DNA of 64,000 nt from Candidatus Latescibacterota bacterium (lineage in GTDB: Bacteria > Latescibacterota > UBA2968 > UBA8231): contig OZ241867.1 in assembly GCA_965203175.1 (NCBI GenBank), positions 5,312,001 through 5,376,000 of the forward strand, read 5' to 3'. This document shows, piece after piece, positions 1 to 64,000 of this stretch (the first letter of the stretch is position 1; each line of letters begins with the position of its first letter). The notes beneath the pieces are model-generated. The model searched no databases. It had not been told where the DNA came from and was given only the letters and a program-made list of their open reading frames with translations. Position numbers and translations under genes: made by a program.

Positions 1-2
1 CC

Positions 3-1208
3 GAAGCCGACGGCATGTACTTCTGCCTGCACGGGGCCATGGGTTGCACTGAAGAGTTGGACCCGGAGGGCTACTTGCTACAAGAGATTCACCGCAGCGC
101 TGGCCCCGACTTCCCCATCGTGATCTCGCAAGACCTCCACGGCATCCTCACCCACCGCATGTTGGAACACTCGAACGGCCTCGCCATTTATCACACCTAC
201 CCGCACGTCGATTTGGCCGACACCGGCCGCCGCGCCGCGTACTTGCTCCTCCAAGTCCTCGCCGGCGCGCAGCCCGTAGTGGCCCGCGTGCGAGTGCCCG
301 CGCTCGTGCGCGGCAACGAACTCATCACCGCCTCCGGCGTGTACGGAGAGAGCATCCGCTACTGCCAAGCCCTAGAGGAGCAGCCCGACATTCTCGCCGC
401 TGGCATGATGATCGGCAACCCGTTCACCGATGTGCCCGAGCTGTGCTCCCAAGCCATCGTCGTGGCCGATGCCGACCCCGACCTCGCCCGCGGCGAGGCC
501 CTGCACCTCGCCGCTGACTTCTGGGAACGACGAGCACTCATGCAGCCCGACCTCGTATCCGTCGAAGACGCCGTCGCCCAAGCCGCCCAATACAGCGGTC
601 CAGTGCTCTTCACCGACGCGGCCGATGCGCCCTCCTCGGGTGCAACCGGCGACAGCAACGTGCTGCTCCAAGCTCTGCACGCCAACGGCTACTCCGGTCA
701 AGTGCTCGCGCCGCTAGTGGATGCACCCGCCGTGTACATGGCCCACGACGCCGGGCTCGGCGCGCGCATCCACGTGGTTTTGGGCGGCTCGCTCGACTCG
801 CGCTTTGCCCCGCTCGACCTAGAAGTCGAAGTCACCCAACTCGGCGACGGCGAATATCTCTGCGAATCTTGGAACACGCCCCAGCACGCCGGGCCTACAG
901 CCGTGCTGGAAAGCGACAGCCTCACCATCGTCTGCGTCAGCCGCTCGGTACCCTTTATCGATCGCTCAGTCTTTATCGCCCACGACATCAATCCCAAGGA
1001 CTACGACCTCATCGTCATCAAGTCGCCACACTGCCAGTGGCACTTTTTCGACGAATGGGCCGAGATAAACTTCAACACCGATGCCCCCGGCTCGACCAGC
1101 GCGAATTTGCCCACCCTCGGGCACAGCATCTGCCAGCGGCCCATGTACCCCCTCGAACTCGATGCCCCTTTTACCCCGGTCGCCGAAATGTTCGGCACAG
1201 GAGCCTAG
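3..1208 (+). CDS. M81 family metallopeptidase (MlrC-like), 5'-truncated by window edge
   Basis: Frame open from base 3 (EADGMYFCLHGAM). Motifs DGxxxxLHGAM, DLHG, YHTYPHVD, DAADAPSSG and IVIKS are typical of MlrC/M81. Confidence 0.85.
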   Translation, partial: EADGMYFCLHGAMGCTEELDPEGYLLQEIHRSAGPDFPIVISQDLHGILTHRMLEHSNGLAIYHTYPHVDLADTGRRAAYLLLQVLAGAQPVVARVRVPALVRGNELITASGVYGESIRYCQALEEQPDILAAGMMIGNPFTDVPELCSQAIVVADADPDLARGEALHLAADFWERRALMQPDLVSVEDAVAQAAQYSGPVLFTDAADAPSSGATGDSNVLLQALHANGYSGQVLAPLVDAPAVYMAHDAGLGARIHVVLGGSLDSRFAPLDLEVEVTQLGDGEYLCESWNTPQHAGPTAVLESDSLTIVCVSRSVPFIDRSVFIAHDINPKDYDLIVIKSPHCQWHFFDEWAEINFNTDAPGSTSANLPTLGHSICQRPMYPLELDAPFTPVAEMFGTGA

Positions 1209-1212
1209 CTTT

Positions 1213-1974
1213 ATGCCTGCCATCAAACAATCCGTCTGCTTCAATCCCTTCGCCGGCAGCGGCCTCAGCCCGCAGGAACTCGTCGCGGCCGCCGCCCGCA
1301 TCGGCTACCAATCCGTAGAAATGGCGGCCCAAGAACACTGGCCGCTCATCCAAGACCACGGCCTTGCCATTGCCATCGTCTCCGGCCACGCTTCCCTGCC
1401 CGACGGCCTCAACAAGCCCGAAAACCACGACCGCATCGAAGACGAACTCCTCGCCAACATTGACCTCGCCGTTGAATGCGGCATTCCCTCGCTGATTTGC
1501 TTTTCCGGCAACTGCGAGGGCCGCTCCTCAGAAGAGGGCCTCGCCAACTGCGTCGCCGGTCTGCGTCGCGTCACCGGTGCCGCCGAGGAAAAAGGCATTA
1601 CCCTCTGCATGGAATTGCTCAACTCGCGCGTCAACCACCCCGACTATCAGTGCGACCGCACTGCCTGGGGCGTGGCCCTGTGCCGGGCCGTCGACTCGCC
1701 CCGGTTCAAGCTGCTCTACGACATCTACCACATGCAGATCATGGAAGGTGATCTCATCCGCAACATCACCGACCACATCGACTGCATCGGCCACTTCCAC
1801 ACCGCCGGCAATCCTGGACGCCAAGACCTCGACGACCAGCAGGAGATTTACTACCCGCCGATCATGCAGGCCATCGCCGCGACCTCCTACGATGCCTACG
1901 TCGGCCACGAGTACCGGCCCAAGGGCGATCCCGTTGATTCGCTCGAACACGCCTTCTCCGTCTGCGATGCCTGA
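1213..1974 (+). CDS. Hydroxypyruvate isomerase-like TIM-barrel (AP endonuclease 2 fold) protein
   Basis: ATG at 1213 (MPAIKQSVCF). Motifs MELLNS, LLYDIYHMQIMEG, HFHTAGNPGR and VGHEY. Confidence 0.88.
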   Translation: MPAIKQSVCFNPFAGSGLSPQELVAAAARIGYQSVEMAAQEHWPLIQDHGLAIAIVSGHASLPDGLNKPENHDRIEDELLANIDLAVECGIPSLICFSGNCEGRSSEEGLANCVAGLRRVTGAAEEKGITLCMELLNSRVNHPDYQCDRTAWGVALCRAVDSPRFKLLYDIYHMQIMEGDLIRNITDHIDCIGHFHTAGNPGRQDLDDQQEIYYPPIMQAIAATSYDAYVGHEYRPKGDPVDSLEHAFSVCDA

Positions 1975-2776
1975 GATAACAGTCGCGCCCACCGGCGGCG
2001 CGCTCGGTGCTGAGATCAAAGGCGGCGACCTGTCCGCACCGCTGGCACCCGCCCAAGTCGCGCAGGTGCGCCAAGCACTACTCGACCACGGCGTGGTCTT
2101 CTTTCGCCAGCAGCAACTCAGCGATGAGGACCAGGTGCGCTTCACCGCGTACTTTGGCAAACCCGTGCCGCACGTGCGCAAGCAGCGCCCACGGCGGGTC
2201 AAGGAGATTTTCCTCATCTCCAATGTCAAGGAAAACGGCGAGCCAATCGGCGAACTAGGCGATGAACTGATCCCCTTCCACTCGGATCTTTCCTACCTCC
2301 AGCGTCCTGGTACCCTGTCAGTACTCTACGCAGTGGAGATTCCTTCGCAGGGTGGCCAGACCCAGTGGTGCAATTGCACGGCCGCCTACGAAGCGCTCGA
2401 CGACGCTTGGAAAATCCGCCTCAAGGGAGTGCGCGCCGTGCATCGCCACTACGTCGAAGCGCAAAACCCTCCCGAGCACATCGCCCACCCCATCGTCCGC
2501 ACCCATCCCGAAACGGGGTGTCGCTCGCTCTACGTAGGGCCGCACCTGACCAAATACGTCGTCGGCCTCAACCGCCAAGACAGCGACGCCCTGCTCGGCG
2601 AACTGTACGCCCATCTCGAACAGCCGCGCTTTGTCTGGACCCATGAATGGCAAGTCGGCGATCTCGTCCTCTTCGACAACCGCCCGACCATGCACCGCCG
2701 CCTCGCCTTCCCCCCAGACCAGCGCCGCCTGATGAAACGCACTCAAGTTTTCAACGACGAAATACCTGTGGAGTGA
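1967..2776 (+). CDS. TauD/TfdA family Fe(II)/2-oxoglutarate dioxygenase
   Basis: ATG at 1967 overlaps the upstream gene. Motifs FHSDLSY (HxD), HPIVRTHPETG and FDNRPTMHRR. Confidence 0.9.
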   Translation: MPEITVAPTGGALGAEIKGGDLSAPLAPAQVAQVRQALLDHGVVFFRQQQLSDEDQVRFTAYFGKPVPHVRKQRPRRVKEIFLISNVKENGEPIGELGDELIPFHSDLSYLQRPGTLSVLYAVEIPSQGGQTQWCNCTAAYEALDDAWKIRLKGVRAVHRHYVEAQNPPEHIAHPIVRTHPETGCRSLYVGPHLTKYVVGLNRQDSDALLGELYAHLEQPRFVWTHEWQVGDLVLFDNRPTMHRRLAFPPDQRRLMKRTQVFNDEIPVE

Positions 2777-2870
2777 ACACTCTAATTGTATTCGATTAGA
2801 GTGTTGTTTTATCCCCATTGCAACATTGCCAGAATCGTAAAGAAACCAGCACTATCGGCTTGTCCAATGA

Positions 2871-2904
2871 TGCCATATGGCCTATCTTATATGGCAATAT
2901 TGCC
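2871..2904. promoter_or_regulatory. Palindromic operator candidate upstream of xre-res TA operon
   Basis: TGCCATAT (2871-2878) / ATATGGCA (2889-2896) inverted repeat, plus perfect palindrome GGCAATATTGCC (2893-2904), in AT-rich intergenic DNA. Confidence 0.55.
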
Positions 2905-2940
2905 TTAATTCCTTCACGGGAAGGAGGACGATCTCCTACC

Positions 2941-3456
2941 ATGCCTTCGTCGTCTAAGAAAAAAAATAAACCCATAGGCACCTATGTTTGGGCCTCCGAA
3001 GGCGCGAAGCCCTTGGCTACTTCGACCATCAGCGCGGATGCTCCCAACGGCCCTTCTTATGGGGCCTCTGCGGGTCTGTCGTTCAAAGATACCGGAACCC
3101 TGATCCGCCAGCTCAAGCGCGGGCTGCCGATGACCGCTTTTGACGACCTTCAAGGTGCCATGGCCGTACCAGCCAAGACCTTGGCCAGCGCGGCTAATAT
3201 CGCGGTTCGGACACTCAATCGCCGCCGCAAAGAAGGCCGCCTCCAAACCGATGAATCCGAGCGTTTATTCCGCATTGCCGCACTGTACGACCGGGCGATT
3301 GAAGTCTTGGGCGACCAAGAGCGGGCGAGAGCGTGGTTCAAAGAGCCTGTGAAGGCCCTCGGCATGAAGACGCCATTGCAATACGCCGACACTGAGCCAG
3401 GTGCCCGCGAGGTCGAAAACCTCCTTGGTCGCCTTGAGTACGGTGTATTTTCGTGA
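2941..3456 (+). CDS. Xre/MbcA/ParS family antitoxin
   Basis: HTH-like RTLNRRRKEGRL, ESERLFRI, AWFKEP and C-terminal LGRLEYGVFS. GTGA overlap with the RES toxin. Confidence 0.9.
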   Translation: MPSSSKKKNKPIGTYVWASEGAKPLATSTISADAPNGPSYGASAGLSFKDTGTLIRQLKRGLPMTAFDDLQGAMAVPAKTLASAANIAVRTLNRRRKEGRLQTDESERLFRIAALYDRAIEVLGDQERARAWFKEPVKALGMKTPLQYADTEPGAREVENLLGRLEYGVFS

Positions 3457-3923
3457 TCATCCGGGCTTGGCGCATCGTCCAGATGCGCTTTGCGGGTCGG
3501 GCTTTTGAAGGAGAAGGAGCGCGTCTTTTTGGGGGACGCTGGAATCTCCGGGGCACCCCCATCATCTATACGGCGGAATCGCTGTCGTTGGCCATGCTTG
3601 AAATCCTCGTCAACCTCGACTCCGCCGCAACCCTCGACCGGTATCTGAGTATTCCAGTCGAATTTGACGACAGCCTGTGCAAGGTCCTGGCATTGGACGC
3701 CTTGCCCGATAATTGGGCGTCCGATCCGGTGCCGCCAAACGTCCAAGAGATGGGGTCTAGGTGGGCCGCCGCTCGTGAATCCGCAGTGCTCGTCGTTCCC
3801 AGTGCCGTCGTTCCGCAGGAACACAATTTCCTCTTAAATCCACAGCATCCCGACTTCGCGCAAATACGCATCGGTCGCTCTACCACATTCGACTTCGACC
3901 CGAGGCTAATTAGGGGACTTTAA
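3453..3923 (+). CDS. RES domain toxin (NAD+ phosphorylase family)
   Basis: Motifs GEGARLFGGRWN, YTAESLSLAMLE, VPSAV and NFLLNPQHPDF. Confidence 0.92.
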   Translation: MIIRAWRIVQMRFAGRAFEGEGARLFGGRWNLRGTPIIYTAESLSLAMLEILVNLDSAATLDRYLSIPVEFDDSLCKVLALDALPDNWASDPVPPNVQEMGSRWAAARESAVLVVPSAVVPQEHNFLLNPQHPDFAQIRIGRSTTFDFDPRLIRGL

Positions 3924-4041
3924 GGTCAATGCGGTTTAGTTTGCGAATTTCAAACGGAGACAATACCATAATCCCTCGGCAGATCGTCTGTCGAGGACTG
4001 TTCCCTGCTTCAGTTTTCTCTTGCGATCTTAAATAAAAACC

Positions 4042-5016
4042 ATGTTCAAAGCACTCATCTTACATGAGCACTCTGCTCTCATCGAAGAACTCGACGAAAG
4101 CCGCCTGCCCGCTGGCGACGTAGAAATCGCCGTCGCGTATTCCTCGCTCAACTACAAAGACGGGATGATCCTCAACGGCTTGGGCGGCTTGGTCAAAACC
4201 TATCCCCACGTCCCCGGCCTTGACCTTGCCGGCACCGTCGTCCACAGCCAGAGCGACCAGTTCCAACCCGGCGATCAAGTTATATGCACTGGCTGGCGCG
4301 TCGGCGAAATCCACTGGGGCGGATACGCGCAAAAGGCGCGGCTCAAGGCCGACTGGCTCGTGCCCCTACCCGCCGGCCTCACGCTGCGCTCCGCCATGGG
4401 CTTGGGTGCTGCGGGCCTGACTGCGGCCATTTCCTTAGAAGCCCTCGAAGCCCACGGCCTCACACCCGACAAAGGCGAAGTCCTCGTCACTGGCGCGGCC
4501 GGCGGCGTCGGTTCCCTCTCCGTTTTACTATTCGCCGCGCTCGGCTACCAAGTCGCCGCCTCTACCGGCCGCCCCGAACTCGAACCCTATCTAAAAGACC
4601 TCGGTGCCCAGACCATCATCCCACGCCAAGATTTAGCCGAGCCATCCAACAAACCCTTGGAAAGTGCGCGCTGGGCCGCCTGCATCGACTCGGTCGGCGG
4701 CACCACCTTGGCCCGCGTCTTAGCCCAGATGAACTACGGGGGTTCCATCGCCGCGGTGGGCTTAGCCGGCGGTGCCCAATTCACAACCACCGTCATCCCC
4801 TTCTTGCTGCGCAGCGTCAACATCCTCGGCATTGACTCCGTGTTCTACCCAGCCGAGCGCCGCGCTGCCGCTTGGTCGCGCCTAGCCACTGAACTGCCCT
4901 TGGAAAAACTAGATCTCATCTGCACTGAGATCGGTTTAGCCGACGTCCCCCGCCTCGGCAAGGACATTTTAGCGGGCAAAGTCCAAGGCCGCGTCATCGT
5001 CAATCCCAACCAGTAA
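4042..5016 (+). CDS. acuI: YhdH/AcuI family acryloyl-CoA reductase (MDR oxidoreductase)
   Basis: Motifs YSSLNYKD, VTGAAGGVGS, TTVIPFLLRSVNILGIDSV and GRVIV. Confidence 0.88.
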   Translation: MFKALILHEHSALIEELDESRLPAGDVEIAVAYSSLNYKDGMILNGLGGLVKTYPHVPGLDLAGTVVHSQSDQFQPGDQVICTGWRVGEIHWGGYAQKARLKADWLVPLPAGLTLRSAMGLGAAGLTAAISLEALEAHGLTPDKGEVLVTGAAGGVGSLSVLLFAALGYQVAASTGRPELEPYLKDLGAQTIIPRQDLAEPSNKPLESARWAACIDSVGGTTLARVLAQMNYGGSIAAVGLAGGAQFTTTVIPFLLRSVNILGIDSVFYPAERRAAAWSRLATELPLEKLDLICTEIGLADVPRLGKDILAGKVQGRVIVNPNQ

Positions 5017-5029
5017 GGAAAAACACACT

Positions 5030-6010
5030 ATGCGCCGCCTAACGCTTCTACTCCTCAGCCTCGCCGCCACCCTAGCTGGAGCCGATTCCAACATGCCCGG
5101 TACTGACCGCATCACCTACTTCGGCTACGAAGACTGCATCCTCCTCGAAAACGCCCACACCCGCGTCGTCCTCACCTCATCGGCCGGCCGCGTTCTCGAA
5201 TACTCGCGCAAAGGCCCCAACGCCATCTACCTCGACCCCGCGCAAGAAGGAGCGACCTTTGAGGACGGCGATCCTCGCTTCGGCCCTACCGGTGGTCGCC
5301 TCGACATCGGCCCAGAAATGATCATCCCCGCTCATCCAGACCTCTGGCTCGGGCAGTGGGAAAGCCAAATCACCGGCCCGCACTCGGCGCGCCTGACCAG
5401 CAAAGAGGACGAGCCCACCGGCGTCCAGCTCATCCGCGACTTCCAACTCGCCGAGGACTCCACCCACTTAAGCGTCACCCAGACCATCAAAAACGTCTCC
5501 GACAGCGCAAAACACTGGGGCCACTGGAGCCGCACCTTCGGCACGGGCGGCGGCATCGTAATCATTCCCCTGACGCCGAGCCGCTTCCCGGATTCCTATG
5601 TCATGTACGGCCCCGGCCCGGTCATCAACTATCGCCCCGAAGACCCCAACATCCGCATCCGCGACAACTTCCTCGAAGTCCTCTCCACGCCGCTCAGAGC
5701 CAAGCTCGGCATGGACTCGCAAGCCGGATGGTTCGCCTATCTCGACCGCAACGACCTGCTGTGGGTCAAGCGCTATCCAGTGTACCCCGACCGGCCCTAC
5801 GGCGAATTGGCTGGGCTGACTATCTCGATATGGTATTACGAGGATCTGATGTGCGAGTTGGAGCCTATTGGCCCGCGCGAGGATATACCGCCCGGCGGCG
5901 AGGCGTCCTTCACCGAGGACTGGTGGCTCCTGCCCTATACTTACCCCCAAGACGGCAGCGACCTCGACCTCGAAGCCATCAGCGCACTGGTGGAGCGAGA
6001 GGCGCGGTGA
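5030..6010 (+). CDS. Secreted hypothetical protein (DUF4380/aldose-epimerase-like fold)
   Basis: Signal peptide. Motifs GGRLDIGPE, VTQTIKN and ELEPIGP resemble galactose-mutarotase-like DUF4380 proteins. Confidence 0.6.
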   Translation: MRRLTLLLLSLAATLAGADSNMPGTDRITYFGYEDCILLENAHTRVVLTSSAGRVLEYSRKGPNAIYLDPAQEGATFEDGDPRFGPTGGRLDIGPEMIIPAHPDLWLGQWESQITGPHSARLTSKEDEPTGVQLIRDFQLAEDSTHLSVTQTIKNVSDSAKHWGHWSRTFGTGGGIVIIPLTPSRFPDSYVMYGPGPVINYRPEDPNIRIRDNFLEVLSTPLRAKLGMDSQAGWFAYLDRNDLLWVKRYPVYPDRPYGELAGLTISIWYYEDLMCELEPIGPREDIPPGGEASFTEDWWLLPYTYPQDGSDLDLEAISALVEREAR

Positions 6011-6019
6011 GTGTAAAAC

Positions 6020-7231
6020 TTAAGCCGCCAGAATCTTCTCGTACACCGCCATCCGCTCGCCTTCGCGCTCTGCTGGATCGGCTAGCTTGAGCCAGACCGC
6101 CTGATCCTTCTTGCCCGCGGCGACATTCTGTACGGCCCCCGCTTCCTCGGGCTTGAGTCCGCTCCAAATCACCTCGCCGTCCTGTAAAAAGACGTACTTG
6201 TCGGCGTGGGCGTCCAAAATTCGCTCTTGGTTGTCGCGATAAAAAAGCGCCTGCTCGCTGGCCGTCTGCCGCAGCCGCGCGATCTGCTCTGGAGGATCGG
6301 CTTCCGCCGAGTCAAATTCAGCTACCGGCGGCGTCAAACCCTCCATGGCGAAGTCGATTTCGTCCAAGTCCACCGTCCCAAAGCCGTGCTCGGCGGCCAC
6401 TGCCACCGGGCTACGATCGCGGCGGAAGGGCGGCGTCGGCCAATCGAGCCGGGGGTCAGTGCCCATTAAGTGCGAGCCACAGGCGTCAGTGGCAATGATG
6501 TGGTCACCGGCGACCAAGCAGTCGGCGATCCGTCCCTCGCCGCCCCACTCCATGCGCGCCTGACCAGTCAGCCCGTCGATAATGTTGAGGCTGGGCTGGG
6601 CAATCAGCCCGAGGTCGGGCAGGACATACGAGAGGCGGATGACGTGGTGAAAGTACGTGCGCAAGCGGCCGTGCGGCGGGATCGGCGGCAAGCCAAAGAG
6701 GTTTTTCAGGCACAGAGTAATGCCCATAAAACCGTGGTTTTTCATCTTGGCCAGGGAGACAAAGGCATCGGCCTCGCCCAAGGCCGCGGAAAGCTGGTAC
6801 TCGGAAAACATGATCCCGCCGCCGGGCACTTTGTAGCGCTCAAAGGGCGGGTCGCCAGCCTCGACGTATTCGACGCCGAATTCCTCCAAGATCGGCCTAG
6901 CGTTGAAATCGTCTCCCGGACGCTCACCCGGCGGCGCGGCACTGGTGTCGAGCGCGAAAATCTCCGCGTCGCTGCGCTCCCGCAACAGCCGCAGCACCGC
7001 CCGCATCACGTCGTCATCTACCAATTCCTGCCGCCGCCCGCCGATCCGGCGGATACTATTGGTGCGCATCTGCATGTTAATCTTGATGCCGATCCGCCGC
7101 GCCTTTTCGATCTTGGCCCACGACCGGCTCAACGGTGCGGTGATTTCCACCAGCCGGTCGTAGATCTCATCCAGCGACGCTTGGTGGCTACAGTGGGTCG
7201 CGCGGACAGTGTAATCTTTCTGATTGCTCAT
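6020..7231 (-). CDS. DUF362 domain protein
   Basis: Start at MSNQKDY with GGAG RBS. Motifs IKIN, KMKNH, TLCLKNLFG, IIDG and IATD. Confidence 0.85.
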   Translation of the reverse strand: MSNQKDYTVRATHCSHQASLDEIYDRLVEITAPLSRSWAKIEKARRIGIKINMQMRTNSIRRIGGRRQELVDDDVMRAVLRLLRERSDAEIFALDTSAAPPGERPGDDFNARPILEEFGVEYVEAGDPPFERYKVPGGGIMFSEYQLSAALGEADAFVSLAKMKNHGFMGITLCLKNLFGLPPIPPHGRLRTYFHHVIRLSYVLPDLGLIAQPSLNIIDGLTGQARMEWGGEGRIADCLVAGDHIIATDACGSHLMGTDPRLDWPTPPFRRDRSPVAVAAEHGFGTVDLDEIDFAMEGLTPPVAEFDSAEADPPEQIARLRQTASEQALFYRDNQERILDAHADKYVFLQDGEVIWSGLKPEEAGAVQNVAAGKKDQAVWLKLADPAEREGERMAVYEKILAA

Positions 7232-7283
7232 AGCTCCTCCCGATTGTGAATGGACTTGGACAAATTGCACATCACGCCGTCAG

Positions 7284-7313
7284 TTGACAAGAATTAGCGG
7301 CGCTCATTATGTA
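7284..7313 (+). promoter_or_regulatory. Possible sigma70 promoter for the propeller/biosynthetic operon
   Basis: Perfect TTGACA at 7284-7289 with a weak -10 (CATTAT/TATGTA) in the divergent intergenic region. Confidence 0.35.
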
Positions 7314-7357
7314 CCTAAGACGTTTAACCTACACTCCCGCTCTACCAAGGACTAGCC

Positions 7358-9520
7358 GTGCCCAACCTCCGCCTGCAACTTCCCTACGCCCTTCTCGGCC
7401 TCCTCCTCGCCGCTTCCAGCGCCTACTCAGCCGACTGGCCCTCCTGGCGCGGCCCCACGCAAAACGGCGTCTCCGAGGAGACCGGCCTCGTCGCATCCTG
7501 GTCGCCCATCTGGCACGCCGAATTTACTGGCCGCTCGACTCCCATCGTTCTCAATGGCCGAGTCTTTGTCATCGGCCGTCGCGGTGAAGGCATCGAACAC
7601 GAGGGCGTTGTCGCCGCCTTTGACGCCCAAGACGGCACCCTGATCTGGGAACACGCCTACAACATCTTCCACACCACCATCCCCTTCAACCGCGTCGGCT
7701 GGGCCAGCCTCGCTGGCGACCCAGAGACCGGCTACATCTATGCCCATACCGTCAGTGGACTATTCCTCTGCTTCGACCGCGACGGCAAGGTCGTCTGGTC
7801 CCGCTCGCTGACCGAGGAATTCGGGCGCATCTCCGGCTACGGCGGCCGCGTCCACACGCCCGTCGTCGATGAAGACCTCGTCATCATCAGCTATCTCAGC
7901 TCCAATTGGGGCAGCCACACGCCGGGCCGCCACCGCTACTTCGCCTTTGACAAGCGCAGCGGCGAACTCCTCTGGATTGCCACCCCCGGAGGCCGGCCAC
8001 TCGACACCACGTACTCCGTGCCTGTCGTCGCCACCATCAACGGCGTCCGCCTGCTCATCGGCGGCAATGCCGACGGCTCCATCTATGCCATGAAAATTCG
8101 CACCGGCGAGAGCGTATGGGGCTTCAAGCTCAGTCGGCGCGGCATCAACTCTTCGGTCGTCGTCGCTGGCGACAAAGTGTACGCAGCCCACGGCGAGGAA
8201 AACCTCGACAACACCGCCCTCGGCCGCGTCGTCTGCATCGACGCCACCGGCCAAGGCGACGTTACAAACACGCACGAGGTCTGGCGCTACGACAGCGTGT
8301 TCGCCGGCTACACCAGCCCGGTCTTCTACAACGGCCGCTTGTACATCACCGACAACTCGGCCAACATTCACGCGCTCGACGCCGAGACGGGCCAAGTCCA
8401 CTGGATTCACAACATCGGCACCGTCGGCAAGGGATCGCCCGTGCTGGCCGATGGCCGGCTCTACGCGCCCGAGGTCAACGGCCGCTTTGTCATCGTCGCC
8501 CCCGGCCCCGACGCCGCCGAGACGCTCGACCTCGCCGAGATTGCAATGCCCGACGGACGCCCAGCCGAACTATTCGGCTCGCCAGCCGTAGCATACGGTC
8601 GCATCTACCTTTCCACCGAAGCAGGCGTTTACTGCCTCGGCGACCCAGCGGCGCAGTTCAAGGTCGCCACGACCGCAGCTAACTATCCACGCGAGCAAGC
8701 TGCCCCAGACGCAACACCGGCGCACCTGCAAATCATCCCCGCCGAAGTAGTAGCCCAGCCCGGAGCCAGCGTATCGTTCCGCTCCCGAGCCTTCGACGCA
8801 CACGGTCGCCTAATCGGCCCGATCGATGCCGAATGGTCGCTCTCCGGTCCAGTCGGCCAACTCGACGGCAATACGCTTGTCCTCGCGGACGCACCCAGCG
8901 GCGGCAAAATCGTCGCCAACGCTGGCGAATTGACCGCCGAGGCGCGCATCGCCGTGTTACCCCCGCCGACCTACAGCGAAGACTTCGAGGGTTTCGCCAC
9001 CGACGCCTCACCAGCTTGGATCGGTACAGGCACCAAATTCAAGGTGCGCGAAATGGAAGGCAACAAGGTACTCGTCAAGCCGCCCGCCGCTCGTGGCCTG
9101 CACCGCGCCAACACCTACATCGGCGCGCCCGACATGACCGGCTACACCATCCAAGCCGACCTGTTCGGCACCAAAAAGCGCCGCGCCGTCCCCGACATGG
9201 GCCTGATCGCAAATCGCTACACCCTCGACCTGATGGGCTACCATCAACAGTTGCAGATCCGCACTTGGGCCGCCGAACTGCGGATGGCCAAAACCGTGCC
9301 CTTCGCCTGGGAAACCGGCGTCTGGTACACCATGAAGATGCAGGTGGAAATCGAGGGCGATACAGCCCACATCCGCGGCAAGATCTGGCCCCGCGACGAG
9401 CCAGAGCCAGCTAGGTGGAGCATCCAAGCGGTCGATCCCCTGCCCAACCGCAGCGGCAGCCCCGGACTCTACGGCTATTCTCCCGCTGAAATCTACTACG
9501 ACAACCTGAAAGTTTGGTAA
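7358..9520 (+). CDS. PQQ/BamB-like beta-propeller protein with C-terminal Ig-like and lectin/ConA-like domains
   Basis: Signal peptide, DWPSWRGP start, repeated xDxxxGxxxW blade motifs. Then IIPAEVVAQPG (Ig-like) and YSEDFE...WYTMK...IYYDNLKV (ConA/LamG-like). Confidence 0.85.
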   Translation: MPNLRLQLPYALLGLLLAASSAYSADWPSWRGPTQNGVSEETGLVASWSPIWHAEFTGRSTPIVLNGRVFVIGRRGEGIEHEGVVAAFDAQDGTLIWEHAYNIFHTTIPFNRVGWASLAGDPETGYIYAHTVSGLFLCFDRDGKVVWSRSLTEEFGRISGYGGRVHTPVVDEDLVIISYLSSNWGSHTPGRHRYFAFDKRSGELLWIATPGGRPLDTTYSVPVVATINGVRLLIGGNADGSIYAMKIRTGESVWGFKLSRRGINSSVVVAGDKVYAAHGEENLDNTALGRVVCIDATGQGDVTNTHEVWRYDSVFAGYTSPVFYNGRLYITDNSANIHALDAETGQVHWIHNIGTVGKGSPVLADGRLYAPEVNGRFVIVAPGPDAAETLDLAEIAMPDGRPAELFGSPAVAYGRIYLSTEAGVYCLGDPAAQFKVATTAANYPREQAAPDATPAHLQIIPAEVVAQPGASVSFRSRAFDAHGRLIGPIDAEWSLSGPVGQLDGNTLVLADAPSGGKIVANAGELTAEARIAVLPPPTYSEDFEGFATDASPAWIGTGTKFKVREMEGNKVLVKPPAARGLHRANTYIGAPDMTGYTIQADLFGTKKRRAVPDMGLIANRYTLDLMGYHQQLQIRTWAAELRMAKTVPFAWETGVWYTMKMQVEIEGDTAHIRGKIWPRDEPEPARWSIQAVDPLPNRSGSPGLYGYSPAEIYYDNLKVW

Positions 9521-10941
9521 TGACTATCGCTATTTGCTACCTCATCCTCGCCCTAACCGCTTCCGCCAGTGCCCAAACCGCCATGTGGGGCGGCTCGCCG
9601 GGGCGCAACCAAGTCTCGGACGAGAAAAACCTGCCCACCACTTGGGACGTCGAGACCGGCACAAACGTCAAGTGGCGCGCCACGCTCGGCTCGCAGACCT
9701 ACGCCGGCCCCCTAATCGCCGGCGACAAAATTTTCGTCGGCACCAACAACCAAGCCGAGCGCGATCCCAACCACAAGGGCGACCGCGGCGTGGTGATGGC
9801 CTTCTCTTTAGAGGACGGCACCTTCCTCTGGCAAATCGCCCATCCCAAGCTGCCGGCCGGCCGCGTCAACGACTGGCCGCAGCAGGGCGTCTGCTCCACC
9901 CCTTATGTCGAAGGCGACCGCCTCTACTACGTCTCCAACCGCGCCGAAGTCGTATGTCTCGACACCGAGGGCTTCCGCGACGGCGAGAACGACGGCCCCA
10001 TCGCCGACGAAGCCGCCACCGCGCCCACCAACGCGGATCTGATCTGGAAATTCGACATGATCGCCGAGCTGGACGTCTTCCCCCACAACCTCGCCACCAG
10101 CTCGCCCATAGGCGTGGACGGTCGCCTCTTCGCCCTGACCAGCAACGGCGTGGACGAGGGCCATATCCACATCCCGGCCCCCTTTGCCCCCAGCTTCATC
10201 GCCCTCGACCTGCAGACCGGCGAGCTGATCTGGGATAGCGACCTGCCCGGCGACCAGATTCTGCACGGCCAGTGGGCCAATCCTGCCTACGGCGAAGCAG
10301 GCGGCCGCAAGCAGGTAATCTTCCCCGGCGGCGACGGCTGGGTCTATGCCCTCGCACCCGACACCGGCGAACTGATCTGGAAATTCGACTGCAACCCCAA
10401 GGATTCGGTGTGGGAATTGGGCGGCCGCGGCACCCGCAACAACCTCGTCTCCACGCCCGTCTTCCACGACGGCGTGGTCTATCTCGGCGTCGGCCAAGAC
10501 CCCGAGCACGGCGAGGGCGAGGGCCACCTGTGGGCCATTGACGCCAGCGGCACCGGCGACATCACCGAGACGGGCGCAATCTGGCACTTCGGTGACAAAA
10601 ACTACAACCGCACCATCTCCACCGTCGCCATTGCCGACGGCCTGCTCTACGCCGCCGACCTGAGCGGCTTCGTCTATTGCCTCGACGCCAAGACCGGCAC
10701 CCACCACTGGACTCACGACACGTTCGCCGCGATCTGGGGCTCACCCTTTGTCGCCGACGGCAAGGTCTATATCGGCGACGAGGACGGCGACGTCGATGTG
10801 CTCAAGGCCAGCAAAACGCTCGAATTGCTCCACGAGACCAATCTGGGCAGCGCCGTGTACACCACTCCAGTCGCCCGCGACGGCGTCCTGTACATCGCCT
10901 CGCGCAACACCCTCTTCGCCATCGCGGAAGAAAACGAATGA
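9520..10941 (+). CDS. PQQ/BamB-like beta-propeller protein
   Basis: TAATG overlap. Signal peptide, MWGGSPGRN and multiple LDxxTGxxxW repeats. Confidence 0.88.
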   Translation: MTIAICYLILALTASASAQTAMWGGSPGRNQVSDEKNLPTTWDVETGTNVKWRATLGSQTYAGPLIAGDKIFVGTNNQAERDPNHKGDRGVVMAFSLEDGTFLWQIAHPKLPAGRVNDWPQQGVCSTPYVEGDRLYYVSNRAEVVCLDTEGFRDGENDGPIADEAATAPTNADLIWKFDMIAELDVFPHNLATSSPIGVDGRLFALTSNGVDEGHIHIPAPFAPSFIALDLQTGELIWDSDLPGDQILHGQWANPAYGEAGGRKQVIFPGGDGWVYALAPDTGELIWKFDCNPKDSVWELGGRGTRNNLVSTPVFHDGVVYLGVGQDPEHGEGEGHLWAIDASGTGDITETGAIWHFGDKNYNRTISTVAIADGLLYAADLSGFVYCLDAKTGTHHWTHDTFAAIWGSPFVADGKVYIGDEDGDVDVLKASKTLELLHETNLGSAVYTTPVARDGVLYIASRNTLFAIAEENE

Positions 10942-12014
10942 GCGTCTCACTAGACAAAATCGCCGCAGCCCGCGACGACCTCGACGCTCACGTCCGCGCC
11001 ATCGTCGAGTGGCACTTCAGCCCTGAGACCGGCTGCCCGTTTTGGCTCTCCTACGCGCAACAACTCGACTTCGATCCGCGCGAGCAAATCCACTCCTATG
11101 ACGACTTGGCCCTGCTCGGCCACTTTGAGGACGAGTGGCTGCGCGGCGGCCCGGTGCGCCAGTGGGTGCCCAAAGCCTACGCCGACGAGCCGATCTACGT
11201 CTTCGAGACTGGCGGCTCGACCGGCTTGCCCAAATACCGCATCAACATCCGCGACTTCCACACCGACTACGCGCTCTACAGCGAGAGCTTGTCTGAGGAG
11301 GATTTTCCCAAGGGAGCCGACTGGCTGATGCTGGGACCTTCGGGGCCGCGCCGCCTGCGCCTCGCCATCGAGTACCTCGCCCAGCTACGCGGCGGCTTGT
11401 GCTTTATGGTGGATCTCGACCCGCGCTGGGTCAACGAACTCATCCGCGCCGCCAAGATGCGCGAGTTGGAAGACTACAAAGCCCACGTCATCGAGCAGGC
11501 GCTCAAGATCCTCAAGGCCCACGACAACGTGCAGTGTGTCTTCACCACCCCCCGCCTCCTCGAAGCCCTCTGCGAAAAAGTCTCCCTGCCCAAGCTCGGC
11601 ATTAAGGGCATCTTCTGCGGCGGCACGGAAATGAACGCCCAGTTCCACCGCTTCGCCCGCGAGGAGTTGGTGCCCGGCCTCGCCTTTGTCCCCACCTACG
11701 GCAACACCCTGATGGGCCTAGCCTGCCCCAAGCCCTTTGACCCGACCGACGAATACGCCATCACCTACTACCCGCCGCAGCCACGCGCCGTCATCGAGCT
11801 GGTTGATCCCAAAGACCCCTCGCGCAAGGTCGGCTACGGTGAGACCGGCCAAGTCATGCTCACCACCCTGACCAAGGAATTTTTCATGCCTCGCTTCCTC
11901 GAACGCGATGAGGCCGAACGCGCTGAACCTATTGAGGTGTATCCTTGGGACGGGGTTAAAGATTTGCGCTTGCTGACGGAGTTGCAGGAGTCTGTGGTGG
12001 TGGGAGTGTACTGA
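10938..12014 (+). CDS. EhpF/GriC-like short adenylate-forming (acyl-activating) enzyme
   Basis: ATGA overlap. Motifs WHFSPETGCPFWL, FETGGSTGLPK (A3 loop), GGTE, PTYGNT (A5) and ERD (A7). 358 aa with no C-terminal ANL subdomain. Confidence 0.75.
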   Translation: MSVSLDKIAAARDDLDAHVRAIVEWHFSPETGCPFWLSYAQQLDFDPREQIHSYDDLALLGHFEDEWLRGGPVRQWVPKAYADEPIYVFETGGSTGLPKYRINIRDFHTDYALYSESLSEEDFPKGADWLMLGPSGPRRLRLAIEYLAQLRGGLCFMVDLDPRWVNELIRAAKMRELEDYKAHVIEQALKILKAHDNVQCVFTTPRLLEALCEKVSLPKLGIKGIFCGGTEMNAQFHRFAREELVPGLAFVPTYGNTLMGLACPKPFDPTDEYAITYYPPQPRAVIELVDPKDPSRKVGYGETGQVMLTTLTKEFFMPRFLERDEAERAEPIEVYPWDGVKDLRLLTELQESVVVGVY

Positions 12015-12191
12015 GTGTGAGTTCTATGCTTGGGTAGTGCATCAATTTGAGGAAGCCCTGATACTCGTCAATATTAAGGCTTCCGTCTGCACCTTTCCTA
12101 AATTTCAAACATGCCACTACCTATACTCGAAGAAATTCTTTAGCGACCAAAATTGTTTCGTTCCTATTGGAAACTCTACGCCGACCCCGCA

Positions 12192-12992
12192 TCAGAATCT
12201 AAATGGAGGACTGGGTTCTGCCCACCAGTAATAGATGTATATAGCTACCATGGCCACCAATACGATTTGTACCAAAATAAACACTTTCGACGAAAACGAC
12301 CTAGTCTTCTGTAATTCTTCCCATGAGGCAATCATTGAGACCATTATGACAAAAAAGAAGAAAAAAAGGAATGCTACTTGCCCTAGCGCCCCTATCTCTA
12401 TCACCTCTTTCCTATCCTCCAGTTCCCGAACATCGCCCTGCTGTTCGACTGTCCCAGAGGCGGTAATCGATGTCTGGTCGTCTCCAAAGTAGATCAGCTG
12501 CAGCATGGCTCCATCGCCCTGTTCAAGAATCGTCCAGTCTACGCCGAGTTGCCCCTCACCAATCTTCGACTTATCGAGCCGAAGACCAACTACCCCACGA
12601 GTCACCTTTTGGATGTCCGCCTCGATGATAGGATTAAGCGGTCCCGTCTTGACGACGAAGGGACTGAGTAGGTTTTTTCCTCGGATAGACTCTTCCCCGT
12701 CGTTCCAGATGATGATCTGAGCTGCAGTTACGTCTTTTTTGACGACTTCGCCGTCTAACTCAATATGTAGCCTCGAACTCTGATTCGCTCGGACAACCGC
12801 AGCCCTTGCTGAATCAACACAATAGATAAGGTCCGGACTCGTTCTGCTTGCTAGATAAAAAGAGACTGACAGAATTATTCCGATCACTCCTGAAATGCTA
12901 CCGACAATCGCAACTATAGGCTTGCTGAAGAATCGTTTTACGCTGTTTGTTGATTCCGGAGGCTTACTCTCTGTCTCATGGGAATCACTCAT
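12192..12992 (-). CDS. Hypothetical membrane protein (N-terminal TM plus two C-terminal TMs)
   Basis: Long ORF with GGAG RBS and three hydrophobic segments. No family recognised. Confidence 0.7.
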   Translation of the reverse strand: MSDSHETESKPPESTNSVKRFFSKPIVAIVGSISGVIGIILSVSFYLASRTSPDLIYCVDSARAAVVRANQSSRLHIELDGEVVKKDVTAAQIIIWNDGEESIRGKNLLSPFVVKTGPLNPIIEADIQKVTRGVVGLRLDKSKIGEGQLGVDWTILEQGDGAMLQLIYFGDDQTSITASGTVEQQGDVRELEDRKEVIEIGALGQVAFLFFFFFVIMVSMIASWEELQKTRSFSSKVFILVQIVLVAMVAIYIYYWWAEPSPPFRF

Positions 12993-13165
12993 CGTCAACT
13001 CCTTTGAAAACCATCAGGTGCGACCGTGCTGTTTGATCCGACTCCTGAGGGCCGTTATGTCAAGCAGCTCACTACAATTCTCTGACATACCACATTGATG
13101 AGTCCTTCTGAAAAGTAGCAGATAATCAAATCACCTATGAGATCACATCAACTAACTGAGATATA

Positions 13166-13690
13166 TTAGACTGTATCTTTTTCTACCATACGAAGAGCCG
13201 CCGTGACCACGACAGTCGCGTCCTCCTCTATAACGCTGTAGAATGATTTATGCTCAGTAACTGCCCGTAATGCGACACTTTCTTTCTGCCCCGGCCTACG
13301 AAAGTGGCTGTAGATATTTCGGGTTCTGCGCAGGTTATCTAGTTGCTGGTACTCGCTGGTAACAATCATACCACGAGTATGTGCTTCTTTCAGTAGCTTC
13401 GAGACACCTGCACGTTTAAGGTCGTCACGGCCTCTTGCATAAAACAACGCCGCAAGAGTTCGTTCAATATATGCGAGGCCCAAGATAGTTGTCGCCAAGA
13501 ACTGACCGTAAACAAAACAATATCTCATCTCTTCAAAAAGGCTCTTGGCCAGCAAGCCGCCGGGAAATGTCCAATACACCGCTTCCGGCGAATTATCGAT
13601 CAGCCAATTGAGCCGCGAAAGCCTACCTTCCCGGCATTGAGTATCTTCAGTATCTAGCCAGTCTGAGGCGGTTGAGGCTTTCTCGAACAA
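13166..13690 (-). CDS. Hypothetical protein with HEPN-like RxxxxH motif (DUF4145-like)
   Basis: GGAGG RBS. Helical protein with IERTL and RNIYSH motifs. Confidence 0.65.
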   Translation of the reverse strand: MFEKASTASDWLDTEDTQCREGRLSRLNWLIDNSPEAVYWTFPGGLLAKSLFEEMRYCFVYGQFLATTILGLAYIERTLAALFYARGRDDLKRAGVSKLLKEAHTRGMIVTSEYQQLDNLRRTRNIYSHFRRPGQKESVALRAVTEHKSFYSVIEEDATVVVTAALRMVEKDTV

Positions 13691-13784
13691 TTCGTTACCT
13701 CCTTCTATTTCGAAATATCTTCGGCCATCAGTTTAGCTTTATGAACCTTATGCCGTAGATATCACTCGCTGCGACTGAGGCGAA

Positions 13785-13886
13785 GCTCTCGGCGAGAACC
13801 CAGCCGAGCACATAGTCCTTTTCTACAACCTAGAGCAGCAAGCCAAGGGTACCCGCCACATCGAGAATTGCGCGGCGGTCGATCAT
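13785..13886 (-). pseudogene. abiEii: AbiEii nucleotidyltransferase toxin remnant
   Basis: ATGA overlap with abiEi. Translates MIDRRAILDVAGTLGLLL*VVEKDYVLGWVLA (EKDY motif). In-frame TAG at 13830-13832; rest of the gene missing. Confidence 0.75.
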
Positions 13887-14689
13887 GCGGACGCTGCCTT
13901 GGCCCAGCTCTCAGGCATAAGAAGGTGCCATCGGGATATGAGGCGGCGGCATGAAAGCCCCGGGTCAAGTTTGGCGTTTCCTTGAGTCAGACGCGCACGG
14001 CACGCCTCAATAAGGGTGGTAGTGCCGGGTCCTCGTTCTGCCAGAAAGCCCAAGCGCTTGAACACGGCACCGTTACCAAGCTGGTCTGCATAGGCAATCA
14101 GCTTGTCATCATCCCTGTCCTTGCGGTCGAAATAGGTTGCAAGACAGTCGGCAACATGCTGGATGCCGGCTCCGAGGTCTGGATCGTCGAGCATGTCGAT
14201 GACGGTGCGGTGAACGTCCGATATGGCGATCTGGGTTCTTCCACGCCAGACGGTCTTCGTCCCGAAGATCATACCCTGCTGGACATGCTTTAGAGTGAAG
14301 TGTGCGCTATGGCGTTGCTGGCTTTTCGCACGCACGGCCCGCGCTGTCATCACAACAATATCGCGGAAGATCTGCTCCGTCAGGTCCCAGTGTTCGGCGG
14401 CAGTCCGGCCTCCGATGTAAGCAGGCTTAAAGAGCGCAGGCACCAGCATCCAAGGATCATCGAGAACCTGCTCGCTGGCAAGGGAGTCAAGGCCAACTGG
14501 TGCGTAGGCACCCGGACCGACGCGCCGCAGCCAGCCCTGCCCGCTCCAACGGGAAAGCAGCTTGGCGGCGTCAGAACGGCTAACGCCGAGGACATCTTCA
14601 GCATCGGCGATATGAATGATGTCGCCGGATGCCCGAATAACGTCGGACAGTCTGCGGCGTCCCTTAGGTATAGCGATCTCTGAACTCAT
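13883..14689 (-). CDS. abiEi: Type IV TA antitoxin AbiEi family (wHTH regulator)
   Basis: wHTH GWLRRVGPGAY, AYIGGRTAAEHWDLTEQI, ISDVHRTVIDML and KRLGFL. Confidence 0.88.
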   Translation of the reverse strand: MSSEIAIPKGRRRLSDVIRASGDIIHIADAEDVLGVSRSDAAKLLSRWSGQGWLRRVGPGAYAPVGLDSLASEQVLDDPWMLVPALFKPAYIGGRTAAEHWDLTEQIFRDIVVMTARAVRAKSQQRHSAHFTLKHVQQGMIFGTKTVWRGRTQIAISDVHRTVIDMLDDPDLGAGIQHVADCLATYFDRKDRDDDKLIAYADQLGNGAVFKRLGFLAERGPGTTTLIEACRARLTQGNAKLDPGLSCRRLISRWHLLMPESWAKAASA

Positions 14690-14698
14690 GGCAATGTA

Positions 14699-14757
14699 AT
14701 GTATAGTGAAACTGCAAAAAATCGCGTTTTATGTGAATTTTTGCCTGTATAATACAT
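14699..14757. promoter_or_regulatory. Imperfect inverted repeat upstream of abiEi (autoregulatory operator candidate)
   Basis: ATGTAT (14699) / ATACAT (14752) and GCAAAAA (14714) / TTTTTGC (14738) share a centre near 14728. Confidence 0.4.
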
Positions 14758-14926
14758 ATATAAGAAGGGGCGAACTCTCGCAAGGAGGCCATCAAGCGTA
14801 CATCTCATCTACCAAAGGCGGGCAAATCACAAACTCTTCGACAGCGAGGAAATCAGCCCGGCCCATTGACTTTTCCATGATTTCCATATCAGATTGACCT
14901 CTAGCATAGGAAAGGAGTAGGTAAAG

Positions 14927-15199
14927 GTGGCCAGAGTTCAGTTAGTGATCCCGGATGAAGACCGTGACCGCTTCGTCCGTCAGGCGCAGAGCGAAGGCAT
15001 GACCTTGAGCGAATGGCTCAGGGTTGTCGCCCACCGACGGCTCGAAGAACAGCAGCGATCCTGCCCCTTCGAATCCCCAGCCGACCTTGAAGAGTTCTTC
15101 CGCGCCTGCGACGCATTGGAAGGCCCCGAACGGGAACCAGATTGGCAGGAGCACCTGACCGTCATCGACAAATCGCGAAAACGGTTGAGCAACTCTTGA
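14927..15199 (+). CDS. Ribbon-helix-helix (CopG/VapB-like) antitoxin, no adjacent toxin
   Basis: AAGGAG RBS. MARVQLVIPDEDRDRFVRQAQSEGMTLSEWLR fits the RHH pattern. Confidence 0.7.
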   Translation: MARVQLVIPDEDRDRFVRQAQSEGMTLSEWLRVVAHRRLEEQQRSCPFESPADLEEFFRACDALEGPEREPDWQEHLTVIDKSRKRLSNS

Positions 15200-15213
15200 G
15201 ACCAACGAAATCG

Positions 15214-15244
15214 CGGTAGGCACGTTTCTTAACCACGCCTACCG
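15214..15244. terminator. GTAGGC...GCCTAC hairpin between convergent genes (terminator or REP-like)
   Basis: CGGTAGGC (15214-15221) pairs with GCCTACCG (15237-15244). Confidence 0.45.
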
Positions 15245-15260
15245 ATCTCTTCGACAGCGG

Positions 15261-15887
15261 CTATTTCAATGTAATTTGAGGATCGTCCTCATACGCCGAA
15301 TCTATTTGCACCAGACGCTCTAAAATCAGACAGAACAACCCGAACAGAGACTTTAGTAACGCAGTCTCTTTGATAACACCGGCGCATTCAAAGTGCAACT
15401 CATCAACACCTTCGGGAAAATCAGTGCCAAATAAGCCTTCATCGTCTTTAATCCGGAGATGGATATCTGGCAATCTTTGGCACAACTCCCGTATCCTAGC
15501 ATCAGCGAATAGCAACTTTACTTTCTCTGGGCTATTGCCTTTGATTAAAAATTGTTCATCAAAAAACGGATCTCCTATTTCTATATCCTGCATGCCGAAG
15601 AATTTGCCAATTGAACTGAAGAACCCTTCGTGTGAAATATTGAAATAGAGACCATCCTTGTTTATAAACGGTGCGCGCATCCGGGTGTATATCGTTGCAG
15701 TCGTCGTTGATCCGGTAGATACTGTAACCGTACAAGTATCAAGTACAATTTGCCACTCACCGTGTTTATACACGACGACATTATCGTCCCAAAAACCTCC
15801 CTCAATGAATTCACCGCCTATATCTGCAGCAATCTGTGTCCAGATTTCATCCTTGGACGGACCAAAAAAAGATCTGCGTTTACTCAT
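15261..15887 (-). CDS. Hypothetical protein (DUF3137-like)
   Basis: Start MSKRRSFFGPSKDEIW with GGAGG RBS. TRMRAPF and QDIEIGDPFFDEQF look like conserved motifs. Confidence 0.7.
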   Translation of the reverse strand: MSKRRSFFGPSKDEIWTQIAADIGGEFIEGGFWDDNVVVYKHGEWQIVLDTCTVTVSTGSTTTATIYTRMRAPFINKDGLYFNISHEGFFSSIGKFFGMQDIEIGDPFFDEQFLIKGNSPEKVKLLFADARIRELCQRLPDIHLRIKDDEGLFGTDFPEGVDELHFECAGVIKETALLKSLFGLFCLILERLVQIDSAYEDDPQITLK

Positions 15888-18018
15888 TTTTTCCTCCATG
15901 CTGAAGTTGAAAACCAAAGCGCGCATGTCGTCCAGCGGCTGGATAGAAGTAGCTATGTCCACTTCCCGATGCGTCGGGATACCCCGTTGTACTATAGGAT
16001 TGATCAAAGATATTGAATACGTCAAGCGTAGCGGCAATTAGTCCCACCCGATATTTGAGCCGAACATCCACAGTGCTATAATTGGGCAGCGTAATCGCAT
16101 TCGCGTCATCCAGAAAAATGCGGTTCGCAGATTTAACAATGATGCTCCCACCCAAGCCGGACTTATGTGCAGCGTTGACGCCGCCGTAGATCACATCGCG
16201 TGGGATAGCTTTCAGGAATTTGCCGGCATACTCGCCAATTTGCGATTTAGCGGATTGGTGAGTGTAATTGAGAAACAAACTCAGGTTCGACTTCACCGTA
16301 AGCCTGAGACCCGTTTCAATCCCTCGATGGCGGCTTTTGCCGATATTCACGTACTTGAGCTGCTGAAGGTCAAAATCCAACTCATTCTTCATGTCCATGG
16401 TATATGCCGCAAGGGAAAGTTCGCCATACAGGATGTTCGGAGACAGCACCGCGCGATGATAACCTCCCACCTCAATAGATGTCCCAAACTGCGGATTTAG
16501 GTCCCCACTTGAAAGTAAGACTTTGAACGGAGGATTTTGCGGAATCTCAAAGATAATTGAACGCTGATCATAGAGCTGATCCAGTGTTGGTGCTTTGAAC
16601 GATCGCGCAACGTTGGCGTACAGGTTGCCGACGTGCCGCTCTGTTTTTACATAACGAAAATTCGCCCCCGCCTTTGGACTTAACTCCGCGTGGGTCGTTG
16701 ATTGTTCCTCCCCTTCACTCGGCGCTTTAGGGATGAACTGATCGCGAATCATATCGGCGCGCACCCCCAAGACGACGCGCAGCGTCTGCATCGGCGTAAG
16801 TTCGTATTGCAGAAACCCAGCAGCCGAGCGCCGAGTGCTAGCGCCCTTTTCCTCCAATGCACCGCGCTCAACGGCACTCATCTCACTATAGTCAGCCAAT
16901 CCACCGAGAAGGAACTGATAATACTCAGACGAGAGCGAATGCACGCCTGCGTCAATGCCAAGACTGAGACGATCTTTGCCAAGAAATCCTAGTTGGTCGA
17001 GCGTCAGTTGCAGCGAACTCGTGAGGCGCGAGGCCGTAAGTAAACGATTCTTGGTATCGGCAAATTCGGGGCTGAGTTGCAATGTCCTGACCGCATCGGA
17101 ATCACGGATCTCGCCGGAAACCGCGCTGGAGAATTTAGCCCTATCGCGAAGATTATAATCACCCGTTATCGCCGCCCGATGCGTTCGGTCGGTGGTATGG
17201 TCAAACTTATAAAACGGTGTCGATTGGGAGCGGTCGTCATCTAACTCAGCGCCAGTCAACGGGCCGGGTTCATCAAATTGCTGGAAGTGATGCGTTGTTG
17301 AAACCGCAAGTGAACCGTTGGGTTTTTGCAGTAGAGTGAAAGAACCCCCAAGGTTTTCTGCCGCGCGGTCCGCATGTTCTCGGAACCCAGCGTACCGCTC
17401 CCCCGATCCGAATGCCACATACTCTCGCCCATGCCAAAGACCACTCGTTCGCGCCTGTGCGCCAAGTGACCCAAAGTTGCCCCCCGTTGCTGAAATCTGC
17501 GTTAGAGGTGCATGCTCGCCAGCGGTAACCACATTGACAACGCCACCAATCGCAGCATCGCCGTACAGCGAAGACGCGCCCCCGCGCAGAAATTCAATCG
17601 AGCTAATACTCGCAAGCGGAATGGCACTCCAATTCATCAACCCTTTCTCAAGCTCATTGATCGGCCTCCCATCGATCAGAACCAGCAGATACTCTGCTTC
17701 GCCGCCACCGTAAAAACCGCGCAGCGTTGCCAACGGATCGCGCCCCAGCCCATCGCGGTGCAAAAACGAAATTCCTGGCAAAGTCTCCAGCGCATCCGCG
17801 AGGTTTTTCAGTGGCAGGAACTCCATCTCAGCGCTAGTACGCACCGACACAGCAGCAGTAGATTCAAAAAGCGAGTTTTCCAGCCGCTCCGCAGTGACAA
17901 TAGTTTCTTCAAGTTGATAAATCCTGTCAGAATCATCCTGCGCAACCGCACGGTCTAGGAATTGATTCGCGATACCGATGGCAACCAAGACGACTAAACT
18001 GAGACGCAGATTAAACAT
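15880..18018 (-). CDS. TonB-dependent outer-membrane receptor (BtuB/CirA-like)
   Basis: Signal peptide, TonB box ETIVTAER, plug LRG...LIDGRP...IEFLRGGASSLYG, and C-terminal NIFDQSY...GR. Confidence 0.9.
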   Translation of the reverse strand: MFNLRLSLVVLVAIGIANQFLDRAVAQDDSDRIYQLEETIVTAERLENSLFESTAAVSVRTSAEMEFLPLKNLADALETLPGISFLHRDGLGRDPLATLRGFYGGGEAEYLLVLIDGRPINELEKGLMNWSAIPLASISSIEFLRGGASSLYGDAAIGGVVNVVTAGEHAPLTQISATGGNFGSLGAQARTSGLWHGREYVAFGSGERYAGFREHADRAAENLGGSFTLLQKPNGSLAVSTTHHFQQFDEPGPLTGAELDDDRSQSTPFYKFDHTTDRTHRAAITGDYNLRDRAKFSSAVSGEIRDSDAVRTLQLSPEFADTKNRLLTASRLTSSLQLTLDQLGFLGKDRLSLGIDAGVHSLSSEYYQFLLGGLADYSEMSAVERGALEEKGASTRRSAAGFLQYELTPMQTLRVVLGVRADMIRDQFIPKAPSEGEEQSTTHAELSPKAGANFRYVKTERHVGNLYANVARSFKAPTLDQLYDQRSIIFEIPQNPPFKVLLSSGDLNPQFGTSIEVGGYHRAVLSPNILYGELSLAAYTMDMKNELDFDLQQLKYVNIGKSRHRGIETGLRLTVKSNLSLFLNYTHQSAKSQIGEYAGKFLKAIPRDVIYGGVNAAHKSGLGGSIIVKSANRIFLDDANAITLPNYSTVDVRLKYRVGLIAATLDVFNIFDQSYSTTGYPDASGSGHSYFYPAAGRHARFGFQLQHGGKNE

Positions 18019-18114
18019 AAATCAATCAAGCCCCCGAGTTTTGTTCTGCGATTACAGATTTATAGATTATAGATTGCAAGTGATTACTCCAACTCTAACC
18101 CAAAATCCAAACTC

Positions 18115-19509
18115 ATGCACCTACCACTCCTCCGCGCCGGCCAGCCCTACACCAGCCTCGACCGCCTCTCCGTCGCCCACATCGCCACCGGACAACCGCT
18201 GACCCAAGTCAGCCAAGCCAATCGAGGCCTAATCGCCCGCGACTTAGCCGCTCAAGAGCGCAACCGCCAAGCACTGCAAGCCCTCACCGTCGCCGAATTA
18301 GTCGCCATCTGCCAACAGGCCGCCGACCTCTTCTTACGCGCCGAACTACCTCTAGGCGACGACGGCCAAACCCCGGACGACTACGTCGCGCAAGTCTCGG
18401 CCACCACCGGCCTGCCGCAGTCGCTGGCCCGCGCCAACATGGACAAAATCCACCGCGTCGGCGTCGAAATGCCCGCTGTACTCAGCGGCCTAACCCGAGG
18501 CCTGGACCTAACCGTCCTCGACGACGGCCCAAGTCCGCTCCACTTCGCGTCCCACGCCCAAGCCCTCGGCTGCATCCTGCCGAGCAACTCCCCCGGCGTC
18601 CACGCGCTGTGGCTACCGGCCATTCCGCTCAAAATTCCGCTAGTGCTCAAACCGGGCCGCGAAGAACCGTGGACGCCCTACCGCATCGCCCAATCCCTAA
18701 TCGCGGCCGGCTGTCCACCTCAAGCCTTGAGCTACTACCCAACCGACCACGGCGGCAGCACCGAAATCCTGCTCCGCTGCAATCGCTCGCTGCTATTCGG
18801 CGGCGGTCCCACCGTCGCCCCCTGGCGTGACGACCCCCGCGTCCAACTACACGGACCAGGGCGCAGCAAAATCATCATCGGCGCAGACAAAATCGACCAA
18901 TGGGAACACTACCTCGACCTCATGGTCGCCTCAATCGCTTCCAACGGGGGCCGCTCCTGCCTCAATGCTTCCGGTATTTGGGTCCCCGCCCACGGTCGCG
19001 CAATCGCCGCCGCCCTAGGCGAACGCCTGAGCCAAATCCAAGCCCGACCTCTCAACGATCCCCAAGCCCAGATCGCCGCCTTCTCCAACCCCGCAGTGGC
19101 GCACCAGTTCTCATCTCTAATCGACACCCAACTCGGCGACGCAATAGACACGGCCAGAGGCCAAGGTGAACGCGTTGCCGATATCGGCGGCTGCACCTTC
19201 CTCAACCCAACCTTGATCCACGCCCCCGACTGGCAACACCCTCTGGCCAATACCGAATATCTCTTTCCGTTCGCCTCGGTAGTCGAAGTCCCGCAAGAAG
19301 AAGTCGTCACGCGCATCGGCCCGACACTGGTAGCTACCGCCCTCACCGAAGACGAGCATCTAACGCGCCAACTGCTCGCCGCGCCCCACATCGAACGCCT
19401 CAACCTCGGCCCGATCCCCACCCACGAAATCGCCTGGGACCAGCCGCACGAGGGCAACCTCTTCGATTTCCTCTACCAGCAGCGCGCCTTGCAGCGCAGA
19501 GCCGGATGA
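18115..19509 (+). CDS. Aldehyde dehydrogenase-family protein (EhpG/GriD/LuxC-like acyl reductase candidate)
   Basis: Motifs ILPSNSP, LKPG, LFGG, NGGRSCLNAS (catalytic Cys) and EYLFP. The ELGG motif is replaced by HGPG. Confidence 0.85.
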   Translation: MHLPLLRAGQPYTSLDRLSVAHIATGQPLTQVSQANRGLIARDLAAQERNRQALQALTVAELVAICQQAADLFLRAELPLGDDGQTPDDYVAQVSATTGLPQSLARANMDKIHRVGVEMPAVLSGLTRGLDLTVLDDGPSPLHFASHAQALGCILPSNSPGVHALWLPAIPLKIPLVLKPGREEPWTPYRIAQSLIAAGCPPQALSYYPTDHGGSTEILLRCNRSLLFGGGPTVAPWRDDPRVQLHGPGRSKIIIGADKIDQWEHYLDLMVASIASNGGRSCLNASGIWVPAHGRAIAAALGERLSQIQARPLNDPQAQIAAFSNPAVAHQFSSLIDTQLGDAIDTARGQGERVADIGGCTFLNPTLIHAPDWQHPLANTEYLFPFASVVEVPQEEVVTRIGPTLVATALTEDEHLTRQLLAAPHIERLNLGPIPTHEIAWDQPHEGNLFDFLYQQRALQRRAG

Positions 19510-20633
19510 CCCCCTTCGACTTTGATCCGTCCATCCGCGTAGTCTTTGGTGCTGGAACCCTCGGCCAGCTAGGCGATCTCGCCAGCGCATTGGCCGGCCC
19601 CGGCACCTTACTCGTAACCGACCCCGGCCTCGTCCAAGCTGGCCTAGCCGAACGAGCCCAGCACGCGCTACAAAACGCTGGCCTAGCGACGACCACTTTT
19701 TCCGCCGTAGGAGAAAACCCCACGACCGAACACGTAGCCGCTGGCGTCCACCACGCTCGCGCTCACGGCCCCATTGACCTAATCGTCGCCTTGGGCGGCG
19801 GCAGCACCATGGACTGCGCCAAAGGCATCAACTTCCTGCTCACCAACAGCGGCCAAATGCAGGACTACCAAGGCTACGGCAAAGCCACCCAGCCCATGCT
19901 TCCCTCCATTGGCATCCCCACCACAGCCGGAACGGGCAGCGAAGCCCAATCCTACGCCCTGATTTCCTGCGCCGACACAGGTATCAAAATGGCCTGCGGC
20001 GACCGCAAAGCGCGCTTCCACATCGCCATCCTCGACCCAAACGTGCTGACCAGCGTCCCCCAGCGAGTCCGCGCCGACGCCGGTATCGACGCCCTCGCCC
20101 ACGCCGTCGAAAGCTACGTCTCCACCCGTCGCACGCCGCTCTCACAAATGTTCGCCCGCCAAGCCTGGCAGTTGCTAGCACCCCACTACGAGGCAGCCAT
20201 CTCCGATCCCCAAAACGCCGCCGACGCCATGCTCTTAGGTGCCCACCTAGCCGGCACTGCCATCGAAAACTCCATGCTCGGCGGCGCCCACGCCACCGCC
20301 AACCCCCTCACCGCCCGCTACCCACTCTCTCACGGCCGAGCCGTGGCCCTGATGCTGCCGCACGTGATTCGCTTAAATGGTCAAGTGGTGGACGATTTAT
20401 ACGGCGAACTTTGCGCAGATATCCAACTCAACGGCAGCACCCTCGCGCTCGCCGCCCATCTCGAAGAATTGTGCTCTATGGCGGGACTACCGCGCCGACT
20501 CGCCGATTGTCAGGTTGCCGCAAGCGATCTACCTTCTATGGCCCAAGAAGCGGCTGATCAATGGACCGGCACCTTCAACCCGCTTCCCTTACAAGAAGCG
20601 GACTTTCTGCGGCTTTATAAGACGGCGTTCTGA
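19506..20633 (+). CDS. Iron-containing alcohol dehydrogenase
   Basis: ATGA overlap. Motifs GGGS, PTTAGTGSE, DALAHAVE and GGAH...SHG metal ligands. Confidence 0.92.
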   Translation: MTPFDFDPSIRVVFGAGTLGQLGDLASALAGPGTLLVTDPGLVQAGLAERAQHALQNAGLATTTFSAVGENPTTEHVAAGVHHARAHGPIDLIVALGGGSTMDCAKGINFLLTNSGQMQDYQGYGKATQPMLPSIGIPTTAGTGSEAQSYALISCADTGIKMACGDRKARFHIAILDPNVLTSVPQRVRADAGIDALAHAVESYVSTRRTPLSQMFARQAWQLLAPHYEAAISDPQNAADAMLLGAHLAGTAIENSMLGGAHATANPLTARYPLSHGRAVALMLPHVIRLNGQVVDDLYGELCADIQLNGSTLALAAHLEELCSMAGLPRRLADCQVAASDLPSMAQEAADQWTGTFNPLPLQEADFLRLYKTAF

Positions 20634-20688
20634 TGGGGGAGAGGAATGTGAGACGACCGCACCAAGACGCAACGGTCGCAATATGAAG

Positions 20689-21174
20689 CTATTCTCCGAC
20701 TAGAGCCAAGGCCTTGTCCACAACTGGGTCGGATAAATACATGCCCAACTGCCTGAGTCGGTCAACTACGGGCCGTGCCAATGGAATCACCCCGAGTCTT
20801 TTTGCAACCAAAACAAGACCTAGCGTGCCGCGAAAGGGAATGCCCAGAGCAGTTGCGCAACGGCGTGCCGCCAAGTCGTCAATGATGATTTCTGTGCCTT
20901 GGCGGGTATAACCCCAAGTCAGGACAGACGATTCGCCTGGACCTAAATCCCACGCCTGGATCCGTTCATCAATGGGCGGTGTAGGGACAACGTCCATCCA
21001 GGCTGCTTTTTCCATGGCCTGGACCGTTGGATCTTCAGGACCGCGTTTTTGGATCTCGGAGGCAACAGCGGCAGGTATGATTATTTCGTCACCCGCGATT
21101 TTCAGTAGATCAAGTAAGTCTCCACGGGCCAAGAAAATGAGCGGTGAAGCATTGACGGCTGGTTTTTCAGCCAC
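20689..21174 (-). CDS. DUF3368 PIN-domain toxin
   Basis: Motifs VNASPLI, LGPGE, IIDDLAARR and GTLG. Confidence 0.88.
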   Translation of the reverse strand: MAEKPAVNASPLIFLARGDLLDLLKIAGDEIIIPAAVASEIQKRGPEDPTVQAMEKAAWMDVVPTPPIDERIQAWDLGPGESSVLTWGYTRQGTEIIIDDLAARRCATALGIPFRGTLGLVLVAKRLGVIPLARPVVDRLRQLGMYLSDPVVDKALALVGE

Positions 21175-21418
21175 GATCTATTTCGCGTTTCAATGCGTCG
21201 ATATCCACTGCAAAGACATCCACTTGCTCACGGGTTAAAGCCATGAGGAAGTCGGTGCGATCCAAACCGGCTATATGGGCGGCCTTTTCTTGCGAGATCA
21301 TTCCTCTTTCATACCAGTGGATAGCCCCAGCTAGGCGCAGTTCAGCGACGAACTCCTCTGGCGAGCGACGCAAAGCGGAAAACACTTCATCCGGCAATTC
21401 TAAGGTGACTTTAGTCAT
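21167..21418 (-). CDS. UPF0175 family antitoxin
   Basis: Motif ISQEKAAHIAGLDRTDF. Overlaps the DUF3368 gene. Confidence 0.88.
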   Translation of the reverse strand: MTKVTLELPDEVFSALRRSPEEFVAELRLAGAIHWYERGMISQEKAAHIAGLDRTDFLMALTREQVDVFAVDIDALKREIDRG

Positions 21419-21607
21419 AACCAATAATCCTGCTTTATTATCTCGAACACTTGTCTACAGATGGGAACAAGCCTTTTCTGACAAGATAGCCGTTTTCCTA
21501 GATTCGACCAAATACAGACGTTTTAACAACATAGCGCGCCACAGTGATGGTCTGCGCATAGGTCTGATCTAGTTAAATAGCCAAGTATTAGTATGAAGTT
21601 TCGTCAT

Positions 21608-24600
21608 TTAGTTAGCACTGTCAGAAGCTAGGCTCTTACGCTCAGCCTGCAGTATGAGCATGCGCACCATGGCAAGTTCAGCGATACGCTCGCTTTGTTG
21701 ACCAGCGAGTGCATATAGTGGCTCGTTGACGGCGTGTCCTGCCCTTGCCGCTTCAAATTCACTTACAACCTTATTCCAAGTCTGGTCGAGGTAATCCTGC
21801 GCCCACTCGAAATACTCCGAGCCGGTACGCTCAGCCGACTCGGCAACAATTTCACTATTGTGCTTAAAGGATTCAATTGACTTCGAGAATACGTCGCGTT
21901 CCTCCGAATGCGGATCTTCCAAATCGCGACATGCCATTATTGCTGACAGTTGAACGCAAGCGGTGAAGGCTTCATCAAAGCTCTTGGCGATTTCCGATGA
22001 GAGGAAGGGAAGGTTGATATGCTCCCGCCATTCTTTTACAAAATCTTGGTCAGCAAGCGGCATATACGACGAAGGAAGAATCGCTAAAGACGCTAGAACT
22101 CGACCCTTTAAGACCGGGACAACTCTGAAACGCCAGTCGTCCCGAAAATGCTGTTGTCCGATATCAATGCTATCTTCTAGATAGTGCGCATCTGTCTCAA
22201 AGTCCGTGATCTCCACAAGGACGGCGACCTCCCTTGCAGGCCAGTAGACGCTATCACTCTCATCAACGGGACGAGACCAACACCTGGCCCTACACCCTCG
22301 CGAAATGAGCACGCGTTCTACGTCGCGCAGTCTCGCGTGGAAGCGCTGTTTAGCAAAATTGCGGCAATGCCGAGCGGATGCGTGGATCGCCTTTCCCAGT
22401 TTGCCTTTCCGCGCGGCCTTCACTATTCTCTGAATTGATGCCTGTCTGTCATCATGCGCCATTTCGTGAAGGATGGAAGCAACGTCGTCCAAACGCTTGG
22501 CCAAGGCAGCGAGTTCACGTAGGGGCGGCTTTGATATTGTCCGCCATATAGCAGACTGCCCATGCTTCTGTGCCTGCGCCGCCAAGCTCCCAGCAAAAGT
22601 AGCTGCCCCTTTAGCTCCCTTTTCCCCAGGAATTTTGCTCAATCTTCTTACAAGATTGCCGAGTACCCCGGTCAGCAGTACGCCAAGAGTGTCGTCGGCA
22701 CCACTTTGCGCAGGCATCGTCATTGTAGATGATGGTTTCTCAGGTGTGGCATAGGCAAGCGCATTTACTGTATCGACAATCCCATTGATTTCAGCCGCCA
22801 ACGTATCTGCATTTGAAATTCTTTTTGCTCTTATCCATTTCTCGGTTAACGAACGAAACACCTTCTCAGTACGCTTTATCAACTCCGCCATCTGCCACGT
22901 ATAGTCGGTCAGGCTGTAGGAAGCTGATCTAGCGAGAAAGATCTGGCGGAAAGCCACATTCCAGGCGACGCGAGTTTTTGCGGGGATGTTTTGCCTCGGC
23001 ATATTTTTGGACCAAGGTGCGAAATCACCGACCATTATGAGTTGACCTTGGGGATTCACCACGTCAGATGCCGCCGCATCCGATGTCGGTGATATCGCAA
23101 TCAAGGTCTCGCAGATATTGCAGATAGTCTCATGTGGGTCCGATTGGTCCCGTTCCGCTACGTGAAACCAGTTCGAACGGACTGTGCGACCATGAGTACC
23201 ATCCGAGTCAACGACTGGAGGTGTAACCCACGGTGTTTGGGATCGAAACCAGTCAAACAGAACCTGCTCACCTCCCAAGGCATCCACTAGATTTTCAGCC
23301 ACATCGGGGCCGATCAGGTAAGCCGTGGACAGCACGGCCGCAACCTGACGGATATCCTGTTCACCGCTGCCAACGAAGCCAGGCACCAGCGTTATTCGTA
23401 CGGGTTCACCCCCGCATATCGGTGCTAGGCAAGAGAGAAATTTATTGGCCTGCTGGAAACTATCGATAGGAGGCACCGTGCTTCCCTCTGGAAGCTGCTC
23501 CAAGCAGGCAAGCCTCAGGTCGAACCTCGGCAAGGCACGGAAATCGAGAACGGCGTTTCGAAGGCTTTGCAACTGCTCAAACTCGGGCAGCTCTGGGACA
23601 TCGATATCTGGGTCGATAAACATCGAAGCCAGTGACCACTGGGCGCGCTGCAAACCGTGCTGCTCAAGAATCTTCATGAACGAGGCAACACCACGTTCTA
23701 GTGTAGCAAGTCCCAATCCGGTTAAAACTGACGCCCATATATCGATGCAGTGGTTGGAACCGAGCGTTTCCGCGAGATTGCGCAAAGCTGTCGTCTCGTC
23801 TTCATCCCTCGCCTCCGCTAGGATTGATTGAACGATCCTTGGGAGCGTCTCGCCCGTTGCAGCCGGAAGGCTGCACCATAGTGAATCTGTGGTCAGAAAC
23901 ACTGTCTCATCATGCGATGCTTTGCTGAGTGCTTCCGAGCGCAGCATGTGCAACCCACCGAGCACACCTGGACGGCTTTCTCTCACAAGATGTTCGTCGA
24001 TCAGTCTTTGCAGCGCACTACTGGCATAATCTGGTTCTAGGCCGAGTAATTCGAATAGCTTGCTCGCCTGAACCTCTCCTCCACGGGCACAGAGCACGGC
24101 GGTGCTTCTGATTATTGCCAGCTCATCGTGCCGATCTTCCTGCTGCCGTTGTCGAACCTGTTCGCAGATAACGGCAGCAAGCCGCTTGCCTTGCGTTAGT
24201 AGGTGAACATATTCGAGCATCAAGCCTTCGGATTGTTCGAACGGTTCTCGCCAGTGTTCCCAGCCTGTCTGGTTTTCGGCATACAGCTTCTGCCAGACAT
24301 TCTCGGCCAGCTTTTCATCGAGGCGTACGGCTATAAATTCCGTGTCTGACTGATTGGCAATGAGGGGCCTATCCTCCTGGCGCACGGAGCCGAGAAAATA
24401 GACAAAGGGCAATCCCCTCAATTCTTGGACGAGTACGTCCCACAAATCGCTGTTTGTCGAACCGACTTCATCGAATACCAAACCGATTCGGGATGTTTCG
24501 GTTGGGCGGCGTGCCCGTACAAACCGAATGATGGCATCAGCATCGGCTACAGCGGCCCGTGCTGTAATCTGGTACCATCTGAGTTCACCGGCGAGCAGAC

Positions 24601-25468
24601 TTGCCGATAGCCACATCAGTGCGGATTTTCCGGCACCCGACGGGCCAGATACGAGCACGTGCCTTCGCCGCTTGAGTGTGTGGACAAGCTTACTTGTATC
24701 GTCAGGGCGGTCCAGCACAAGTCCGGCAGTAACGTGCCCCGGCTTGACTTTCACACCTTGATAAAAACCCGATTCGCTGACTGGGGTAGTGAAATCAACC
24801 GGCTCCAAACTGCCGGAAGCAACGGCGCTTTCTATCGCAGAAGGGTCTCCCGCTTCCAGACTTTCAAAGATGCGGCGCTCGACCTCGGTTGTAGATATCC
24901 TCCGCCTTTCCTCAAAGGGTAAGGATGCGTTCGCCTGTGAAGCATCGGCGACTAATCTGTACAGATCATTCGCAATGCCTCTGGCGATGACCTCCGCTGT
25001 ATCCAGTTGTGCCAAAATTAGGCTGACGCTTTCTTCGTCCGGCTCTGTGCACACGAATACGTTCTGGGATCCGTCATCAAAAAGCTGACCGATGCCAACC
25101 ACATTGGTGTCGGCCCGTGGCTGCTCAAGAACAACGGCAACCCGGGTGTCCTTTTCTCGTTTGACTGCTGCGGCCTTGTTCTCTGCATCTGCTAGGATTT
25201 TCTGAACTTCTGTATCGCTAAACGCGCCGTCCTTACGGGATTTAATCTGGAGCCAGATATCTCCGCCAGTGAGCTCTATGACGCAATCCTCAAGTCCTTC
25301 GGGCACAACAGAACCGGAGGGTGCAAGCCCGGCCCACTGACGCAGAAGAATCAGGGTCGAAAGCAAGTGCTGATAATGGAAGCCGCGCGCAGCCCAAGCC
25401 CCTGAACGCGACTGCCTCCAAGCTTCAATGGTACTATTGTGTTCGGCTTCGTTCATCAAAGGTGTCAC
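21608..25468 (-). CDS. Large PD-(D/E)xK nuclease + P-loop (STAND-like) NTPase, putative anti-phage defence protein
   Basis: N-terminal SGAWAARGFHYQ...EGLED...LQIKS (Cap4-like nuclease). Walker A GPSGAGKS, Walker B LVFDE, long helical C-terminus. Confidence 0.7.
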   Translation of the reverse strand: MTPLMNEAEHNSTIEAWRQSRSGAWAARGFHYQHLLSTLILLRQWAGLAPSGSVVPEGLEDCVIELTGGDIWLQIKSRKDGAFSDTEVQKILADAENKAAAVKREKDTRVAVVLEQPRADTNVVGIGQLFDDGSQNVFVCTEPDEESVSLILAQLDTAEVIARGIANDLYRLVADASQANASLPFEERRRISTTEVERRIFESLEAGDPSAIESAVASGSLEPVDFTTPVSESGFYQGVKVKPGHVTAGLVLDRPDDTSKLVHTLKRRRHVLVSGPSGAGKSALMWLSASLLAGELRWYQITARAAVADADAIIRFVRARRPTETSRIGLVFDEVGSTNSDLWDVLVQELRGLPFVYFLGSVRQEDRPLIANQSDTEFIAVRLDEKLAENVWQKLYAENQTGWEHWREPFEQSEGLMLEYVHLLTQGKRLAAVICEQVRQRQQEDRHDELAIIRSTAVLCARGGEVQASKLFELLGLEPDYASSALQRLIDEHLVRESRPGVLGGLHMLRSEALSKASHDETVFLTTDSLWCSLPAATGETLPRIVQSILAEARDEDETTALRNLAETLGSNHCIDIWASVLTGLGLATLERGVASFMKILEQHGLQRAQWSLASMFIDPDIDVPELPEFEQLQSLRNAVLDFRALPRFDLRLACLEQLPEGSTVPPIDSFQQANKFLSCLAPICGGEPVRITLVPGFVGSGEQDIRQVAAVLSTAYLIGPDVAENLVDALGGEQVLFDWFRSQTPWVTPPVVDSDGTHGRTVRSNWFHVAERDQSDPHETICNICETLIAISPTSDAAASDVVNPQGQLIMVGDFAPWSKNMPRQNIPAKTRVAWNVAFRQIFLARSASYSLTDYTWQMAELIKRTEKVFRSLTEKWIRAKRISNADTLAAEINGIVDTVNALAYATPEKPSSTMTMPAQSGADDTLGVLLTGVLGNLVRRLSKIPGEKGAKGAATFAGSLAAQAQKHGQSAIWRTISKPPLRELAALAKRLDDVASILHEMAHDDRQASIQRIVKAARKGKLGKAIHASARHCRNFAKQRFHARLRDVERVLISRGCRARCWSRPVDESDSVYWPAREVAVLVEITDFETDAHYLEDSIDIGQQHFRDDWRFRVVPVLKGRVLASLAILPSSYMPLADQDFVKEWREHINLPFLSSEIAKSFDEAFTACVQLSAIMACRDLEDPHSEERDVFSKSIESFKHNSEIVAESAERTGSEYFEWAQDYLDQTWNKVVSEFEAARAGHAVNEPLYALAGQQSERIAELAMVRMLILQAERKSLASDSAN

Positions 25469-25598
25469 ATCTCAATACTACTGGTTTGCTAGTAAGACAG
25501 AACCTGCAAATCTCGTTAATCGTTACGGCGGTGCCCTGACCGTGAAGATGAGACCTCAGCGGTTCCTTGGAGTACAGTCGAAATCGAGCTCTCGGTTT

Positions 25599-26405
25599 CT
25601 ATACCGCATCCAACGTCGGCGCATTGTCCTGACAGTAGACCGGTCGGAAGAGTGTCTGTCGTTTAAACGGCATCTCTTCAAGGTGCTGCGGATGTGGTTC
25701 CCACTGATGCCACTTGTTGCCAACGGTATTGTAGCAGTTGAAAATGGCGATCCGATCGACAGTTTCGTCAGTCCACTTGGCACCAGTATGCGTAATCGCC
25801 TCCGTGAAAATAAGCACGGAGCCTGCGGGACAGGTGTAATCCTCCCATAACGGGGAGTTGCGATCCTCCGTTGACTTGGGAGCGGGAAACGCCCCTTTAT
25901 GGCTGCCGGTAAGGAACATGGTTCCACCGCAACCTTTTTGCACCGGATTGAGTTCCCAGACCACGCGCGTCAACCCACTGTGTGCCTTGTCGTAGTGCAG
26001 ATGATAGGTATGCGAGTTGCCGGGGAAGTTGAGCATCCCACGTCCGCCGTGTGGTCGGAAAGCGTCGTGTCCATTCGCACGAATGGTTAGAAACGTGCTT
26101 TCCAGCCGAAATCCATAACAGTTTTCGTTGGCGTAGGCCGAGGCCAAAAATTCATTCATGAATCCGCAGACAACTGGATGATCGGTTAGACTCTCCAAGG
26201 GACCGCCGATGGAATAGCGATGGTGTTCGGGAATGGATCTTGGTTCCTGTTTGAGTTGGTAGCAGAACGCGCGCATCTCTTGAATCTCTGATTCGCTGAG
26301 TACGCCAGGGATCAGCGCCCACCCGCGAGTATCAAAGAGATAGCGTTGTTCTTCCGTCAGTGGAATCGACGGTAGATTATCAGCATTCGTCGTAGGATTC
26401 GGCAT
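25599..26405 (-). CDS. Phytanoyl-CoA dioxygenase (PhyH) family protein
   Basis: Motifs RYLFDTRGW, HP, GGTMFLTGSH, AGSVLIFTEAITH and R. Confidence 0.85.
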   Translation of the reverse strand: MPNPTTNADNLPSIPLTEEQRYLFDTRGWALIPGVLSESEIQEMRAFCYQLKQEPRSIPEHHRYSIGGPLESLTDHPVVCGFMNEFLASAYANENCYGFRLESTFLTIRANGHDAFRPHGGRGMLNFPGNSHTYHLHYDKAHSGLTRVVWELNPVQKGCGGTMFLTGSHKGAFPAPKSTEDRNSPLWEDYTCPAGSVLIFTEAITHTGAKWTDETVDRIAIFNCYNTVGNKWHQWEPHPQHLEEMPFKRQTLFRPVYCQDNAPTLDAV

Positions 26406-26451
26406 AATTCCCTCCCTCTTTCGGGTGTCTATCAGATCGTGAGAAGTCCCA

Positions 26452-28281
26452 TTACCGATACTGCTTCGCCTGAGTATTGAACATCTGCGCGTACCTGCCG
26501 TCCTCGGCCAAGAGTTGCTCGTGACTCCCCTGCTCGACAAGCTCTCCCTGCTGCAGAACGAGAATGTGATCGGCCATGCGCACGGTGGAGAAGCGGTGAG
26601 AGATAAAGATAGCCGTGCGGTCCGACGTGAGCTCGGCGAAGCGCGAGAAAACATCGCGTTCAGCAAACGCATCGAGAGCGGCTGTAGGCTCGTCCAAAAT
26701 GAGCACCTCCGCCTCTTTCATAAACGCACGACTCAGCGCAATCTTCTGCCACTCGCCACCAGACAGATCAACCCCCTCGTCGAATTCCTTTCCCAAGATT
26801 GTGTCGTATCCCTTCGGCAGACCCTTGATGAGGTCCGAGGCACCACCCTCGTATGACGCGCGTTCGATCCGATCATCATCGTCCAACAGATCCACTTGAC
26901 CAAAGCCGACGTTCTCCTTGGCAGAGAGATCGTAGCGAACAAAATCCTGGAAAATCACCCCGATTTGGCGGCGCAGGCCTGCCAGATCGTATTCCCGAAG
27001 ATCTCGTCCATCCAAGTAAATACCACCTTCTGTGGGGTCGTAGAACCGCGCTAGTAGCTTGACGAGGGTCGTCTTGCCAGCTCCGTTTTCCCCAACAACG
27101 GCTACCGACTCGCGCACCCCGATAGTAAAAGAGACGTTCTTTAATACATCCTTGTCGGAGCCTGGATAGCGGAAAGAAACATTTCTGAACTCAATGCTCT
27201 GAGTTAGGCGATCTGGAACTGGTGCAGGCGACGCGGGAGGCGGCGTTAGCGCCCCTTCAACCGAGCGGGGGTCGAGGTCGAGAAACCGGAAGAGAATCCC
27301 GGCGAAGATCGTATGCTCGTAGAACAGCCCAAGATTCCTGAACAGACTGGAGAACCCAGACCGTCCCTGCTCGGCAGCCTGGAATGCAAGCGCCACGGTG
27401 CCCACGCTGATATGGCCACCCACGGCTCGTACAACGGCGTAAGCCCAGATGGAGGCTGTCCCTATCATCGTAATCAATCCTAGAAGAAAACCGAATCGTT
27501 CCTCGGCAAATCGGAGGCGCAATGTTTCCTTGCTGAATAACTCCCAGAAATTCCTGAATCGTCTCAACAATTCCTCGTGCAGTGCGAAGATGCGGATCTC
27601 CTTGACCGCCTCACGAGAGGCGAGTATACGCGACAGGTATTCTGCCATACGCCGATTACTAGCCCTTGCTCCGAACAATGAGAAACGCCTTCCGGCGTAA
27701 TGACCGCCAACGATCACCTGCGGTGCCGCAGTGACGAGCAGTATTATTGGCGCTGCCCAGTGCACTGAGAGCAGTACTGCCAACATGGCTATAAGTCCGG
27801 TCAATGAGGAGACGATTAGCAGGGACAAGATAGCGAGATTATGGGAGCGGTAGATTTCACTCCTGGCCTTCTCCATCTCATCAAAAAAGACCGAGTTCTC
27901 GAAGAAGGCGATGTCGAGCTGAGCCGCCTTCCTTAAGATCAAATACTGGCTGTGGTTGCCGGCAAGGAACCCGACTTTTTCCTGCAGCCCAGTCGCTGCC
28001 GCGCTACATATAGAACCCAGAATCCAAACGCCGAAAACACCAGCAACCGGTATTAGCAACCCGATCCAGTCCACTGCGGCTCCACCCCCATCACTCACGG
28101 CGCTGACTACGTTGTCGATGACAATCTTGGTGATCCAGACCTGTGCAGCCGGAACCACAGCACCGAGTATACTCACCCCGATAGCTAGGATAGCGTGCGC
28201 CCCGGCCGCATCCCAAACTAGGCGGACGCACCGAGGGTAATATTCGATTATCTGGGCTATGGGCCGTAGAATCGCGAGCAC
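26452..28281 (-). CDS. ABC exporter, fused permease/ATP-binding protein
   Basis: N-terminal TM domain. Motifs GENGAGKT, LSGGEWQK, ILDEPT and SHR. Confidence 0.93.
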   Translation of the reverse strand: MLAILRPIAQIIEYYPRCVRLVWDAAGAHAILAIGVSILGAVVPAAQVWITKIVIDNVVSAVSDGGGAAVDWIGLLIPVAGVFGVWILGSICSAAATGLQEKVGFLAGNHSQYLILRKAAQLDIAFFENSVFFDEMEKARSEIYRSHNLAILSLLIVSSLTGLIAMLAVLLSVHWAAPIILLVTAAPQVIVGGHYAGRRFSLFGARASNRRMAEYLSRILASREAVKEIRIFALHEELLRRFRNFWELFSKETLRLRFAEERFGFLLGLITMIGTASIWAYAVVRAVGGHISVGTVALAFQAAEQGRSGFSSLFRNLGLFYEHTIFAGILFRFLDLDPRSVEGALTPPPASPAPVPDRLTQSIEFRNVSFRYPGSDKDVLKNVSFTIGVRESVAVVGENGAGKTTLVKLLARFYDPTEGGIYLDGRDLREYDLAGLRRQIGVIFQDFVRYDLSAKENVGFGQVDLLDDDDRIERASYEGGASDLIKGLPKGYDTILGKEFDEGVDLSGGEWQKIALSRAFMKEAEVLILDEPTAALDAFAERDVFSRFAELTSDRTAIFISHRFSTVRMADHILVLQQGELVEQGSHEQLLAEDGRYAQMFNTQAKQYR

Positions 28282-28425
28282 TGAGCCTCCCCTATCCGAC
28301 GTCGTAGTCTGACTTCTATATACACATACTTACTACACACTCGGTCAAGGCTGGCGTCTGCCACCAAATTAGCAAAATTTTGCCCTCTTCTTTACTTTCG
28401 TTCATAATCCCTCAACCAACATAAT

Positions 28426-29514
28426 ATGCCACTCTACTTCTTAACCTTACTCCTAGTCACCACCGCCGCCGCTGACACCTGGAACACCTTCCGCGGCAAT
28501 CCCCAACTCACCGGCGTCGCCACCTCCGACCTCGCCCCACCCCTAACGCTACTGTGGGCCTACTCCACCCAAGACGCCATCGAATCCACCGCCGCCATCC
28601 ACGAAGGTACGGTGTACGTCGGCTCACTCGACGGCCAGCTCTATGCACTTGACTTGCACACCGGCGCGCTAGCGTGGCAGTACCAAGCCGACGGCGAAAT
28701 CAAGTCCTCCCCCACCATCGCCGACAGCACCGTGTACTTCGGCGACGAAGCCGGCACCTTCCACGCCGTCGCCATCCAAAGCGGTCAGCGCCGCTGGACT
28801 TTCGCCGCCGACGCTGGCATCATCTCCTCAGCCAACCATGCCGACGACCGTCTCTACTTTGGCAGCTACGACCAGCACCTGTACTGCCTCGATGCAACCG
28901 CCGGGACCCTGATTTGGAAAATCGCCACAGAGGGATATATTCACAGTACGCCGGCGCTGTATAAAAACCGAGTCGCCGTAGCCGGTTGCGACGGATACTT
29001 GCGGCTTTTGAATGTCACCGACGGCACACACCACCAGCGGCTTGAGCTAGGCGGGTACGTGGCTTCTAGCGCCGCCATCCAAGCGGGACGCGCGTACCTA
29101 GGCACCTTTGGCAACGAAGTACTCGGCATCGATTTAGACACAGGAGCAATCCGCTGGCGCTACGCCCACGCGGTGCGGAAATTCCCGTTTTACTCGTCGC
29201 CAGCCGTTGCCGACCAAGCAGTCGTCATCGGCGGCCGGGACAAACTCGTACACGCCCTCGACCCGCAAACTGGCCAATCCTTGTGGACCTTTGCCGCAGG
29301 AGCGCGGGTGGATTCATCGCCGGTCATCGCCGGTGATTATATTTACGTAGGTGCCCGTGCGCTCATCGCCCTCGCCCTCGCATCGGGCGCGGAAGTCTGG
29401 CGCTTTGAAACGGGCGCAGCCATCGCCGCTTCACCGGCCATCGCCGCTGGCCGACTCGTCATTGGAGCCACCGACGGCGTGCTGTATTGTTTTGGGAAAG
29501 AAATCAAACCATGA
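28426..29514 (+). CDS. PQQ/BamB-like beta-propeller protein
   Basis: Signal peptide, WNTFRGN and about eight regular SSP...VY.GS.DG.LYALD..TG...W blades. Confidence 0.9.
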   Translation: MPLYFLTLLLVTTAAADTWNTFRGNPQLTGVATSDLAPPLTLLWAYSTQDAIESTAAIHEGTVYVGSLDGQLYALDLHTGALAWQYQADGEIKSSPTIADSTVYFGDEAGTFHAVAIQSGQRRWTFAADAGIISSANHADDRLYFGSYDQHLYCLDATAGTLIWKIATEGYIHSTPALYKNRVAVAGCDGYLRLLNVTDGTHHQRLELGGYVASSAAIQAGRAYLGTFGNEVLGIDLDTGAIRWRYAHAVRKFPFYSSPAVADQAVVIGGRDKLVHALDPQTGQSLWTFAAGARVDSSPVIAGDYIYVGARALIALALASGAEVWRFETGAAIAASPAIAAGRLVIGATDGVLYCFGKEIKP

Positions 29515-30848
29515 GTTCACTCGGCAGCGACCCAGCAACCACCCGCGCCGACCGCACTGAAACCGAGGTCGGCAGCGTCTTTGTCTCCAACTACCCGGCC
29601 TATTCATTTTGGAGTGAGGAGGACGTGCCACAGGCACATCGCGCACTCGCCGACTCGCCACATCCCGACACCAAACTCGGCCTCTACCTCCACATCCCCT
29701 TCTGCCGCAAGCGCTGCAAGTTCTGCTACTTCCGCGTTTACACGGACAAAAACAGCCAGCAGATTCAGACCTACTTAGACGCCCTCGCCCGCGAGGTGGA
29801 ACACTACGCCCAACAGCCAGCGATCAAAGACCGGCCACTGCACTTTATCTACTTCGGCGGCGGCACTCCTTCTTACATCAGTTCGCGCCACCTGCGCTCC
29901 TTAGTCCAGCGCCTCAAAGACGCCATGTCCTGGGACCACGCCGACGAAATCGCCTTTGAGTGCGAGCCGGGCACCCTGACTCAAGCCAAATTGGAAGCCA
30001 TCCGCGCCATCGGCGTCACCCGCCTCAGCCTGGGAATAGAAAACCTCGACGACGAGATTCTGCGCCACAACGGCCGCGCCCACGTCAGCAAGGAAATCTA
30101 CCAAGTCATGCCTTGGATCCACGCGCTCGCCTTCGATCAGGTCAACGTCGATCTGATCGCCGGCATGGTCGGCGAGACGTGGCCGAGCTGGCGTCAGACT
30201 GTGCAAAAAACCATCGAGTTCGACCCCGATAGCGTCACCGTCTATCAGATGGAGCTACCCTACAACACGGTCTATTCCAAGGATCTGCTCGCTGGCGACG
30301 GCGAGCCGCTATCCTTAGCCGACTGGAAGACCAAGCGCGCCTGGCACGCCTATGCCTTCGAGCAATTATCCGCTGCCGGATACGTGCGTTCGAGCGCCTA
30401 CACCATGAAAAAAACGCCCGACGCCCGCTTCGTGTACCGCGACGCCGTGTGGACCGGCCAAGACATGATCGGCACCGGCGTCGCCTCCTTCTCGCACCTG
30501 AGCGGCGTCCACTACCAGAATGCGCCGCAGTGGGACGAGTACCTCGCCGCCATCGACTGCGGCAACCTCCCCATCCACCGCGCCTTCGCCACCAACCGCG
30601 AAGAACAACTCACCCGCGAGGTGATCCTCCAGCTCAAATTAGGCGCGCTGGACACCGCGTATTTCCGCGCCAAATTCGGAGTCGATATCGTCGCCCACTT
30701 CGCCACTGCACTCAGCGGCCTGCGCGACGAAGGCATGCTCCAATTCGACACCAACGCGATTGAACTGACCGATGAGGGCCTCATGCGCGTCGATCAGCTC
30801 CTGCCCGACTTTTACCAAACCCAATACCGCAACGCACGCTATACCTAA
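29511..30848 (+). CDS. HemN-like (class C-type) radical SAM enzyme
   Basis: Motifs LYLHIPFCRKRCKFCYF (CxxxCxxC), YFGGGTPS, ECEP, RLSLG, NVDLI and a HemN_C-like tail. Confidence 0.9.
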   Translation: MSSLGSDPATTRADRTETEVGSVFVSNYPAYSFWSEEDVPQAHRALADSPHPDTKLGLYLHIPFCRKRCKFCYFRVYTDKNSQQIQTYLDALAREVEHYAQQPAIKDRPLHFIYFGGGTPSYISSRHLRSLVQRLKDAMSWDHADEIAFECEPGTLTQAKLEAIRAIGVTRLSLGIENLDDEILRHNGRAHVSKEIYQVMPWIHALAFDQVNVDLIAGMVGETWPSWRQTVQKTIEFDPDSVTVYQMELPYNTVYSKDLLAGDGEPLSLADWKTKRAWHAYAFEQLSAAGYVRSSAYTMKKTPDARFVYRDAVWTGQDMIGTGVASFSHLSGVHYQNAPQWDEYLAAIDCGNLPIHRAFATNREEQLTREVILQLKLGALDTAYFRAKFGVDIVAHFATALSGLRDEGMLQFDTNAIELTDEGLMRVDQLLPDFYQTQYRNARYT

Positions 30849-30861
30849 GTAGGAGGTACCA

Positions 30862-32109
30862 TTGAAAAGCGCGATCTCACTTCTATTGTTCCTGACCGCC
30901 ACCGCACAAGCGGCCGACTGGCCCCAGTGGCTTGGCCCCCAGCGCAACGGCATCTCCAGCGAAACCGGCCTCTTCACCGCCGAGCAACCTTTTGCAGAAG
31001 CATGGCGCGTCCCGCTCGGCAATGGCTTCTCCGGCATCTCCGTCGCCGACGGGAGGGTCTTCACCATGTTCGCCCGAGGCGACGACGAGTTCGCCATCTG
31101 CCTCGATGCCGAAACCGGCAATGAGATCTGGCGTCACCGCACCGGTCCTTACTACAAGGAAACCCAAGGCGGCGACGGCCCGCGCTCGACGCCCACCGTC
31201 GATGGTGAGACCGTCTATGTACTCGGTGCCACCGGCAAGCTCTTTGCACTCGCAGCCGCGAGTGGCACGCCGATCTGGGAAAAGGACTTGGTCGCCGAGT
31301 TCAGCAGCCAAGTGCCGAGGTGGGGGTTTAGCACCTCCCCATTAGTCGAAGGCGACCTGCTCCTAGTCGAAGCCGGCGGCCACGACGGCAACTTCGTCGT
31401 CGATATGGCCATCGACCGCACAACCCCGGTCACCGCCGTAGCCCTCGACAAAGCTACCGGCGCAACCGTTTGGACCGCCCTCAACGAAAAGATGAGCTAT
31501 TCATCGCCCATCGCCTTCACTGCGGCCGGCACCCGCCAACTCGCCTATTTCACGGCTTATTCGCTTACCGGCCTAGCGCCGGAAGACGGTCGCGTTTACT
31601 GGCGCTACCCTTGGAAAACCCGCTACGACGTCAGCGCGGCGACGCCCGTTTTCATCGCGCCCGACCGAATTTTTATTTCCACCGTCAACAGCAACGGCGG
31701 CACGGTCTTGCAAATCAAGGGCAACGGCGACAGCCTCGCCGTCGAGCAGATTTGGCAAAACAAAAAGATGGAAAACGAGTTCGGCACCTCGGTCCTCTAC
31801 GAGAACCATCTCTACGGCTTTGGCGGCTCAATCCTCAAGTGCCTCGACGCCGCGACCGGCGAAGAAAAGTGGAAGACCCGAGGCTACGCCAAGGGCACCC
31901 TGCTCATCGCCGATGGCCATCTCATCATCTTGGGCGAACAAGGCAATCTCGGCATAGCCGAAGCCACGCCCGAAGGCTTTGTCGAAAAGGCTAGCTACCC
32001 CGCCTTCGACAGTCGCTGCTGGACAGTTCCTTCGCTGGCCAATGGCCGCCTCTATATGCGCGACGAAAGCGAGATCGTCTGCCTCAACGTGCAAGGAGCG
32101 ACCCAATGA
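30862..32109 (+). CDS. PQQ-like beta-propeller protein, tandem copy 1
   Basis: Signal peptide, DWPQWLGP, GPRSTP, YSSP and LYMRD. Confidence 0.9.
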   Translation: MKSAISLLLFLTATAQAADWPQWLGPQRNGISSETGLFTAEQPFAEAWRVPLGNGFSGISVADGRVFTMFARGDDEFAICLDAETGNEIWRHRTGPYYKETQGGDGPRSTPTVDGETVYVLGATGKLFALAAASGTPIWEKDLVAEFSSQVPRWGFSTSPLVEGDLLLVEAGGHDGNFVVDMAIDRTTPVTAVALDKATGATVWTALNEKMSYSSPIAFTAAGTRQLAYFTAYSLTGLAPEDGRVYWRYPWKTRYDVSAATPVFIAPDRIFISTVNSNGGTVLQIKGNGDSLAVEQIWQNKKMENEFGTSVLYENHLYGFGGSILKCLDAATGEEKWKTRGYAKGTLLIADGHLIILGEQGNLGIAEATPEGFVEKASYPAFDSRCWTVPSLANGRLYMRDESEIVCLNVQGATQ

Positions 32110-33323
32110 ACATCGCGTGCAACGCCCTGTTAGCCCTCGTCTTATACGCCTTTCCAACCTTGGCCCAAGACTGGCCGCAATGGCTCGGCCCCGACCGCAA
32201 CGGCATCTCGCCGGAGACCGGCCTGTTCGGCGACGAGCCGTCTTTTACAGAGTCTTGGCGCGTCCAAGGCGGGAAGGGCTTTTCCGGCTTGTCCATCGTC
32301 GGCGATCGCATCTATACGATGTACATCCACAGCGGAGATGAATACGCGGTCTGCCTCGACGCCAGCAACGGCGAAGTGATATGGCGCACCCGCACCGATA
32401 GGATGTTAGAGGAACGACAGGGCGGCGACGGTCCGCGCGCTACGCCTACTGTTGACGACGGGATGGTCTATGTCTTCAGCGCCTACGGCAAACTCCACGC
32501 TCTCGATAGCCAGACCGGCACCCAACAATGGAGCCACGACCTAGTCAGCGAATTCGGCATCAAGAAACCTAACTGGGGTTTTTGCGCGTCGCCACTAGTC
32601 GAGGGAGACCTCGTCTTGATTGAGGCTGGTGGCAAGCGTGGCCATTCGCTGATGGCCTTTGATAAAACTAGCGGCGAGGTCGTCTGGGCCACTGGCAGCG
32701 ACAAGACGGGATACTCCTCTCCCATCACCACCACCATCGGCCAAACGCGCCAAGCGGTGTTTTTCACTGGCTACGGGCTGATCTCGGTCGCGCCGCGACA
32801 CGGCCGGGTGCTGTGGAGACACCCCTGGAAGACCAGCCACGACATCAACATCGCTACCCCGGTTTTCATCCCGCCTAACCGCTTCTTTATCTCCTCCGAC
32901 TACGGCACGGGTGGCTCCGTGGTAGAGATCTCCCCCACAGACCGCGGCTATGCGGTGGCGGAGGTCTGGCGCAACAAAAAGATGAAAAACCACTTCGCTA
33001 CCTCCATCCACTACCAAGACCACCTCTACGGTTTCGACAGCTCGATCCTCAAATGCCTCGACGCCAGCAACGGCGAGGAAAAGTGGAAGACCCGAGGCTA
33101 CGCCAAGGGCACCCTGATCGTCGCCGACGGCCACCTTATCCTATTGGGCGAACAAGGCAATCTCGGCATAGCCGAAGCCACGCCTGAGGGCTTCGTCGAA
33201 AAGGCCAGCTACCCCGCCTTCAACAGCCGCTGCTGGACGGCCCCTTCGCTGGCCAATGGCCGCCTCTATATGCGCGACGAAAGCGAGATCGTCTGCCTCA
33301 ACGTGCAAGGAGCGACCCAATGA
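32106..33323 (+). CDS. PQQ-like beta-propeller protein, tandem copy 2
   Basis: ATGA overlap; paralog of its neighbours. Confidence 0.9.
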   Translation: MNIACNALLALVLYAFPTLAQDWPQWLGPDRNGISPETGLFGDEPSFTESWRVQGGKGFSGLSIVGDRIYTMYIHSGDEYAVCLDASNGEVIWRTRTDRMLEERQGGDGPRATPTVDDGMVYVFSAYGKLHALDSQTGTQQWSHDLVSEFGIKKPNWGFCASPLVEGDLVLIEAGGKRGHSLMAFDKTSGEVVWATGSDKTGYSSPITTTIGQTRQAVFFTGYGLISVAPRHGRVLWRHPWKTSHDINIATPVFIPPNRFFISSDYGTGGSVVEISPTDRGYAVAEVWRNKKMKNHFATSIHYQDHLYGFDSSILKCLDASNGEEKWKTRGYAKGTLIVADGHLILLGEQGNLGIAEATPEGFVEKASYPAFNSRCWTAPSLANGRLYMRDESEIVCLNVQGATQ

Positions 33324-34561
33324 GTATCGCACGCAACGCCCTGTTAGTCCTCGTCTTATGCGCCTTTCCAGCCTTGGCCCAGGATTGGTCGCGCTGGCAA
33401 TCGACAGGCTGGCCGCAATGGCTCGGTCCCGACCGCAACGGCATCTCGCCGGAGACCGGCTTGTTCGGCGACGTGCCATCGTTTGAAGAATCCTGGCGCG
33501 TCCAAGGCGGAAAGGGCTTTTCCGGTCTAGCCATCGTCGGCAATCGCATCTATACGATGTACATCCACAGCGGGGATGAATACGCGGTCTGCCTCGACGC
33601 CAGTAATGGCGAAGTGCTTTGGCGCACCCGCACCGACCACAATCTCCCGGAACGGCAGGGCGGCGACGGTCCGCGTGCCACCCCCACCGTGGACGACGGG
33701 ATGGTCTACGTCTCTAGCGCCTATGGCAAACTCTATGCGCTCGACAGCCAGACCGGCTCGCAAAAATGGAGCCACGACCTAGTGCGCGAATTCGGCAGCA
33801 AGAAGCCCCGCTGGGGTTTTTGCCCATCGCCCCTAGTCGCAGGAGACCTAGTCCTAATCGAAGCCGGCGGTACGGGCGGTCATTCGCTGATAGCCTTTGA
33901 CAAAACCAGCGGCGACATCGCCTGGAAAACCGGCAGCGACAGGCTGGGCTACTCCTCTCCTATCACCGCCACCATAGGCCAAACGCACCAAGCGGTGTTT
34001 TTTACCGGCAACGGGCTGATCGCGGTCGCGCCACAACACGGCCAGATCCTGTGGAAACACTCCTGGACGACTAGGCACAACGTCAACGCCGCTACCCCGG
34101 TTTTCATCCCACCCAATCGCTTCTTTATCTCCTCCGGCTACGGCACGGGTGCCAGTGTGGTGGAGGTCTCCGCTACAGATCGCGGTTATAGTGTGAAGGA
34201 GGTCTGGCGCAACAAAGAGATGGAAAATCACTTCGCCACTTCCATCTACTATCAAGGCCACCTCTACGGCTTTGACGGCTCGATCCTCAAATGTCTCGAC
34301 GCCGAGACCGGCGCGGAAAAGTGGAAGGCCCGAGGCTACGGCAAGGGCACCTTGATCGTCGCCGACGGCCATCTCATCCTGTTGGGCGAACAAGGCAACC
34401 TCGGCATAGCCGAAGCCACGCCTAAAGGCTTTGTCGAAAAGGCCAACACCCAAGTCCTCCGCAGCAAATGCTGGACCACCCCCTCACTCGCCGATGGCCG
34501 AATTTACCTCCGCAACGATAAGGAAATCGTCCGCATAGACGTGGTGGGGACAGCCCAATGA
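33320..34561 (+). CDS. PQQ-like beta-propeller protein, tandem copy 3
   Basis: ATGA overlap; paralog of its neighbours. Confidence 0.9.
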   Translation: MSIARNALLVLVLCAFPALAQDWSRWQSTGWPQWLGPDRNGISPETGLFGDVPSFEESWRVQGGKGFSGLAIVGNRIYTMYIHSGDEYAVCLDASNGEVLWRTRTDHNLPERQGGDGPRATPTVDDGMVYVSSAYGKLYALDSQTGSQKWSHDLVREFGSKKPRWGFCPSPLVAGDLVLIEAGGTGGHSLIAFDKTSGDIAWKTGSDRLGYSSPITATIGQTHQAVFFTGNGLIAVAPQHGQILWKHSWTTRHNVNAATPVFIPPNRFFISSGYGTGASVVEVSATDRGYSVKEVWRNKEMENHFATSIYYQGHLYGFDGSILKCLDAETGAEKWKARGYGKGTLIVADGHLILLGEQGNLGIAEATPKGFVEKANTQVLRSKCWTTPSLADGRIYLRNDKEIVRIDVVGTAQ

Positions 34562-35802
34562 TTATCGCGCGCACCGCCCTGTTCGCCCTCGTCTTAGGCA
34601 CCCCGCCAGCCTTGGCCCAAGATTGGTCGCACTGGCAATGGACGGGCTGGCCGCAATGGCTTGGCCCCCACCGCAACGGAATCTCGCCGGAGACGGGTCT
34701 GTTCGGCAAAGCGCCCTCTTTTAGAGAGTCCTGGCGCGTCCATGCCGGGCAGGGCTCTTCCGGCCTGTCCATAGTCGGGGATCGCCTCTATACAATGTAC
34801 ATCCACAGTGGAGATGAATACGCAGTCTGTCTCGACGCCCGCAATGGCGAAGTGATATGGCGCACCCGCACCACCGGCCACGGTCCCTCGGCAAGGCGAG
34901 GCGGCAGTCCGCGTGCCACCCCCACGGTTGACGGCAAGATGGTCTACGTCTTCAGCGCCCATGGCGAACTCCACGCGCTCGACAGCCAGTTCGGCACCCA
35001 ACGATGGAGCCGCGATATAATGCTCGAATTCGACAGTGAGGGTCCCGGTCGAAGCTTTGCAGCGTCGCCGCTAGTCGAGAGGAACCTCGTCTTAATCGAA
35101 GCAGGCAGTAAGAGTGGCCATTCGCTGCTGGCCTTTGACAAAACTAGCGGCGAGGTCGCCTGGACCGCTGGCAGCGACGAGAGGGGCTATTCCTCTCCCA
35201 TCATCGCCACCATCGGCCAAACGCGCCAAGCGGTATTTTTCACCGCCTACGGGCTGATCGCGGTTGCGCCGCAAAAAGGCCGGGTGCTGTGGAAATATCC
35301 CTGGATAAGCAGACAACACATCAACGCTGTCACCCCGGTTTTTATTCCACCCAATCGCTTCTTTATCTCCTCCGGCTCCGGCATGGGCGGCGCTGTGGTG
35401 GAAGTCACCTCCACAGATAAGGGCTATGAAGTGGCGGAGATCTGGCGCAATAATAACATGCAAAACCACACCACCACCTCAATCTACTACCAAGGGCACC
35501 TCTACGGTTTTGACGGCTCGGTCCTCAAATGCCTCGACGCCGAGACTGGCGCGGAAAAGTGGCAGACTCGGGGCTATGGCATGGGTGCCCTGATCGTCGC
35601 CGATGGCCACCTCGTCATCTTGGGTGAACGCTGCAATCTCGGAATAGCCGAAGCCACGCCCGCTGGCTTCGGCGAAAAAGCCAACATCTCAGTCTTCTTC
35701 CACAGCATATGCGAGACCGTCCCCTCGCTCGTCAACGGTCAGATCTACCTCCGCGACAATAAAGAAATCGTCGGCATAAACATAGTGGGGGCAACTCAAT
35801 GA
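34558..35802 (+). CDS. PQQ-like beta-propeller protein, tandem copy 4 (most divergent loops)
   Basis: ATGA overlap; paralog with substituted loop motifs. Confidence 0.88.
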   Translation: MIIARTALFALVLGTPPALAQDWSHWQWTGWPQWLGPHRNGISPETGLFGKAPSFRESWRVHAGQGSSGLSIVGDRLYTMYIHSGDEYAVCLDARNGEVIWRTRTTGHGPSARRGGSPRATPTVDGKMVYVFSAHGELHALDSQFGTQRWSRDIMLEFDSEGPGRSFAASPLVERNLVLIEAGSKSGHSLLAFDKTSGEVAWTAGSDERGYSSPIIATIGQTRQAVFFTAYGLIAVAPQKGRVLWKYPWISRQHINAVTPVFIPPNRFFISSGSGMGGAVVEVTSTDKGYEVAEIWRNNNMQNHTTTSIYYQGHLYGFDGSVLKCLDAETGAEKWQTRGYGMGALIVADGHLVILGERCNLGIAEATPAGFGEKANISVFFHSICETVPSLVNGQIYLRDNKEIVGINIVGATQ

Positions 35803-37934
35803 GAAATCTGTACGGCGCGCTGCTATTTTTTGCCTTGTCGCTAACGGCACCCCTCGCCCTCGCCCAGAGCGCCGACGACTCACTCCACGTCGTCGACGAG
35901 ACCATTGTCACCGGCTCGCGACTGGCCATCCCCCGCGCCAACGCCATCGCCACCAAAATGCCACTGCCCCTGCGCAAGACTCCCTTGAGCGTCGGTATCG
36001 TCCCCCAAGCCCTGATCGAAACGCAGGACGGCGCAACGCTCAGCGACGCACTGGCCAATGTCAGCGGCGTCGGCGTCCACACCAATTTCGGCGTCCACGA
36101 CCTGTTCTACCTGCGCGGCTTCGACTCGCTCGCCAACGGCTTGGTACTCTCCGACGGAGTCCCTGAACCCGAAGCGACCTTCTATCAACTCTACAATGTT
36201 GACCGCGTCGAGGCCCTCAAAGGCCCCGGTGCCTTCCTCTACGGCGGCAACCCCCTGTCGGGCACCATCAACCTCGTCCGCAAACGGCCAGACCCGGTGA
36301 ACGACTTTGCCCGCGTCAACGCTTCCCTAGGGAGTTTCTCCACCTACCGCGCCACCTTCGACGCCAGCCGCGCCCTACCCGACCAGAGCCTCGCCCTGCG
36401 TCTCAACGCCCTGTGGCAAGACGCGGAAGGCTACCGCGACGACAAAAACAGCTCGATTCTCGCCGTAAACCCAACGCTGCGGCTGAACCTCGGCGAGCGC
36501 TCGACGCTGCACCTCGACTTCGAGTACTTGACGAGCGAACATAGCTCCGACTCGGGGCTGCCCATCGTCGGCGGCGCACTGCCCGATGTGCCGCGCACTC
36601 GCTCATACCAGTCGCCCTTTGACCTTTCCGAACAGACCATCGTGCGCTTGCGCGCTGATTACGAATGGCATTTAGCGTCTAATTTCACTTTGCGCGACAA
36701 ACTCTACTACACCAGCCTCGACTGGCCCTCGCAGGGGACCCTCTTCAATGGGGCTTTTCCCAACGCGGCCGGTTCGCTGGACCTCGCCCGCACGCTGCTC
36801 GACCTCGACGACCAGCAGCGGATCGTCGGCAACCAACTCGAAGGCCTGCTGGAATTGCAAACCGGCGGAATCGAGCACCAACTCCTCTTTGGCTTTGAAG
36901 TCGCCCGCCTCGCAGATGACTTCACCCTCGACGTGGCGTTGCTTTCGTTCGTCGATCTGTTCACACTCGACGCGACGTTGCCGCCGAGTTTGGCCCCCTT
37001 CATGCCAGCAGAAGCCGGGACCGATTCCCTCGTGGTCCCCCTGCCTGACCAAGCGACGGCCGCCCAAGCGACCGCACAATCCCTCGCACCCTACTTTGTC
37101 GACCGCATAATTTTCAGCCCCCACTTCGAGCTACTGCTCGGGGGCCGCTTCGACCGGATCGATTACGAGGACGACCTCACTGCCACCAAGCGCGATTACC
37201 GGCAGCTAAGCCCGATGCTCGGCGCGATCTTCGCCCCCACGCAGACCTTCTCGCTCTACGCCAATACAGGCCGCGCCTTTGCCCCGCCTTCCTCTCAAGT
37301 CGTCGGCGACCGCGAACCCGAGGAAAGCACCCAGTACGAAATCGGAGCCAAAGCCGCGCTACTCGACGGCAACCTCAGCGCCAACCTCGCCGTCTTTAAC
37401 CTCGACAAAGAGCATATCGCCATCCCGGATGACAACGGGGTCACCCAGCAGCTCGGCGACCAGCGCACCCGGGGCTTGGAGTTGGAACTAGCAGCGCGTC
37501 TGGCCCAAGGATGGTACGCCCAAGGCACCTATGCCTTTTTAGACGCCGAACTGACGCGCTTCAACGAAGCCGTATTGGTCCCCACCGCCGACGGCTTCGT
37601 CCCCCTAATTTTCGACCGCACGGGCAATGTGCCAGCCTTCGCGCCCGAACACCTTTTGACGTTGTGGGCCGCCCGCGACTTGGGCGAAAACCTCACCTTG
37701 GCCGCTGGCATTCGCTACGTCGGCAGCCAGTTCGTCGCCGAGGACAATGTCTATGAGATCGACGGCGCGCTGACACTCGACTGCGGGCTGACCTACCGTC
37801 AGGGTCCGGCCCTCTTGCGGATAAACCTCAAGAACGCAACCAACAGCGAATACGAGACCCGGGGATTCGGTGCCTACTCGGTCATCCCGGCTGCCCCTTT
37901 CTCCTTCAAAGCGACCCTAGGTTATTCGCTGTGA
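35799..37934 (+). CDS. TonB-dependent receptor (siderophore receptor-like)
   Basis: TonB box DETIVTG, ATKMPLPLRKTPLSV, LRGF, VDRVEALKGPGAFLYG and C-terminal GYSL. Confidence 0.92.
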   Translation: MRNLYGALLFFALSLTAPLALAQSADDSLHVVDETIVTGSRLAIPRANAIATKMPLPLRKTPLSVGIVPQALIETQDGATLSDALANVSGVGVHTNFGVHDLFYLRGFDSLANGLVLSDGVPEPEATFYQLYNVDRVEALKGPGAFLYGGNPLSGTINLVRKRPDPVNDFARVNASLGSFSTYRATFDASRALPDQSLALRLNALWQDAEGYRDDKNSSILAVNPTLRLNLGERSTLHLDFEYLTSEHSSDSGLPIVGGALPDVPRTRSYQSPFDLSEQTIVRLRADYEWHLASNFTLRDKLYYTSLDWPSQGTLFNGAFPNAAGSLDLARTLLDLDDQQRIVGNQLEGLLELQTGGIEHQLLFGFEVARLADDFTLDVALLSFVDLFTLDATLPPSLAPFMPAEAGTDSLVVPLPDQATAAQATAQSLAPYFVDRIIFSPHFELLLGGRFDRIDYEDDLTATKRDYRQLSPMLGAIFAPTQTFSLYANTGRAFAPPSSQVVGDREPEESTQYEIGAKAALLDGNLSANLAVFNLDKEHIAIPDDNGVTQQLGDQRTRGLELELAARLAQGWYAQGTYAFLDAELTRFNEAVLVPTADGFVPLIFDRTGNVPAFAPEHLLTLWAARDLGENLTLAAGIRYVGSQFVAEDNVYEIDGALTLDCGLTYRQGPALLRINLKNATNSEYETRGFGAYSVIPAAPFSFKATLGYSL

Positions 37935-39208
37935 ACAACTGCGAACATCTCAGCCGCGACGCGCTGGCGGAGCATCAACTCAACCGCCTGCATACCCTAC
38001 TAGACTCTGTGCTGGCGACGAACGCATTTTACCGCCAGAAACTCAACGCAGCCGGTATCACGCAGGCCGAGGACATCGCCCAACTCGACGACTTAGGCCG
38101 CCTCCCCTTCACCACCCGCGCCGAACTGTCTGCCGACCAAGTCGCCCATCCCCCCTATGGCACGAACCTCACCTATCCGCCCAAATGCTACACCCGCATC
38201 CACCAGACCTCCGGCACCACCGGTCAGCGACTGCGTTGGCTCGACACGGCTGAAAGCTGGGACTGGTGGGGCCGCTGCTGGGCCCAGGTCTATCGCGCCG
38301 CGGGCGTCGACGACCGCGACCGCATCTTCTTCGCCTTCTCCTTTGGCCCCTTCATCGGCTTCTGGAGCGGACACCAAGGAGCCAGCCACATCGGCGCGCT
38401 GATCGTCCCCGGCGGCGGCATGTCTTCGGCGCAGCGCCTAGACGCCATCATCGAAAACGAAATCACCGTCCTCGTCTGTACACCGACGTATGCCTTGCAC
38501 CTAGGAGAAGTCGCCCGCGAGCGCGGCCTCGACCTCGCCGCCAGCAGCGTACACACCACCATCCACGCGGGCGAGCCAGGCGCAAATCTCCCCGCTACCC
38601 GTGCCCAACTCGAGCGCACTTGGGGTGCCCGCTGCTTCGATCACGCCGGAGCCACCGAGGTCGGCGCTTGGGGTTTTGACTGCCGCGAACAGGCTGGCTT
38701 GCACCTCAACGAGGGCGAGTTCATCTGCGAGATCGTCGATCCGCAAAGCGATGCACCAGCCGATGAAGGCGAACTGGTCATCACCAATCTCGGCCGCACG
38801 GGCATGCCGGTTATCCGTTATCGCACCGGCGACCGCGTCGCCCTCAATCGCACGCCCTGCGACTGTGGCCGCACCTTCCAGCGGCTCCAAGGCGGCGTCA
38901 TCGGCCGCCTCGACGACGCCTTGCTCATCCGCGGCGTGGTCGTCTATCCCAGCGCCATCGAAAACGTCGTGCGCCAGTTCCCCGCAATCACCGAATTCGC
39001 CGTTGACGTCCACCGGCGCAAAGCACTGGACGAGTTGGAGGTGCGCCTAGAACTCAACGGCAATGCCAACGACACCGCCGACCAAGTAGCACGCGCCCTC
39101 GCCCACCGGCTCGGCCTGCGCGCCGACATCCAAATCGCCGCGCCGAACACCCTGCCGCGCTTTGAACTCAAAGCCCAGCGCTTCACCGATCACAGGAGCA
39201 ACCCGTGA
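37931..39208 (+). CDS. Phenylacetate-CoA ligase (PaaK) family acyl-CoA ligase
   Basis: Motifs LPFTT, QTSGTTG, AGEPG, GATE, RYRTGD, GRLDD and KAQRF. Confidence 0.9.
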   Translation: MNNCEHLSRDALAEHQLNRLHTLLDSVLATNAFYRQKLNAAGITQAEDIAQLDDLGRLPFTTRAELSADQVAHPPYGTNLTYPPKCYTRIHQTSGTTGQRLRWLDTAESWDWWGRCWAQVYRAAGVDDRDRIFFAFSFGPFIGFWSGHQGASHIGALIVPGGGMSSAQRLDAIIENEITVLVCTPTYALHLGEVARERGLDLAASSVHTTIHAGEPGANLPATRAQLERTWGARCFDHAGATEVGAWGFDCREQAGLHLNEGEFICEIVDPQSDAPADEGELVITNLGRTGMPVIRYRTGDRVALNRTPCDCGRTFQRLQGGVIGRLDDALLIRGVVVYPSAIENVVRQFPAITEFAVDVHRRKALDELEVRLELNGNANDTADQVARALAHRLGLRADIQIAAPNTLPRFELKAQRFTDHRSNP

Positions 39209-40461
39209 GCGACGTCATCGTCATCGGCGGCGGTCCCGCTGGCAGCACCGCAGCCGCCCTCGTCGCCGAAACCGGCCGCCAAGTCCGGCTCTTCGAGCGG
39301 GAGCAATTCCCCCGCTTCACAATCGGCGAGTCTCTGATGCCGGAGACCTATTGGACCTTCAAACGGCTCGGCGTGCTCGACCGACTCAGAGACAGCGCCT
39401 TCCCCCGCAAGCACAGCGTGCAGTTTTTCGGCAAGTCGGGTCGCGGCTCAACGCCCTTTTACTTTTCGGACACCAACCCCCACGAAAGCGCAATAACTTG
39501 GCAGGTCTTGCGCGGCCCATTCGACGCGATGCTCCTCGACAACGCCCGCGCCAAAGGTGCCCAAGTACATCAGGGTGCCCGGGTACTCGAAGTGCTGTTC
39601 GAGGGAGACCGCGCCACCGGCGTGCGCGCCAAACTCGCCGACGGCCAAACCCGCGATTTTGCCGCACAAGTCGTCGTCGATGCCACCGGCCAGAGCACGC
39701 TGATCGGCCGCAAGCTCAAGCTGACCCAACCCGAGCCCGAACTGAAGAAGGCATCGATCTACACCCACTATCGCGGCGGCCAGCGCGACGAGGGCATCGA
39801 CGAAGGCGCGACCTTGATCCTCCACACCGAGAACCGGGACTCTTGGTTCTGGTACATCCCCCTGCCCGACGACAAGGTCAGCGTCGGCGTGGTCGGCGCG
39901 ATCTCCTACTTGGTCCAAGGCCGCCGCGAAGACGCACAGACCATTTTCGATCAAGAGCTGGCCAAGTGCCGACCCATGCAGGAGCGCCTGCAAAACGCCG
40001 AGCAACTCTTTCCGGTCAAAACCACCAAGGACTTTTCCTATCGCGCCAGCCGCATCGCCGGCGAGGGCTGGGTACTGGTCGGCGATGCGTTCTGTTTTCT
40101 CGACCCGATGTACTCCTCGGGTGTGTACCTAGCCCTCAAATCCGGCGAGATGGCCGCCGACGCCATTGCCGAGGCGTTTGCCAAAGGCGACTTTTCTGCC
40201 GAGCAATTGGGCGGTTTCGGTCCCGAACTAGTGCGCGGCATGGAAGCGGTGCGCAAAATGGTGTACGCTTTCTACTCCAAGGACTTCAGCTTCGCCGAAT
40301 TCCTCAAACGCCATCCCGAATGCAAACAGGGGGTCATCGACGTCCTCAGCGGCAACCTCTTCAGCGAACGCGTCGATCCCATTTTCGGGCCGATGAGCGA
40401 GGTGTGCGAGATGCCCGCCGCCGTCCCCTTAACCCCACAACCTTCAGGAGCAACACCGTGA
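39205..40461 (+). CDS. FAD-dependent halogenase-type oxidoreductase
   Basis: Motifs GGGPAG, IGESL, FPRKHS (conserved Lys), WFWYIP (WxWxIP) and GDA.CFLDPMYSSGV. Confidence 0.85.
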   Translation: MSDVIVIGGGPAGSTAAALVAETGRQVRLFEREQFPRFTIGESLMPETYWTFKRLGVLDRLRDSAFPRKHSVQFFGKSGRGSTPFYFSDTNPHESAITWQVLRGPFDAMLLDNARAKGAQVHQGARVLEVLFEGDRATGVRAKLADGQTRDFAAQVVVDATGQSTLIGRKLKLTQPEPELKKASIYTHYRGGQRDEGIDEGATLILHTENRDSWFWYIPLPDDKVSVGVVGAISYLVQGRREDAQTIFDQELAKCRPMQERLQNAEQLFPVKTTKDFSYRASRIAGEGWVLVGDAFCFLDPMYSSGVYLALKSGEMAADAIAEAFAKGDFSAEQLGGFGPELVRGMEAVRKMVYAFYSKDFSFAEFLKRHPECKQGVIDVLSGNLFSERVDPIFGPMSEVCEMPAAVPLTPQPSGATP

Positions 40462-40682
40462 ACGCCACCGTCCGTCGGCTCCTCTACTTGGGGCTTTTCG
40501 TCCTCTATCTCCTGCATAACGACCTCTGGCTCTGGAACGATCCGCGCATCGTCTTGGGGCTGCCCATCGGCTTGCTCTACCATATCGGCTTCTGCGTGGC
40601 CGCTACCGGGCTGATGATCTTGCTGGTCAACTACGCTTGGCCGTCCGAGTTAGACGCAGAGGACGAGGAGCAAGCCGCATGA
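40458..40682 (+). CDS. DUF3311-type small membrane protein (symporter partner)
   Basis: GTG at 40458. LHNDLWLW...LGLP two-TM protein directly before the SSS gene. Confidence 0.8.
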   Translation: MNATVRRLLYLGLFVLYLLHNDLWLWNDPRIVLGLPIGLLYHIGFCVAATGLMILLVNYAWPSELDAEDEEQAA

Positions 40683-42133
40683 CCACGATCATCATCTTAT
40701 GCTACCTCGGCCTAGTACTCTGCATCGGCGTCCTCTCCAATCGCTTCTTTCGCGGCACCGGCGAGGACTACTTCGTCGCCAGCCGCTCCATCGGTCCCTT
40801 CCTGCTGCTGATGTCGCTGTTTGGCACCAACATGACCGCGTTCGCCATTTTGGGAGCCTCCGGCGAAGCCTATCACACGGGTATCGGCGTCTTCGCCCTG
40901 ATGCCTTCGGGCGCGGCCCTGATTATTCCCACCGTCTTCTTCTTCATCGGCACCCGCGTCTGGGCACTCGGCAAGCGCCACAACCTCCTCACGCAGGTCC
41001 AGTACTTCCGCCGCCGCTGGGACTCCGACGGCTTGGGGCTCCTGCTCTTCGTCGTCATGATCGCGCTGCTGATACCCTACCTGCTCATCGGCGTCATGGG
41101 CGGCGGCATCACCCTCGCTCAAGTCACCAAGGGGCAGATTCCCCAGTGGGCCGGCGGCCTGCTGGTCTGCTTGGTGGTGCTGGCCTACGTCAGCTTCGGT
41201 GGCATGCGTGGCACCGCCTGGGCCAACGCCTTCCAAACGCTGGTTTTTATGATCCTCGGCGGCGTGACCTTCTTCGTCATCGTCGATAAGCTGGGTGGGC
41301 TAGACAGCGCGCTAGCGCAAGTCGCGGCCGCGCACCCCGAGCTGCTGATCAAAGGGGACAATATCAGTCCAATCAAACTGTTGACCTACACCTGCATCCC
41401 GCTGTCAGTGGGCATGTTCCCCCACCTCTTCACCCATTGGCTGACCGCTAAAAGTGCCCGCACCTTTCGCTATCCGCTGATGTTCTACCCTCTGTGCATC
41501 GCCATCGTCTGGATCCCCAGCGTGCTCTTGGGAATCTTCGGCAGCATTGACTTCCCCGGTCTCAAGGGAGCAGCCGCCAACTCCGTGCTAGTCAAGATGA
41601 TCGACCTACACGCCCCTGGTGCCCTAGCCGGCCTGCTCGCCGCCGGGGTCTTTGCCGCCATCATGTCGTCGCTCGACTCGCAGGTGCTGTCCATCAGCAA
41701 CATGTTCACCCAAGATGTCGTCCGCCACTACCGCAAAGGCGACGAGTTAAGCGAAAAGGCCCAAGTCCTGTGGGGCCGCCTCTTCGTGATCGCCATCTTC
41801 GCCGTTACCTACGTGCTCTCGCTGGTCTCAGCCCGCAGCATCTTCACCCTCGCCGTCTGGTCCTTCACCGGCTTTGCAGCGCTCTTCCCGGTAGTCGTCG
41901 CCGCCCTGTTCTGGAAGCGCAGCACCAAGTACGGTGCCTTTGCCTCCGTGCTCACCGTGGCCGCGCTGTGGTGCTATTTCTTCTTTCAGGGGTGGAAAAT
42001 CCCCGGCTATACGGTCGGCATGACCGGGGTAATGCCGGTGGTAGTGATCCTCGCCGCTTCTGCCGTAGCCATGGTCGTCGGCTCACTGCTGACCAAGCCA
42101 CCGGCCAAAAGCACCGTCGATAAATTCTTCTAG
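40679..42133 (+). CDS. Sodium:solute symporter
   Basis: Motifs DYFVASRSIG, GGMRGTAW and AAIMSSLDS; about 13 TM segments. Confidence 0.93.
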   Translation: MTTIIILCYLGLVLCIGVLSNRFFRGTGEDYFVASRSIGPFLLLMSLFGTNMTAFAILGASGEAYHTGIGVFALMPSGAALIIPTVFFFIGTRVWALGKRHNLLTQVQYFRRRWDSDGLGLLLFVVMIALLIPYLLIGVMGGGITLAQVTKGQIPQWAGGLLVCLVVLAYVSFGGMRGTAWANAFQTLVFMILGGVTFFVIVDKLGGLDSALAQVAAAHPELLIKGDNISPIKLLTYTCIPLSVGMFPHLFTHWLTAKSARTFRYPLMFYPLCIAIVWIPSVLLGIFGSIDFPGLKGAAANSVLVKMIDLHAPGALAGLLAAGVFAAIMSSLDSQVLSISNMFTQDVVRHYRKGDELSEKAQVLWGRLFVIAIFAVTYVLSLVSARSIFTLAVWSFTGFAALFPVVVAALFWKRSTKYGAFASVLTVAALWCYFFFQGWKIPGYTVGMTGVMPVVVILAASAVAMVVGSLLTKPPAKSTVDKFF

Positions 42134-42135
42134 CG

Positions 42136-43419
42136 ATGCGCGTCGCCTACATCACGGCCGGTGCCGCCAGTATGTACTGCGGTAGCTGCATCCACGACAA
42201 CGCGCTCGCTGCCGCCCTCTCGCGCCGCAATGCCGATGTCGCCCTGATCCCGACCTATACGCCGCTGCGCACGGACGAAGAAAACGTCTCGCTGGACCGC
42301 GTCTTCTACGGCGGCGTCAGCATCTTCCTGCAACAGCAGTGGTCGTTTTTTCGCCGTACGCATCGCCTCTTCGACCGCGTCCTCGACTCGCCGTTTCTAA
42401 TCCGCACCCTCGCGCGCTTTGGCTCCTCTACCAACGCCCGCGACCTAGGACCGCTCACCGTCTCAATCCTCGCCGGCGAAGAGGGCAATCAACAAAAGGA
42501 ACTCACCCGCCTCATCGCTTGGCTCCAGCGCGACTTCAAACCCGACCTCATCCAGCTAACCAACGCCATGTTCGTCGGCATGGCCCGGCAATTAAAAGCA
42601 CAACTCGGGGTCCCGGTCCTCTGCGCCCTCCAAGGTGAGGACCTGTTCTTAGACGGCCTGCCCGAACCCTCGAAGACCCAAGCCCTAGATACCCTACGCC
42701 AACGCACCCAAGACATCGACGCCTTCATCGCCCCGTGTGCGTATTACCAAGAACACATGGCCGAGTACTTACAGATACCGCGCACAAAAATCCACGTGGT
42801 GCCGCTCGGCCTCAATCTGACCGGACACGGCCAAGAGCCACCGCCCACCGACGGCCCCTACAAAATCGGCTACCTCGCCCGCATCTGTCCTGAAAAGGGC
42901 TTTCACCTACTCGTCGATGCCTTCCAGCAGTTAAAAGCGCAACCCGAGTTTGCCTCCCTCCGCCTCGAAGCCGCAGGCTACCTCAGCGCGTACGACAAGC
43001 CCTACTTTGCCGAGCAGGTGCAAAAAATCCGCCGCTGGGGACTAGCCGATTCGTTCACCTACCACGGCGAAGTCGATCGCCGCGAAAAAATCCGCTTCCT
43101 CTCCTCGCTCCACGTCTTCTCCGTACCCTCGGTTTACGCCGACCCCAAAGGTCTATCTATCCTCGAAGCCTTAGCCAACGGCATCCCGGTCATCCAGCCC
43201 GACCACGGCGCGTTCCCCGAACTGATCGCAGCCACCAGCGGCGGTCTCCTCGTCGCACCCCATTCCCCGAAGATCCTAGCCAACGAGCTTGCCGCCTTGC
43301 TACGCGACGAACAGCGGAGACGCCAGCTCGGACAGACCGGCCAAGAGGCGGTCCACAGTCGCTTCCACGCCGATGCCATGGCTGAGGGGACGCTCGCCGT
43401 GTATGAGCAGTATCTGTAG
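42136..43419 (+). CDS. Glycosyltransferase family 4 (GT-B) with N-terminal CxxC
   Basis: Motifs ARICPEKG, DPKGLSILEALANGIPVI and GAFPE. N-terminal MYCGSC. Confidence 0.88.
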   Translation: MRVAYITAGAASMYCGSCIHDNALAAALSRRNADVALIPTYTPLRTDEENVSLDRVFYGGVSIFLQQQWSFFRRTHRLFDRVLDSPFLIRTLARFGSSTNARDLGPLTVSILAGEEGNQQKELTRLIAWLQRDFKPDLIQLTNAMFVGMARQLKAQLGVPVLCALQGEDLFLDGLPEPSKTQALDTLRQRTQDIDAFIAPCAYYQEHMAEYLQIPRTKIHVVPLGLNLTGHGQEPPPTDGPYKIGYLARICPEKGFHLLVDAFQQLKAQPEFASLRLEAAGYLSAYDKPYFAEQVQKIRRWGLADSFTYHGEVDRREKIRFLSSLHVFSVPSVYADPKGLSILEALANGIPVIQPDHGAFPELIAATSGGLLVAPHSPKILANELAALLRDEQRRRQLGQTGQEAVHSRFHADAMAEGTLAVYEQYL

Positions 43420-43461
43420 AAAGAGATCGACAACAACTATAGGGTGACGTAGTGCTGACCA

Positions 43462-43736
43462 TTGGTCAGGGCTAGTGTTTTGACAGATTTACGATTAAAT
43501 CGTAAATCTGCCGGTCGCAAGACCGGCCATGAGGTTGATCTACTGGTGGAACAAGGATCGGCGCTCTACCCAATTGAGATCAAGTCTGGACAAACGGTCG
43601 GCTCGGATGCGTTCACCGCACTTACATGGTGGAGCCGCACCGCCGACAGAATCTTGCGAATGCTTCGCTGATCTATGGCGGCGACCGCGCGTACCGGCGC
43701 AACAAAGTGGCGGTGCAGCCGTGGTTTGCTATTTGA
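43462..43736 (+). pseudogene. Fragment of AAA ATPase/DUF4143 gene (C-terminal PD-(D/E)xK part, frameshifted)
   Basis: GHEVDLLVE...PIEIKSGQT in one frame, continuing LIYGGDRAYRRNKVAVQPW in another. N-terminal ATPase absent. Confidence 0.7.
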
Positions 43737-43860
43737 AGAAAATTTTCCTACCCACGAAATTCCCTATACTATACTTATGATCACTTGGTCTCCTAAAGGC
43801 GGGTCGGCAAAAAGCCTTATGGCGCGTATGAAGGGAATCAACTAACCTCGGAGTGCAAAT

Positions 43861-44097
43861 ATGACCCATCCCGAACTCCTCAAGCGCATCACGGTGCGTC
43901 CAGATATTTTTGATGGCAAGCCCATTATTCGCGACATGCGTATCTCGGTGGAACTTATCCTGAGCTTGTTAGCCCAAGGTGTAAAGCCAGAGGCCATTTT
44001 AGCCGATTACCCCGAACTCGAAGAAGCCGACCTACAGGCGTGTGTTGCCTACGCGCACGCGGTGAAACACTACCCCGATGCGATGCCGAGACTTTGA
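43861..44097 (+). CDS. DUF433 family antitoxin, no adjacent toxin
   Basis: Motifs GKPIIRDMRISV and ILADYPELEEADL. Confidence 0.88.
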   Translation: MTHPELLKRITVRPDIFDGKPIIRDMRISVELILSLLAQGVKPEAILADYPELEEADLQACVAYAHAVKHYPDAMPRL

Positions 44098-44100
44098 GCG

Positions 44101-44994
44101 TTAAATCTTCCCTGCAGCAATAAATTCCCGCAACAGTCCCAAGAAAGCCTCTGTCGCCGGCGAACGCCGTCGCTGCCGGTGCTCGATTAGGCCTATTTGG
44201 CGTTTGGCCAATCCATTGACCTGTATAGCGCGCACTTTCCCTGCGGCGACTTCTGCTTCCACCGCCACCTCTGGCACCAGCGCAATACCCAACCCAATCT
44301 CCACGTAGCGCTTGATAATCTCGATCCCGCCGAGGGTCATTTCGACCTGCAACGCCAAGCCCTCCCGCTGGAAAACCTCGTCGAGCAACTGCCGGCTAGT
44401 GCTCCCGCGTTCCAAGACCAGAAACGGATATTCGGCAAGCTGTTTGAGCCCTATCCTACGCCTTTTGCCCAGCGCGTGGTCCGGAGGACAAATGAGTACA
44501 TCCCGCCGCTCGAAAAGCGACTCGCTGACCAAGTCGCGGTGCTTGACCGGTAATGTCGCCAACCCGAACTCCACTTCGTCGTTGAGCACTAGGTTACTCA
44601 CCTCCGGCGACATTCGATTGCGGATGTCTAACTCGACCGCTGGGTAGCGAGTTCGGAACTCGGCGAGCACGTTGGGCAAAACATAGGTGCAGTTGGTATC
44701 GCTAGTCCCGATCGCCAGTCGCCCGCGCAAAACCTGCTTGAGCGCCGCAATATCGTCGCGCGCCTTCTCCAGCCGGGAGAGAACCTCTTTCGCATGAGCA
44801 AAGAGAATCTCGCCGGCCGGCGTCAGACGGAACTGTCGCCTATTGCGCTCAAGTAGGATCTCGTCCAGTTCGTTCTCCAATGCCTTGATCTGCAGGCTGA
44901 TGGCCGGCTGAGTCAGAAAGAGTTTATCGGCCGCCCGCGTAAAGCTCTGCTCGCGGACGATTTCGTAGAAACTGCGCAATTGGTAGAGATCCAT
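44101..44994 (-). CDS. LysR family transcriptional regulator
   Basis: SFTRAADKLFLTQPAISLQIKALE HTH followed by a substrate-binding domain. Confidence 0.95.
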   Translation of the reverse strand: MDLYQLRSFYEIVREQSFTRAADKLFLTQPAISLQIKALENELDEILLERNRRQFRLTPAGEILFAHAKEVLSRLEKARDDIAALKQVLRGRLAIGTSDTNCTYVLPNVLAEFRTRYPAVELDIRNRMSPEVSNLVLNDEVEFGLATLPVKHRDLVSESLFERRDVLICPPDHALGKRRRIGLKQLAEYPFLVLERGSTSRQLLDEVFQREGLALQVEMTLGGIEIIKRYVEIGLGIALVPEVAVEAEVAAGKVRAIQVNGLAKRQIGLIEHRQRRRSPATEAFLGLLREFIAAGKI

Positions 44995-45000
44995 TCGGAG

Positions 45001-45056
45001 TCCTTTATTTATATTATTTATTCTAAAGATAATATATATAAATTTTTATTATGCTA
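45001..45056. promoter_or_regulatory. AT-rich divergent promoter / LysR-binding region
   Basis: Very AT-rich stretch with an ATAAT...ATTAT dyad between divergent lysR and purA-like genes. Confidence 0.45.
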
Positions 45057-45113
45057 CAATTTCACTTATCGTCAGAGGCGTCAACCAATTCACTCTTTAA
45101 AAGGAGGTGCGCC

Positions 45114-46133
45114 ATGAGCGCCATCATCGTCGTTGACGCCTTCTGGGGCGATTCGGGTAAAGGCAAGGTCGCCGCCTTCCTCGCACAAAAACACCAAGCC
45201 GCCTACAGTGTCCGAGCCGGGGTCGGTACCAATGCCGGGCACAGTATCCTCTTTGCCGACGGCAGCGAGATTCGCACTCGGCAGTTACCCTGCGGCTTTC
45301 TCCATCCCGATACGCAACTGCGCGTCGGCAGCGGCGTCGCCGTCGATCCCGAGCAGTTTTTTGCCGAACTAGATCTACTAGACCCGAGCTATGGGCTGCG
45401 CGAGCGGACCCGCGTCGATTACCGCTGCCCGCTGATCCTGCCCGAGTACCGCCAACGCGAAGAAACCGACAGCTTTCTGCAGGAACACGGCACCACCGCC
45501 AGCGGCAGCGGCGTCGCCCGCGCCGAATTCGCCCTGCGCAAAGCGCGCCAAGCCCGCGACGAGGACATCCTCGCAGATTACACCGCCGACGTAGCCCGCG
45601 AACTCAACGAGAGCTGCCTGCGCGGTGAAACCATCGTCGTCGAGGGCAGCCAAGGCACCCACCTGTCGCTAGCCCTGAGCGATGACTATCCCGACTGCAC
45701 CTCGGACAACTGCACCACCGCCGCCTTTGCCGATGACGTCGGACTCAACTGGCGTCACATCGAAGAAGTCTGCTTGGTGGTCAAAGCACTGCCTAGCCGC
45801 GTCGGCACTGGCCCCCTACCACTGCAATTGACGCTAGCAGAAGAGGAATGCCGGGGCCTCGCCGAATACGGCGTGGCGACCGGGCGACGGCGGCGCAAAG
45901 CCTCGGGTATCTCTTGGCCTCATTTGGAAACAGCCGTCCTACTCAACGGTCCCACCCAGTTGGCCTTAACCTTCTGCGACCACCTCGACCCCGAGGTCAC
46001 CGGCGCACGCCAGCACAGCGCATTGACCGCGCCCATCCGACACCTCATCGACGAACTAGAGACGCGATTTAACATCCCCGTATCGCTCTGCGATTGTGGG
46101 GTACACTTCGAGAACCTCGTCGAGATCGCATGA
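45114..46133 (+). CDS. purA: Adenylosuccinate synthetase, short archaeal-type
   Basis: AGGAGG RBS, 339 aa. Motifs WGDSGKG, GVGTNAGH, GTTASG, EGSQG, SRVG and EYGVATGRRR. Confidence 0.8.
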   Translation: MSAIIVVDAFWGDSGKGKVAAFLAQKHQAAYSVRAGVGTNAGHSILFADGSEIRTRQLPCGFLHPDTQLRVGSGVAVDPEQFFAELDLLDPSYGLRERTRVDYRCPLILPEYRQREETDSFLQEHGTTASGSGVARAEFALRKARQARDEDILADYTADVARELNESCLRGETIVVEGSQGTHLSLALSDDYPDCTSDNCTTAAFADDVGLNWRHIEEVCLVVKALPSRVGTGPLPLQLTLAEEECRGLAEYGVATGRRRRKASGISWPHLETAVLLNGPTQLALTFCDHLDPEVTGARQHSALTAPIRHLIDELETRFNIPVSLCDCGVHFENLVEIA

Positions 46134-46198
46134 CCCTCGACAGCAGCGAGTCTCCTAACCACATTATGTGCGAAACGCGCAAGCGAAAGGATTATCCC

Positions 46199-46669
46199 AT
46201 GACTTGGCTCGTATTCGCACTCCTCACTGTCTCTTGTTGGGGTCTCTACGGCGTCCTGCTACACACCGGCCAGATCGCCATGGCCGATCCGGTAAACGGC
46301 CGCTACAAAGCCTTCCTCTTCGTCGGCTTGGCCTACCTGCTCACCGCGGTCTTCGGTTCGCTGATCGTCCTAGCCTACAATGGCGCGAGTTGGATCTACC
46401 CGGCTAAGGGCGTCTTCTGGTCCACCGCCGCTGGCATCGCCGGAGCCATCGGCGCATTGGGCGTCCTCCTCGCCTTCGGGGCCAGGGGAACGCCGGCCGT
46501 GGTCATGTCCATCGTCTTTGCCGGTGCTCCCATCGTCAACGCGGTCGTCGCCGTGCTCGTGCATCCGCCCGCTGGCGGCTGGGCAGCCGTGCGTTGGCCC
46601 TTTGTCCTCGGCATCGTCTTGGCCGCTATGGGCGGCTGCCTAGTCACTTTCTTCCGACCCGGCAACTGA
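46199..46669 (+). CDS. DMT/EamA-like small membrane protein
   Basis: Five TM segments; motifs WGLYG and VMSIVFAGAPIVN. Confidence 0.75.
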   Translation: MTWLVFALLTVSCWGLYGVLLHTGQIAMADPVNGRYKAFLFVGLAYLLTAVFGSLIVLAYNGASWIYPAKGVFWSTAAGIAGAIGALGVLLAFGARGTPAVVMSIVFAGAPIVNAVVAVLVHPPAGGWAAVRWPFVLGIVLAAMGGCLVTFFRPGN

Positions 46670-46670
46670 C

Positions 46671-47087
46671 GTGTCCGTCGAATTCCACACCTGCCGCCGC
46701 GTCGAGTGGGCCGACACCGATCAGGCTGGCATCGTCCATTTTGCGCGCTTCTTCGTCTTCATGGAAGCCGCTGAGCACGCCTTCTGGCGCAGCTTGGATC
46801 TGAGCGTCCACAGTCAACGCGACGGCGACATCATTAGCTGGCCTCGCCTCGTCGCCGAATGCGAGTACTTCCGCCCCGTCTCCTTTGAGGATATCCTCGA
46901 CATCCATGTACACCTCGAAAAACAGGGCGAGAAGTCTCTCAGCTTTCGCTTCGACTTCCACTGCGGAGACGAACATATAGCCCAAGGCCGACTCAAGATC
47001 GCCTGCTGCGTCTGCAATCCGGGCGAGGCCATCCGCGCCATCCCCATCCCGAACTTTATCACCCGCAAACTGGCGGCGCACCTATGA
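46671..47087 (+). CDS. Hotdog acyl-CoA thioesterase (4HBT/YbgC family)
   Basis: Motif RVEWADTDQAGIVHFARFFVFME. Confidence 0.9.
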   Translation: MSVEFHTCRRVEWADTDQAGIVHFARFFVFMEAAEHAFWRSLDLSVHSQRDGDIISWPRLVAECEYFRPVSFEDILDIHVHLEKQGEKSLSFRFDFHCGDEHIAQGRLKIACCVCNPGEAIRAIPIPNFITRKLAAHL

Positions 47088-47761
47088 ACGCAGCCCCGGC
47101 TCTCGCCGCAACCGACGTCTGCAAGCACTTCGCCCTCGGCGACCAGACCGTCGACGTGCTGCGCGGCGTCTCGCTGCACGTCGAGATGGGTCAGTCCTTG
47201 GCGCTTATTGGTCCGTCCGGCTCGGGCAAGAGCACCTTGCTGCACCTGCTCGGCACCCTCGAACCTCCAACCTCGGGCCAAATCGCCATCAGTGGCCAAG
47301 ACCCACTAGCCCTCCCCGAACCGCAACTCGCCCGCTTCCGCAACCAGCACATCGGCTTCGTCTTCCAAAACCACCACCTGCTGCCCCAGTACTCAGCCCT
47401 CGAAAACGCCCTAATCCCCACCCTCGCCTTTCCCCAAGCCGACCGGCGCGAGCGCGCCTGTGATCTTTTAACCGCCGTCGGTCTAGCAGAACGCCTGCAC
47501 CACCGCCCCGCCGAGCTTTCCGGCGGCGAGTGCCAGCGCGTGGCCGTGGCGCGTGCCTTGATCAACAAGCCCGGTCTCTTGCTCTGCGACGAGCCTACCG
47601 GCAGCCTCGACCGCCAGACAGCCACCACCGTCGCCGACCTGCTCTTCACACTGCACCGCGCCGAACAAGCTGCTCTCGTCATCGCAACCCACGACCTCGA
47701 ACTAGCTGCGCGCTGCGACCACCGCCTGCATCTGCGCGAGGGGACGTGCGTCGAAGCCTAG
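47084..47761 (+). CDS. ABC ATP-binding protein (LolD/MacB-like)
   Basis: Motifs GPSGSGKS, GFVFQ, LSGGECQR and CDEPTG. Confidence 0.93.
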   Translation: MNAAPALAATDVCKHFALGDQTVDVLRGVSLHVEMGQSLALIGPSGSGKSTLLHLLGTLEPPTSGQIAISGQDPLALPEPQLARFRNQHIGFVFQNHHLLPQYSALENALIPTLAFPQADRRERACDLLTAVGLAERLHHRPAELSGGECQRVAVARALINKPGLLLCDEPTGSLDRQTATTVADLLFTLHRAEQAALVIATHDLELAARCDHRLHLREGTCVEA

Positions 47762-50700
47762 TCTACTACTGGCGGGTTCACCTAGGGCTGCTGCTAGGGA
47801 CCGCTGTCGCCACAACCGCCCTGACTGGCGCGCTCCTAGTCGGCGACTCCATGCGCGGCAGTCTGCGCGATTTGGCTTTAGAGCGCCTAGGTCAGACCGA
47901 TTACGCACTGCTCGCTGCGCACTTCTTCCGCAGCGACTTGACCACCGAACTGCCTGGAGGCCATGCACCTGTCATCCTCCTCAACGGCAGCGCCCGCCAC
48001 GCCGAGACCCAAGCGCTCGCCGCTGGCGTGCAAATCCAAGGCATCGACGTCCGCTTCTCCGCGCTCTTTCCCGAAAGCGGCTCCGCCTTGCGCGATGCCC
48101 TCAAACCAGCGCCCGACCAGCCGTTTCCTCCACTCGTCGTCAGTGCCTCACTGCAACGCGCCCTCGGCCTTGAACTAGGCGATGCGATCCTGCTCTCGCT
48201 GGAGCGCCCCAGCCCAACCTACCGCGAATCCCTCTTTGGCCGCCGCGCTACCGGCGATCTCGTCACCACTCTGCGCGTGGTGCTCACTGGCGTCTTGCCC
48301 GACAGCGGGGCGGGGCGCTTCGGCCTGCGACTGCAGCAGCACCTGCCGCTCAACGCATACCTCAACCTCCAAGTCCTCCAGCGCGCGCTCGACCAACAGG
48401 GTCGCGTCAACACCCTGCTCATTGCCGCGCCCAACAGTCAACACCAAGACCTGCAACACGCCCTCGCCCAGCACCTGAGCCTTGCCGACCGCAAGCTAGA
48501 CCTCGCGCTGCACGCCAACTACATCGAGCTCACCAGCACCCGCTTTGTCCTCGACGATTCGATTCGCACCGCCGCCTTGGCGAGCGCAGCCGCCTTACAA
48601 CTCAAAACCGCAACCTTCTCGACCTATCTGGCCAACGCCATTGAGGGGAACGGTCGCCAAGTCCCCTACTCAACCGTTACCGCCCTCGACGATCCTACCG
48701 GCCTCTACCTCGCCGACGGACGGCCCGCGCCACCCCTCGCCGCCGACGCCCTCTACCTCGACACCTGGACAGCCCAAGAACTGGCCACAACTCCCGGCGA
48801 TTCGGTCTCCCTGACCTATTACGTAGTCGGCCCGCGCCATGAACTCCGGACCGAGCAAGCCCACTTCCGCCTCCAAGGGATTGTGCAGATGCGCGGCTTG
48901 GCCATTGACCCAACCCTGACGCCTGCCTATCCAGGGTTGCAGGAAGAAGACGATATAACTGCCTGGGATGCGCCCTTCCCCATCGACATGGGGCAAATTC
49001 GCCCGCAGGACGAAGCCTACTGGGACCAGTACGGGGCCGCGCCCAAAGCCTTCGTCGCCTCCCATACAGGACAGCGCCTGTGGGGCAGCCGACACGGCGC
49101 GCTGACCGCCATCCGCTTCTATCCGTCCTCGTCCACTTACTACCAGACCTTGCGCCAAGACCTGCTAGTGCGCCTGTCTCCTGTGGCAGCAGGCTTCTCC
49201 TTGCGCCCCGTCCGCCAAGAGGCCCAGTTAGCATCAACTGGGGCCACGGACTTCAGCGGCCTTTTTATCGGCTTCAGCCTCTTCCTCATTGCCTCGGCTG
49301 CATTACTAGTAGTTTTGCTGTGCAAGTTCGGCCTCGAACAACGCGCCCGCGAAGCAGGGCTGCTGCTCGCCACCGGCTACCCGCTCACCGCGGTGGGCCG
49401 ACGCTTTTTGGGCGAGGGCATTGCCTTGGCCGCGCTGGGCGCACTGCTCGGTCTAGCCGGTGCTCCGCTCTACGCCTATTTGATGCTGGTCGGCTTGCAC
49501 ACTTTGTGGTTGGAGGCTATCGGCACATCCTTTCTCTCCCTCCACGTTAGCTGGCTCAGTCTGGCGGTGGGTTATCTATCCACCTTACTGCTGGTCTCGC
49601 TAGCGCTGTGGCGCACCGTGCAGCGCTTCCACCGCCTGCCCGTCCGAGCCCTACTCGCTGGTACCCTCGACACCGCACCGCGTCTCCCGCGCCGTCGCAG
49701 TGCCGTCCTCGCCGCACTTGGTCTGGTTATAGCTCTTACCTTAAGCGTTCTCGCCAGTATGGCCGACGCAGCAACGGCCGCTGCGCTTTTCTTAGGCAGC
49801 GGCACCGCGGCCCTGTTGGCGCTATTGGCCCTTTTCGCGGTATGGTTGCGCGCTCCAACATCGGGCCGCCTCAACTCCAGCCTCGGCTTGGGCCTCCTCA
49901 ACAGCACCCGCAAACCAAGCCGCAGCACCCTCTGCACCTCCCTCGTCGCCTGCGCCACCTTTGTCATCGTCGCCGCTGGAGCTCACCGACAGGTCGAGTG
50001 GTCAGACGATCCGGGCACGGGCGGTTTATCACTAGTCGCCGAGGCAGAAATTCCCCTGCACCAAGACCTCAACAGTGCGGATGGCCGCTTCGAGTTAGGT
50101 CTATCAACAGACTTGGGCACCGCGCGCTTCTTCCCCTTCCGCGTCCTGCCCGGCGACGACGTGAGCTGCCTCAACCTCTACATACCCCAGACCCCGCGCG
50201 TCCTCGGCGCACCGGCCGAGTTCATCCAACGCGGCGGCTTGCCCTTCCGACAGACGCTCCCCCTAACGCCAGACGAGCGCGCCAATCCCTGGCGACTGCT
50301 CCAGCGCGATTTGGGGCCAGGCGTCATCCCAGCTATCGGCGACTTTAATTCAGCGCAATGGATTTTGCACAAACGTCTGGGCGACGACATCCCGATTGCG
50401 GAGGGATTGGCCGTGCGGTTAGTCGGCCTGTTGGACGGCAGTCTGTTCCAGAGCGAGCTGCTCATTGCCGAGGACCGCTTCGCCGCGCATTTCCCCGAAC
50501 GCGAAGGCTACGGCTACTTCCTAGTCGAAACGGAACAACCAGCCGCCGTCACCGCCGCGCTCGAAAAGGGACTAGCAGCCTACGGCCTCGACGCCACCTT
50601 GAGCGCCGAGCGCCTCCGAGGCTTTCGCGCCGTCGAAAACACGTACCTGGCGACCTTTCAGACGCTGGGTTTGCTCGGGCTGCTCTTGGGTACCCTGGGT

Positions 50701-51018
50701 TTGGGGATCCTCATTCTGCGCAACGTCCTCGAGCGCAGTGGCGAGTTGGCGGCCTTGAGCGCCTGTGGTTTTCGCCGCGCCCGCCTAGGGGCGATGCTGC
50801 TCTACGAGCACGGCTTCCTCCTGCTAGCGGGAGAAGGGATCGGCAGCGCCGCCGCCCTCATCGCCGTGGCCCCCCGCCTTTTCGATCCTACCCCCTTGCC
50901 TTGGGCCTCGTTGATCTTCTCGCTTGGCTTGGTCTTCGCCGCTGGTCTGTTGGCGTGTGCTGTCGCTAGTCACTCGGCCTTGCGTCGCCCCCTGCTCGCG
51001 GCCCTCAAGGCCGAGTAA
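47746..51018 (+). CDS. Large duplicated FtsX/MacB-type ABC permease
   Basis: GTG at 47746. Two periplasmic domains, each followed by an FtsX TM cluster (EQRAREAGLLLATG; ERSGELAALSACG). Confidence 0.85.
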   Translation: MRRSLVYYWRVHLGLLLGTAVATTALTGALLVGDSMRGSLRDLALERLGQTDYALLAAHFFRSDLTTELPGGHAPVILLNGSARHAETQALAAGVQIQGIDVRFSALFPESGSALRDALKPAPDQPFPPLVVSASLQRALGLELGDAILLSLERPSPTYRESLFGRRATGDLVTTLRVVLTGVLPDSGAGRFGLRLQQHLPLNAYLNLQVLQRALDQQGRVNTLLIAAPNSQHQDLQHALAQHLSLADRKLDLALHANYIELTSTRFVLDDSIRTAALASAAALQLKTATFSTYLANAIEGNGRQVPYSTVTALDDPTGLYLADGRPAPPLAADALYLDTWTAQELATTPGDSVSLTYYVVGPRHELRTEQAHFRLQGIVQMRGLAIDPTLTPAYPGLQEEDDITAWDAPFPIDMGQIRPQDEAYWDQYGAAPKAFVASHTGQRLWGSRHGALTAIRFYPSSSTYYQTLRQDLLVRLSPVAAGFSLRPVRQEAQLASTGATDFSGLFIGFSLFLIASAALLVVLLCKFGLEQRAREAGLLLATGYPLTAVGRRFLGEGIALAALGALLGLAGAPLYAYLMLVGLHTLWLEAIGTSFLSLHVSWLSLAVGYLSTLLLVSLALWRTVQRFHRLPVRALLAGTLDTAPRLPRRRSAVLAALGLVIALTLSVLASMADAATAAALFLGSGTAALLALLALFAVWLRAPTSGRLNSSLGLGLLNSTRKPSRSTLCTSLVACATFVIVAAGAHRQVEWSDDPGTGGLSLVAEAEIPLHQDLNSADGRFELGLSTDLGTARFFPFRVLPGDDVSCLNLYIPQTPRVLGAPAEFIQRGGLPFRQTLPLTPDERANPWRLLQRDLGPGVIPAIGDFNSAQWILHKRLGDDIPIAEGLAVRLVGLLDGSLFQSELLIAEDRFAAHFPEREGYGYFLVETEQPAAVTAALEKGLAAYGLDATLSAERLRGFRAVENTYLATFQTLGLLGLLLGTLGLGILILRNVLERSGELAALSACGFRRARLGAMLLYEHGFLLLAGEGIGSAAALIAVAPRLFDPTPLPWASLIFSLGLVFAAGLLACAVASHSALRRPLLAALKAE

Positions 51019-51024
51019 CCAGCG

Positions 51025-52305
51025 CTACTGGCCAATGCAGTACAGGTGCGACTCCGTCCGCAGAAAAATCCGCCCTCCGGCGATGGCCAGCGACGACAGC
51101 GTATAGGCCCCGTCGAGTTCGTTAGTCGCCAGTACCTTGTACTCTGGTCCGGCCTGCAGCACAGTCGTCACCGCGTTTTCGTTGACCACGTAGAGCTTGC
51201 CGTCGGCCAAGACCGGCGAGGAGCTGACCGACCCCTGGGCCGTGCGCTCCGGACCCCACACTACCGCACCCGTCTTGGCGTCGAGGCAGGTAGCCCGCCC
51301 GCGATCATCGACCATGTAGAAATAGTTACCATCGGTAACAGCCGAAGGCACGTCTGGTCCGCCCGCCCCCGTCCACTTCCACGCCAAGTGACTCTCGCTA
51401 ACGTCTCCCGTGCCACCAGCGCGGAACGCTAGCACCGGATTGCGGCGACTGGTCGCGTACACCATCCCAGCAACCGCAACCGGCGAACCAACCACTCGGT
51501 AATTCCGCTCCTTGCCCGGATTCAAGCCGCCTGCCCTCCACACCTCCTCGCCGGTAGCCGGATCGTGGCCGGTGAGGTAGTCCCCACCGGAGACGACGAT
51601 TTGCGTCTGGCCATCGTATTCTAGGACCACAGGCGTGGTATAAGCATCCGGCGACTCGCCCGGCGCGTCGGTTGGCCGCTCCTGCCACCACGCGACCTTA
51701 CCGGTGGCCGCGTCAAAGGCGATCAGGTAGGAAGGATCGTCCGTGTTCATCCCGTGCAGGACCTCGACGAAGAGCTTGCCATCGTAGAGCAAGGGCGAGG
51801 AGGCGTAGCCCCACATCAGGCCGAAGTCGCCGTGCTCGGCCTGCAAGTCGTAGTGCCACAGTTCCTCACCATCCATGTCAAAGGCCCGGATCATTCCCGT
51901 GCCCGTAACGGCCAGCACGCGCTCGCCGTCCGTGACCGGCGAAGGCGAGGTGTTGTTGTGCTTGCGCCAATAGGCATTGCCCTCGTCGAGCGTGCGCTGC
52001 CACAACACGCTGCCATCAGCCGCTGACAAGCAGCCCAAAAGCAGTTTTTCGCCGCCCTGGATCTCCTCGCCCGTATTGGGCGACATCAAAAAGACCCGCT
52101 CGCCCCACACCACCGGCGTACTCCCGCTCCAAGAAGGCAGCTTCCTACTCCAGACTACATTCTCGCTCGTACTCCAAGTCGTCGGCAGGTTCACGGCTTG
52201 GCTAACGCCGTTGTGGTCGGGACCGCGCCACTGGGGCCAGTATTCTTCAGCACTGGCGCGCAAAGCGGCCAAAAATAGCAGTGAGACGATTGCGTAATTT
52301 TTCAT
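51025..52305 (-). CDS. PQQ-like beta-propeller protein
   Basis: Signal peptide, WPQWRGP, SPSPVTDG and LDAKTG..VW repeats. Confidence 0.9.
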   Translation of the reverse strand: MKNYAIVSLLFLAALRASAEEYWPQWRGPDHNGVSQAVNLPTTWSTSENVVWSRKLPSWSGSTPVVWGERVFLMSPNTGEEIQGGEKLLLGCLSAADGSVLWQRTLDEGNAYWRKHNNTSPSPVTDGERVLAVTGTGMIRAFDMDGEELWHYDLQAEHGDFGLMWGYASSPLLYDGKLFVEVLHGMNTDDPSYLIAFDAATGKVAWWQERPTDAPGESPDAYTTPVVLEYDGQTQIVVSGGDYLTGHDPATGEEVWRAGGLNPGKERNYRVVGSPVAVAGMVYATSRRNPVLAFRAGGTGDVSESHLAWKWTGAGGPDVPSAVTDGNYFYMVDDRGRATCLDAKTGAVVWGPERTAQGSVSSSPVLADGKLYVVNENAVTTVLQAGPEYKVLATNELDGAYTLSSLAIAGGRIFLRTESHLYCIGQ

Positions 52306-52336
52306 GATCTGCTCCTATCCATTAACTAAGTTCAAC

Positions 52337-53314
52337 TCACTCCTCCCAGTCGAGCAACACCCCAAGCGCCTCGTCCATGTCGTTGTAAAGCAAGTCAAAG
52401 GCTTTTGCCGCCTCAAAAAAAGGAAAGCGGTGCGTGGTCATTCGCTCTGTCTGAATAATTCCTGCCTGCAATAGCTCCATCGCCCGGCGTGCGGTCCCCG
52501 AGCCTATGCCCTGTCCATAATAGCCGCCCAGGATCCTGCGTCGCTGGATCTTGCCCGACATCAGCGGCAAAGGCGCGTCCTCGTAAAGCCCAATCAAGTG
52601 CAATAACCCGCCAACGGCCAGCATATCCAACCCCTGGTCGAATGCTTTAACCCCCGCCGGGCCACCGACCGCATAGACGACGATATCGGCATCAGCTCCC
52701 GCTGTTAGCCTACGCACCGCAGCAATAGGATCCTCTTCGGCGGCGTTGACTACCGCGTCGGCCCCCAACTCCTCGGCCAGTGTGCAGCGACTCTCCAGCG
52801 CATCAACGGCGATGATTCGACCCTTGCCATTGTGCTTGGCCACCTGCAACATCAGGCTCCCAACCAGTCCCTGGCCCAAAATCACTACCGTGTGGTTGGG
52901 TCCGATCTCCTCGATATCCACCCAAGTCACCGCACCCGAGACCAGGGGCCAGTACGGTGCCACGTCGAATTCCACGCCAGGCGGCATCGCCACCACCTGC
53001 GGCTGGTCCTGCGGCGCAGATAACACCGCTGGGCGCACCACGTATTCAGCGTGCGGTGCCAGCGCTACTACCCGGTCGCCTATAGCGTAGCAGTCGACAC
53101 CCTCTCCCAAAGCGTCTATCACCCCTGCCAGCGAATAGCCCATAATCTCGGGACTGACCGCGTGCTCACGCGTATAGCGTGCGCCGATCTCCGATCCCCG
53201 GCTGATCAGGCTGCACACCGCCTTGACCCGCACTTCCCCCGGCCCCGGCTCGGGCACCGGGACTTCCTCGATTTCGATATTAAACTGCCCTGTTGGTTTG
53301 ATAACTCGTTTCAT
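52337..53314 (-). CDS. MDR family (zinc-binding-type) dehydrogenase
   Basis: Motifs PEPGPGEV, SLISRGSE, GYS and GQGLVG Rossmann. Canonical Zn cysteines absent. Confidence 0.85.
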   Translation of the reverse strand: MKRVIKPTGQFNIEIEEVPVPEPGPGEVRVKAVCSLISRGSEIGARYTREHAVSPEIMGYSLAGVIDALGEGVDCYAIGDRVVALAPHAEYVVRPAVLSAPQDQPQVVAMPPGVEFDVAPYWPLVSGAVTWVDIEEIGPNHTVVILGQGLVGSLMLQVAKHNGKGRIIAVDALESRCTLAEELGADAVVNAAEEDPIAAVRRLTAGADADIVVYAVGGPAGVKAFDQGLDMLAVGGLLHLIGLYEDAPLPLMSGKIQRRRILGGYYGQGIGSGTARRAMELLQAGIIQTERMTTHRFPFFEAAKAFDLLYNDMDEALGVLLDWEE

Positions 53315-53333
53315 CTCCATGCCCCCCATTTTC

Positions 53334-54299
53334 CTAGGAACTAGCATATACGAGATAGCCTGCCGCCAACCCCACGCTGAGCAAGCAGGTAGCAACGACA
53401 AATACGCACGTGCGGCGCATATCCTCGGGCCGGCCACCTTCCAGGTCGTTCGCATCGCCCAACCACAAGTCTGTAATCTGCATCCCGTCCTGCCAAATAG
53501 GTCCAACCAACCGCCTTTGTAGCGCGCCGGCCGCGGTTGCTTCGCTCCACCCAGAATTTGGTCCCGGAACGAGCGCGTGCTGCTGCCACCCAACCACAAG
53601 AGCCTTGCGCGCCGAACAACGCGGCAAAAAAAACGCGACCACAATCATCAATACATACGTCAAGCGCGCTGGCAAAAAATTCAACACATCGTCGAGCCGC
53701 GCACCACACCAGCCAAAACAGCGGTAGCGCGGCGTCTTAAAGCCAACCATGGAATCCATCGTGCTGATGACCTTAAAAAGCACGAGGCCCGGTAGCCCCA
53801 AAAGCGCGTAGTAAAAAATCGGCGCGATAAAACCATCCACCGCATTTTCGCTCAAACTCTCCATACCCGCCCGCCGACACGCCGCCGCATCCATCCTCTC
53901 AATATCGCGGCCCACGAGCATTGCCGTTGCCTGACGCGCACCGTCCAAATCTGCGGCGCGGTCAATGGCCAAGCCGTGTTTGCATAGGTCTTTGAGCGCA
54001 ATGAGGCTGTACAAGACAAAGGCGTGAAAAAGCCAACCGATCTCCGCATGGACGCGATACAATGCAATCGCCAACGCGCATATCAACCCCACCCAAAACG
54101 CCGCCAAAACGCAAAACAGCACGCACCCACCGACGTATCCATCCAAGCGCAAGCCGCGCAGCACTCGCTCAAAAAAAGACAGCGTCGCACCCACCAAGCG
54201 AATGGGATGCAACGCATAGACCGGATCGCCGACAAGACCGTCGCAAACAACCGCGCAAACGAGCAACAGCAGATCGGGCGCGAGTATGGTCAGGTCCAT
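53334..54299 (-). CDS. cbiB: Adenosylcobinamide-phosphate synthase CbiB/CobD
   Basis: Motifs GDP..HP, VGRD, ESLSENAVDG, STMDSMVG, ARLDD..NFLPARL and PNSGWSE. Confidence 0.93.
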   Translation of the reverse strand: MDLTILAPDLLLLVCAVVCDGLVGDPVYALHPIRLVGATLSFFERVLRGLRLDGYVGGCVLFCVLAAFWVGLICALAIALYRVHAEIGWLFHAFVLYSLIALKDLCKHGLAIDRAADLDGARQATAMLVGRDIERMDAAACRRAGMESLSENAVDGFIAPIFYYALLGLPGLVLFKVISTMDSMVGFKTPRYRCFGWCGARLDDVLNFLPARLTYVLMIVVAFFLPRCSARKALVVGWQQHALVPGPNSGWSEATAAGALQRRLVGPIWQDGMQITDLWLGDANDLEGGRPEDMRRTCVFVVATCLLSVGLAAGYLVYASS

Positions 54300-55393
54300 T
54301 TCAAACGCCACCCCAAGGCCAAAGCATCGTACGCAATCGCCAGCCAGTCGTCTTCATTTGTCCGCAGTTGCTCGAAACACGACAAATAGGCCTCTGGTTT
54401 GGCAGCCAGCGCAGTCGCCAAGATAGCAGCTTGCTGACGCAACACCGGAGCGGCCAACTCCTGCGACAACGTACCATAGCGCACGCGATCCCAAACCGCG
54501 GCCAACGCATACGCCGCGGCGGCAACGCGCGGCTCGTACACCACGGACTTGAGATTCTTTTGCAACAGCGCAAAATCGTCCGCGCTCAGGCGCTTGCTCA
54601 TCTCTGCCAACAAGCATTCCTCTCTCATACCAAAGCGCCTAAGCGCGTGCACGATGCTGCGCGTATGCGACGGCTCTAGGCCATTTTGCCAGCGCAAGCC
54701 CTCCAACGTGGCCTTGCGCACGGCCTTGCCGATCAATTCGCCCAATTTGGCGTGATGCCCGGCGCTAGTTTTCGGCTTTCTGGTGGAGTCTAAAGGAGTG
54801 GCTATGCCGTATTGATCCGTGCCCGTGCCCGTTGCCAAATCGGGCGAATAGCGGCTCGCAACCGCGAGATCGCGCAGAGCCGCGGACTTGCCTTCGGTCA
54901 TAGTCACCACAGCCCGCGCCATCGCGCCCGGGGTGAGTGGCCAATTGACGAACAGCATAGTGTTGATCGTGCCCACATGGGGATCGTCTTCTTCGTGCCA
55001 CGTCGCCCGGTCGCCCGCACACCCCGCATTGCCCTCCACCCCAGCGGTTACAATAGCACACACGCGCAATTCAGCATGCGTTTCTACGACGCAAGCCGCA
55101 TAGTTCACATTGGCTGCCGTGCCCATCAGGGCGACTTGGTCTGGGGGCCAGTTGTGCTCCGCGCATACGTGGTGGTGATAGCCGGTCTCGCCGAGTTGTT
55201 TGAGCAAGACAAAGCGCGCGTCGTGCCCTTTGCCCTCGCAACTTTGGTGATTGACCAAGTAGCGAATGTCAGTGCTCAGACCTCCGTTACAGGCCGATGT
55301 ACTCAGCACCTGATGCGGCGTCTGCAAGCGAGCAATCAGAAAGCGCCCCTCGCGCGTCAGGTCGTAACACTCGTGCCGATCAATAACGTCCAT
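54290..55393 (-). CDS. cbiZ: Adenosylcobinamide amidohydrolase CbiZ (C-terminally extended)
   Basis: Motifs MGTAA, TAGVEGNA, GTINT, TEGKS, ATGTGTD and GHHAKLGELIG. Confidence 0.88.
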   Translation of the reverse strand: MDVIDRHECYDLTREGRFLIARLQTPHQVLSTSACNGGLSTDIRYLVNHQSCEGKGHDARFVLLKQLGETGYHHHVCAEHNWPPDQVALMGTAANVNYAACVVETHAELRVCAIVTAGVEGNAGCAGDRATWHEEDDPHVGTINTMLFVNWPLTPGAMARAVVTMTEGKSAALRDLAVASRYSPDLATGTGTDQYGIATPLDSTRKPKTSAGHHAKLGELIGKAVRKATLEGLRWQNGLEPSHTRSIVHALRRFGMREECLLAEMSKRLSADDFALLQKNLKSVVYEPRVAAAAYALAAVWDRVRYGTLSQELAAPVLRQQAAILATALAAKPEAYLSCFEQLRTNEDDWLAIAYDALALGWRLKWT

Positions 55394-55395
55394 CC

Positions 55396-56178
55396 CTAGC
55401 GAATGCCCGGCGCAAACGGCACCCACGGCTCGCCGTACTCGTTGCCAGCCCGATCCCGGCCCCGCGCCAGGTACACCGCGTGTGCTGCGTGCGGTCCCGT
55501 ACTCCGCACCTTCACCGTCGCTGGCATGTAGCGCATGGTGTAGCCACAGCGCCGCTTGGCGCTGGTGTTGGGATTGGAGCCGTGAATCATTTTGGAGTGA
55601 TGGATGTGGCATTGGCCCTCGCGGACCTCCAAATCGACGACCCGCGACATATCAACTTGCTCGGCGACAATCTCCCGCCCGAAGACATGAGTATTGCGAT
55701 CGACCTCCACATAGTCCGAAAAGCCGTGTCGATGCGAATCAGCCACCACCCGCATACAGCCGTTTTCGCGCGTCGAGTCGTCGATGGCCAGCCACACGGT
55801 CAGCACCTCGTGCTCGCTGAGCCGCTCATTCCAATACGCCGAGTCCTCGTGCCAGGGCACGCGCTTGCCGTCGCCGGGCGGCTTGCTGATAAAGTGGCTC
55901 GACCACAAGACGATGTCCGGGCCGATAAACGCCTCGACAAAATCGAGCACCTCATCGGCGAGTAGCCACTCGAAAAGCTCTGGGTGGGCAAAATGCGGCA
56001 CGTCCATAGCTTCGGGTCGTTTCCCCGGAGGCAAATCGGCCAACAAGCCAGCGAAGAAGGCCTGCAAGCGCTGGAACTTTTCAGCGGGAAAGAGCGGCTG
56101 TTGATAGACGAAATAACCGTGATCGCGGTAAAACTGCACGTCCTCGGTGGTCACGTGCAGGGGGTGGGAAATGCTCAT
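55396..56178 (-). CDS. Phytanoyl-CoA dioxygenase (PhyH) family protein
   Basis: Motifs WHEDSAYW (HxD), WLAIDD, NGCMRV..SH and HGSNPN...R. Confidence 0.92.
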   Translation of the reverse strand: MSISHPLHVTTEDVQFYRDHGYFVYQQPLFPAEKFQRLQAFFAGLLADLPPGKRPEAMDVPHFAHPELFEWLLADEVLDFVEAFIGPDIVLWSSHFISKPPGDGKRVPWHEDSAYWNERLSEHEVLTVWLAIDDSTRENGCMRVVADSHRHGFSDYVEVDRNTHVFGREIVAEQVDMSRVVDLEVREGQCHIHHSKMIHGSNPNTSAKRRCGYTMRYMPATVKVRSTGPHAAHAVYLARGRDRAGNEYGEPWVPFAPGIR

Positions 56179-56227
56179 CGGCGAATACCTTTCCTCGTAG
56201 TTGCAGCCTCAATATACGGCAATCCAC

Positions 56228-58213
56228 TCACCCGTGCAGAATCGGATGCCCCGCGCCTTTAAACCAGATGCAGTCGAGGACAAACGACAGAAAAACCCCG
56301 CAGAAAAACCCGACCACCAGCCCGATAAACAACGGCTTGAGCCGCTGGTAGAGCGCCACGCCGCCGAGACGCAAGATCAACGCCTTGCATGCCCACGCCA
56401 AGAAGACTGAGAACACAATCCGCTTGACCATCCAAGTCGAGGCTACGGCCAATCCCACCGGGTGCAAGGGCCACCACGCGATCCGATAGTGCAAAAACGC
56501 CAACACCAAATAGCCCACCACCCCACTGCCGGCCAAGCCGAGCTTGTCCCAGTCGACGGACGCGGGATTGCGCGTTTGTTCGCCGACCCAGTCAAACGCT
56601 AGGCCGCCCGCACCACCCGCGGCATTGAAAAACCACGAGCGCAGATTGCTCGCCCCGTAGTCGTAGCACAAGTAGATCATAAAGCTGGTAGTCGCGACAA
56701 AGCTGACCACCACCGCCAAGCCAATGGCCAAGGCCAACCCGCCGCTGCGTCGATGCGTGTAGTAGTCGTGCAGCTTGAGCGCGTTGGCTGCCGACGGCAT
56801 AAAGGTGGATTGCACATCGCTGCACCACGCAAAGGTCAGTGCCAGCGCGACCAAATTCTGTGGCCCCAAGGCCGAGCCAGCCGCAGCCACGACCATGCCC
56901 TGAGCGCTCATAGGCGTCGTCAAATAGTGCAGACCCGCTTGTACCACCAGTCGCGTAATGCCCAAAAAGATCGTCAGCGCGGCCGCCAAATAGAAGACCG
57001 CCAAGTGCAGGTCCAAGCCGCTGCGCCACAACCAGCCGAGGATAAAACACAACCCGGCCAATCCACCACCCACGGCGACCCGATAGGAAATCATCTCGTC
57101 GCTGTCGTCGATCTGTCCGGCGCGGCCCAGCGCAGTGCGCCACACGGCCGCGAGGTGACTTCGCGCTATCCACAAGGTCCACCCCACCATCGCCACAAAG
57201 GCTCCCCAAGACTGCCACGACAAGGGCGGCCCGCTGTATACAAACGGGTCGGCGCGCAAATTGAAAAGGCCCATTTCGGTGATCAGGCCCAGTTGCACCA
57301 AGTAGAGCAGATGGAAGAACCAGACGCTGAACGAAATGGCCAGCGGAGCCAGATACATAAACCCCAAGACCGGGAAGTACAGAATCAGGTTGAGGGGCGG
57401 TGCCTGGGGAACTAGGGTAAAGGTCCATTCTTGAAAGACGGGCACTTGCGCCAAGCCGGGGTGAAAATAGCTGGGAACATTGAAGGCGATCAGGCCGAAC
57501 GGAATGGCAAAGCCAATCCAGAAAACACGAGTCTTGAGCACGGGCGGCAACGCCGATCCCGGGGCCTCTTCAGTCAGCATCAAGGCCACTTCAGTCAGGG
57601 GGAAGGTCAGCCGCTCGCGCTCCATCCAATGCCGACGCAGCACCACCACCGAGCACAGGCCGACGAAGTATATGGCCAGCACCAGCAGCAGCCACCACAA
57701 CAGCGGCTCGACCCACGCCCCCCACGGAATGGCCAAGTCTTTGCTCGGCAGGCCCTCGTAGAAAAAGCGCATGGCGTCGTGAGCTGGGTCGGGGATGGCC
57801 CAATCCGGCAGGTAGGGATGGACGTATTCGGCCCACTGGTTGGTCGGGAGCGCGCCGTAATAGGGCTTGGAGATGATGCTGAGAATCAGGCCGACCATGA
57901 AGATGGGCATACCGCTGGCGACCAGCCCCATGATGATGATGGTGATCAGCTCGGCCGCGCTAAGGGCGCGTCTGAGCAGCGCATTGCCCAAGACCAAGAG
58001 AAACAGCGGCGCACCCACGGCAATGGGAAAGTACGACCACGTCATTTCCGACGAGCCGACCATCCATATCGAATAGGGGCTGCCAATACTGATGGCGACG
58101 ACCAACCCTAGGCCGAGCAACATAGACCGCCAACTCAGGCCGGACCCGGGCAATTCCACGAGATAGCGGTCGCTGAGATGGGCGAGGTAATGGGTGGGGA
58201 TTCTCTTTTGCAC
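56228..58213 (-). CDS. Polytopic membrane protein (DUF6785/DUF6784, OPT-like transporter)
   Basis: Many TMs. Motifs AELITI, RRHWMERERLTFPL, WWPLHPVG and LRLGG..LYQR. Confidence 0.75.
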   Translation of the reverse strand: MQKRIPTHYLAHLSDRYLVELPGSGLSWRSMLLGLGLVVAISIGSPYSIWMVGSSEMTWSYFPIAVGAPLFLLVLGNALLRRALSAAELITIIIMGLVASGMPIFMVGLILSIISKPYYGALPTNQWAEYVHPYLPDWAIPDPAHDAMRFFYEGLPSKDLAIPWGAWVEPLLWWLLLVLAIYFVGLCSVVVLRRHWMERERLTFPLTEVALMLTEEAPGSALPPVLKTRVFWIGFAIPFGLIAFNVPSYFHPGLAQVPVFQEWTFTLVPQAPPLNLILYFPVLGFMYLAPLAISFSVWFFHLLYLVQLGLITEMGLFNLRADPFVYSGPPLSWQSWGAFVAMVGWTLWIARSHLAAVWRTALGRAGQIDDSDEMISYRVAVGGGLAGLCFILGWLWRSGLDLHLAVFYLAAALTIFLGITRLVVQAGLHYLTTPMSAQGMVVAAAGSALGPQNLVALALTFAWCSDVQSTFMPSAANALKLHDYYTHRRSGGLALAIGLAVVVSFVATTSFMIYLCYDYGASNLRSWFFNAAGGAGGLAFDWVGEQTRNPASVDWDKLGLAGSGVVGYLVLAFLHYRIAWWPLHPVGLAVASTWMVKRIVFSVFLAWACKALILRLGGVALYQRLKPLFIGLVVGFFCGVFLSFVLDCIWFKGAGHPILHG

Positions 58214-58300
58214 GGGGCGCGCTTCTTGGCAAAATTAACAGGAGGGCAAAAAAGGAGACGGTGCATCAATCGTCAAGGCCGCTCGTAGAAAGGAACTGGT

Positions 58301-59869
58301 ATGCGCGTCGAATTATTTCCCGGTAAGCATTTATTCGTGGACGAGCATCGCATTGAAACGCTTACCGCGGCCAAGCGGGTGCTCAATCAGCCGCAGAAGC
58401 ACCCGCAACCGGTCATGCAGGCCGAACGGCCGTGGGAGCAAAAGGGGATTCACCTCGGCAAAGTCTTGTACGACCGCGACCGCCAGCGCTTTCGCCTGTG
58501 GTACACGGCGCAGGCTGAAACCGTCATTGGCACGCGGGTGCTGGTGCGAGACAATCCGCCCAAAAATGTCCATGAATCGCACATCTGTTACGCCGAGTCG
58601 GCCGATGGGGTACACTGGGAGCGGCCCACCCTCGACATCGTCGAACGCGAGCGCTATCCGGGCAACAACATTTGCCTGCCCTCAATGCGCCCGCCGGGCC
58701 GGACCTTTTTGAGCCACTTAGTCGACGACCCGTTTGCCGACGATCCGCAACAGCGTTTCAAGATGATTTACCTCGACCAAGCGGATGAGGGCGCGGTCGG
58801 CGGCGGCTTAGCCCCGGATCAAAAACTGCGCTTGCACGCGCACTCGGCCGACGGCCTGCACTGGCACTCCTATTCTTGGAAAGAACACCACGTCGCCCGG
58901 CTCTTCGGCGTCTTAGCGTACTTAAGCGAAGTACCCTCTGGCCCCATCGACCCGGACGCCCGCTACATCCTCTACGGGCAGCGCGGCTCTCCGTGGAAGA
59001 CTCGTCAGATTGGCCGCCGCGACAGCAGCGACTTTATCAACTGGAGCGACAACTGGCCAGTGCTAGAAAGCCGCCTAAGCGACACACCTGGGTTGGAGTT
59101 TTACCACATGCAAGGGCCGACTATCAACCAAACGTACGCTGGCCTGCATTTCGGCATGCTCGGCGCGTATTACGCCGACTTGCGGCGCAAGTTCGATCCC
59201 GCGCGCAACGACGGACTAACCGAAAGCCACTTGGCCTTCAGCCGCGATTCCGTGCGCTGGGAGCGCTGGGACGCGCCCTTTATTCCGCGCGGCGAGGCCG
59301 GGGCTTTTGATTGGGGCGGCGTGTATTGCGAATATCCGGCCATCGGCGACGACCAACTCTATTTCATGTACACCGGCGAGAGCACGCGCCACGGCATTCC
59401 CGGTATGCCGAGCTTTGGCTTGGCGACCTTGCGGCTCGATGGGTTTGTCTCGGTTGAAACGATCGGCTTCATGGAGGGGACGCTCGTCACCCGGCCGCAT
59501 CACTGGAATGCGGCTGAGGTGCGGGTCAATGTGCAATCGCCGACGGGCGGGTTGAGGGTGCAGCTTCAGGATGAAACCGGACGGGCGTTCGCCGGCTTTG
59601 GCGCGGAGGATTGCGAACCCATCGTTGACGACGTCCTAGATGCACCCGTGCGCTGGCGCGGATCGGGCGACGTGCGCTCGTTGAGCGGCAAAATGGTCGC
59701 GCTCCAGTTTAGCTTCTTGCCGGAGGACAAGCTGTATTCATATACGTTGCGTGCGGGGAGCTATTCAACAGTTCATCTTGAAGTAGCCGGCAACAACGAA
59801 GCAGTCGGCAGTCGGCGTATGGCCGCGCCGGCTTGCTGGTCAGCGGCAACTAGATCGAACTGCGCCTGA
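58301..59869 (+). CDS. Five-bladed propeller glycoside hydrolase-like hypothetical protein
   Basis: Motifs HLFVD, YAESADGVHWERP, SADGLHW, SRDSVRW and LATLRLDGF. The last ~35 codons overlap higA antisense. Confidence 0.7.
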   Translation: MRVELFPGKHLFVDEHRIETLTAAKRVLNQPQKHPQPVMQAERPWEQKGIHLGKVLYDRDRQRFRLWYTAQAETVIGTRVLVRDNPPKNVHESHICYAESADGVHWERPTLDIVERERYPGNNICLPSMRPPGRTFLSHLVDDPFADDPQQRFKMIYLDQADEGAVGGGLAPDQKLRLHAHSADGLHWHSYSWKEHHVARLFGVLAYLSEVPSGPIDPDARYILYGQRGSPWKTRQIGRRDSSDFINWSDNWPVLESRLSDTPGLEFYHMQGPTINQTYAGLHFGMLGAYYADLRRKFDPARNDGLTESHLAFSRDSVRWERWDAPFIPRGEAGAFDWGGVYCEYPAIGDDQLYFMYTGESTRHGIPGMPSFGLATLRLDGFVSVETIGFMEGTLVTRPHHWNAAEVRVNVQSPTGGLRVQLQDETGRAFAGFGAEDCEPIVDDVLDAPVRWRGSGDVRSLSGKMVALQFSFLPEDKLYSYTLRAGSYSTVHLEVAGNNEAVGSRRMAAPACWSAATRSNCA

Positions 59870-60075
59870 AGGTTCAGCCAGAATTGAGGCTCTATGCCGA
59901 ACCAGTGTCCAAACCGCAAGGCCGTGTCGCCCGTCACTGACCGCTTGCCCGCAATGATCTGGCCAACGCGGTTCGGCGGCACATTGATCTGACGCGCAAA
60001 TGCCGTGGGCGCGATACCCATCCCGTCGAGCTCGTCTTTCAGGACTTCACCAGGATGTACGGCGCGTTTGAGCAT
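59773..60075 (-). CDS. higA: HigA family addiction-module antitoxin, no adjacent toxin
   Basis: Motifs HPGEVL, GKRSVTGDTALR and FWLNLQ. Confidence 0.9.
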   Translation of the reverse strand: MLKRAVHPGEVLKDELDGMGIAPTAFARQINVPPNRVGQIIAGKRSVTGDTALRFGHWFGIEPQFWLNLQAQFDLVAADQQAGAAIRRLPTASLLPATSR

Positions 60076-60142
60076 ATTATCCTACCGCCTTTTCTAAACT
60101 CTTACACAATCAATCTAGTAAGTTGACAGGGTTCTAGTCATC

Positions 60143-60156
60143 TATACATATGTATA
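60143..60156. promoter_or_regulatory. Perfect 14-bp palindrome between divergent higA and methyltransferase
   Basis: TATACATATGTATA, preceded by TTGACA at 60123-60128. Confidence 0.5.
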
Positions 60157-60186
60157 ACTTAATTCAGAATATCGAGAGGTGGTAGC

Positions 60187-61032
60187 ATGAGCACTCTAAC
60201 AGCCGTTGAACCGCCAACATCCATCGAAGATCCCCAGATACTGCACGGTGACTGCCTAGAGGTGATCCAGTCCGGCAGGGTCAAGGCTGAATCGGTCAGT
60301 CTGATTTTCACTTCGCCGCCCTATGCCGATCAAAGAAAGAGCAACTACGGCGGCATTCATCCAGATGATTATGTGGAGTGGTTCTTGCCGAGGGCGGAGG
60401 CACTGAAGAAGAGCCTCAAGCCGGACGGTTCCTTTGTTTTGAACATCAAAGAAAAGGCGGTTGGCGGCCAAAGACACACTTATGTCTTAGAACTTATACT
60501 GGCCCTGAAGAAACAGGGTTGGCTATGGGTTGAGGAATACTGCTGGCACAAGAAGAATTGCTATCCGGGAAAGTGGCCCAATCGGTTTAGAGATTCGTGG
60601 GAGCGTTTGCTGCACTTCACGATCAACAAGAAGTTCAAGATGCGCCAAGAATCCGTGATGGTGCCGATGGGCGACTGGAAGACGGCGCGACTGCGGAATC
60701 TGTCGAAAACCGACTACACTAGAGACGAGTCAAAGAACGATAACGGCTTTGGCAAGAAGGTCGAAAACTGGATTGGGCGCGACATGGCGTACCCGACAAA
60801 TGTCCTGCATCTATCTACAGAGTGTGGCTACAAGGGCCATCCAGCCGCATTCCCACTGTCTCTACCCAACTGGTTCATTCGCCTATTTACTGATCCAGGT
60901 GATATGGTTCTCGATCCTTTCGCCGGTTCGGGCACTGCGCTAGTTGCCGCTAGGGATCTCGACAGGATCAGCATAGGCATTGATACATCTTTGGACTACT
61001 GCGACCTAATGCGCGAGAGGCTGTCAAAATGA
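60187..61032 (+). CDS. Site-specific DNA methyltransferase (beta class, SPPY, likely N4-C), orphan
   Basis: Motifs GDCL, FTSPPY, HPAAFP and LDPFAGSGT. No restriction enzyme adjacent. Confidence 0.92.
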   Translation: MSTLTAVEPPTSIEDPQILHGDCLEVIQSGRVKAESVSLIFTSPPYADQRKSNYGGIHPDDYVEWFLPRAEALKKSLKPDGSFVLNIKEKAVGGQRHTYVLELILALKKQGWLWVEEYCWHKKNCYPGKWPNRFRDSWERLLHFTINKKFKMRQESVMVPMGDWKTARLRNLSKTDYTRDESKNDNGFGKKVENWIGRDMAYPTNVLHLSTECGYKGHPAAFPLSLPNWFIRLFTDPGDMVLDPFAGSGTALVAARDLDRISIGIDTSLDYCDLMRERLSK

Positions 61033-61112
61033 ATCCGGCGGAGGCGGAGACCGATTGCCGTGGGGACAAGAAATGGAGCTTCAAGGGAAAGGCGCGTGGG
61101 GATACCGGGTGC

Positions 61113-61523
61113 TCAGAGCTTGATGACGGCGATAAGGACGCCAGTGATGGTCACCAACGTGCCCATCATCCAAAGGAAATAGATGTCTATACGCTTGTGG
61201 ACGGCGCGAATCTGTTCGCCCAACGAGCGGTTGGTCTCGTCAATGCGGTTGTTGGTCTCGTCAATGCGACTGTTGGTCTCATTTATACGGCCATCCAATG
61301 AGCGGTTGAACTCATGGATCTGTTCGCTTAATGAACGGTTGGTCTCAAGAATTTGTTCGCTCAACGAGCGATTAACCTCGTCTATGCGGTTGTTGACGGC
61401 CCCTATTTGGGTACGCAGGTCTTGACGCAGGTCCTGAATGTCGTCGTGCAGATAGCTAATGACCCAAGGCATTTCTTCGGGCTTGGGGGTCGCACGAGTT
61501 TGGGGGTCAGTGCTTTCGCTCAT
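61113..61523 (-). CDS. Coiled-coil repeat protein with C-terminal TM anchor (DUF1640/Bdr-like)
   Basis: Repeats IDETNNR/IDETNSR and SLSEQIxExNR; C-terminal WMMGTLVTITGVLIAVIKL. Confidence 0.75.
   Translation of the reverse strand: MSESTDPQTRATPKPEEMPWVISYLHDDIQDLRQDLRTQIGAVNNRIDEVNRSLSEQILETNRSLSEQIHEFNRSLDGRINETNSRIDETNNRIDETNRSLGEQIRAVHKRIDIYFLWMMGTLVTITGVLIAVIKL
61222..61395 (-). repeat. Imperfect 21-bp and 33-bp coding tandem repeats
   Basis: GTTGGTCTCGTCAATGCG occurs twice 21 bp apart, plus degenerate 33-bp units. Confidence 0.75.
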
Positions 61524-61751
61524 GGCTGGTTTCCTCAGCGGAAAATATAAATAAACGAAGGACTAAAAACCACCAACAGGTGGCTTCCGCTGCATGTAAT
61601 GCAACATTCATGCCAGCACCGACGGTCACCTTATCGGATGGCTTGTAACCGGCGCAAGCTGTGTCGAACGGTATCCATCAATGCGTTGTTTAGGTACCTT
61701 TGCCGCTTGGGGAATTCGCCCCCTGATGCAATCAAGCACTGCGGGACTTCC

Positions 61752-63746
61752 CTACGGCGTCAGTTGCTCTTCCACGAGCCGCAAAAAGTGCGCCTCCTGT
61801 CCAACTTCTCCTCCCACCAAACGAGCGTATTCCCGCGCATCCTCAACCCGCCCAGCCCAAACCAATTCAAACGCCAACGCCTGAAACAAACTCAACGCAT
61901 AGCGCCGGCGAAAATCCTCGGCCAAAAAAGCGCGCTCCAAGTGCAGCAAGGCCGGATCGCGTTCTTCAAGCAGATGATAGAGCTGGCCCTTGACAAAATC
62001 GACGAAGGACGCGCCCACAGCCGGATCGTGCGCGAGGAACCCCGCCTGTTTCAGCGCGGCTCGCACCTCGTCCCGCTGCTCGTTGGTAAACGCCCTCCCC
62101 TGCATCTTGATGCACCACCCCCACTGCACCGCCGCCCACAACCCGCGCCGCGTAAACGGCACCTCGCGCCGCGCAGCCGCGTAATAAACCTGCGCCCGCG
62201 CGAAATCCCGCTCGGTAAAAAGCTGATCCGCCACCGCTAATACCAATGGCCCCTGCCGCCCCTGCTCAATCCACTGCTTAACGCCGCGCCGTTCCCCCAG
62301 AGACAGCCGCTGCCCCTCCATGGCCGCCAGTTGTTTGAGATAGCGCGCATTGTGCCCATTGTATTGGTGCAAGGGCGCTTGCGCGAGCATCGCCCCCATC
62401 TTGTTGTACGCGACCACGCGCTCCACCGGCAGGTCGCCTAAAGCGCGCCGATACGCCTCCGCACTCCGCAACAATCCCAAGTCAATGTTCTGCAATCTGG
62501 CGACGCTGTGGAGAACAGTCCGCGCCAACAAAGCCTGCCCAGCTACAGAGAAGTGAACGTGATCCACCATCCACTCCCAACCCACGCCCTGCGCGGGCGC
62601 AGCGTCCACAAACGCAGCCTCCACATCCGCCAACACCGCCCCATGCTCTTTGGCGACTGCGCGAATCACAGCATTGTGCGCCGTGGGAGCGCGCCACGGC
62701 ATGGTGTCCAAATCCCGCGCCTTGCGAAAGGCCCGCTGCGCTTGGGCATCCCGTCCCAATCGTTCCAACGCCCGGCCTTGCAAATACCACAACCAAGCGT
62801 GTTCGCTCGAAAGAGCCGCCGCTTGCTCCAATTGCTGCAGCGCATCCTCAGCATCCTCCGGCGCAACGTAACCCCGCGTCAATGCCTGCGCCGCTTGCTC
62901 CACCTGCGCCTCCCACACCTCATCCCCCTCCGTCGATCCCACCGGCGCAAATCCCGCGTCATTCGCCACAATAGTACACAGCACTAAGGGCACCTGCGCT
63001 CGCTCGCAGAGCTGACTGACGCGCCGCAAATTGCCGCGCAAATTCTGCTCCGCCGTCGTTCGACCAGAGCCGTGCAACGGCACCTCGCCGCGCGCAGCCG
63101 CCATTTTTATCAAATCCGTCGGCTCGTCCCTAGTCCCAATACCCCCTATCAACTCATCCACCAGATGCGTCAAATGCAGTTGCCGCAAAAAGTACTGTAG
63201 CCGCTGATGCCGCCCGGCCCCGTACAACCCATAGAATTCATTGTGCCCGGTATAGACGACGACCAGATCCGGCGACAGCACCAACGCATCTTCTACCACT
63301 TGCGCCACCGCAAAGCTGGCAATAGACGTGATCCCCAAATTGACAACCTCCACCTCCCGCTCCGGCCAAGCATCCGCCAGCATCGCCTGCAAAAAAGACG
63401 CCGCGGCCAAACGTCGCGGATGGGGAAAACCCTGCACCGTGGAAGCCCCGACAAACACGACGCGATAGCGGTTTGCTGGCGCAGGTCCTACAAAGAAGTG
63501 CTCGCCCATCTGCCCCGCTGCGGCCAGCCGGCCTTTGTACTGCGTGAAAAATCGCTGCGCATAAAACCGACTCGTCGCGTGCAGCGATTCACCAGTCGCC
63601 TCATCCTCGGCCAAAGTCACTACCAACGGCGACGGCCCCAATCCCGGCACGAGCCGCAGCAAGCCTTCGCCCACCACCACCAAGGCCGCACCAACTACCA
63701 AGGTCGCCAAACGAAAAAGCCAGACTCTATTCGTCGCTGCCATCAC
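61752..63746 (-). CDS. Membrane-anchored SGNH/GDSL-like + TPR protein
   Basis: Motifs GAST, NLG, YTGHNE and DHVH, plus TPR-like WYLQGRALERLG. Confidence 0.8.
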   Translation of the reverse strand: MMAATNRVWLFRLATLVVGAALVVVGEGLLRLVPGLGPSPLVVTLAEDEATGESLHATSRFYAQRFFTQYKGRLAAAGQMGEHFFVGPAPANRYRVVFVGASTVQGFPHPRRLAAASFLQAMLADAWPEREVEVVNLGITSIASFAVAQVVEDALVLSPDLVVVYTGHNEFYGLYGAGRHQRLQYFLRQLHLTHLVDELIGGIGTRDEPTDLIKMAAARGEVPLHGSGRTTAEQNLRGNLRRVSQLCERAQVPLVLCTIVANDAGFAPVGSTEGDEVWEAQVEQAAQALTRGYVAPEDAEDALQQLEQAAALSSEHAWLWYLQGRALERLGRDAQAQRAFRKARDLDTMPWRAPTAHNAVIRAVAKEHGAVLADVEAAFVDAAPAQGVGWEWMVDHVHFSVAGQALLARTVLHSVARLQNIDLGLLRSAEAYRRALGDLPVERVVAYNKMGAMLAQAPLHQYNGHNARYLKQLAAMEGQRLSLGERRGVKQWIEQGRQGPLVLAVADQLFTERDFARAQVYYAAARREVPFTRRGLWAAVQWGWCIKMQGRAFTNEQRDEVRAALKQAGFLAHDPAVGASFVDFVKGQLYHLLEERDPALLHLERAFLAEDFRRRYALSLFQALAFELVWAGRVEDAREYARLVGGEVGQEAHFLRLVEEQLTP

Positions 63747-63999
63747 GCCTCGGCTTCCCCATCATTGCGTGCACCCTCTCCAATGCCGCGTATATATCCT
63801 CGCGCGGTGCCGCCACCACAGCCTGTTCGAGAACCTCGGCCGCCTGCTGATATTGCCCCAACCCCACATAGACGCCGGCCACATTGCTCCACACGTCAGC
63901 GCGTTCCCGCTCGTGCTCCAACACGTTCAGGAGGATGGGCAACGCGCCGCGCAAATCGCCGCGCATCGCTCGCAATGAGCCGAGATTGAACCAAGCCTG
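63727..63999 (-). CDS. TPR-containing protein, C-terminal part (5' end beyond window)
   Basis: Frame open to the window edge: QAWFNLGSLR...VWSNVAGVYVGLGQYQQA. Confidence 0.7.
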   Translation of the reverse strand, partial: QAWFNLGSLRAMRGDLRGALPILLNVLEHERERADVWSNVAGVYVGLGQYQQAAEVLEQAVVAAPREDIYAALERVHAMMGKPRRDGSDE

Positions 64000-64000
64000 C

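Follow-up and report, generated by a model that had tools for sequence, protein, structure and literature searches.

The DNA between positions 7358 and 52305 of the window (the whole stretch of 64,000 nucleotides analysed here) raises the question of whether its many propeller, enzyme and transport genes form one system and, if so, what this system does. An earlier note had described a coupled gene order with 13 start/stop overlaps (ATGA, GTGA or TAATG), and all 13 were found where it had placed them. Pfam and NCBIfam matches agreed with the content and order it had proposed: two propellers, an EhpF-like adenylase, an ALDH-like gene, an Fe-ADH, a propeller and a HemN-like radical SAM (rSAM) gene; then four propellers, a TonB receptor, a PaaK-family ligase, a halogenase-type flavoenzyme, DUF3311 and SSS genes; and finally GT4, thioesterase and LolD/FtsX genes, before a convergent eighth propeller. 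The exception is the gene at 46094-46669, which had been labelled 'DMT' and matched no Pfam or NCBIfam family. The features are:

7358-9520, +: p1, exported eight-bladed PQQ_2-type propeller, 720 aa (Pfam PQQ_2, 3e-42)
9520-10941, +: p2, exported propeller, 473 aa (PQQ_2, 8.7e-27)
10938-12014, +: a1, EhpF/GriC-like single-domain adenylating enzyme, 358 aa (PDB EhpF match)
12015-18114, -: accessory block 1, with an AbiEi-type antitoxin gene, ORFs without family and a second TonB-dependent receptor (15880-18018)
18115-19509, +: a2, EhpG/GriD-like ALDH-superfamily reductase, 464 aa (Pfam Aldedh, 1.1e-13)
19506-20633, +: a3, iron-containing alcohol dehydrogenase (Fe-ADH, 1.3e-44; ADH_Fe_C, 3.4e-37)
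20634-28425, -: accessory block 2, with DUF3368, a 1286-aa STAND-like NTPase, a PhyH-like gene and an MsbA-like ABC gene
28426-29514, +: p3, exported minimal eight-bladed propeller, 362 aa (Beta-prop_ACSF4, 232.8 bits, cut-off 133)
29511-30848, +: r1, HemN-like radical SAM enzyme, 445 aa (Radical_SAM and HemN_C)
30862-35802, +: p4-p7, four tandem exported propeller paralogues, 415, 405, 413 and 414 aa (PQQ_2)
35799-37934, +: t1, TonB-dependent receptor, siderophore class (TIGR01783, 259.4 bits, cut-off 223.5)
37931-39208, +: a4, PaaK-family aryl/acyl-CoA ligase (AMP-binding_C_2)
39205-40461, +: a5, likely flavin-dependent halogenase (Trp_halogenase, 6.4e-29)
40458-40682, +: m1, DUF3311 small membrane protein (Pfam DUF3311)
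40679-42133, +: m2, sodium:solute symporter, SSS (Pfam SSF)
42136-43419, +: a6, GT4 glycosyltransferase with an N-terminal CGSC motif (Glycos_transf_1, Glyco_trans_4)
43420-46093: accessory block 3, with small ORF remnants and the two genes that follow
44101-44994, -: LysR gene (Pfam/NCBIfam)
45051-46133: short adenylosuccinate-synthetase-like (PurA-like) gene (Pfam/NCBIfam)
46094-46669, +: x2, small polytopic membrane protein with about five hydrophobic segments
46671-47087, +: x3, YbgC-like hotdog thioesterase (TE; 4HBT_2/4HBT)
47084-47761, +: x4, LolD/YbbA-like ATPase (ABC_tran)
47746-51018, +: x5, duplicated FtsX permease, about 1090 aa (two FtsX domains)
51025-52305, -: p8, exported propeller, 426 aa, convergent with FtsX (PQQ_2, 4.7e-36)

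Three blocks of unrelated genes break up this array, and its modules are dispersed in Gemmataceae, as might be expected if several unrelated operons lay side by side in one lineage by chance. We find this hardly credible: the same order occurs under several phylum labels, the two cluster ends have near-identical phyletic patterns, and there are the 13 overlaps. Blocks 1 and 2 are lower in G+C (0.48-0.53 and about 0.54, respectively, against 0.59-0.65). Block 1 is missing between a1 and a2 in loci L018, L020 and L163, most relatives lack block 2 between a3 and p3, and L018, L020, L078, L079 and L163 have contiguous genes without either. The AbiEi gene of block 1 is found in at most 2 of 80 loci and its TonB-receptor gene in at most 3 of 80, and the LysR and PurA-like genes of block 3 in 15 of 79 GT4-anchored loci, in every case close kin.

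L018, L020, L071, L078-L080 and L163 have the full order without a break, and the order without inserted blocks occurs in bins labelled Latescibacterota, Poribacteria, Acidobacteriota, KSB1 and Planctomycetota, so the arrangement is more than chance. Loci anchored on the rSAM gene have, within +/-10 kb of it, p3 (74 of 80), Fe-ADH (66), the halogenase (52) and PaaK (50); GT4-anchored loci have the thioesterase (57 of 79), LolD (51), FtsX (38), halogenase (38) and SSS (37). Immediate adjacency gives counts that are inflated by many close-kin loci and repeats, some regions being counted twice (one contig is both L001 and L082): a3 lies upstream of p3 in 68/78 hits, p3 upstream of the rSAM gene in 77/89, a p4-type propeller upstream of the receptor in 42/47 loci, DUF3311 beside SSS in 55/55 DUF3311 hits, x2 before x3 in 29/34 and LolD before FtsX in 43/62. 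The cultured Gemmata algarum has PaaK-p1-p2-a1-[insert]-a2-a3-p3. Within the phylum of the window, 98 of the 168 genomes carry a1 and 96 carry the halogenase, with identical family tallies and genus tallies identical bar two, and 70 genomes lack the system. The array is a real gene cluster common to many mostly uncultured bacteria of several phyla. The earlier note had claimed a single system, to be given up if its genes did not co-occur elsewhere. The set with its propellers does recur, Planctomycetota and Acidobacteriota included, and this co-occurrence argues for one recurrent system rather than separate known pathways. Gemmataceae have the modules dispersed among several loci, and Poribacterial loci often lack receptor, SSS, GT4 and ABC genes within 10 kb, which suggests that modules may be separable and counts against reading the cluster as one import-tailor-export system.

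What might the propellers do? Of the approximately 21 open frames that match PQQ_2 across the 6.58-Mb genome, eight lie in the window, in five families. They are not quinoproteins, scoring 30-77 bits against quinoprotein models (cut-off 480). The genome also shows no PQQ synthesis genes: PqqC has no match and PqqE matches are far under cut-off, in line with the lack of pqqA-E that the note had stated for the cluster. Judged from sequence and from the models of p1 and p3, the propellers are exported BamB/YxaL-like eight-bladed scaffolds, with 49-152 bits against BamB models (cut-off 285) and no lipobox at the N-termini of the window's copies. The AF2 model of p3 (pLDDT 94.4) is closest by Foldseek to designed Cake8, tetrathionate hydrolase, BamB and YxaL; that of p1 (pLDDT 79.1) has its best VIA matches over residues 21-435 with YxaL (Z 37.3), BamB (34.6) and Rv3035 (33.1), and its C-terminal beta-rich part of about 290 aa matched no Pfam family. 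Orthologues of p1 in eight loci are 39-61% identical, p2 is found in 32 of 80 rSAM-anchored loci (median identity 62%), and orthologues of p8 (62-96%) adjoin FtsX or p1. The p3 gene is translationally coupled to r1. Signal peptides occur in the window's propellers and likewise in the p3 orthologues displayed. The p4-p7 paralogues share 52-80% identity and number one to three among close kin. A p4-like paralogue elsewhere in the genome adjoins a histidine kinase and a periplasmic binding protein rather than a receptor, an observation at odds with the import-tailor-export reading.

The earlier note had the propellers bind the product or use it as a cofactor. Along these lines, they could be apo-protein clients or dedicated carriers of a new periplasmic cofactor or metallophore. 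Every module has its own exported propeller family, fixed across phyla, t1 is of the siderophore class, and the PQQ_2-type frames coexist with the lack of PQQ synthesis genes. Yet the folds are minimal and score as poorly as noted above, conservation in p3 is chiefly at the Gly/Asp/Trp positions of the repeat and at two Cys, neither a ligand site nor a metal site was recognised, and the p4-like paralogue occurs outside the cluster in a different context. We therefore consider this explanation quite improbable.

Over its full length, a1 aligns with PDB EhpF (3hgu/3l2k, E 1.4e-43), and in an alignment of 19 rows 152 residues are at least 95% conserved, among them the TGGSTG..K loop. The a2 protein retains Cys282 and Asn158, but His246 stands in for the general-base Glu; at least 95% of the 28 aligned rows have this His. 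Plasmid homologues of a2 (26-30% identity) lie directly downstream of EhpF-type genes, and both a phenazine cluster and Streptomyces clusters show this succession. EhpF-like domains elsewhere are fused to a class-III aminotransferase or to a Zn-ADH; both partners act on aldehydes, which counts for an aldehyde-forming pair. We thus read a1/a2 as a putative two-protein carboxylic acid reductase like EhpF/EhpG or GriC/GriD, with the Fe-ADH as its companion. In GriC/GriD, a described enzyme of this kind, the acyl-AMP is made by GriC, and its reduction by GriD gives the aldehyde (PMC10179220).

The receptor t1 has Fiu as its best equivalog, under cut-off. The ligase a4 scores 231-271 bits against PaaK models, under their cut-offs, and matches phenylacetate-CoA ligase 4r1l (E 1.4e-57). 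The a5 protein matches the halogenases 8zop, 5buk, ChlB4, PltA, CndH-type 3e1t and CmlS in the PDB (E 4e-67 to 3e-49). It has GGGPAG at residues 8-13, a lysine (K69) that aligns with the Lys pair of 5dbj and 5buk, and W214-x-W216-x-I218-P219; GxGxxG, Lys and WxWxIP are defining halogenase motifs (PMC6644159). With these intact, a5 is likely a flavin-dependent halogenase. Neither a flavin reductase nor a carrier protein was found in the cluster, a point against the import-tailor-export reading; PP-binding domains have six matches across the genome and none in the window, in keeping with the claimed lack of NRPS/PKS/ACP genes. The nearest solved relatives of a5, PltA and the 5buk protein, act on carrier-bound substrates; a CoA thioester may be the substrate of a5. 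The rSAM enzyme r1 has a conserved CxxxCxxC motif, matches PDB HemN (E 3.9e-38) and scores below the NCBIfam cut-offs of hemN (207.5 bits against 324.95), STM4012 (199) and ChuW (195). It is the best HemN-like gene of the genome and its highest-scoring model is hemN itself, so a haem-related role is possible, which also speaks against the import-tailor-export reading.

In phenylacetate catabolism, transport and activation genes resemble this set of receptor, SSS permease, PaaK-family ligase and hotdog thioesterase. The cluster might thus serve to scavenge an aromatic, possibly halogenated, acid from a host or from dissolved organic matter, with receptor and propellers capturing or processing it, SSS importing it, PaaK activating it as in the phenylacetate catabolon, and the rest degrading or detoxifying it. 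All four families are present, no NRPS/PKS-type or other scaffold-forming enzyme was found among the window's genes, and tetrathionate hydrolase, among the best structural matches, is an enzyme with the same propeller fold. We nevertheless think it rather unlikely. The Glu that a2 lacks is needed to oxidize aldehydes to free acids, EhpF/EhpG and GriC/GriD are biosynthetic reductases, a5 retains halogenase-specific WxWxIP and Lys, a GT4 and a MacB-type exporter are out of place in catabolism, and Pfam searches of the window found no ring-opening or beta-oxidation genes.

The 3' end points to glycosylation and export. The a6 glycosyltransferase has 417 relatives among species genomes and its CGSC/CGTC motif is retained in L012, L071, L079, L121 and L122. 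The thioesterase x3 falls just under TIGR00051 (65.1 bits against 68.7), and x4 reaches 250.9 bits against the LolD cut-off of 307.75. The FtsX frame lacks a start codon at 47758 but has an in-frame GTG at 47746, overlapping LolD at its end; hydropathy gives x5 a periplasmic domain of about 470 aa. We read x4/x5 as a putative MacB-type ABC exporter. A thioesterase and a glycosyltransferase beside an ABC machine are reminiscent of tesA-ybbAP and heterocyst glycolipid export (DevBCA).

The reductase pair, GT4, x2, thioesterase and ABC machine might accordingly turn an endogenous acid into a glycosylated component of the envelope and extract it, with the BamB-like propellers as periplasmic scaffolds for that machinery and halogenase, PaaK, receptor and SSS as a lineage-variable add-on. 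GT4-TE-LolD-FtsX is indeed the most widely kept block, reaching Planctomycetota without receptor or PaaK nearby, and bins labelled Limnoglobus have a prenyltransferase-fold gene between TE and LolD. The models of p1 and p3 are nearest YxaL, BamB and Rv3035, and scaffolds have precedents in BamB for BAM and in Rv3035, an eight-bladed periplasmic protein that binds FecB (Kd 27.5 nM) in a tight complex supporting membrane arabinofuranosyltransferase activity (PMC13041763). An envelope role is still unlikely in our view: halogenase and a1 are co-inherited almost perfectly in the phylum, both EhpF-family contexts observed are aromatic-acid clusters, the cluster has no lipid-synthesis gene, and absence from 70 of 168 genomes does not fit an essential envelope function.

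We tentatively prefer to see the cluster as one conserved import-tailor-export system for a carboxylic acid, probably aromatic. Its basis is what was observed, namely the families and motifs of the genes, their export signals, the synteny and the co-inheritance; from these we infer the substrate class, the order of steps and all propeller roles. Because no scaffold-forming enzyme is encoded, the acid would be taken up, crossing the outer membrane via t1 and the inner membrane via the DUF3311/SSS symporter. The PaaK-family ligase a4 would make its CoA thioester, and a5 and r1 would modify it, perhaps while CoA-bound, by steps that may include C-methylation or side-chain decarboxylation. After release of the free acid by x3, a1/a2 would convert the carboxylate to the aldehyde via adenylation, a thioacyl-Cys and hydride transfer, a3 would yield the alcohol, and a6 would glycosylate it. 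The ABC machine, with x2, would expel the product, either into the periplasm or to the outer leaflet, where the eight propellers could be scaffolds, carriers or processing enzymes, p4-p7 tied to the receptor, p8 to the exporter and p1-p3 to the reductase/rSAM module. This logic of import, activation, halogenation, rSAM chemistry, reduction, glycosylation and export, already proposed in the earlier note, fits every family assignment that could be tested.

How does the cluster compare with known systems? That it corresponds to no known characterised pathway still stands, but its architecture had already been noticed in a 2026 preprint. Loureiro et al. [quoted passage not shown] The likeness is to this class description as a whole; the preprint centres on a P450-bearing acidobacterial group (CC A), whereas our cluster has no P450, and in the part of its account considered here neither the reductase pair nor the pairing of propeller and receptor appears, nor does the occurrence in free-living Planctomycetota. 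The a1-a2 order is that of EhpF/EhpG, from the D-alanylgriseoluteic acid phenazine cluster, and GriC/GriD of the grixazone pathway is a similar pair of adenylase and ALDH-superfamily reductase. Here, however, a 6.1-kb insertion splits the two genes and an Fe-ADH and an exported propeller follow, the window has neither phenazine synthesis genes (as the claimed lack of a phz core implied) nor those for 3,4-AHBA, and a genome search found no DHQS-II. The halogenases PltA, 5buk, 5bva, ChlB4 and CmlS match a5 over nearly its whole length (E 4e-67 to 1e-47), and a5 shares the three motifs of PltA-type pyrrole/phenol halogenases. It is under cut-off for all NCBIfam halogenase models (CmlS 210 bits against 900), and unlike PltA-type systems it has neither carrier protein nor flavin reductase beside it. 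Among the MacB/LolCDE/YbbAP (type VII) machines and DevBCA, x4 is LolD/YbbA/DevA-like (251, 222 and 165 bits) and x5 is an FtsX-type permease with large periplasmic domains; both miss every equivalog cut-off, x5 is duplicated, and the cluster lacks the membrane-fusion adaptor or TolC-like gene of MacB/DevBCA-type systems. Finally, the small periplasmic or secreted scaffolds BamB, YxaL and Rv3035 are exported, like the propellers p3 and p1 that they best match in structure, but the window's eight copies sit inside an enzyme operon.

Our results indicate a genuine cluster that is widespread, still uncharacterised and, as a class, noticed before. The genome that holds the 64-kb window is a single contig of 6.58 Mb, 93% complete, in which the core enzymes are present in one copy each. 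The gene order read in the earlier note was matched by Pfam and NCBIfam, and the ATGA, GTGA or TAATG start/stop overlaps that it had described at 13 coupled junctions are present at all 13. The genes follow each other in this order:

Two propellers, p1 and p2
AMP-binding-like protein, a1 (EhpF-like adenylase)
ALDH-like protein, a2
Fe-ADH, a3
Propeller p3
HemN-like radical SAM (rSAM) enzyme
Four propellers in tandem, p4-p7
TonB-dependent receptor
PaaK-family ligase
Halogenase-type flavoenzyme
DUF3311 protein
SSS protein
GT4 protein
Small membrane protein
Hotdog thioesterase
LolD
Duplicated FtsX permease (probable start codon: GTG at 47746)
Eighth propeller, p8, convergent

Some details of the earlier reading changed. 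The small membrane protein, which had been called a DMT, is without match to any Pfam or NCBIfam family, and the third of the three blocks that interrupt the order (at a1|a2, a3|p3 and GT4|small membrane protein) had to be corrected to a LysR gene and a short adenylosuccinate-synthetase-like gene. At 0.48-0.54, the G+C content of blocks 1 and 2 lies below that of the core (0.59-0.65). The two blocks carry AbiEi-type, second TonB receptor, DUF3368, STAND-like NTPase, PhyH-like and MsbA-like ABC genes. Rfam gave nothing at gathering score in the window, so that neither a riboswitch nor other RNA control was found there, and a promoter and terminator scan of 42-53 kb stayed at background level.

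The surroundings of the cluster and its inserted blocks have features of their own. Toxin-antitoxin-type genes are scattered over the region (Xre/RES, AbiEi, DUF3368 and small ORFs at 43.4-44.1 kb); they include a pair of Xre-like antitoxin and RES-domain toxin upstream of the cluster (2818-3923), and the small ORFs look like toxin-antitoxin remnants. The 1286-aa protein of block 2 (21608-25468), which has weak STAND-NTPase matches below cut-off, lies beside the PhyH-like and MsbA-like ABC genes, and this group may be a defence or signalling island. The adenylosuccinate-synthetase-like gene (45051-46133, 360 aa) scores 296 bits vs 368 against NF003295 and 126 vs 300 against the PurZ model; it adjoins LysR, and this insertion between GT4 and the small membrane protein was seen in close kin only (15 of 79 loci). 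Directly downstream of the cluster (53334-58213) are genes for CobD/CbiB, CbiZ, a PhyH-like protein and a DUF6785/DUF6784 membrane protein, and a DUF6785-like gene (33% identity) also lies near the reductase module of another locus, L162.

The earlier note had proposed a search of gene neighbourhoods, in which recurrence under other phyla would speak for a genuine system, and this recurrence was found. Multi-gene synteny extends over several phylum labels, those of the submitters, namely Latescibacterota, Poribacteria, KSB1, Planctomycetota (Gemmataceae) and Acidobacteriota (Vicinamibacteria, Thermoanaerobaculia and Holophagales), and also over bins labelled Gemmatimonadota and Calditrichaceae. 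Among public genomes, bins labelled Candidatus Latescibacterota are nearest (89-96% identity of the rSAM protein). A relative of the rSAM anchor is encoded in 595 of 601 candidate stretches from species-representative genomes, and one of the GT4 anchor in 417 of 459 candidates; we kept the best 80 of the 595 and 79 of the 417, compared all window proteins with these loci by tblastn, and made strand- and GC3-aware gene calls in high-G+C loci. Within 10 kb on either side of the best 80 of 595 rSAM loci we found p3 (74), Fe-ADH (66), halogenase (52), PaaK (50), p2 (32), the ALDH-like protein (28) and a1 (18). Around the 79 of 417 GT4 loci, within the same distance, were the thioesterase (57), LolD (51), FtsX and the halogenase (38 each), SSS (37), DUF3311 (35), the receptor (32) and the small membrane protein (30). 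The genes that flank the cluster in the window (M81 peptidase, TauD, RES/Xre, CobD, CbiZ and others) were missing from the rSAM set, save for single weak matches.

Not only content but also order is kept. Over 159 loci, p3 is followed directly by the rSAM gene in 77 of its 89 matches, Fe-ADH by p3 in 68 of 78 and DUF3311 by SSS in 55 of 55, and in 42 of 47 loci the gene immediately before the receptor is a p4-p7-type propeller; these adjacency counts take in close kin and some regions fetched twice, and so overstate independence. The complete order, without the three blocks, runs uninterrupted in L018, L020, L071, L078-L080 and L163. The cultured Gemmata algarum JC673 has the order PaaK-p1-p2-a1-[three DUF1559 genes on the other strand]-a2-a3-p3, and its halogenase and GT4-thioesterase genes lie elsewhere in the genome. 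Among 168 genomes of the window's phylum, a1 occurs in 98 and the halogenase in 96, with identical tallies per family, and per genus for all but two genera. Inheritance looks largely vertical, because in a FastTree phylogeny of 80 rSAM sequences most rows cluster with others of their own phylum label (three label changes over 45 Poribacteria rows, two over 17 Acidobacteriota rows). Sequences with over 85% identity to the window's protein were left out of this tree. On this grouping, recent transfer among sponge symbionts was rejected.

Certain junctions are nevertheless variable. The one between a1 and a2 is broken in several lineages: by a 6.1-kb low-G+C block in the window (12015-18114), which holds an AbiEi-type gene and, divergent from a2, a second TonB receptor; by three oppositely oriented DUF1559/N-methyl genes in Gemmata algarum (L170, 10651-16134); and by one or two additional genes in Poribacteria. 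In Gemmataceae, a gene of 322-323 aa lies between thioesterase and LolD (L122, 11753-12724; L151, 11825-12793). Pfam assigns the L122 gene to the prenyltransferase/terpene-cyclase alpha-alpha toroid fold, and the L151 copy was paired with it by N-terminal sequence only.

Two of the enzymes, a1 and a2, form a putative reductase pair. The former (358 aa) is a single-domain ANL adenylase of the EhpF type, without C-terminal domain, whose residues 9-358 align to 17-369 of the 369 residues of EhpF (E 1.4e-43), its sole solved relative. The latter is a divergent protein of the ALDH superfamily. Its catalytic Cys (C282) and oxyanion Asn (N158) are retained, and a His (H246) takes the place of the general-base Glu of hydrolytic ALDHs; at least 95% of 28 orthologues share this. 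The two genes are directly consecutive in L018, L020 and L163. Plasmid homologues of a2 (26-30% identity, 92-99% coverage) likewise come directly after EhpF-type genes, in an E. coli plasmid phenazine cluster and in Streptomyces clusters, and the ehpF-ehpG pair has the same gene sizes as a1/a2. The available text on GriC/GriD describes a two-protein carboxylic acid reductase, in which an acyl-AMP is made and then reduced to the aldehyde (PMC10179220); a1/a2 share with the EhpF/EhpG-GriC/GriD type the single-domain adenylase and the ALDH-superfamily partner with catalytic Cys. At E <= 1e-30, 268 clusters among 1.84 billion representatives belong to the EhpF-like family, and two members are fused to a class-III aminotransferase (P0068, 824 aa) or a Zn-dependent alcohol dehydrogenase (P0086, 725 aa), both of them aldehyde-using. 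These fusions suggest that acid activation is coupled to aldehyde-using steps throughout the family, and would indirectly support an ATP- and NAD(P)H-dependent reduction of acid to aldehyde by a1/a2. Since the Fe-ADH gene is coupled to this pair, the sequence of acid, aldehyde and alcohol is the best-supported step of the putative pathway. A LuxE/LuxC identity was rejected, because neither protein matches the LuxE or LuxC Pfam families at E <= 0.001 and the only solved relative of a1 is EhpF. An apparent a1-a2 fusion in one genus (open frames of 833-835 aa) was also discarded: there is a stop between the two genes, and the long frames result from false extension upstream.

The families and motifs of the remaining enzymes could be read directly. 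The flavoenzyme aligns with solved halogenases at E values from 4e-67 to 1e-47. Its flavin-binding motif GxGxxG (GGGPAG, residues 8-13) aligns to five solved halogenase-family chains, its WxWxIP motif (W214-F-W216-Y-I218-P219) to that of the 5dbj (PltA), 5buk, ChlB4 and 8zop chains, and K69 of its FPRKH segment to the second Lys of FPKKFG in 5dbj and 5buk, a segment that we take to be the site of the catalytic Lys. The motifs are named as the defining ones of flavin-dependent halogenases in the available text of one study (PMC6644159), and with all three the protein is a putative member of this class. No flavin reductase gene was recognised in the cluster by Pfam. The rSAM enzyme has a conserved CxxxCxxC motif and misses every equivalog cut-off (HemN TIGR00538, 207.5 bits vs 324.95; STM4012, 199; ChuW, 195), and its fixed neighbours in the 159 loci include no haem genes. 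The ligase is not a PaaK equivalog (TIGR02155, 230.6 bits vs 646.3; NF041878, 271.4 vs 700) and belongs to the wider PaaK family (PDB 4r1l, E 1.4e-57). The receptor has plug and barrel and exceeds the cut-off for TonB-dependent siderophore receptors (TIGR01783, 259.4 bits vs 223.5). The ABC pair combines a LolD/YbbA-like ATPase with a double-FtsX permease of ~1090 aa that has a periplasmic domain of ~470 aa. We class the whole as a putative cluster for tailoring and transport, at whose core stand a halogenase, an aryl-CoA ligase and a two-protein acid reductase.

NRPS, PKS, carrier-protein, chorismate and 3,4-AHBA genes are all missing from the window. Since no scaffold-forming enzyme accompanies the two importers, the system may be read as one that takes up a carboxylic acid, tailors it and sends it out again. 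The data show gene families, motifs, export signals and linkage; the substrate, the order of the steps, the use of CoA as carrier and the roles of the propellers we infer. The acid would enter by the receptor and SSS, be loaded onto CoA by the PaaK-family ligase, be modified by the halogenase and the rSAM enzyme, and be released by the thioesterase; the reductase pair and then Fe-ADH would take it to the alcohol, which GT4 would glycosylate before a MacB-type exporter carries it out. The propellers would work in the periplasm. A salvage or catabolic locus is a rival reading that seems to us quite unlikely. Two further candidates were rejected: an endogenous 3,4-AHBA route, there being no DHQS-II (PF01959) match in the genome, and a carrier protein concealed among the small ORFs, since the profile search gave no PP-binding match within the window.

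Most interesting in this cluster is its fixed set of exported propellers. All eight have N-terminal signal-like sequences that end in Ala-x-Ala-type sites, without lipobox or lipobox Cys, as do the p3 orthologues shown. They form five families (p1, p2, p3, p4-p7 and p8), and p4-p7 are 52-80% identical among themselves and 19-29% to p3 and p8. The p4 type has four copies in the window vs one to three in close kin, and the genome has ~21 PQQ_2 open frames, eight of them in the window. Over their final 240 nt, the genes p4 and p5 (30862-33323) agree at 224 of 240 positions, vs 66% identity in the preceding 360 nt, which looks like a gene-conversion tract. A p4-type paralogue elsewhere in the genome (49% identity; G000:C1:1088144-1089355, L172 8136-9413) has a hybrid histidine kinase gene on one side and, on the other, a Peripla_BP_6 binding-protein gene followed by TPR and sulfatase genes. 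A Peripla_BP_6 gene also comes after the p4-type propellers of the poribacterial locus L028. Given the histidine-kinase context of this paralogue, the p4 family is not everywhere tied to receptors.

Despite their PQQ-like repeats, the propellers score 30-77 bits vs a cut-off of 480 with the quinoprotein model TIGR03075, which argues that they are not quinoproteins. The earlier note had reported no pqqA-E. In the 93%-complete genome PqqC had no match, although none of the control genomes gave one either, and PqqE matches reached 65 and 56 bits vs a cut-off of 381. The model of p3 (pLDDT 94.4) is a bare eight-bladed propeller, nearest to designed symmetric propellers, tetrathionate hydrolase, BamB and YxaL, with no PQQ dehydrogenase among the structural matches listed to rank 50. 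The propeller of p1 is nearest to YxaL (Z 37.3), BamB (34.6) and Rv3035 (33.1), and PQQ alcohol/methanol dehydrogenases come at ranks 20-24 (Z 26.6-27.2); its C-terminal 290 aa match no Pfam family, and the structure match of the whole protein spans the propeller only. To our knowledge, the function of secreted bacterial propellers is largely unknown outside BamB. The window's propellers share the BamB fold, but they score 49-152 bits vs 285.2 with its equivalog TIGR03300 and lack its lipoprotein signal. They are predicted to be BamB-like scaffolds or small enzymes, a role that we infer from fold and profile scores.

These proteins bear on two other explanations. The available text on Rv3035 describes its propeller as a tight periplasmic scaffold for membrane glycosyltransferase activity (PMC13041763). 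An envelope glycoconjugate machine is a conceivable, if unlikely, alternative. In another, which follows the cofactor idea of the earlier note, a halogenated aryl glycoside would be a new periplasmic cofactor or metallophore, with the five propeller families as its dedicated carriers or apo-protein clients. We regard this idea as distinctly improbable. The same low likelihood goes to its joint form with a propeller-based shuttle, in which the compound would pass from the MacB-type exporter (p8) through the periplasm and back in by the receptor (p4-p7) in Latescibacterota, Poribacteria, Acidobacteriota and Planctomycetota.

One uncharacterised pathway links hundreds of genomes from poorly known phyla, among them those of dominant sponge symbionts and of soil and freshwater Planctomycetota and Acidobacteriota. 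It brings secreted propellers together with a halogenase, a radical SAM enzyme and a two-protein acid reductase of a rare kind. Were the product known, a large family of "PQQ-like" proteins would gain a function, and the product might account for some orphan halogenated sponge metabolites. Because orthologues are present in the cultured Gemmata algarum, the question is directly testable.

When full texts were searched for PQQ-like, halogenase, phenylacetate-CoA ligase, radical SAM and TonB together, a single preprint came up (Loureiro et al., bioRxiv 10.64898/2026.08.03.742642). Its available text describes a class of clusters in sponge microbiomes, "Halo_AMP", some of them of Latescibacterota and Poribacteria origin, with frequent PQQ-like domains and rSAM, TonB, glycosyltransferase, thioesterase and toxin-antitoxin genes, and ties none of them to a product. 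The window cluster falls within the definition given in that text, by its halogenase together with the PaaK-family ligase and a1, and the toxin-antitoxin genes of the preprint's clusters have their counterpart in those around the cluster in the window.
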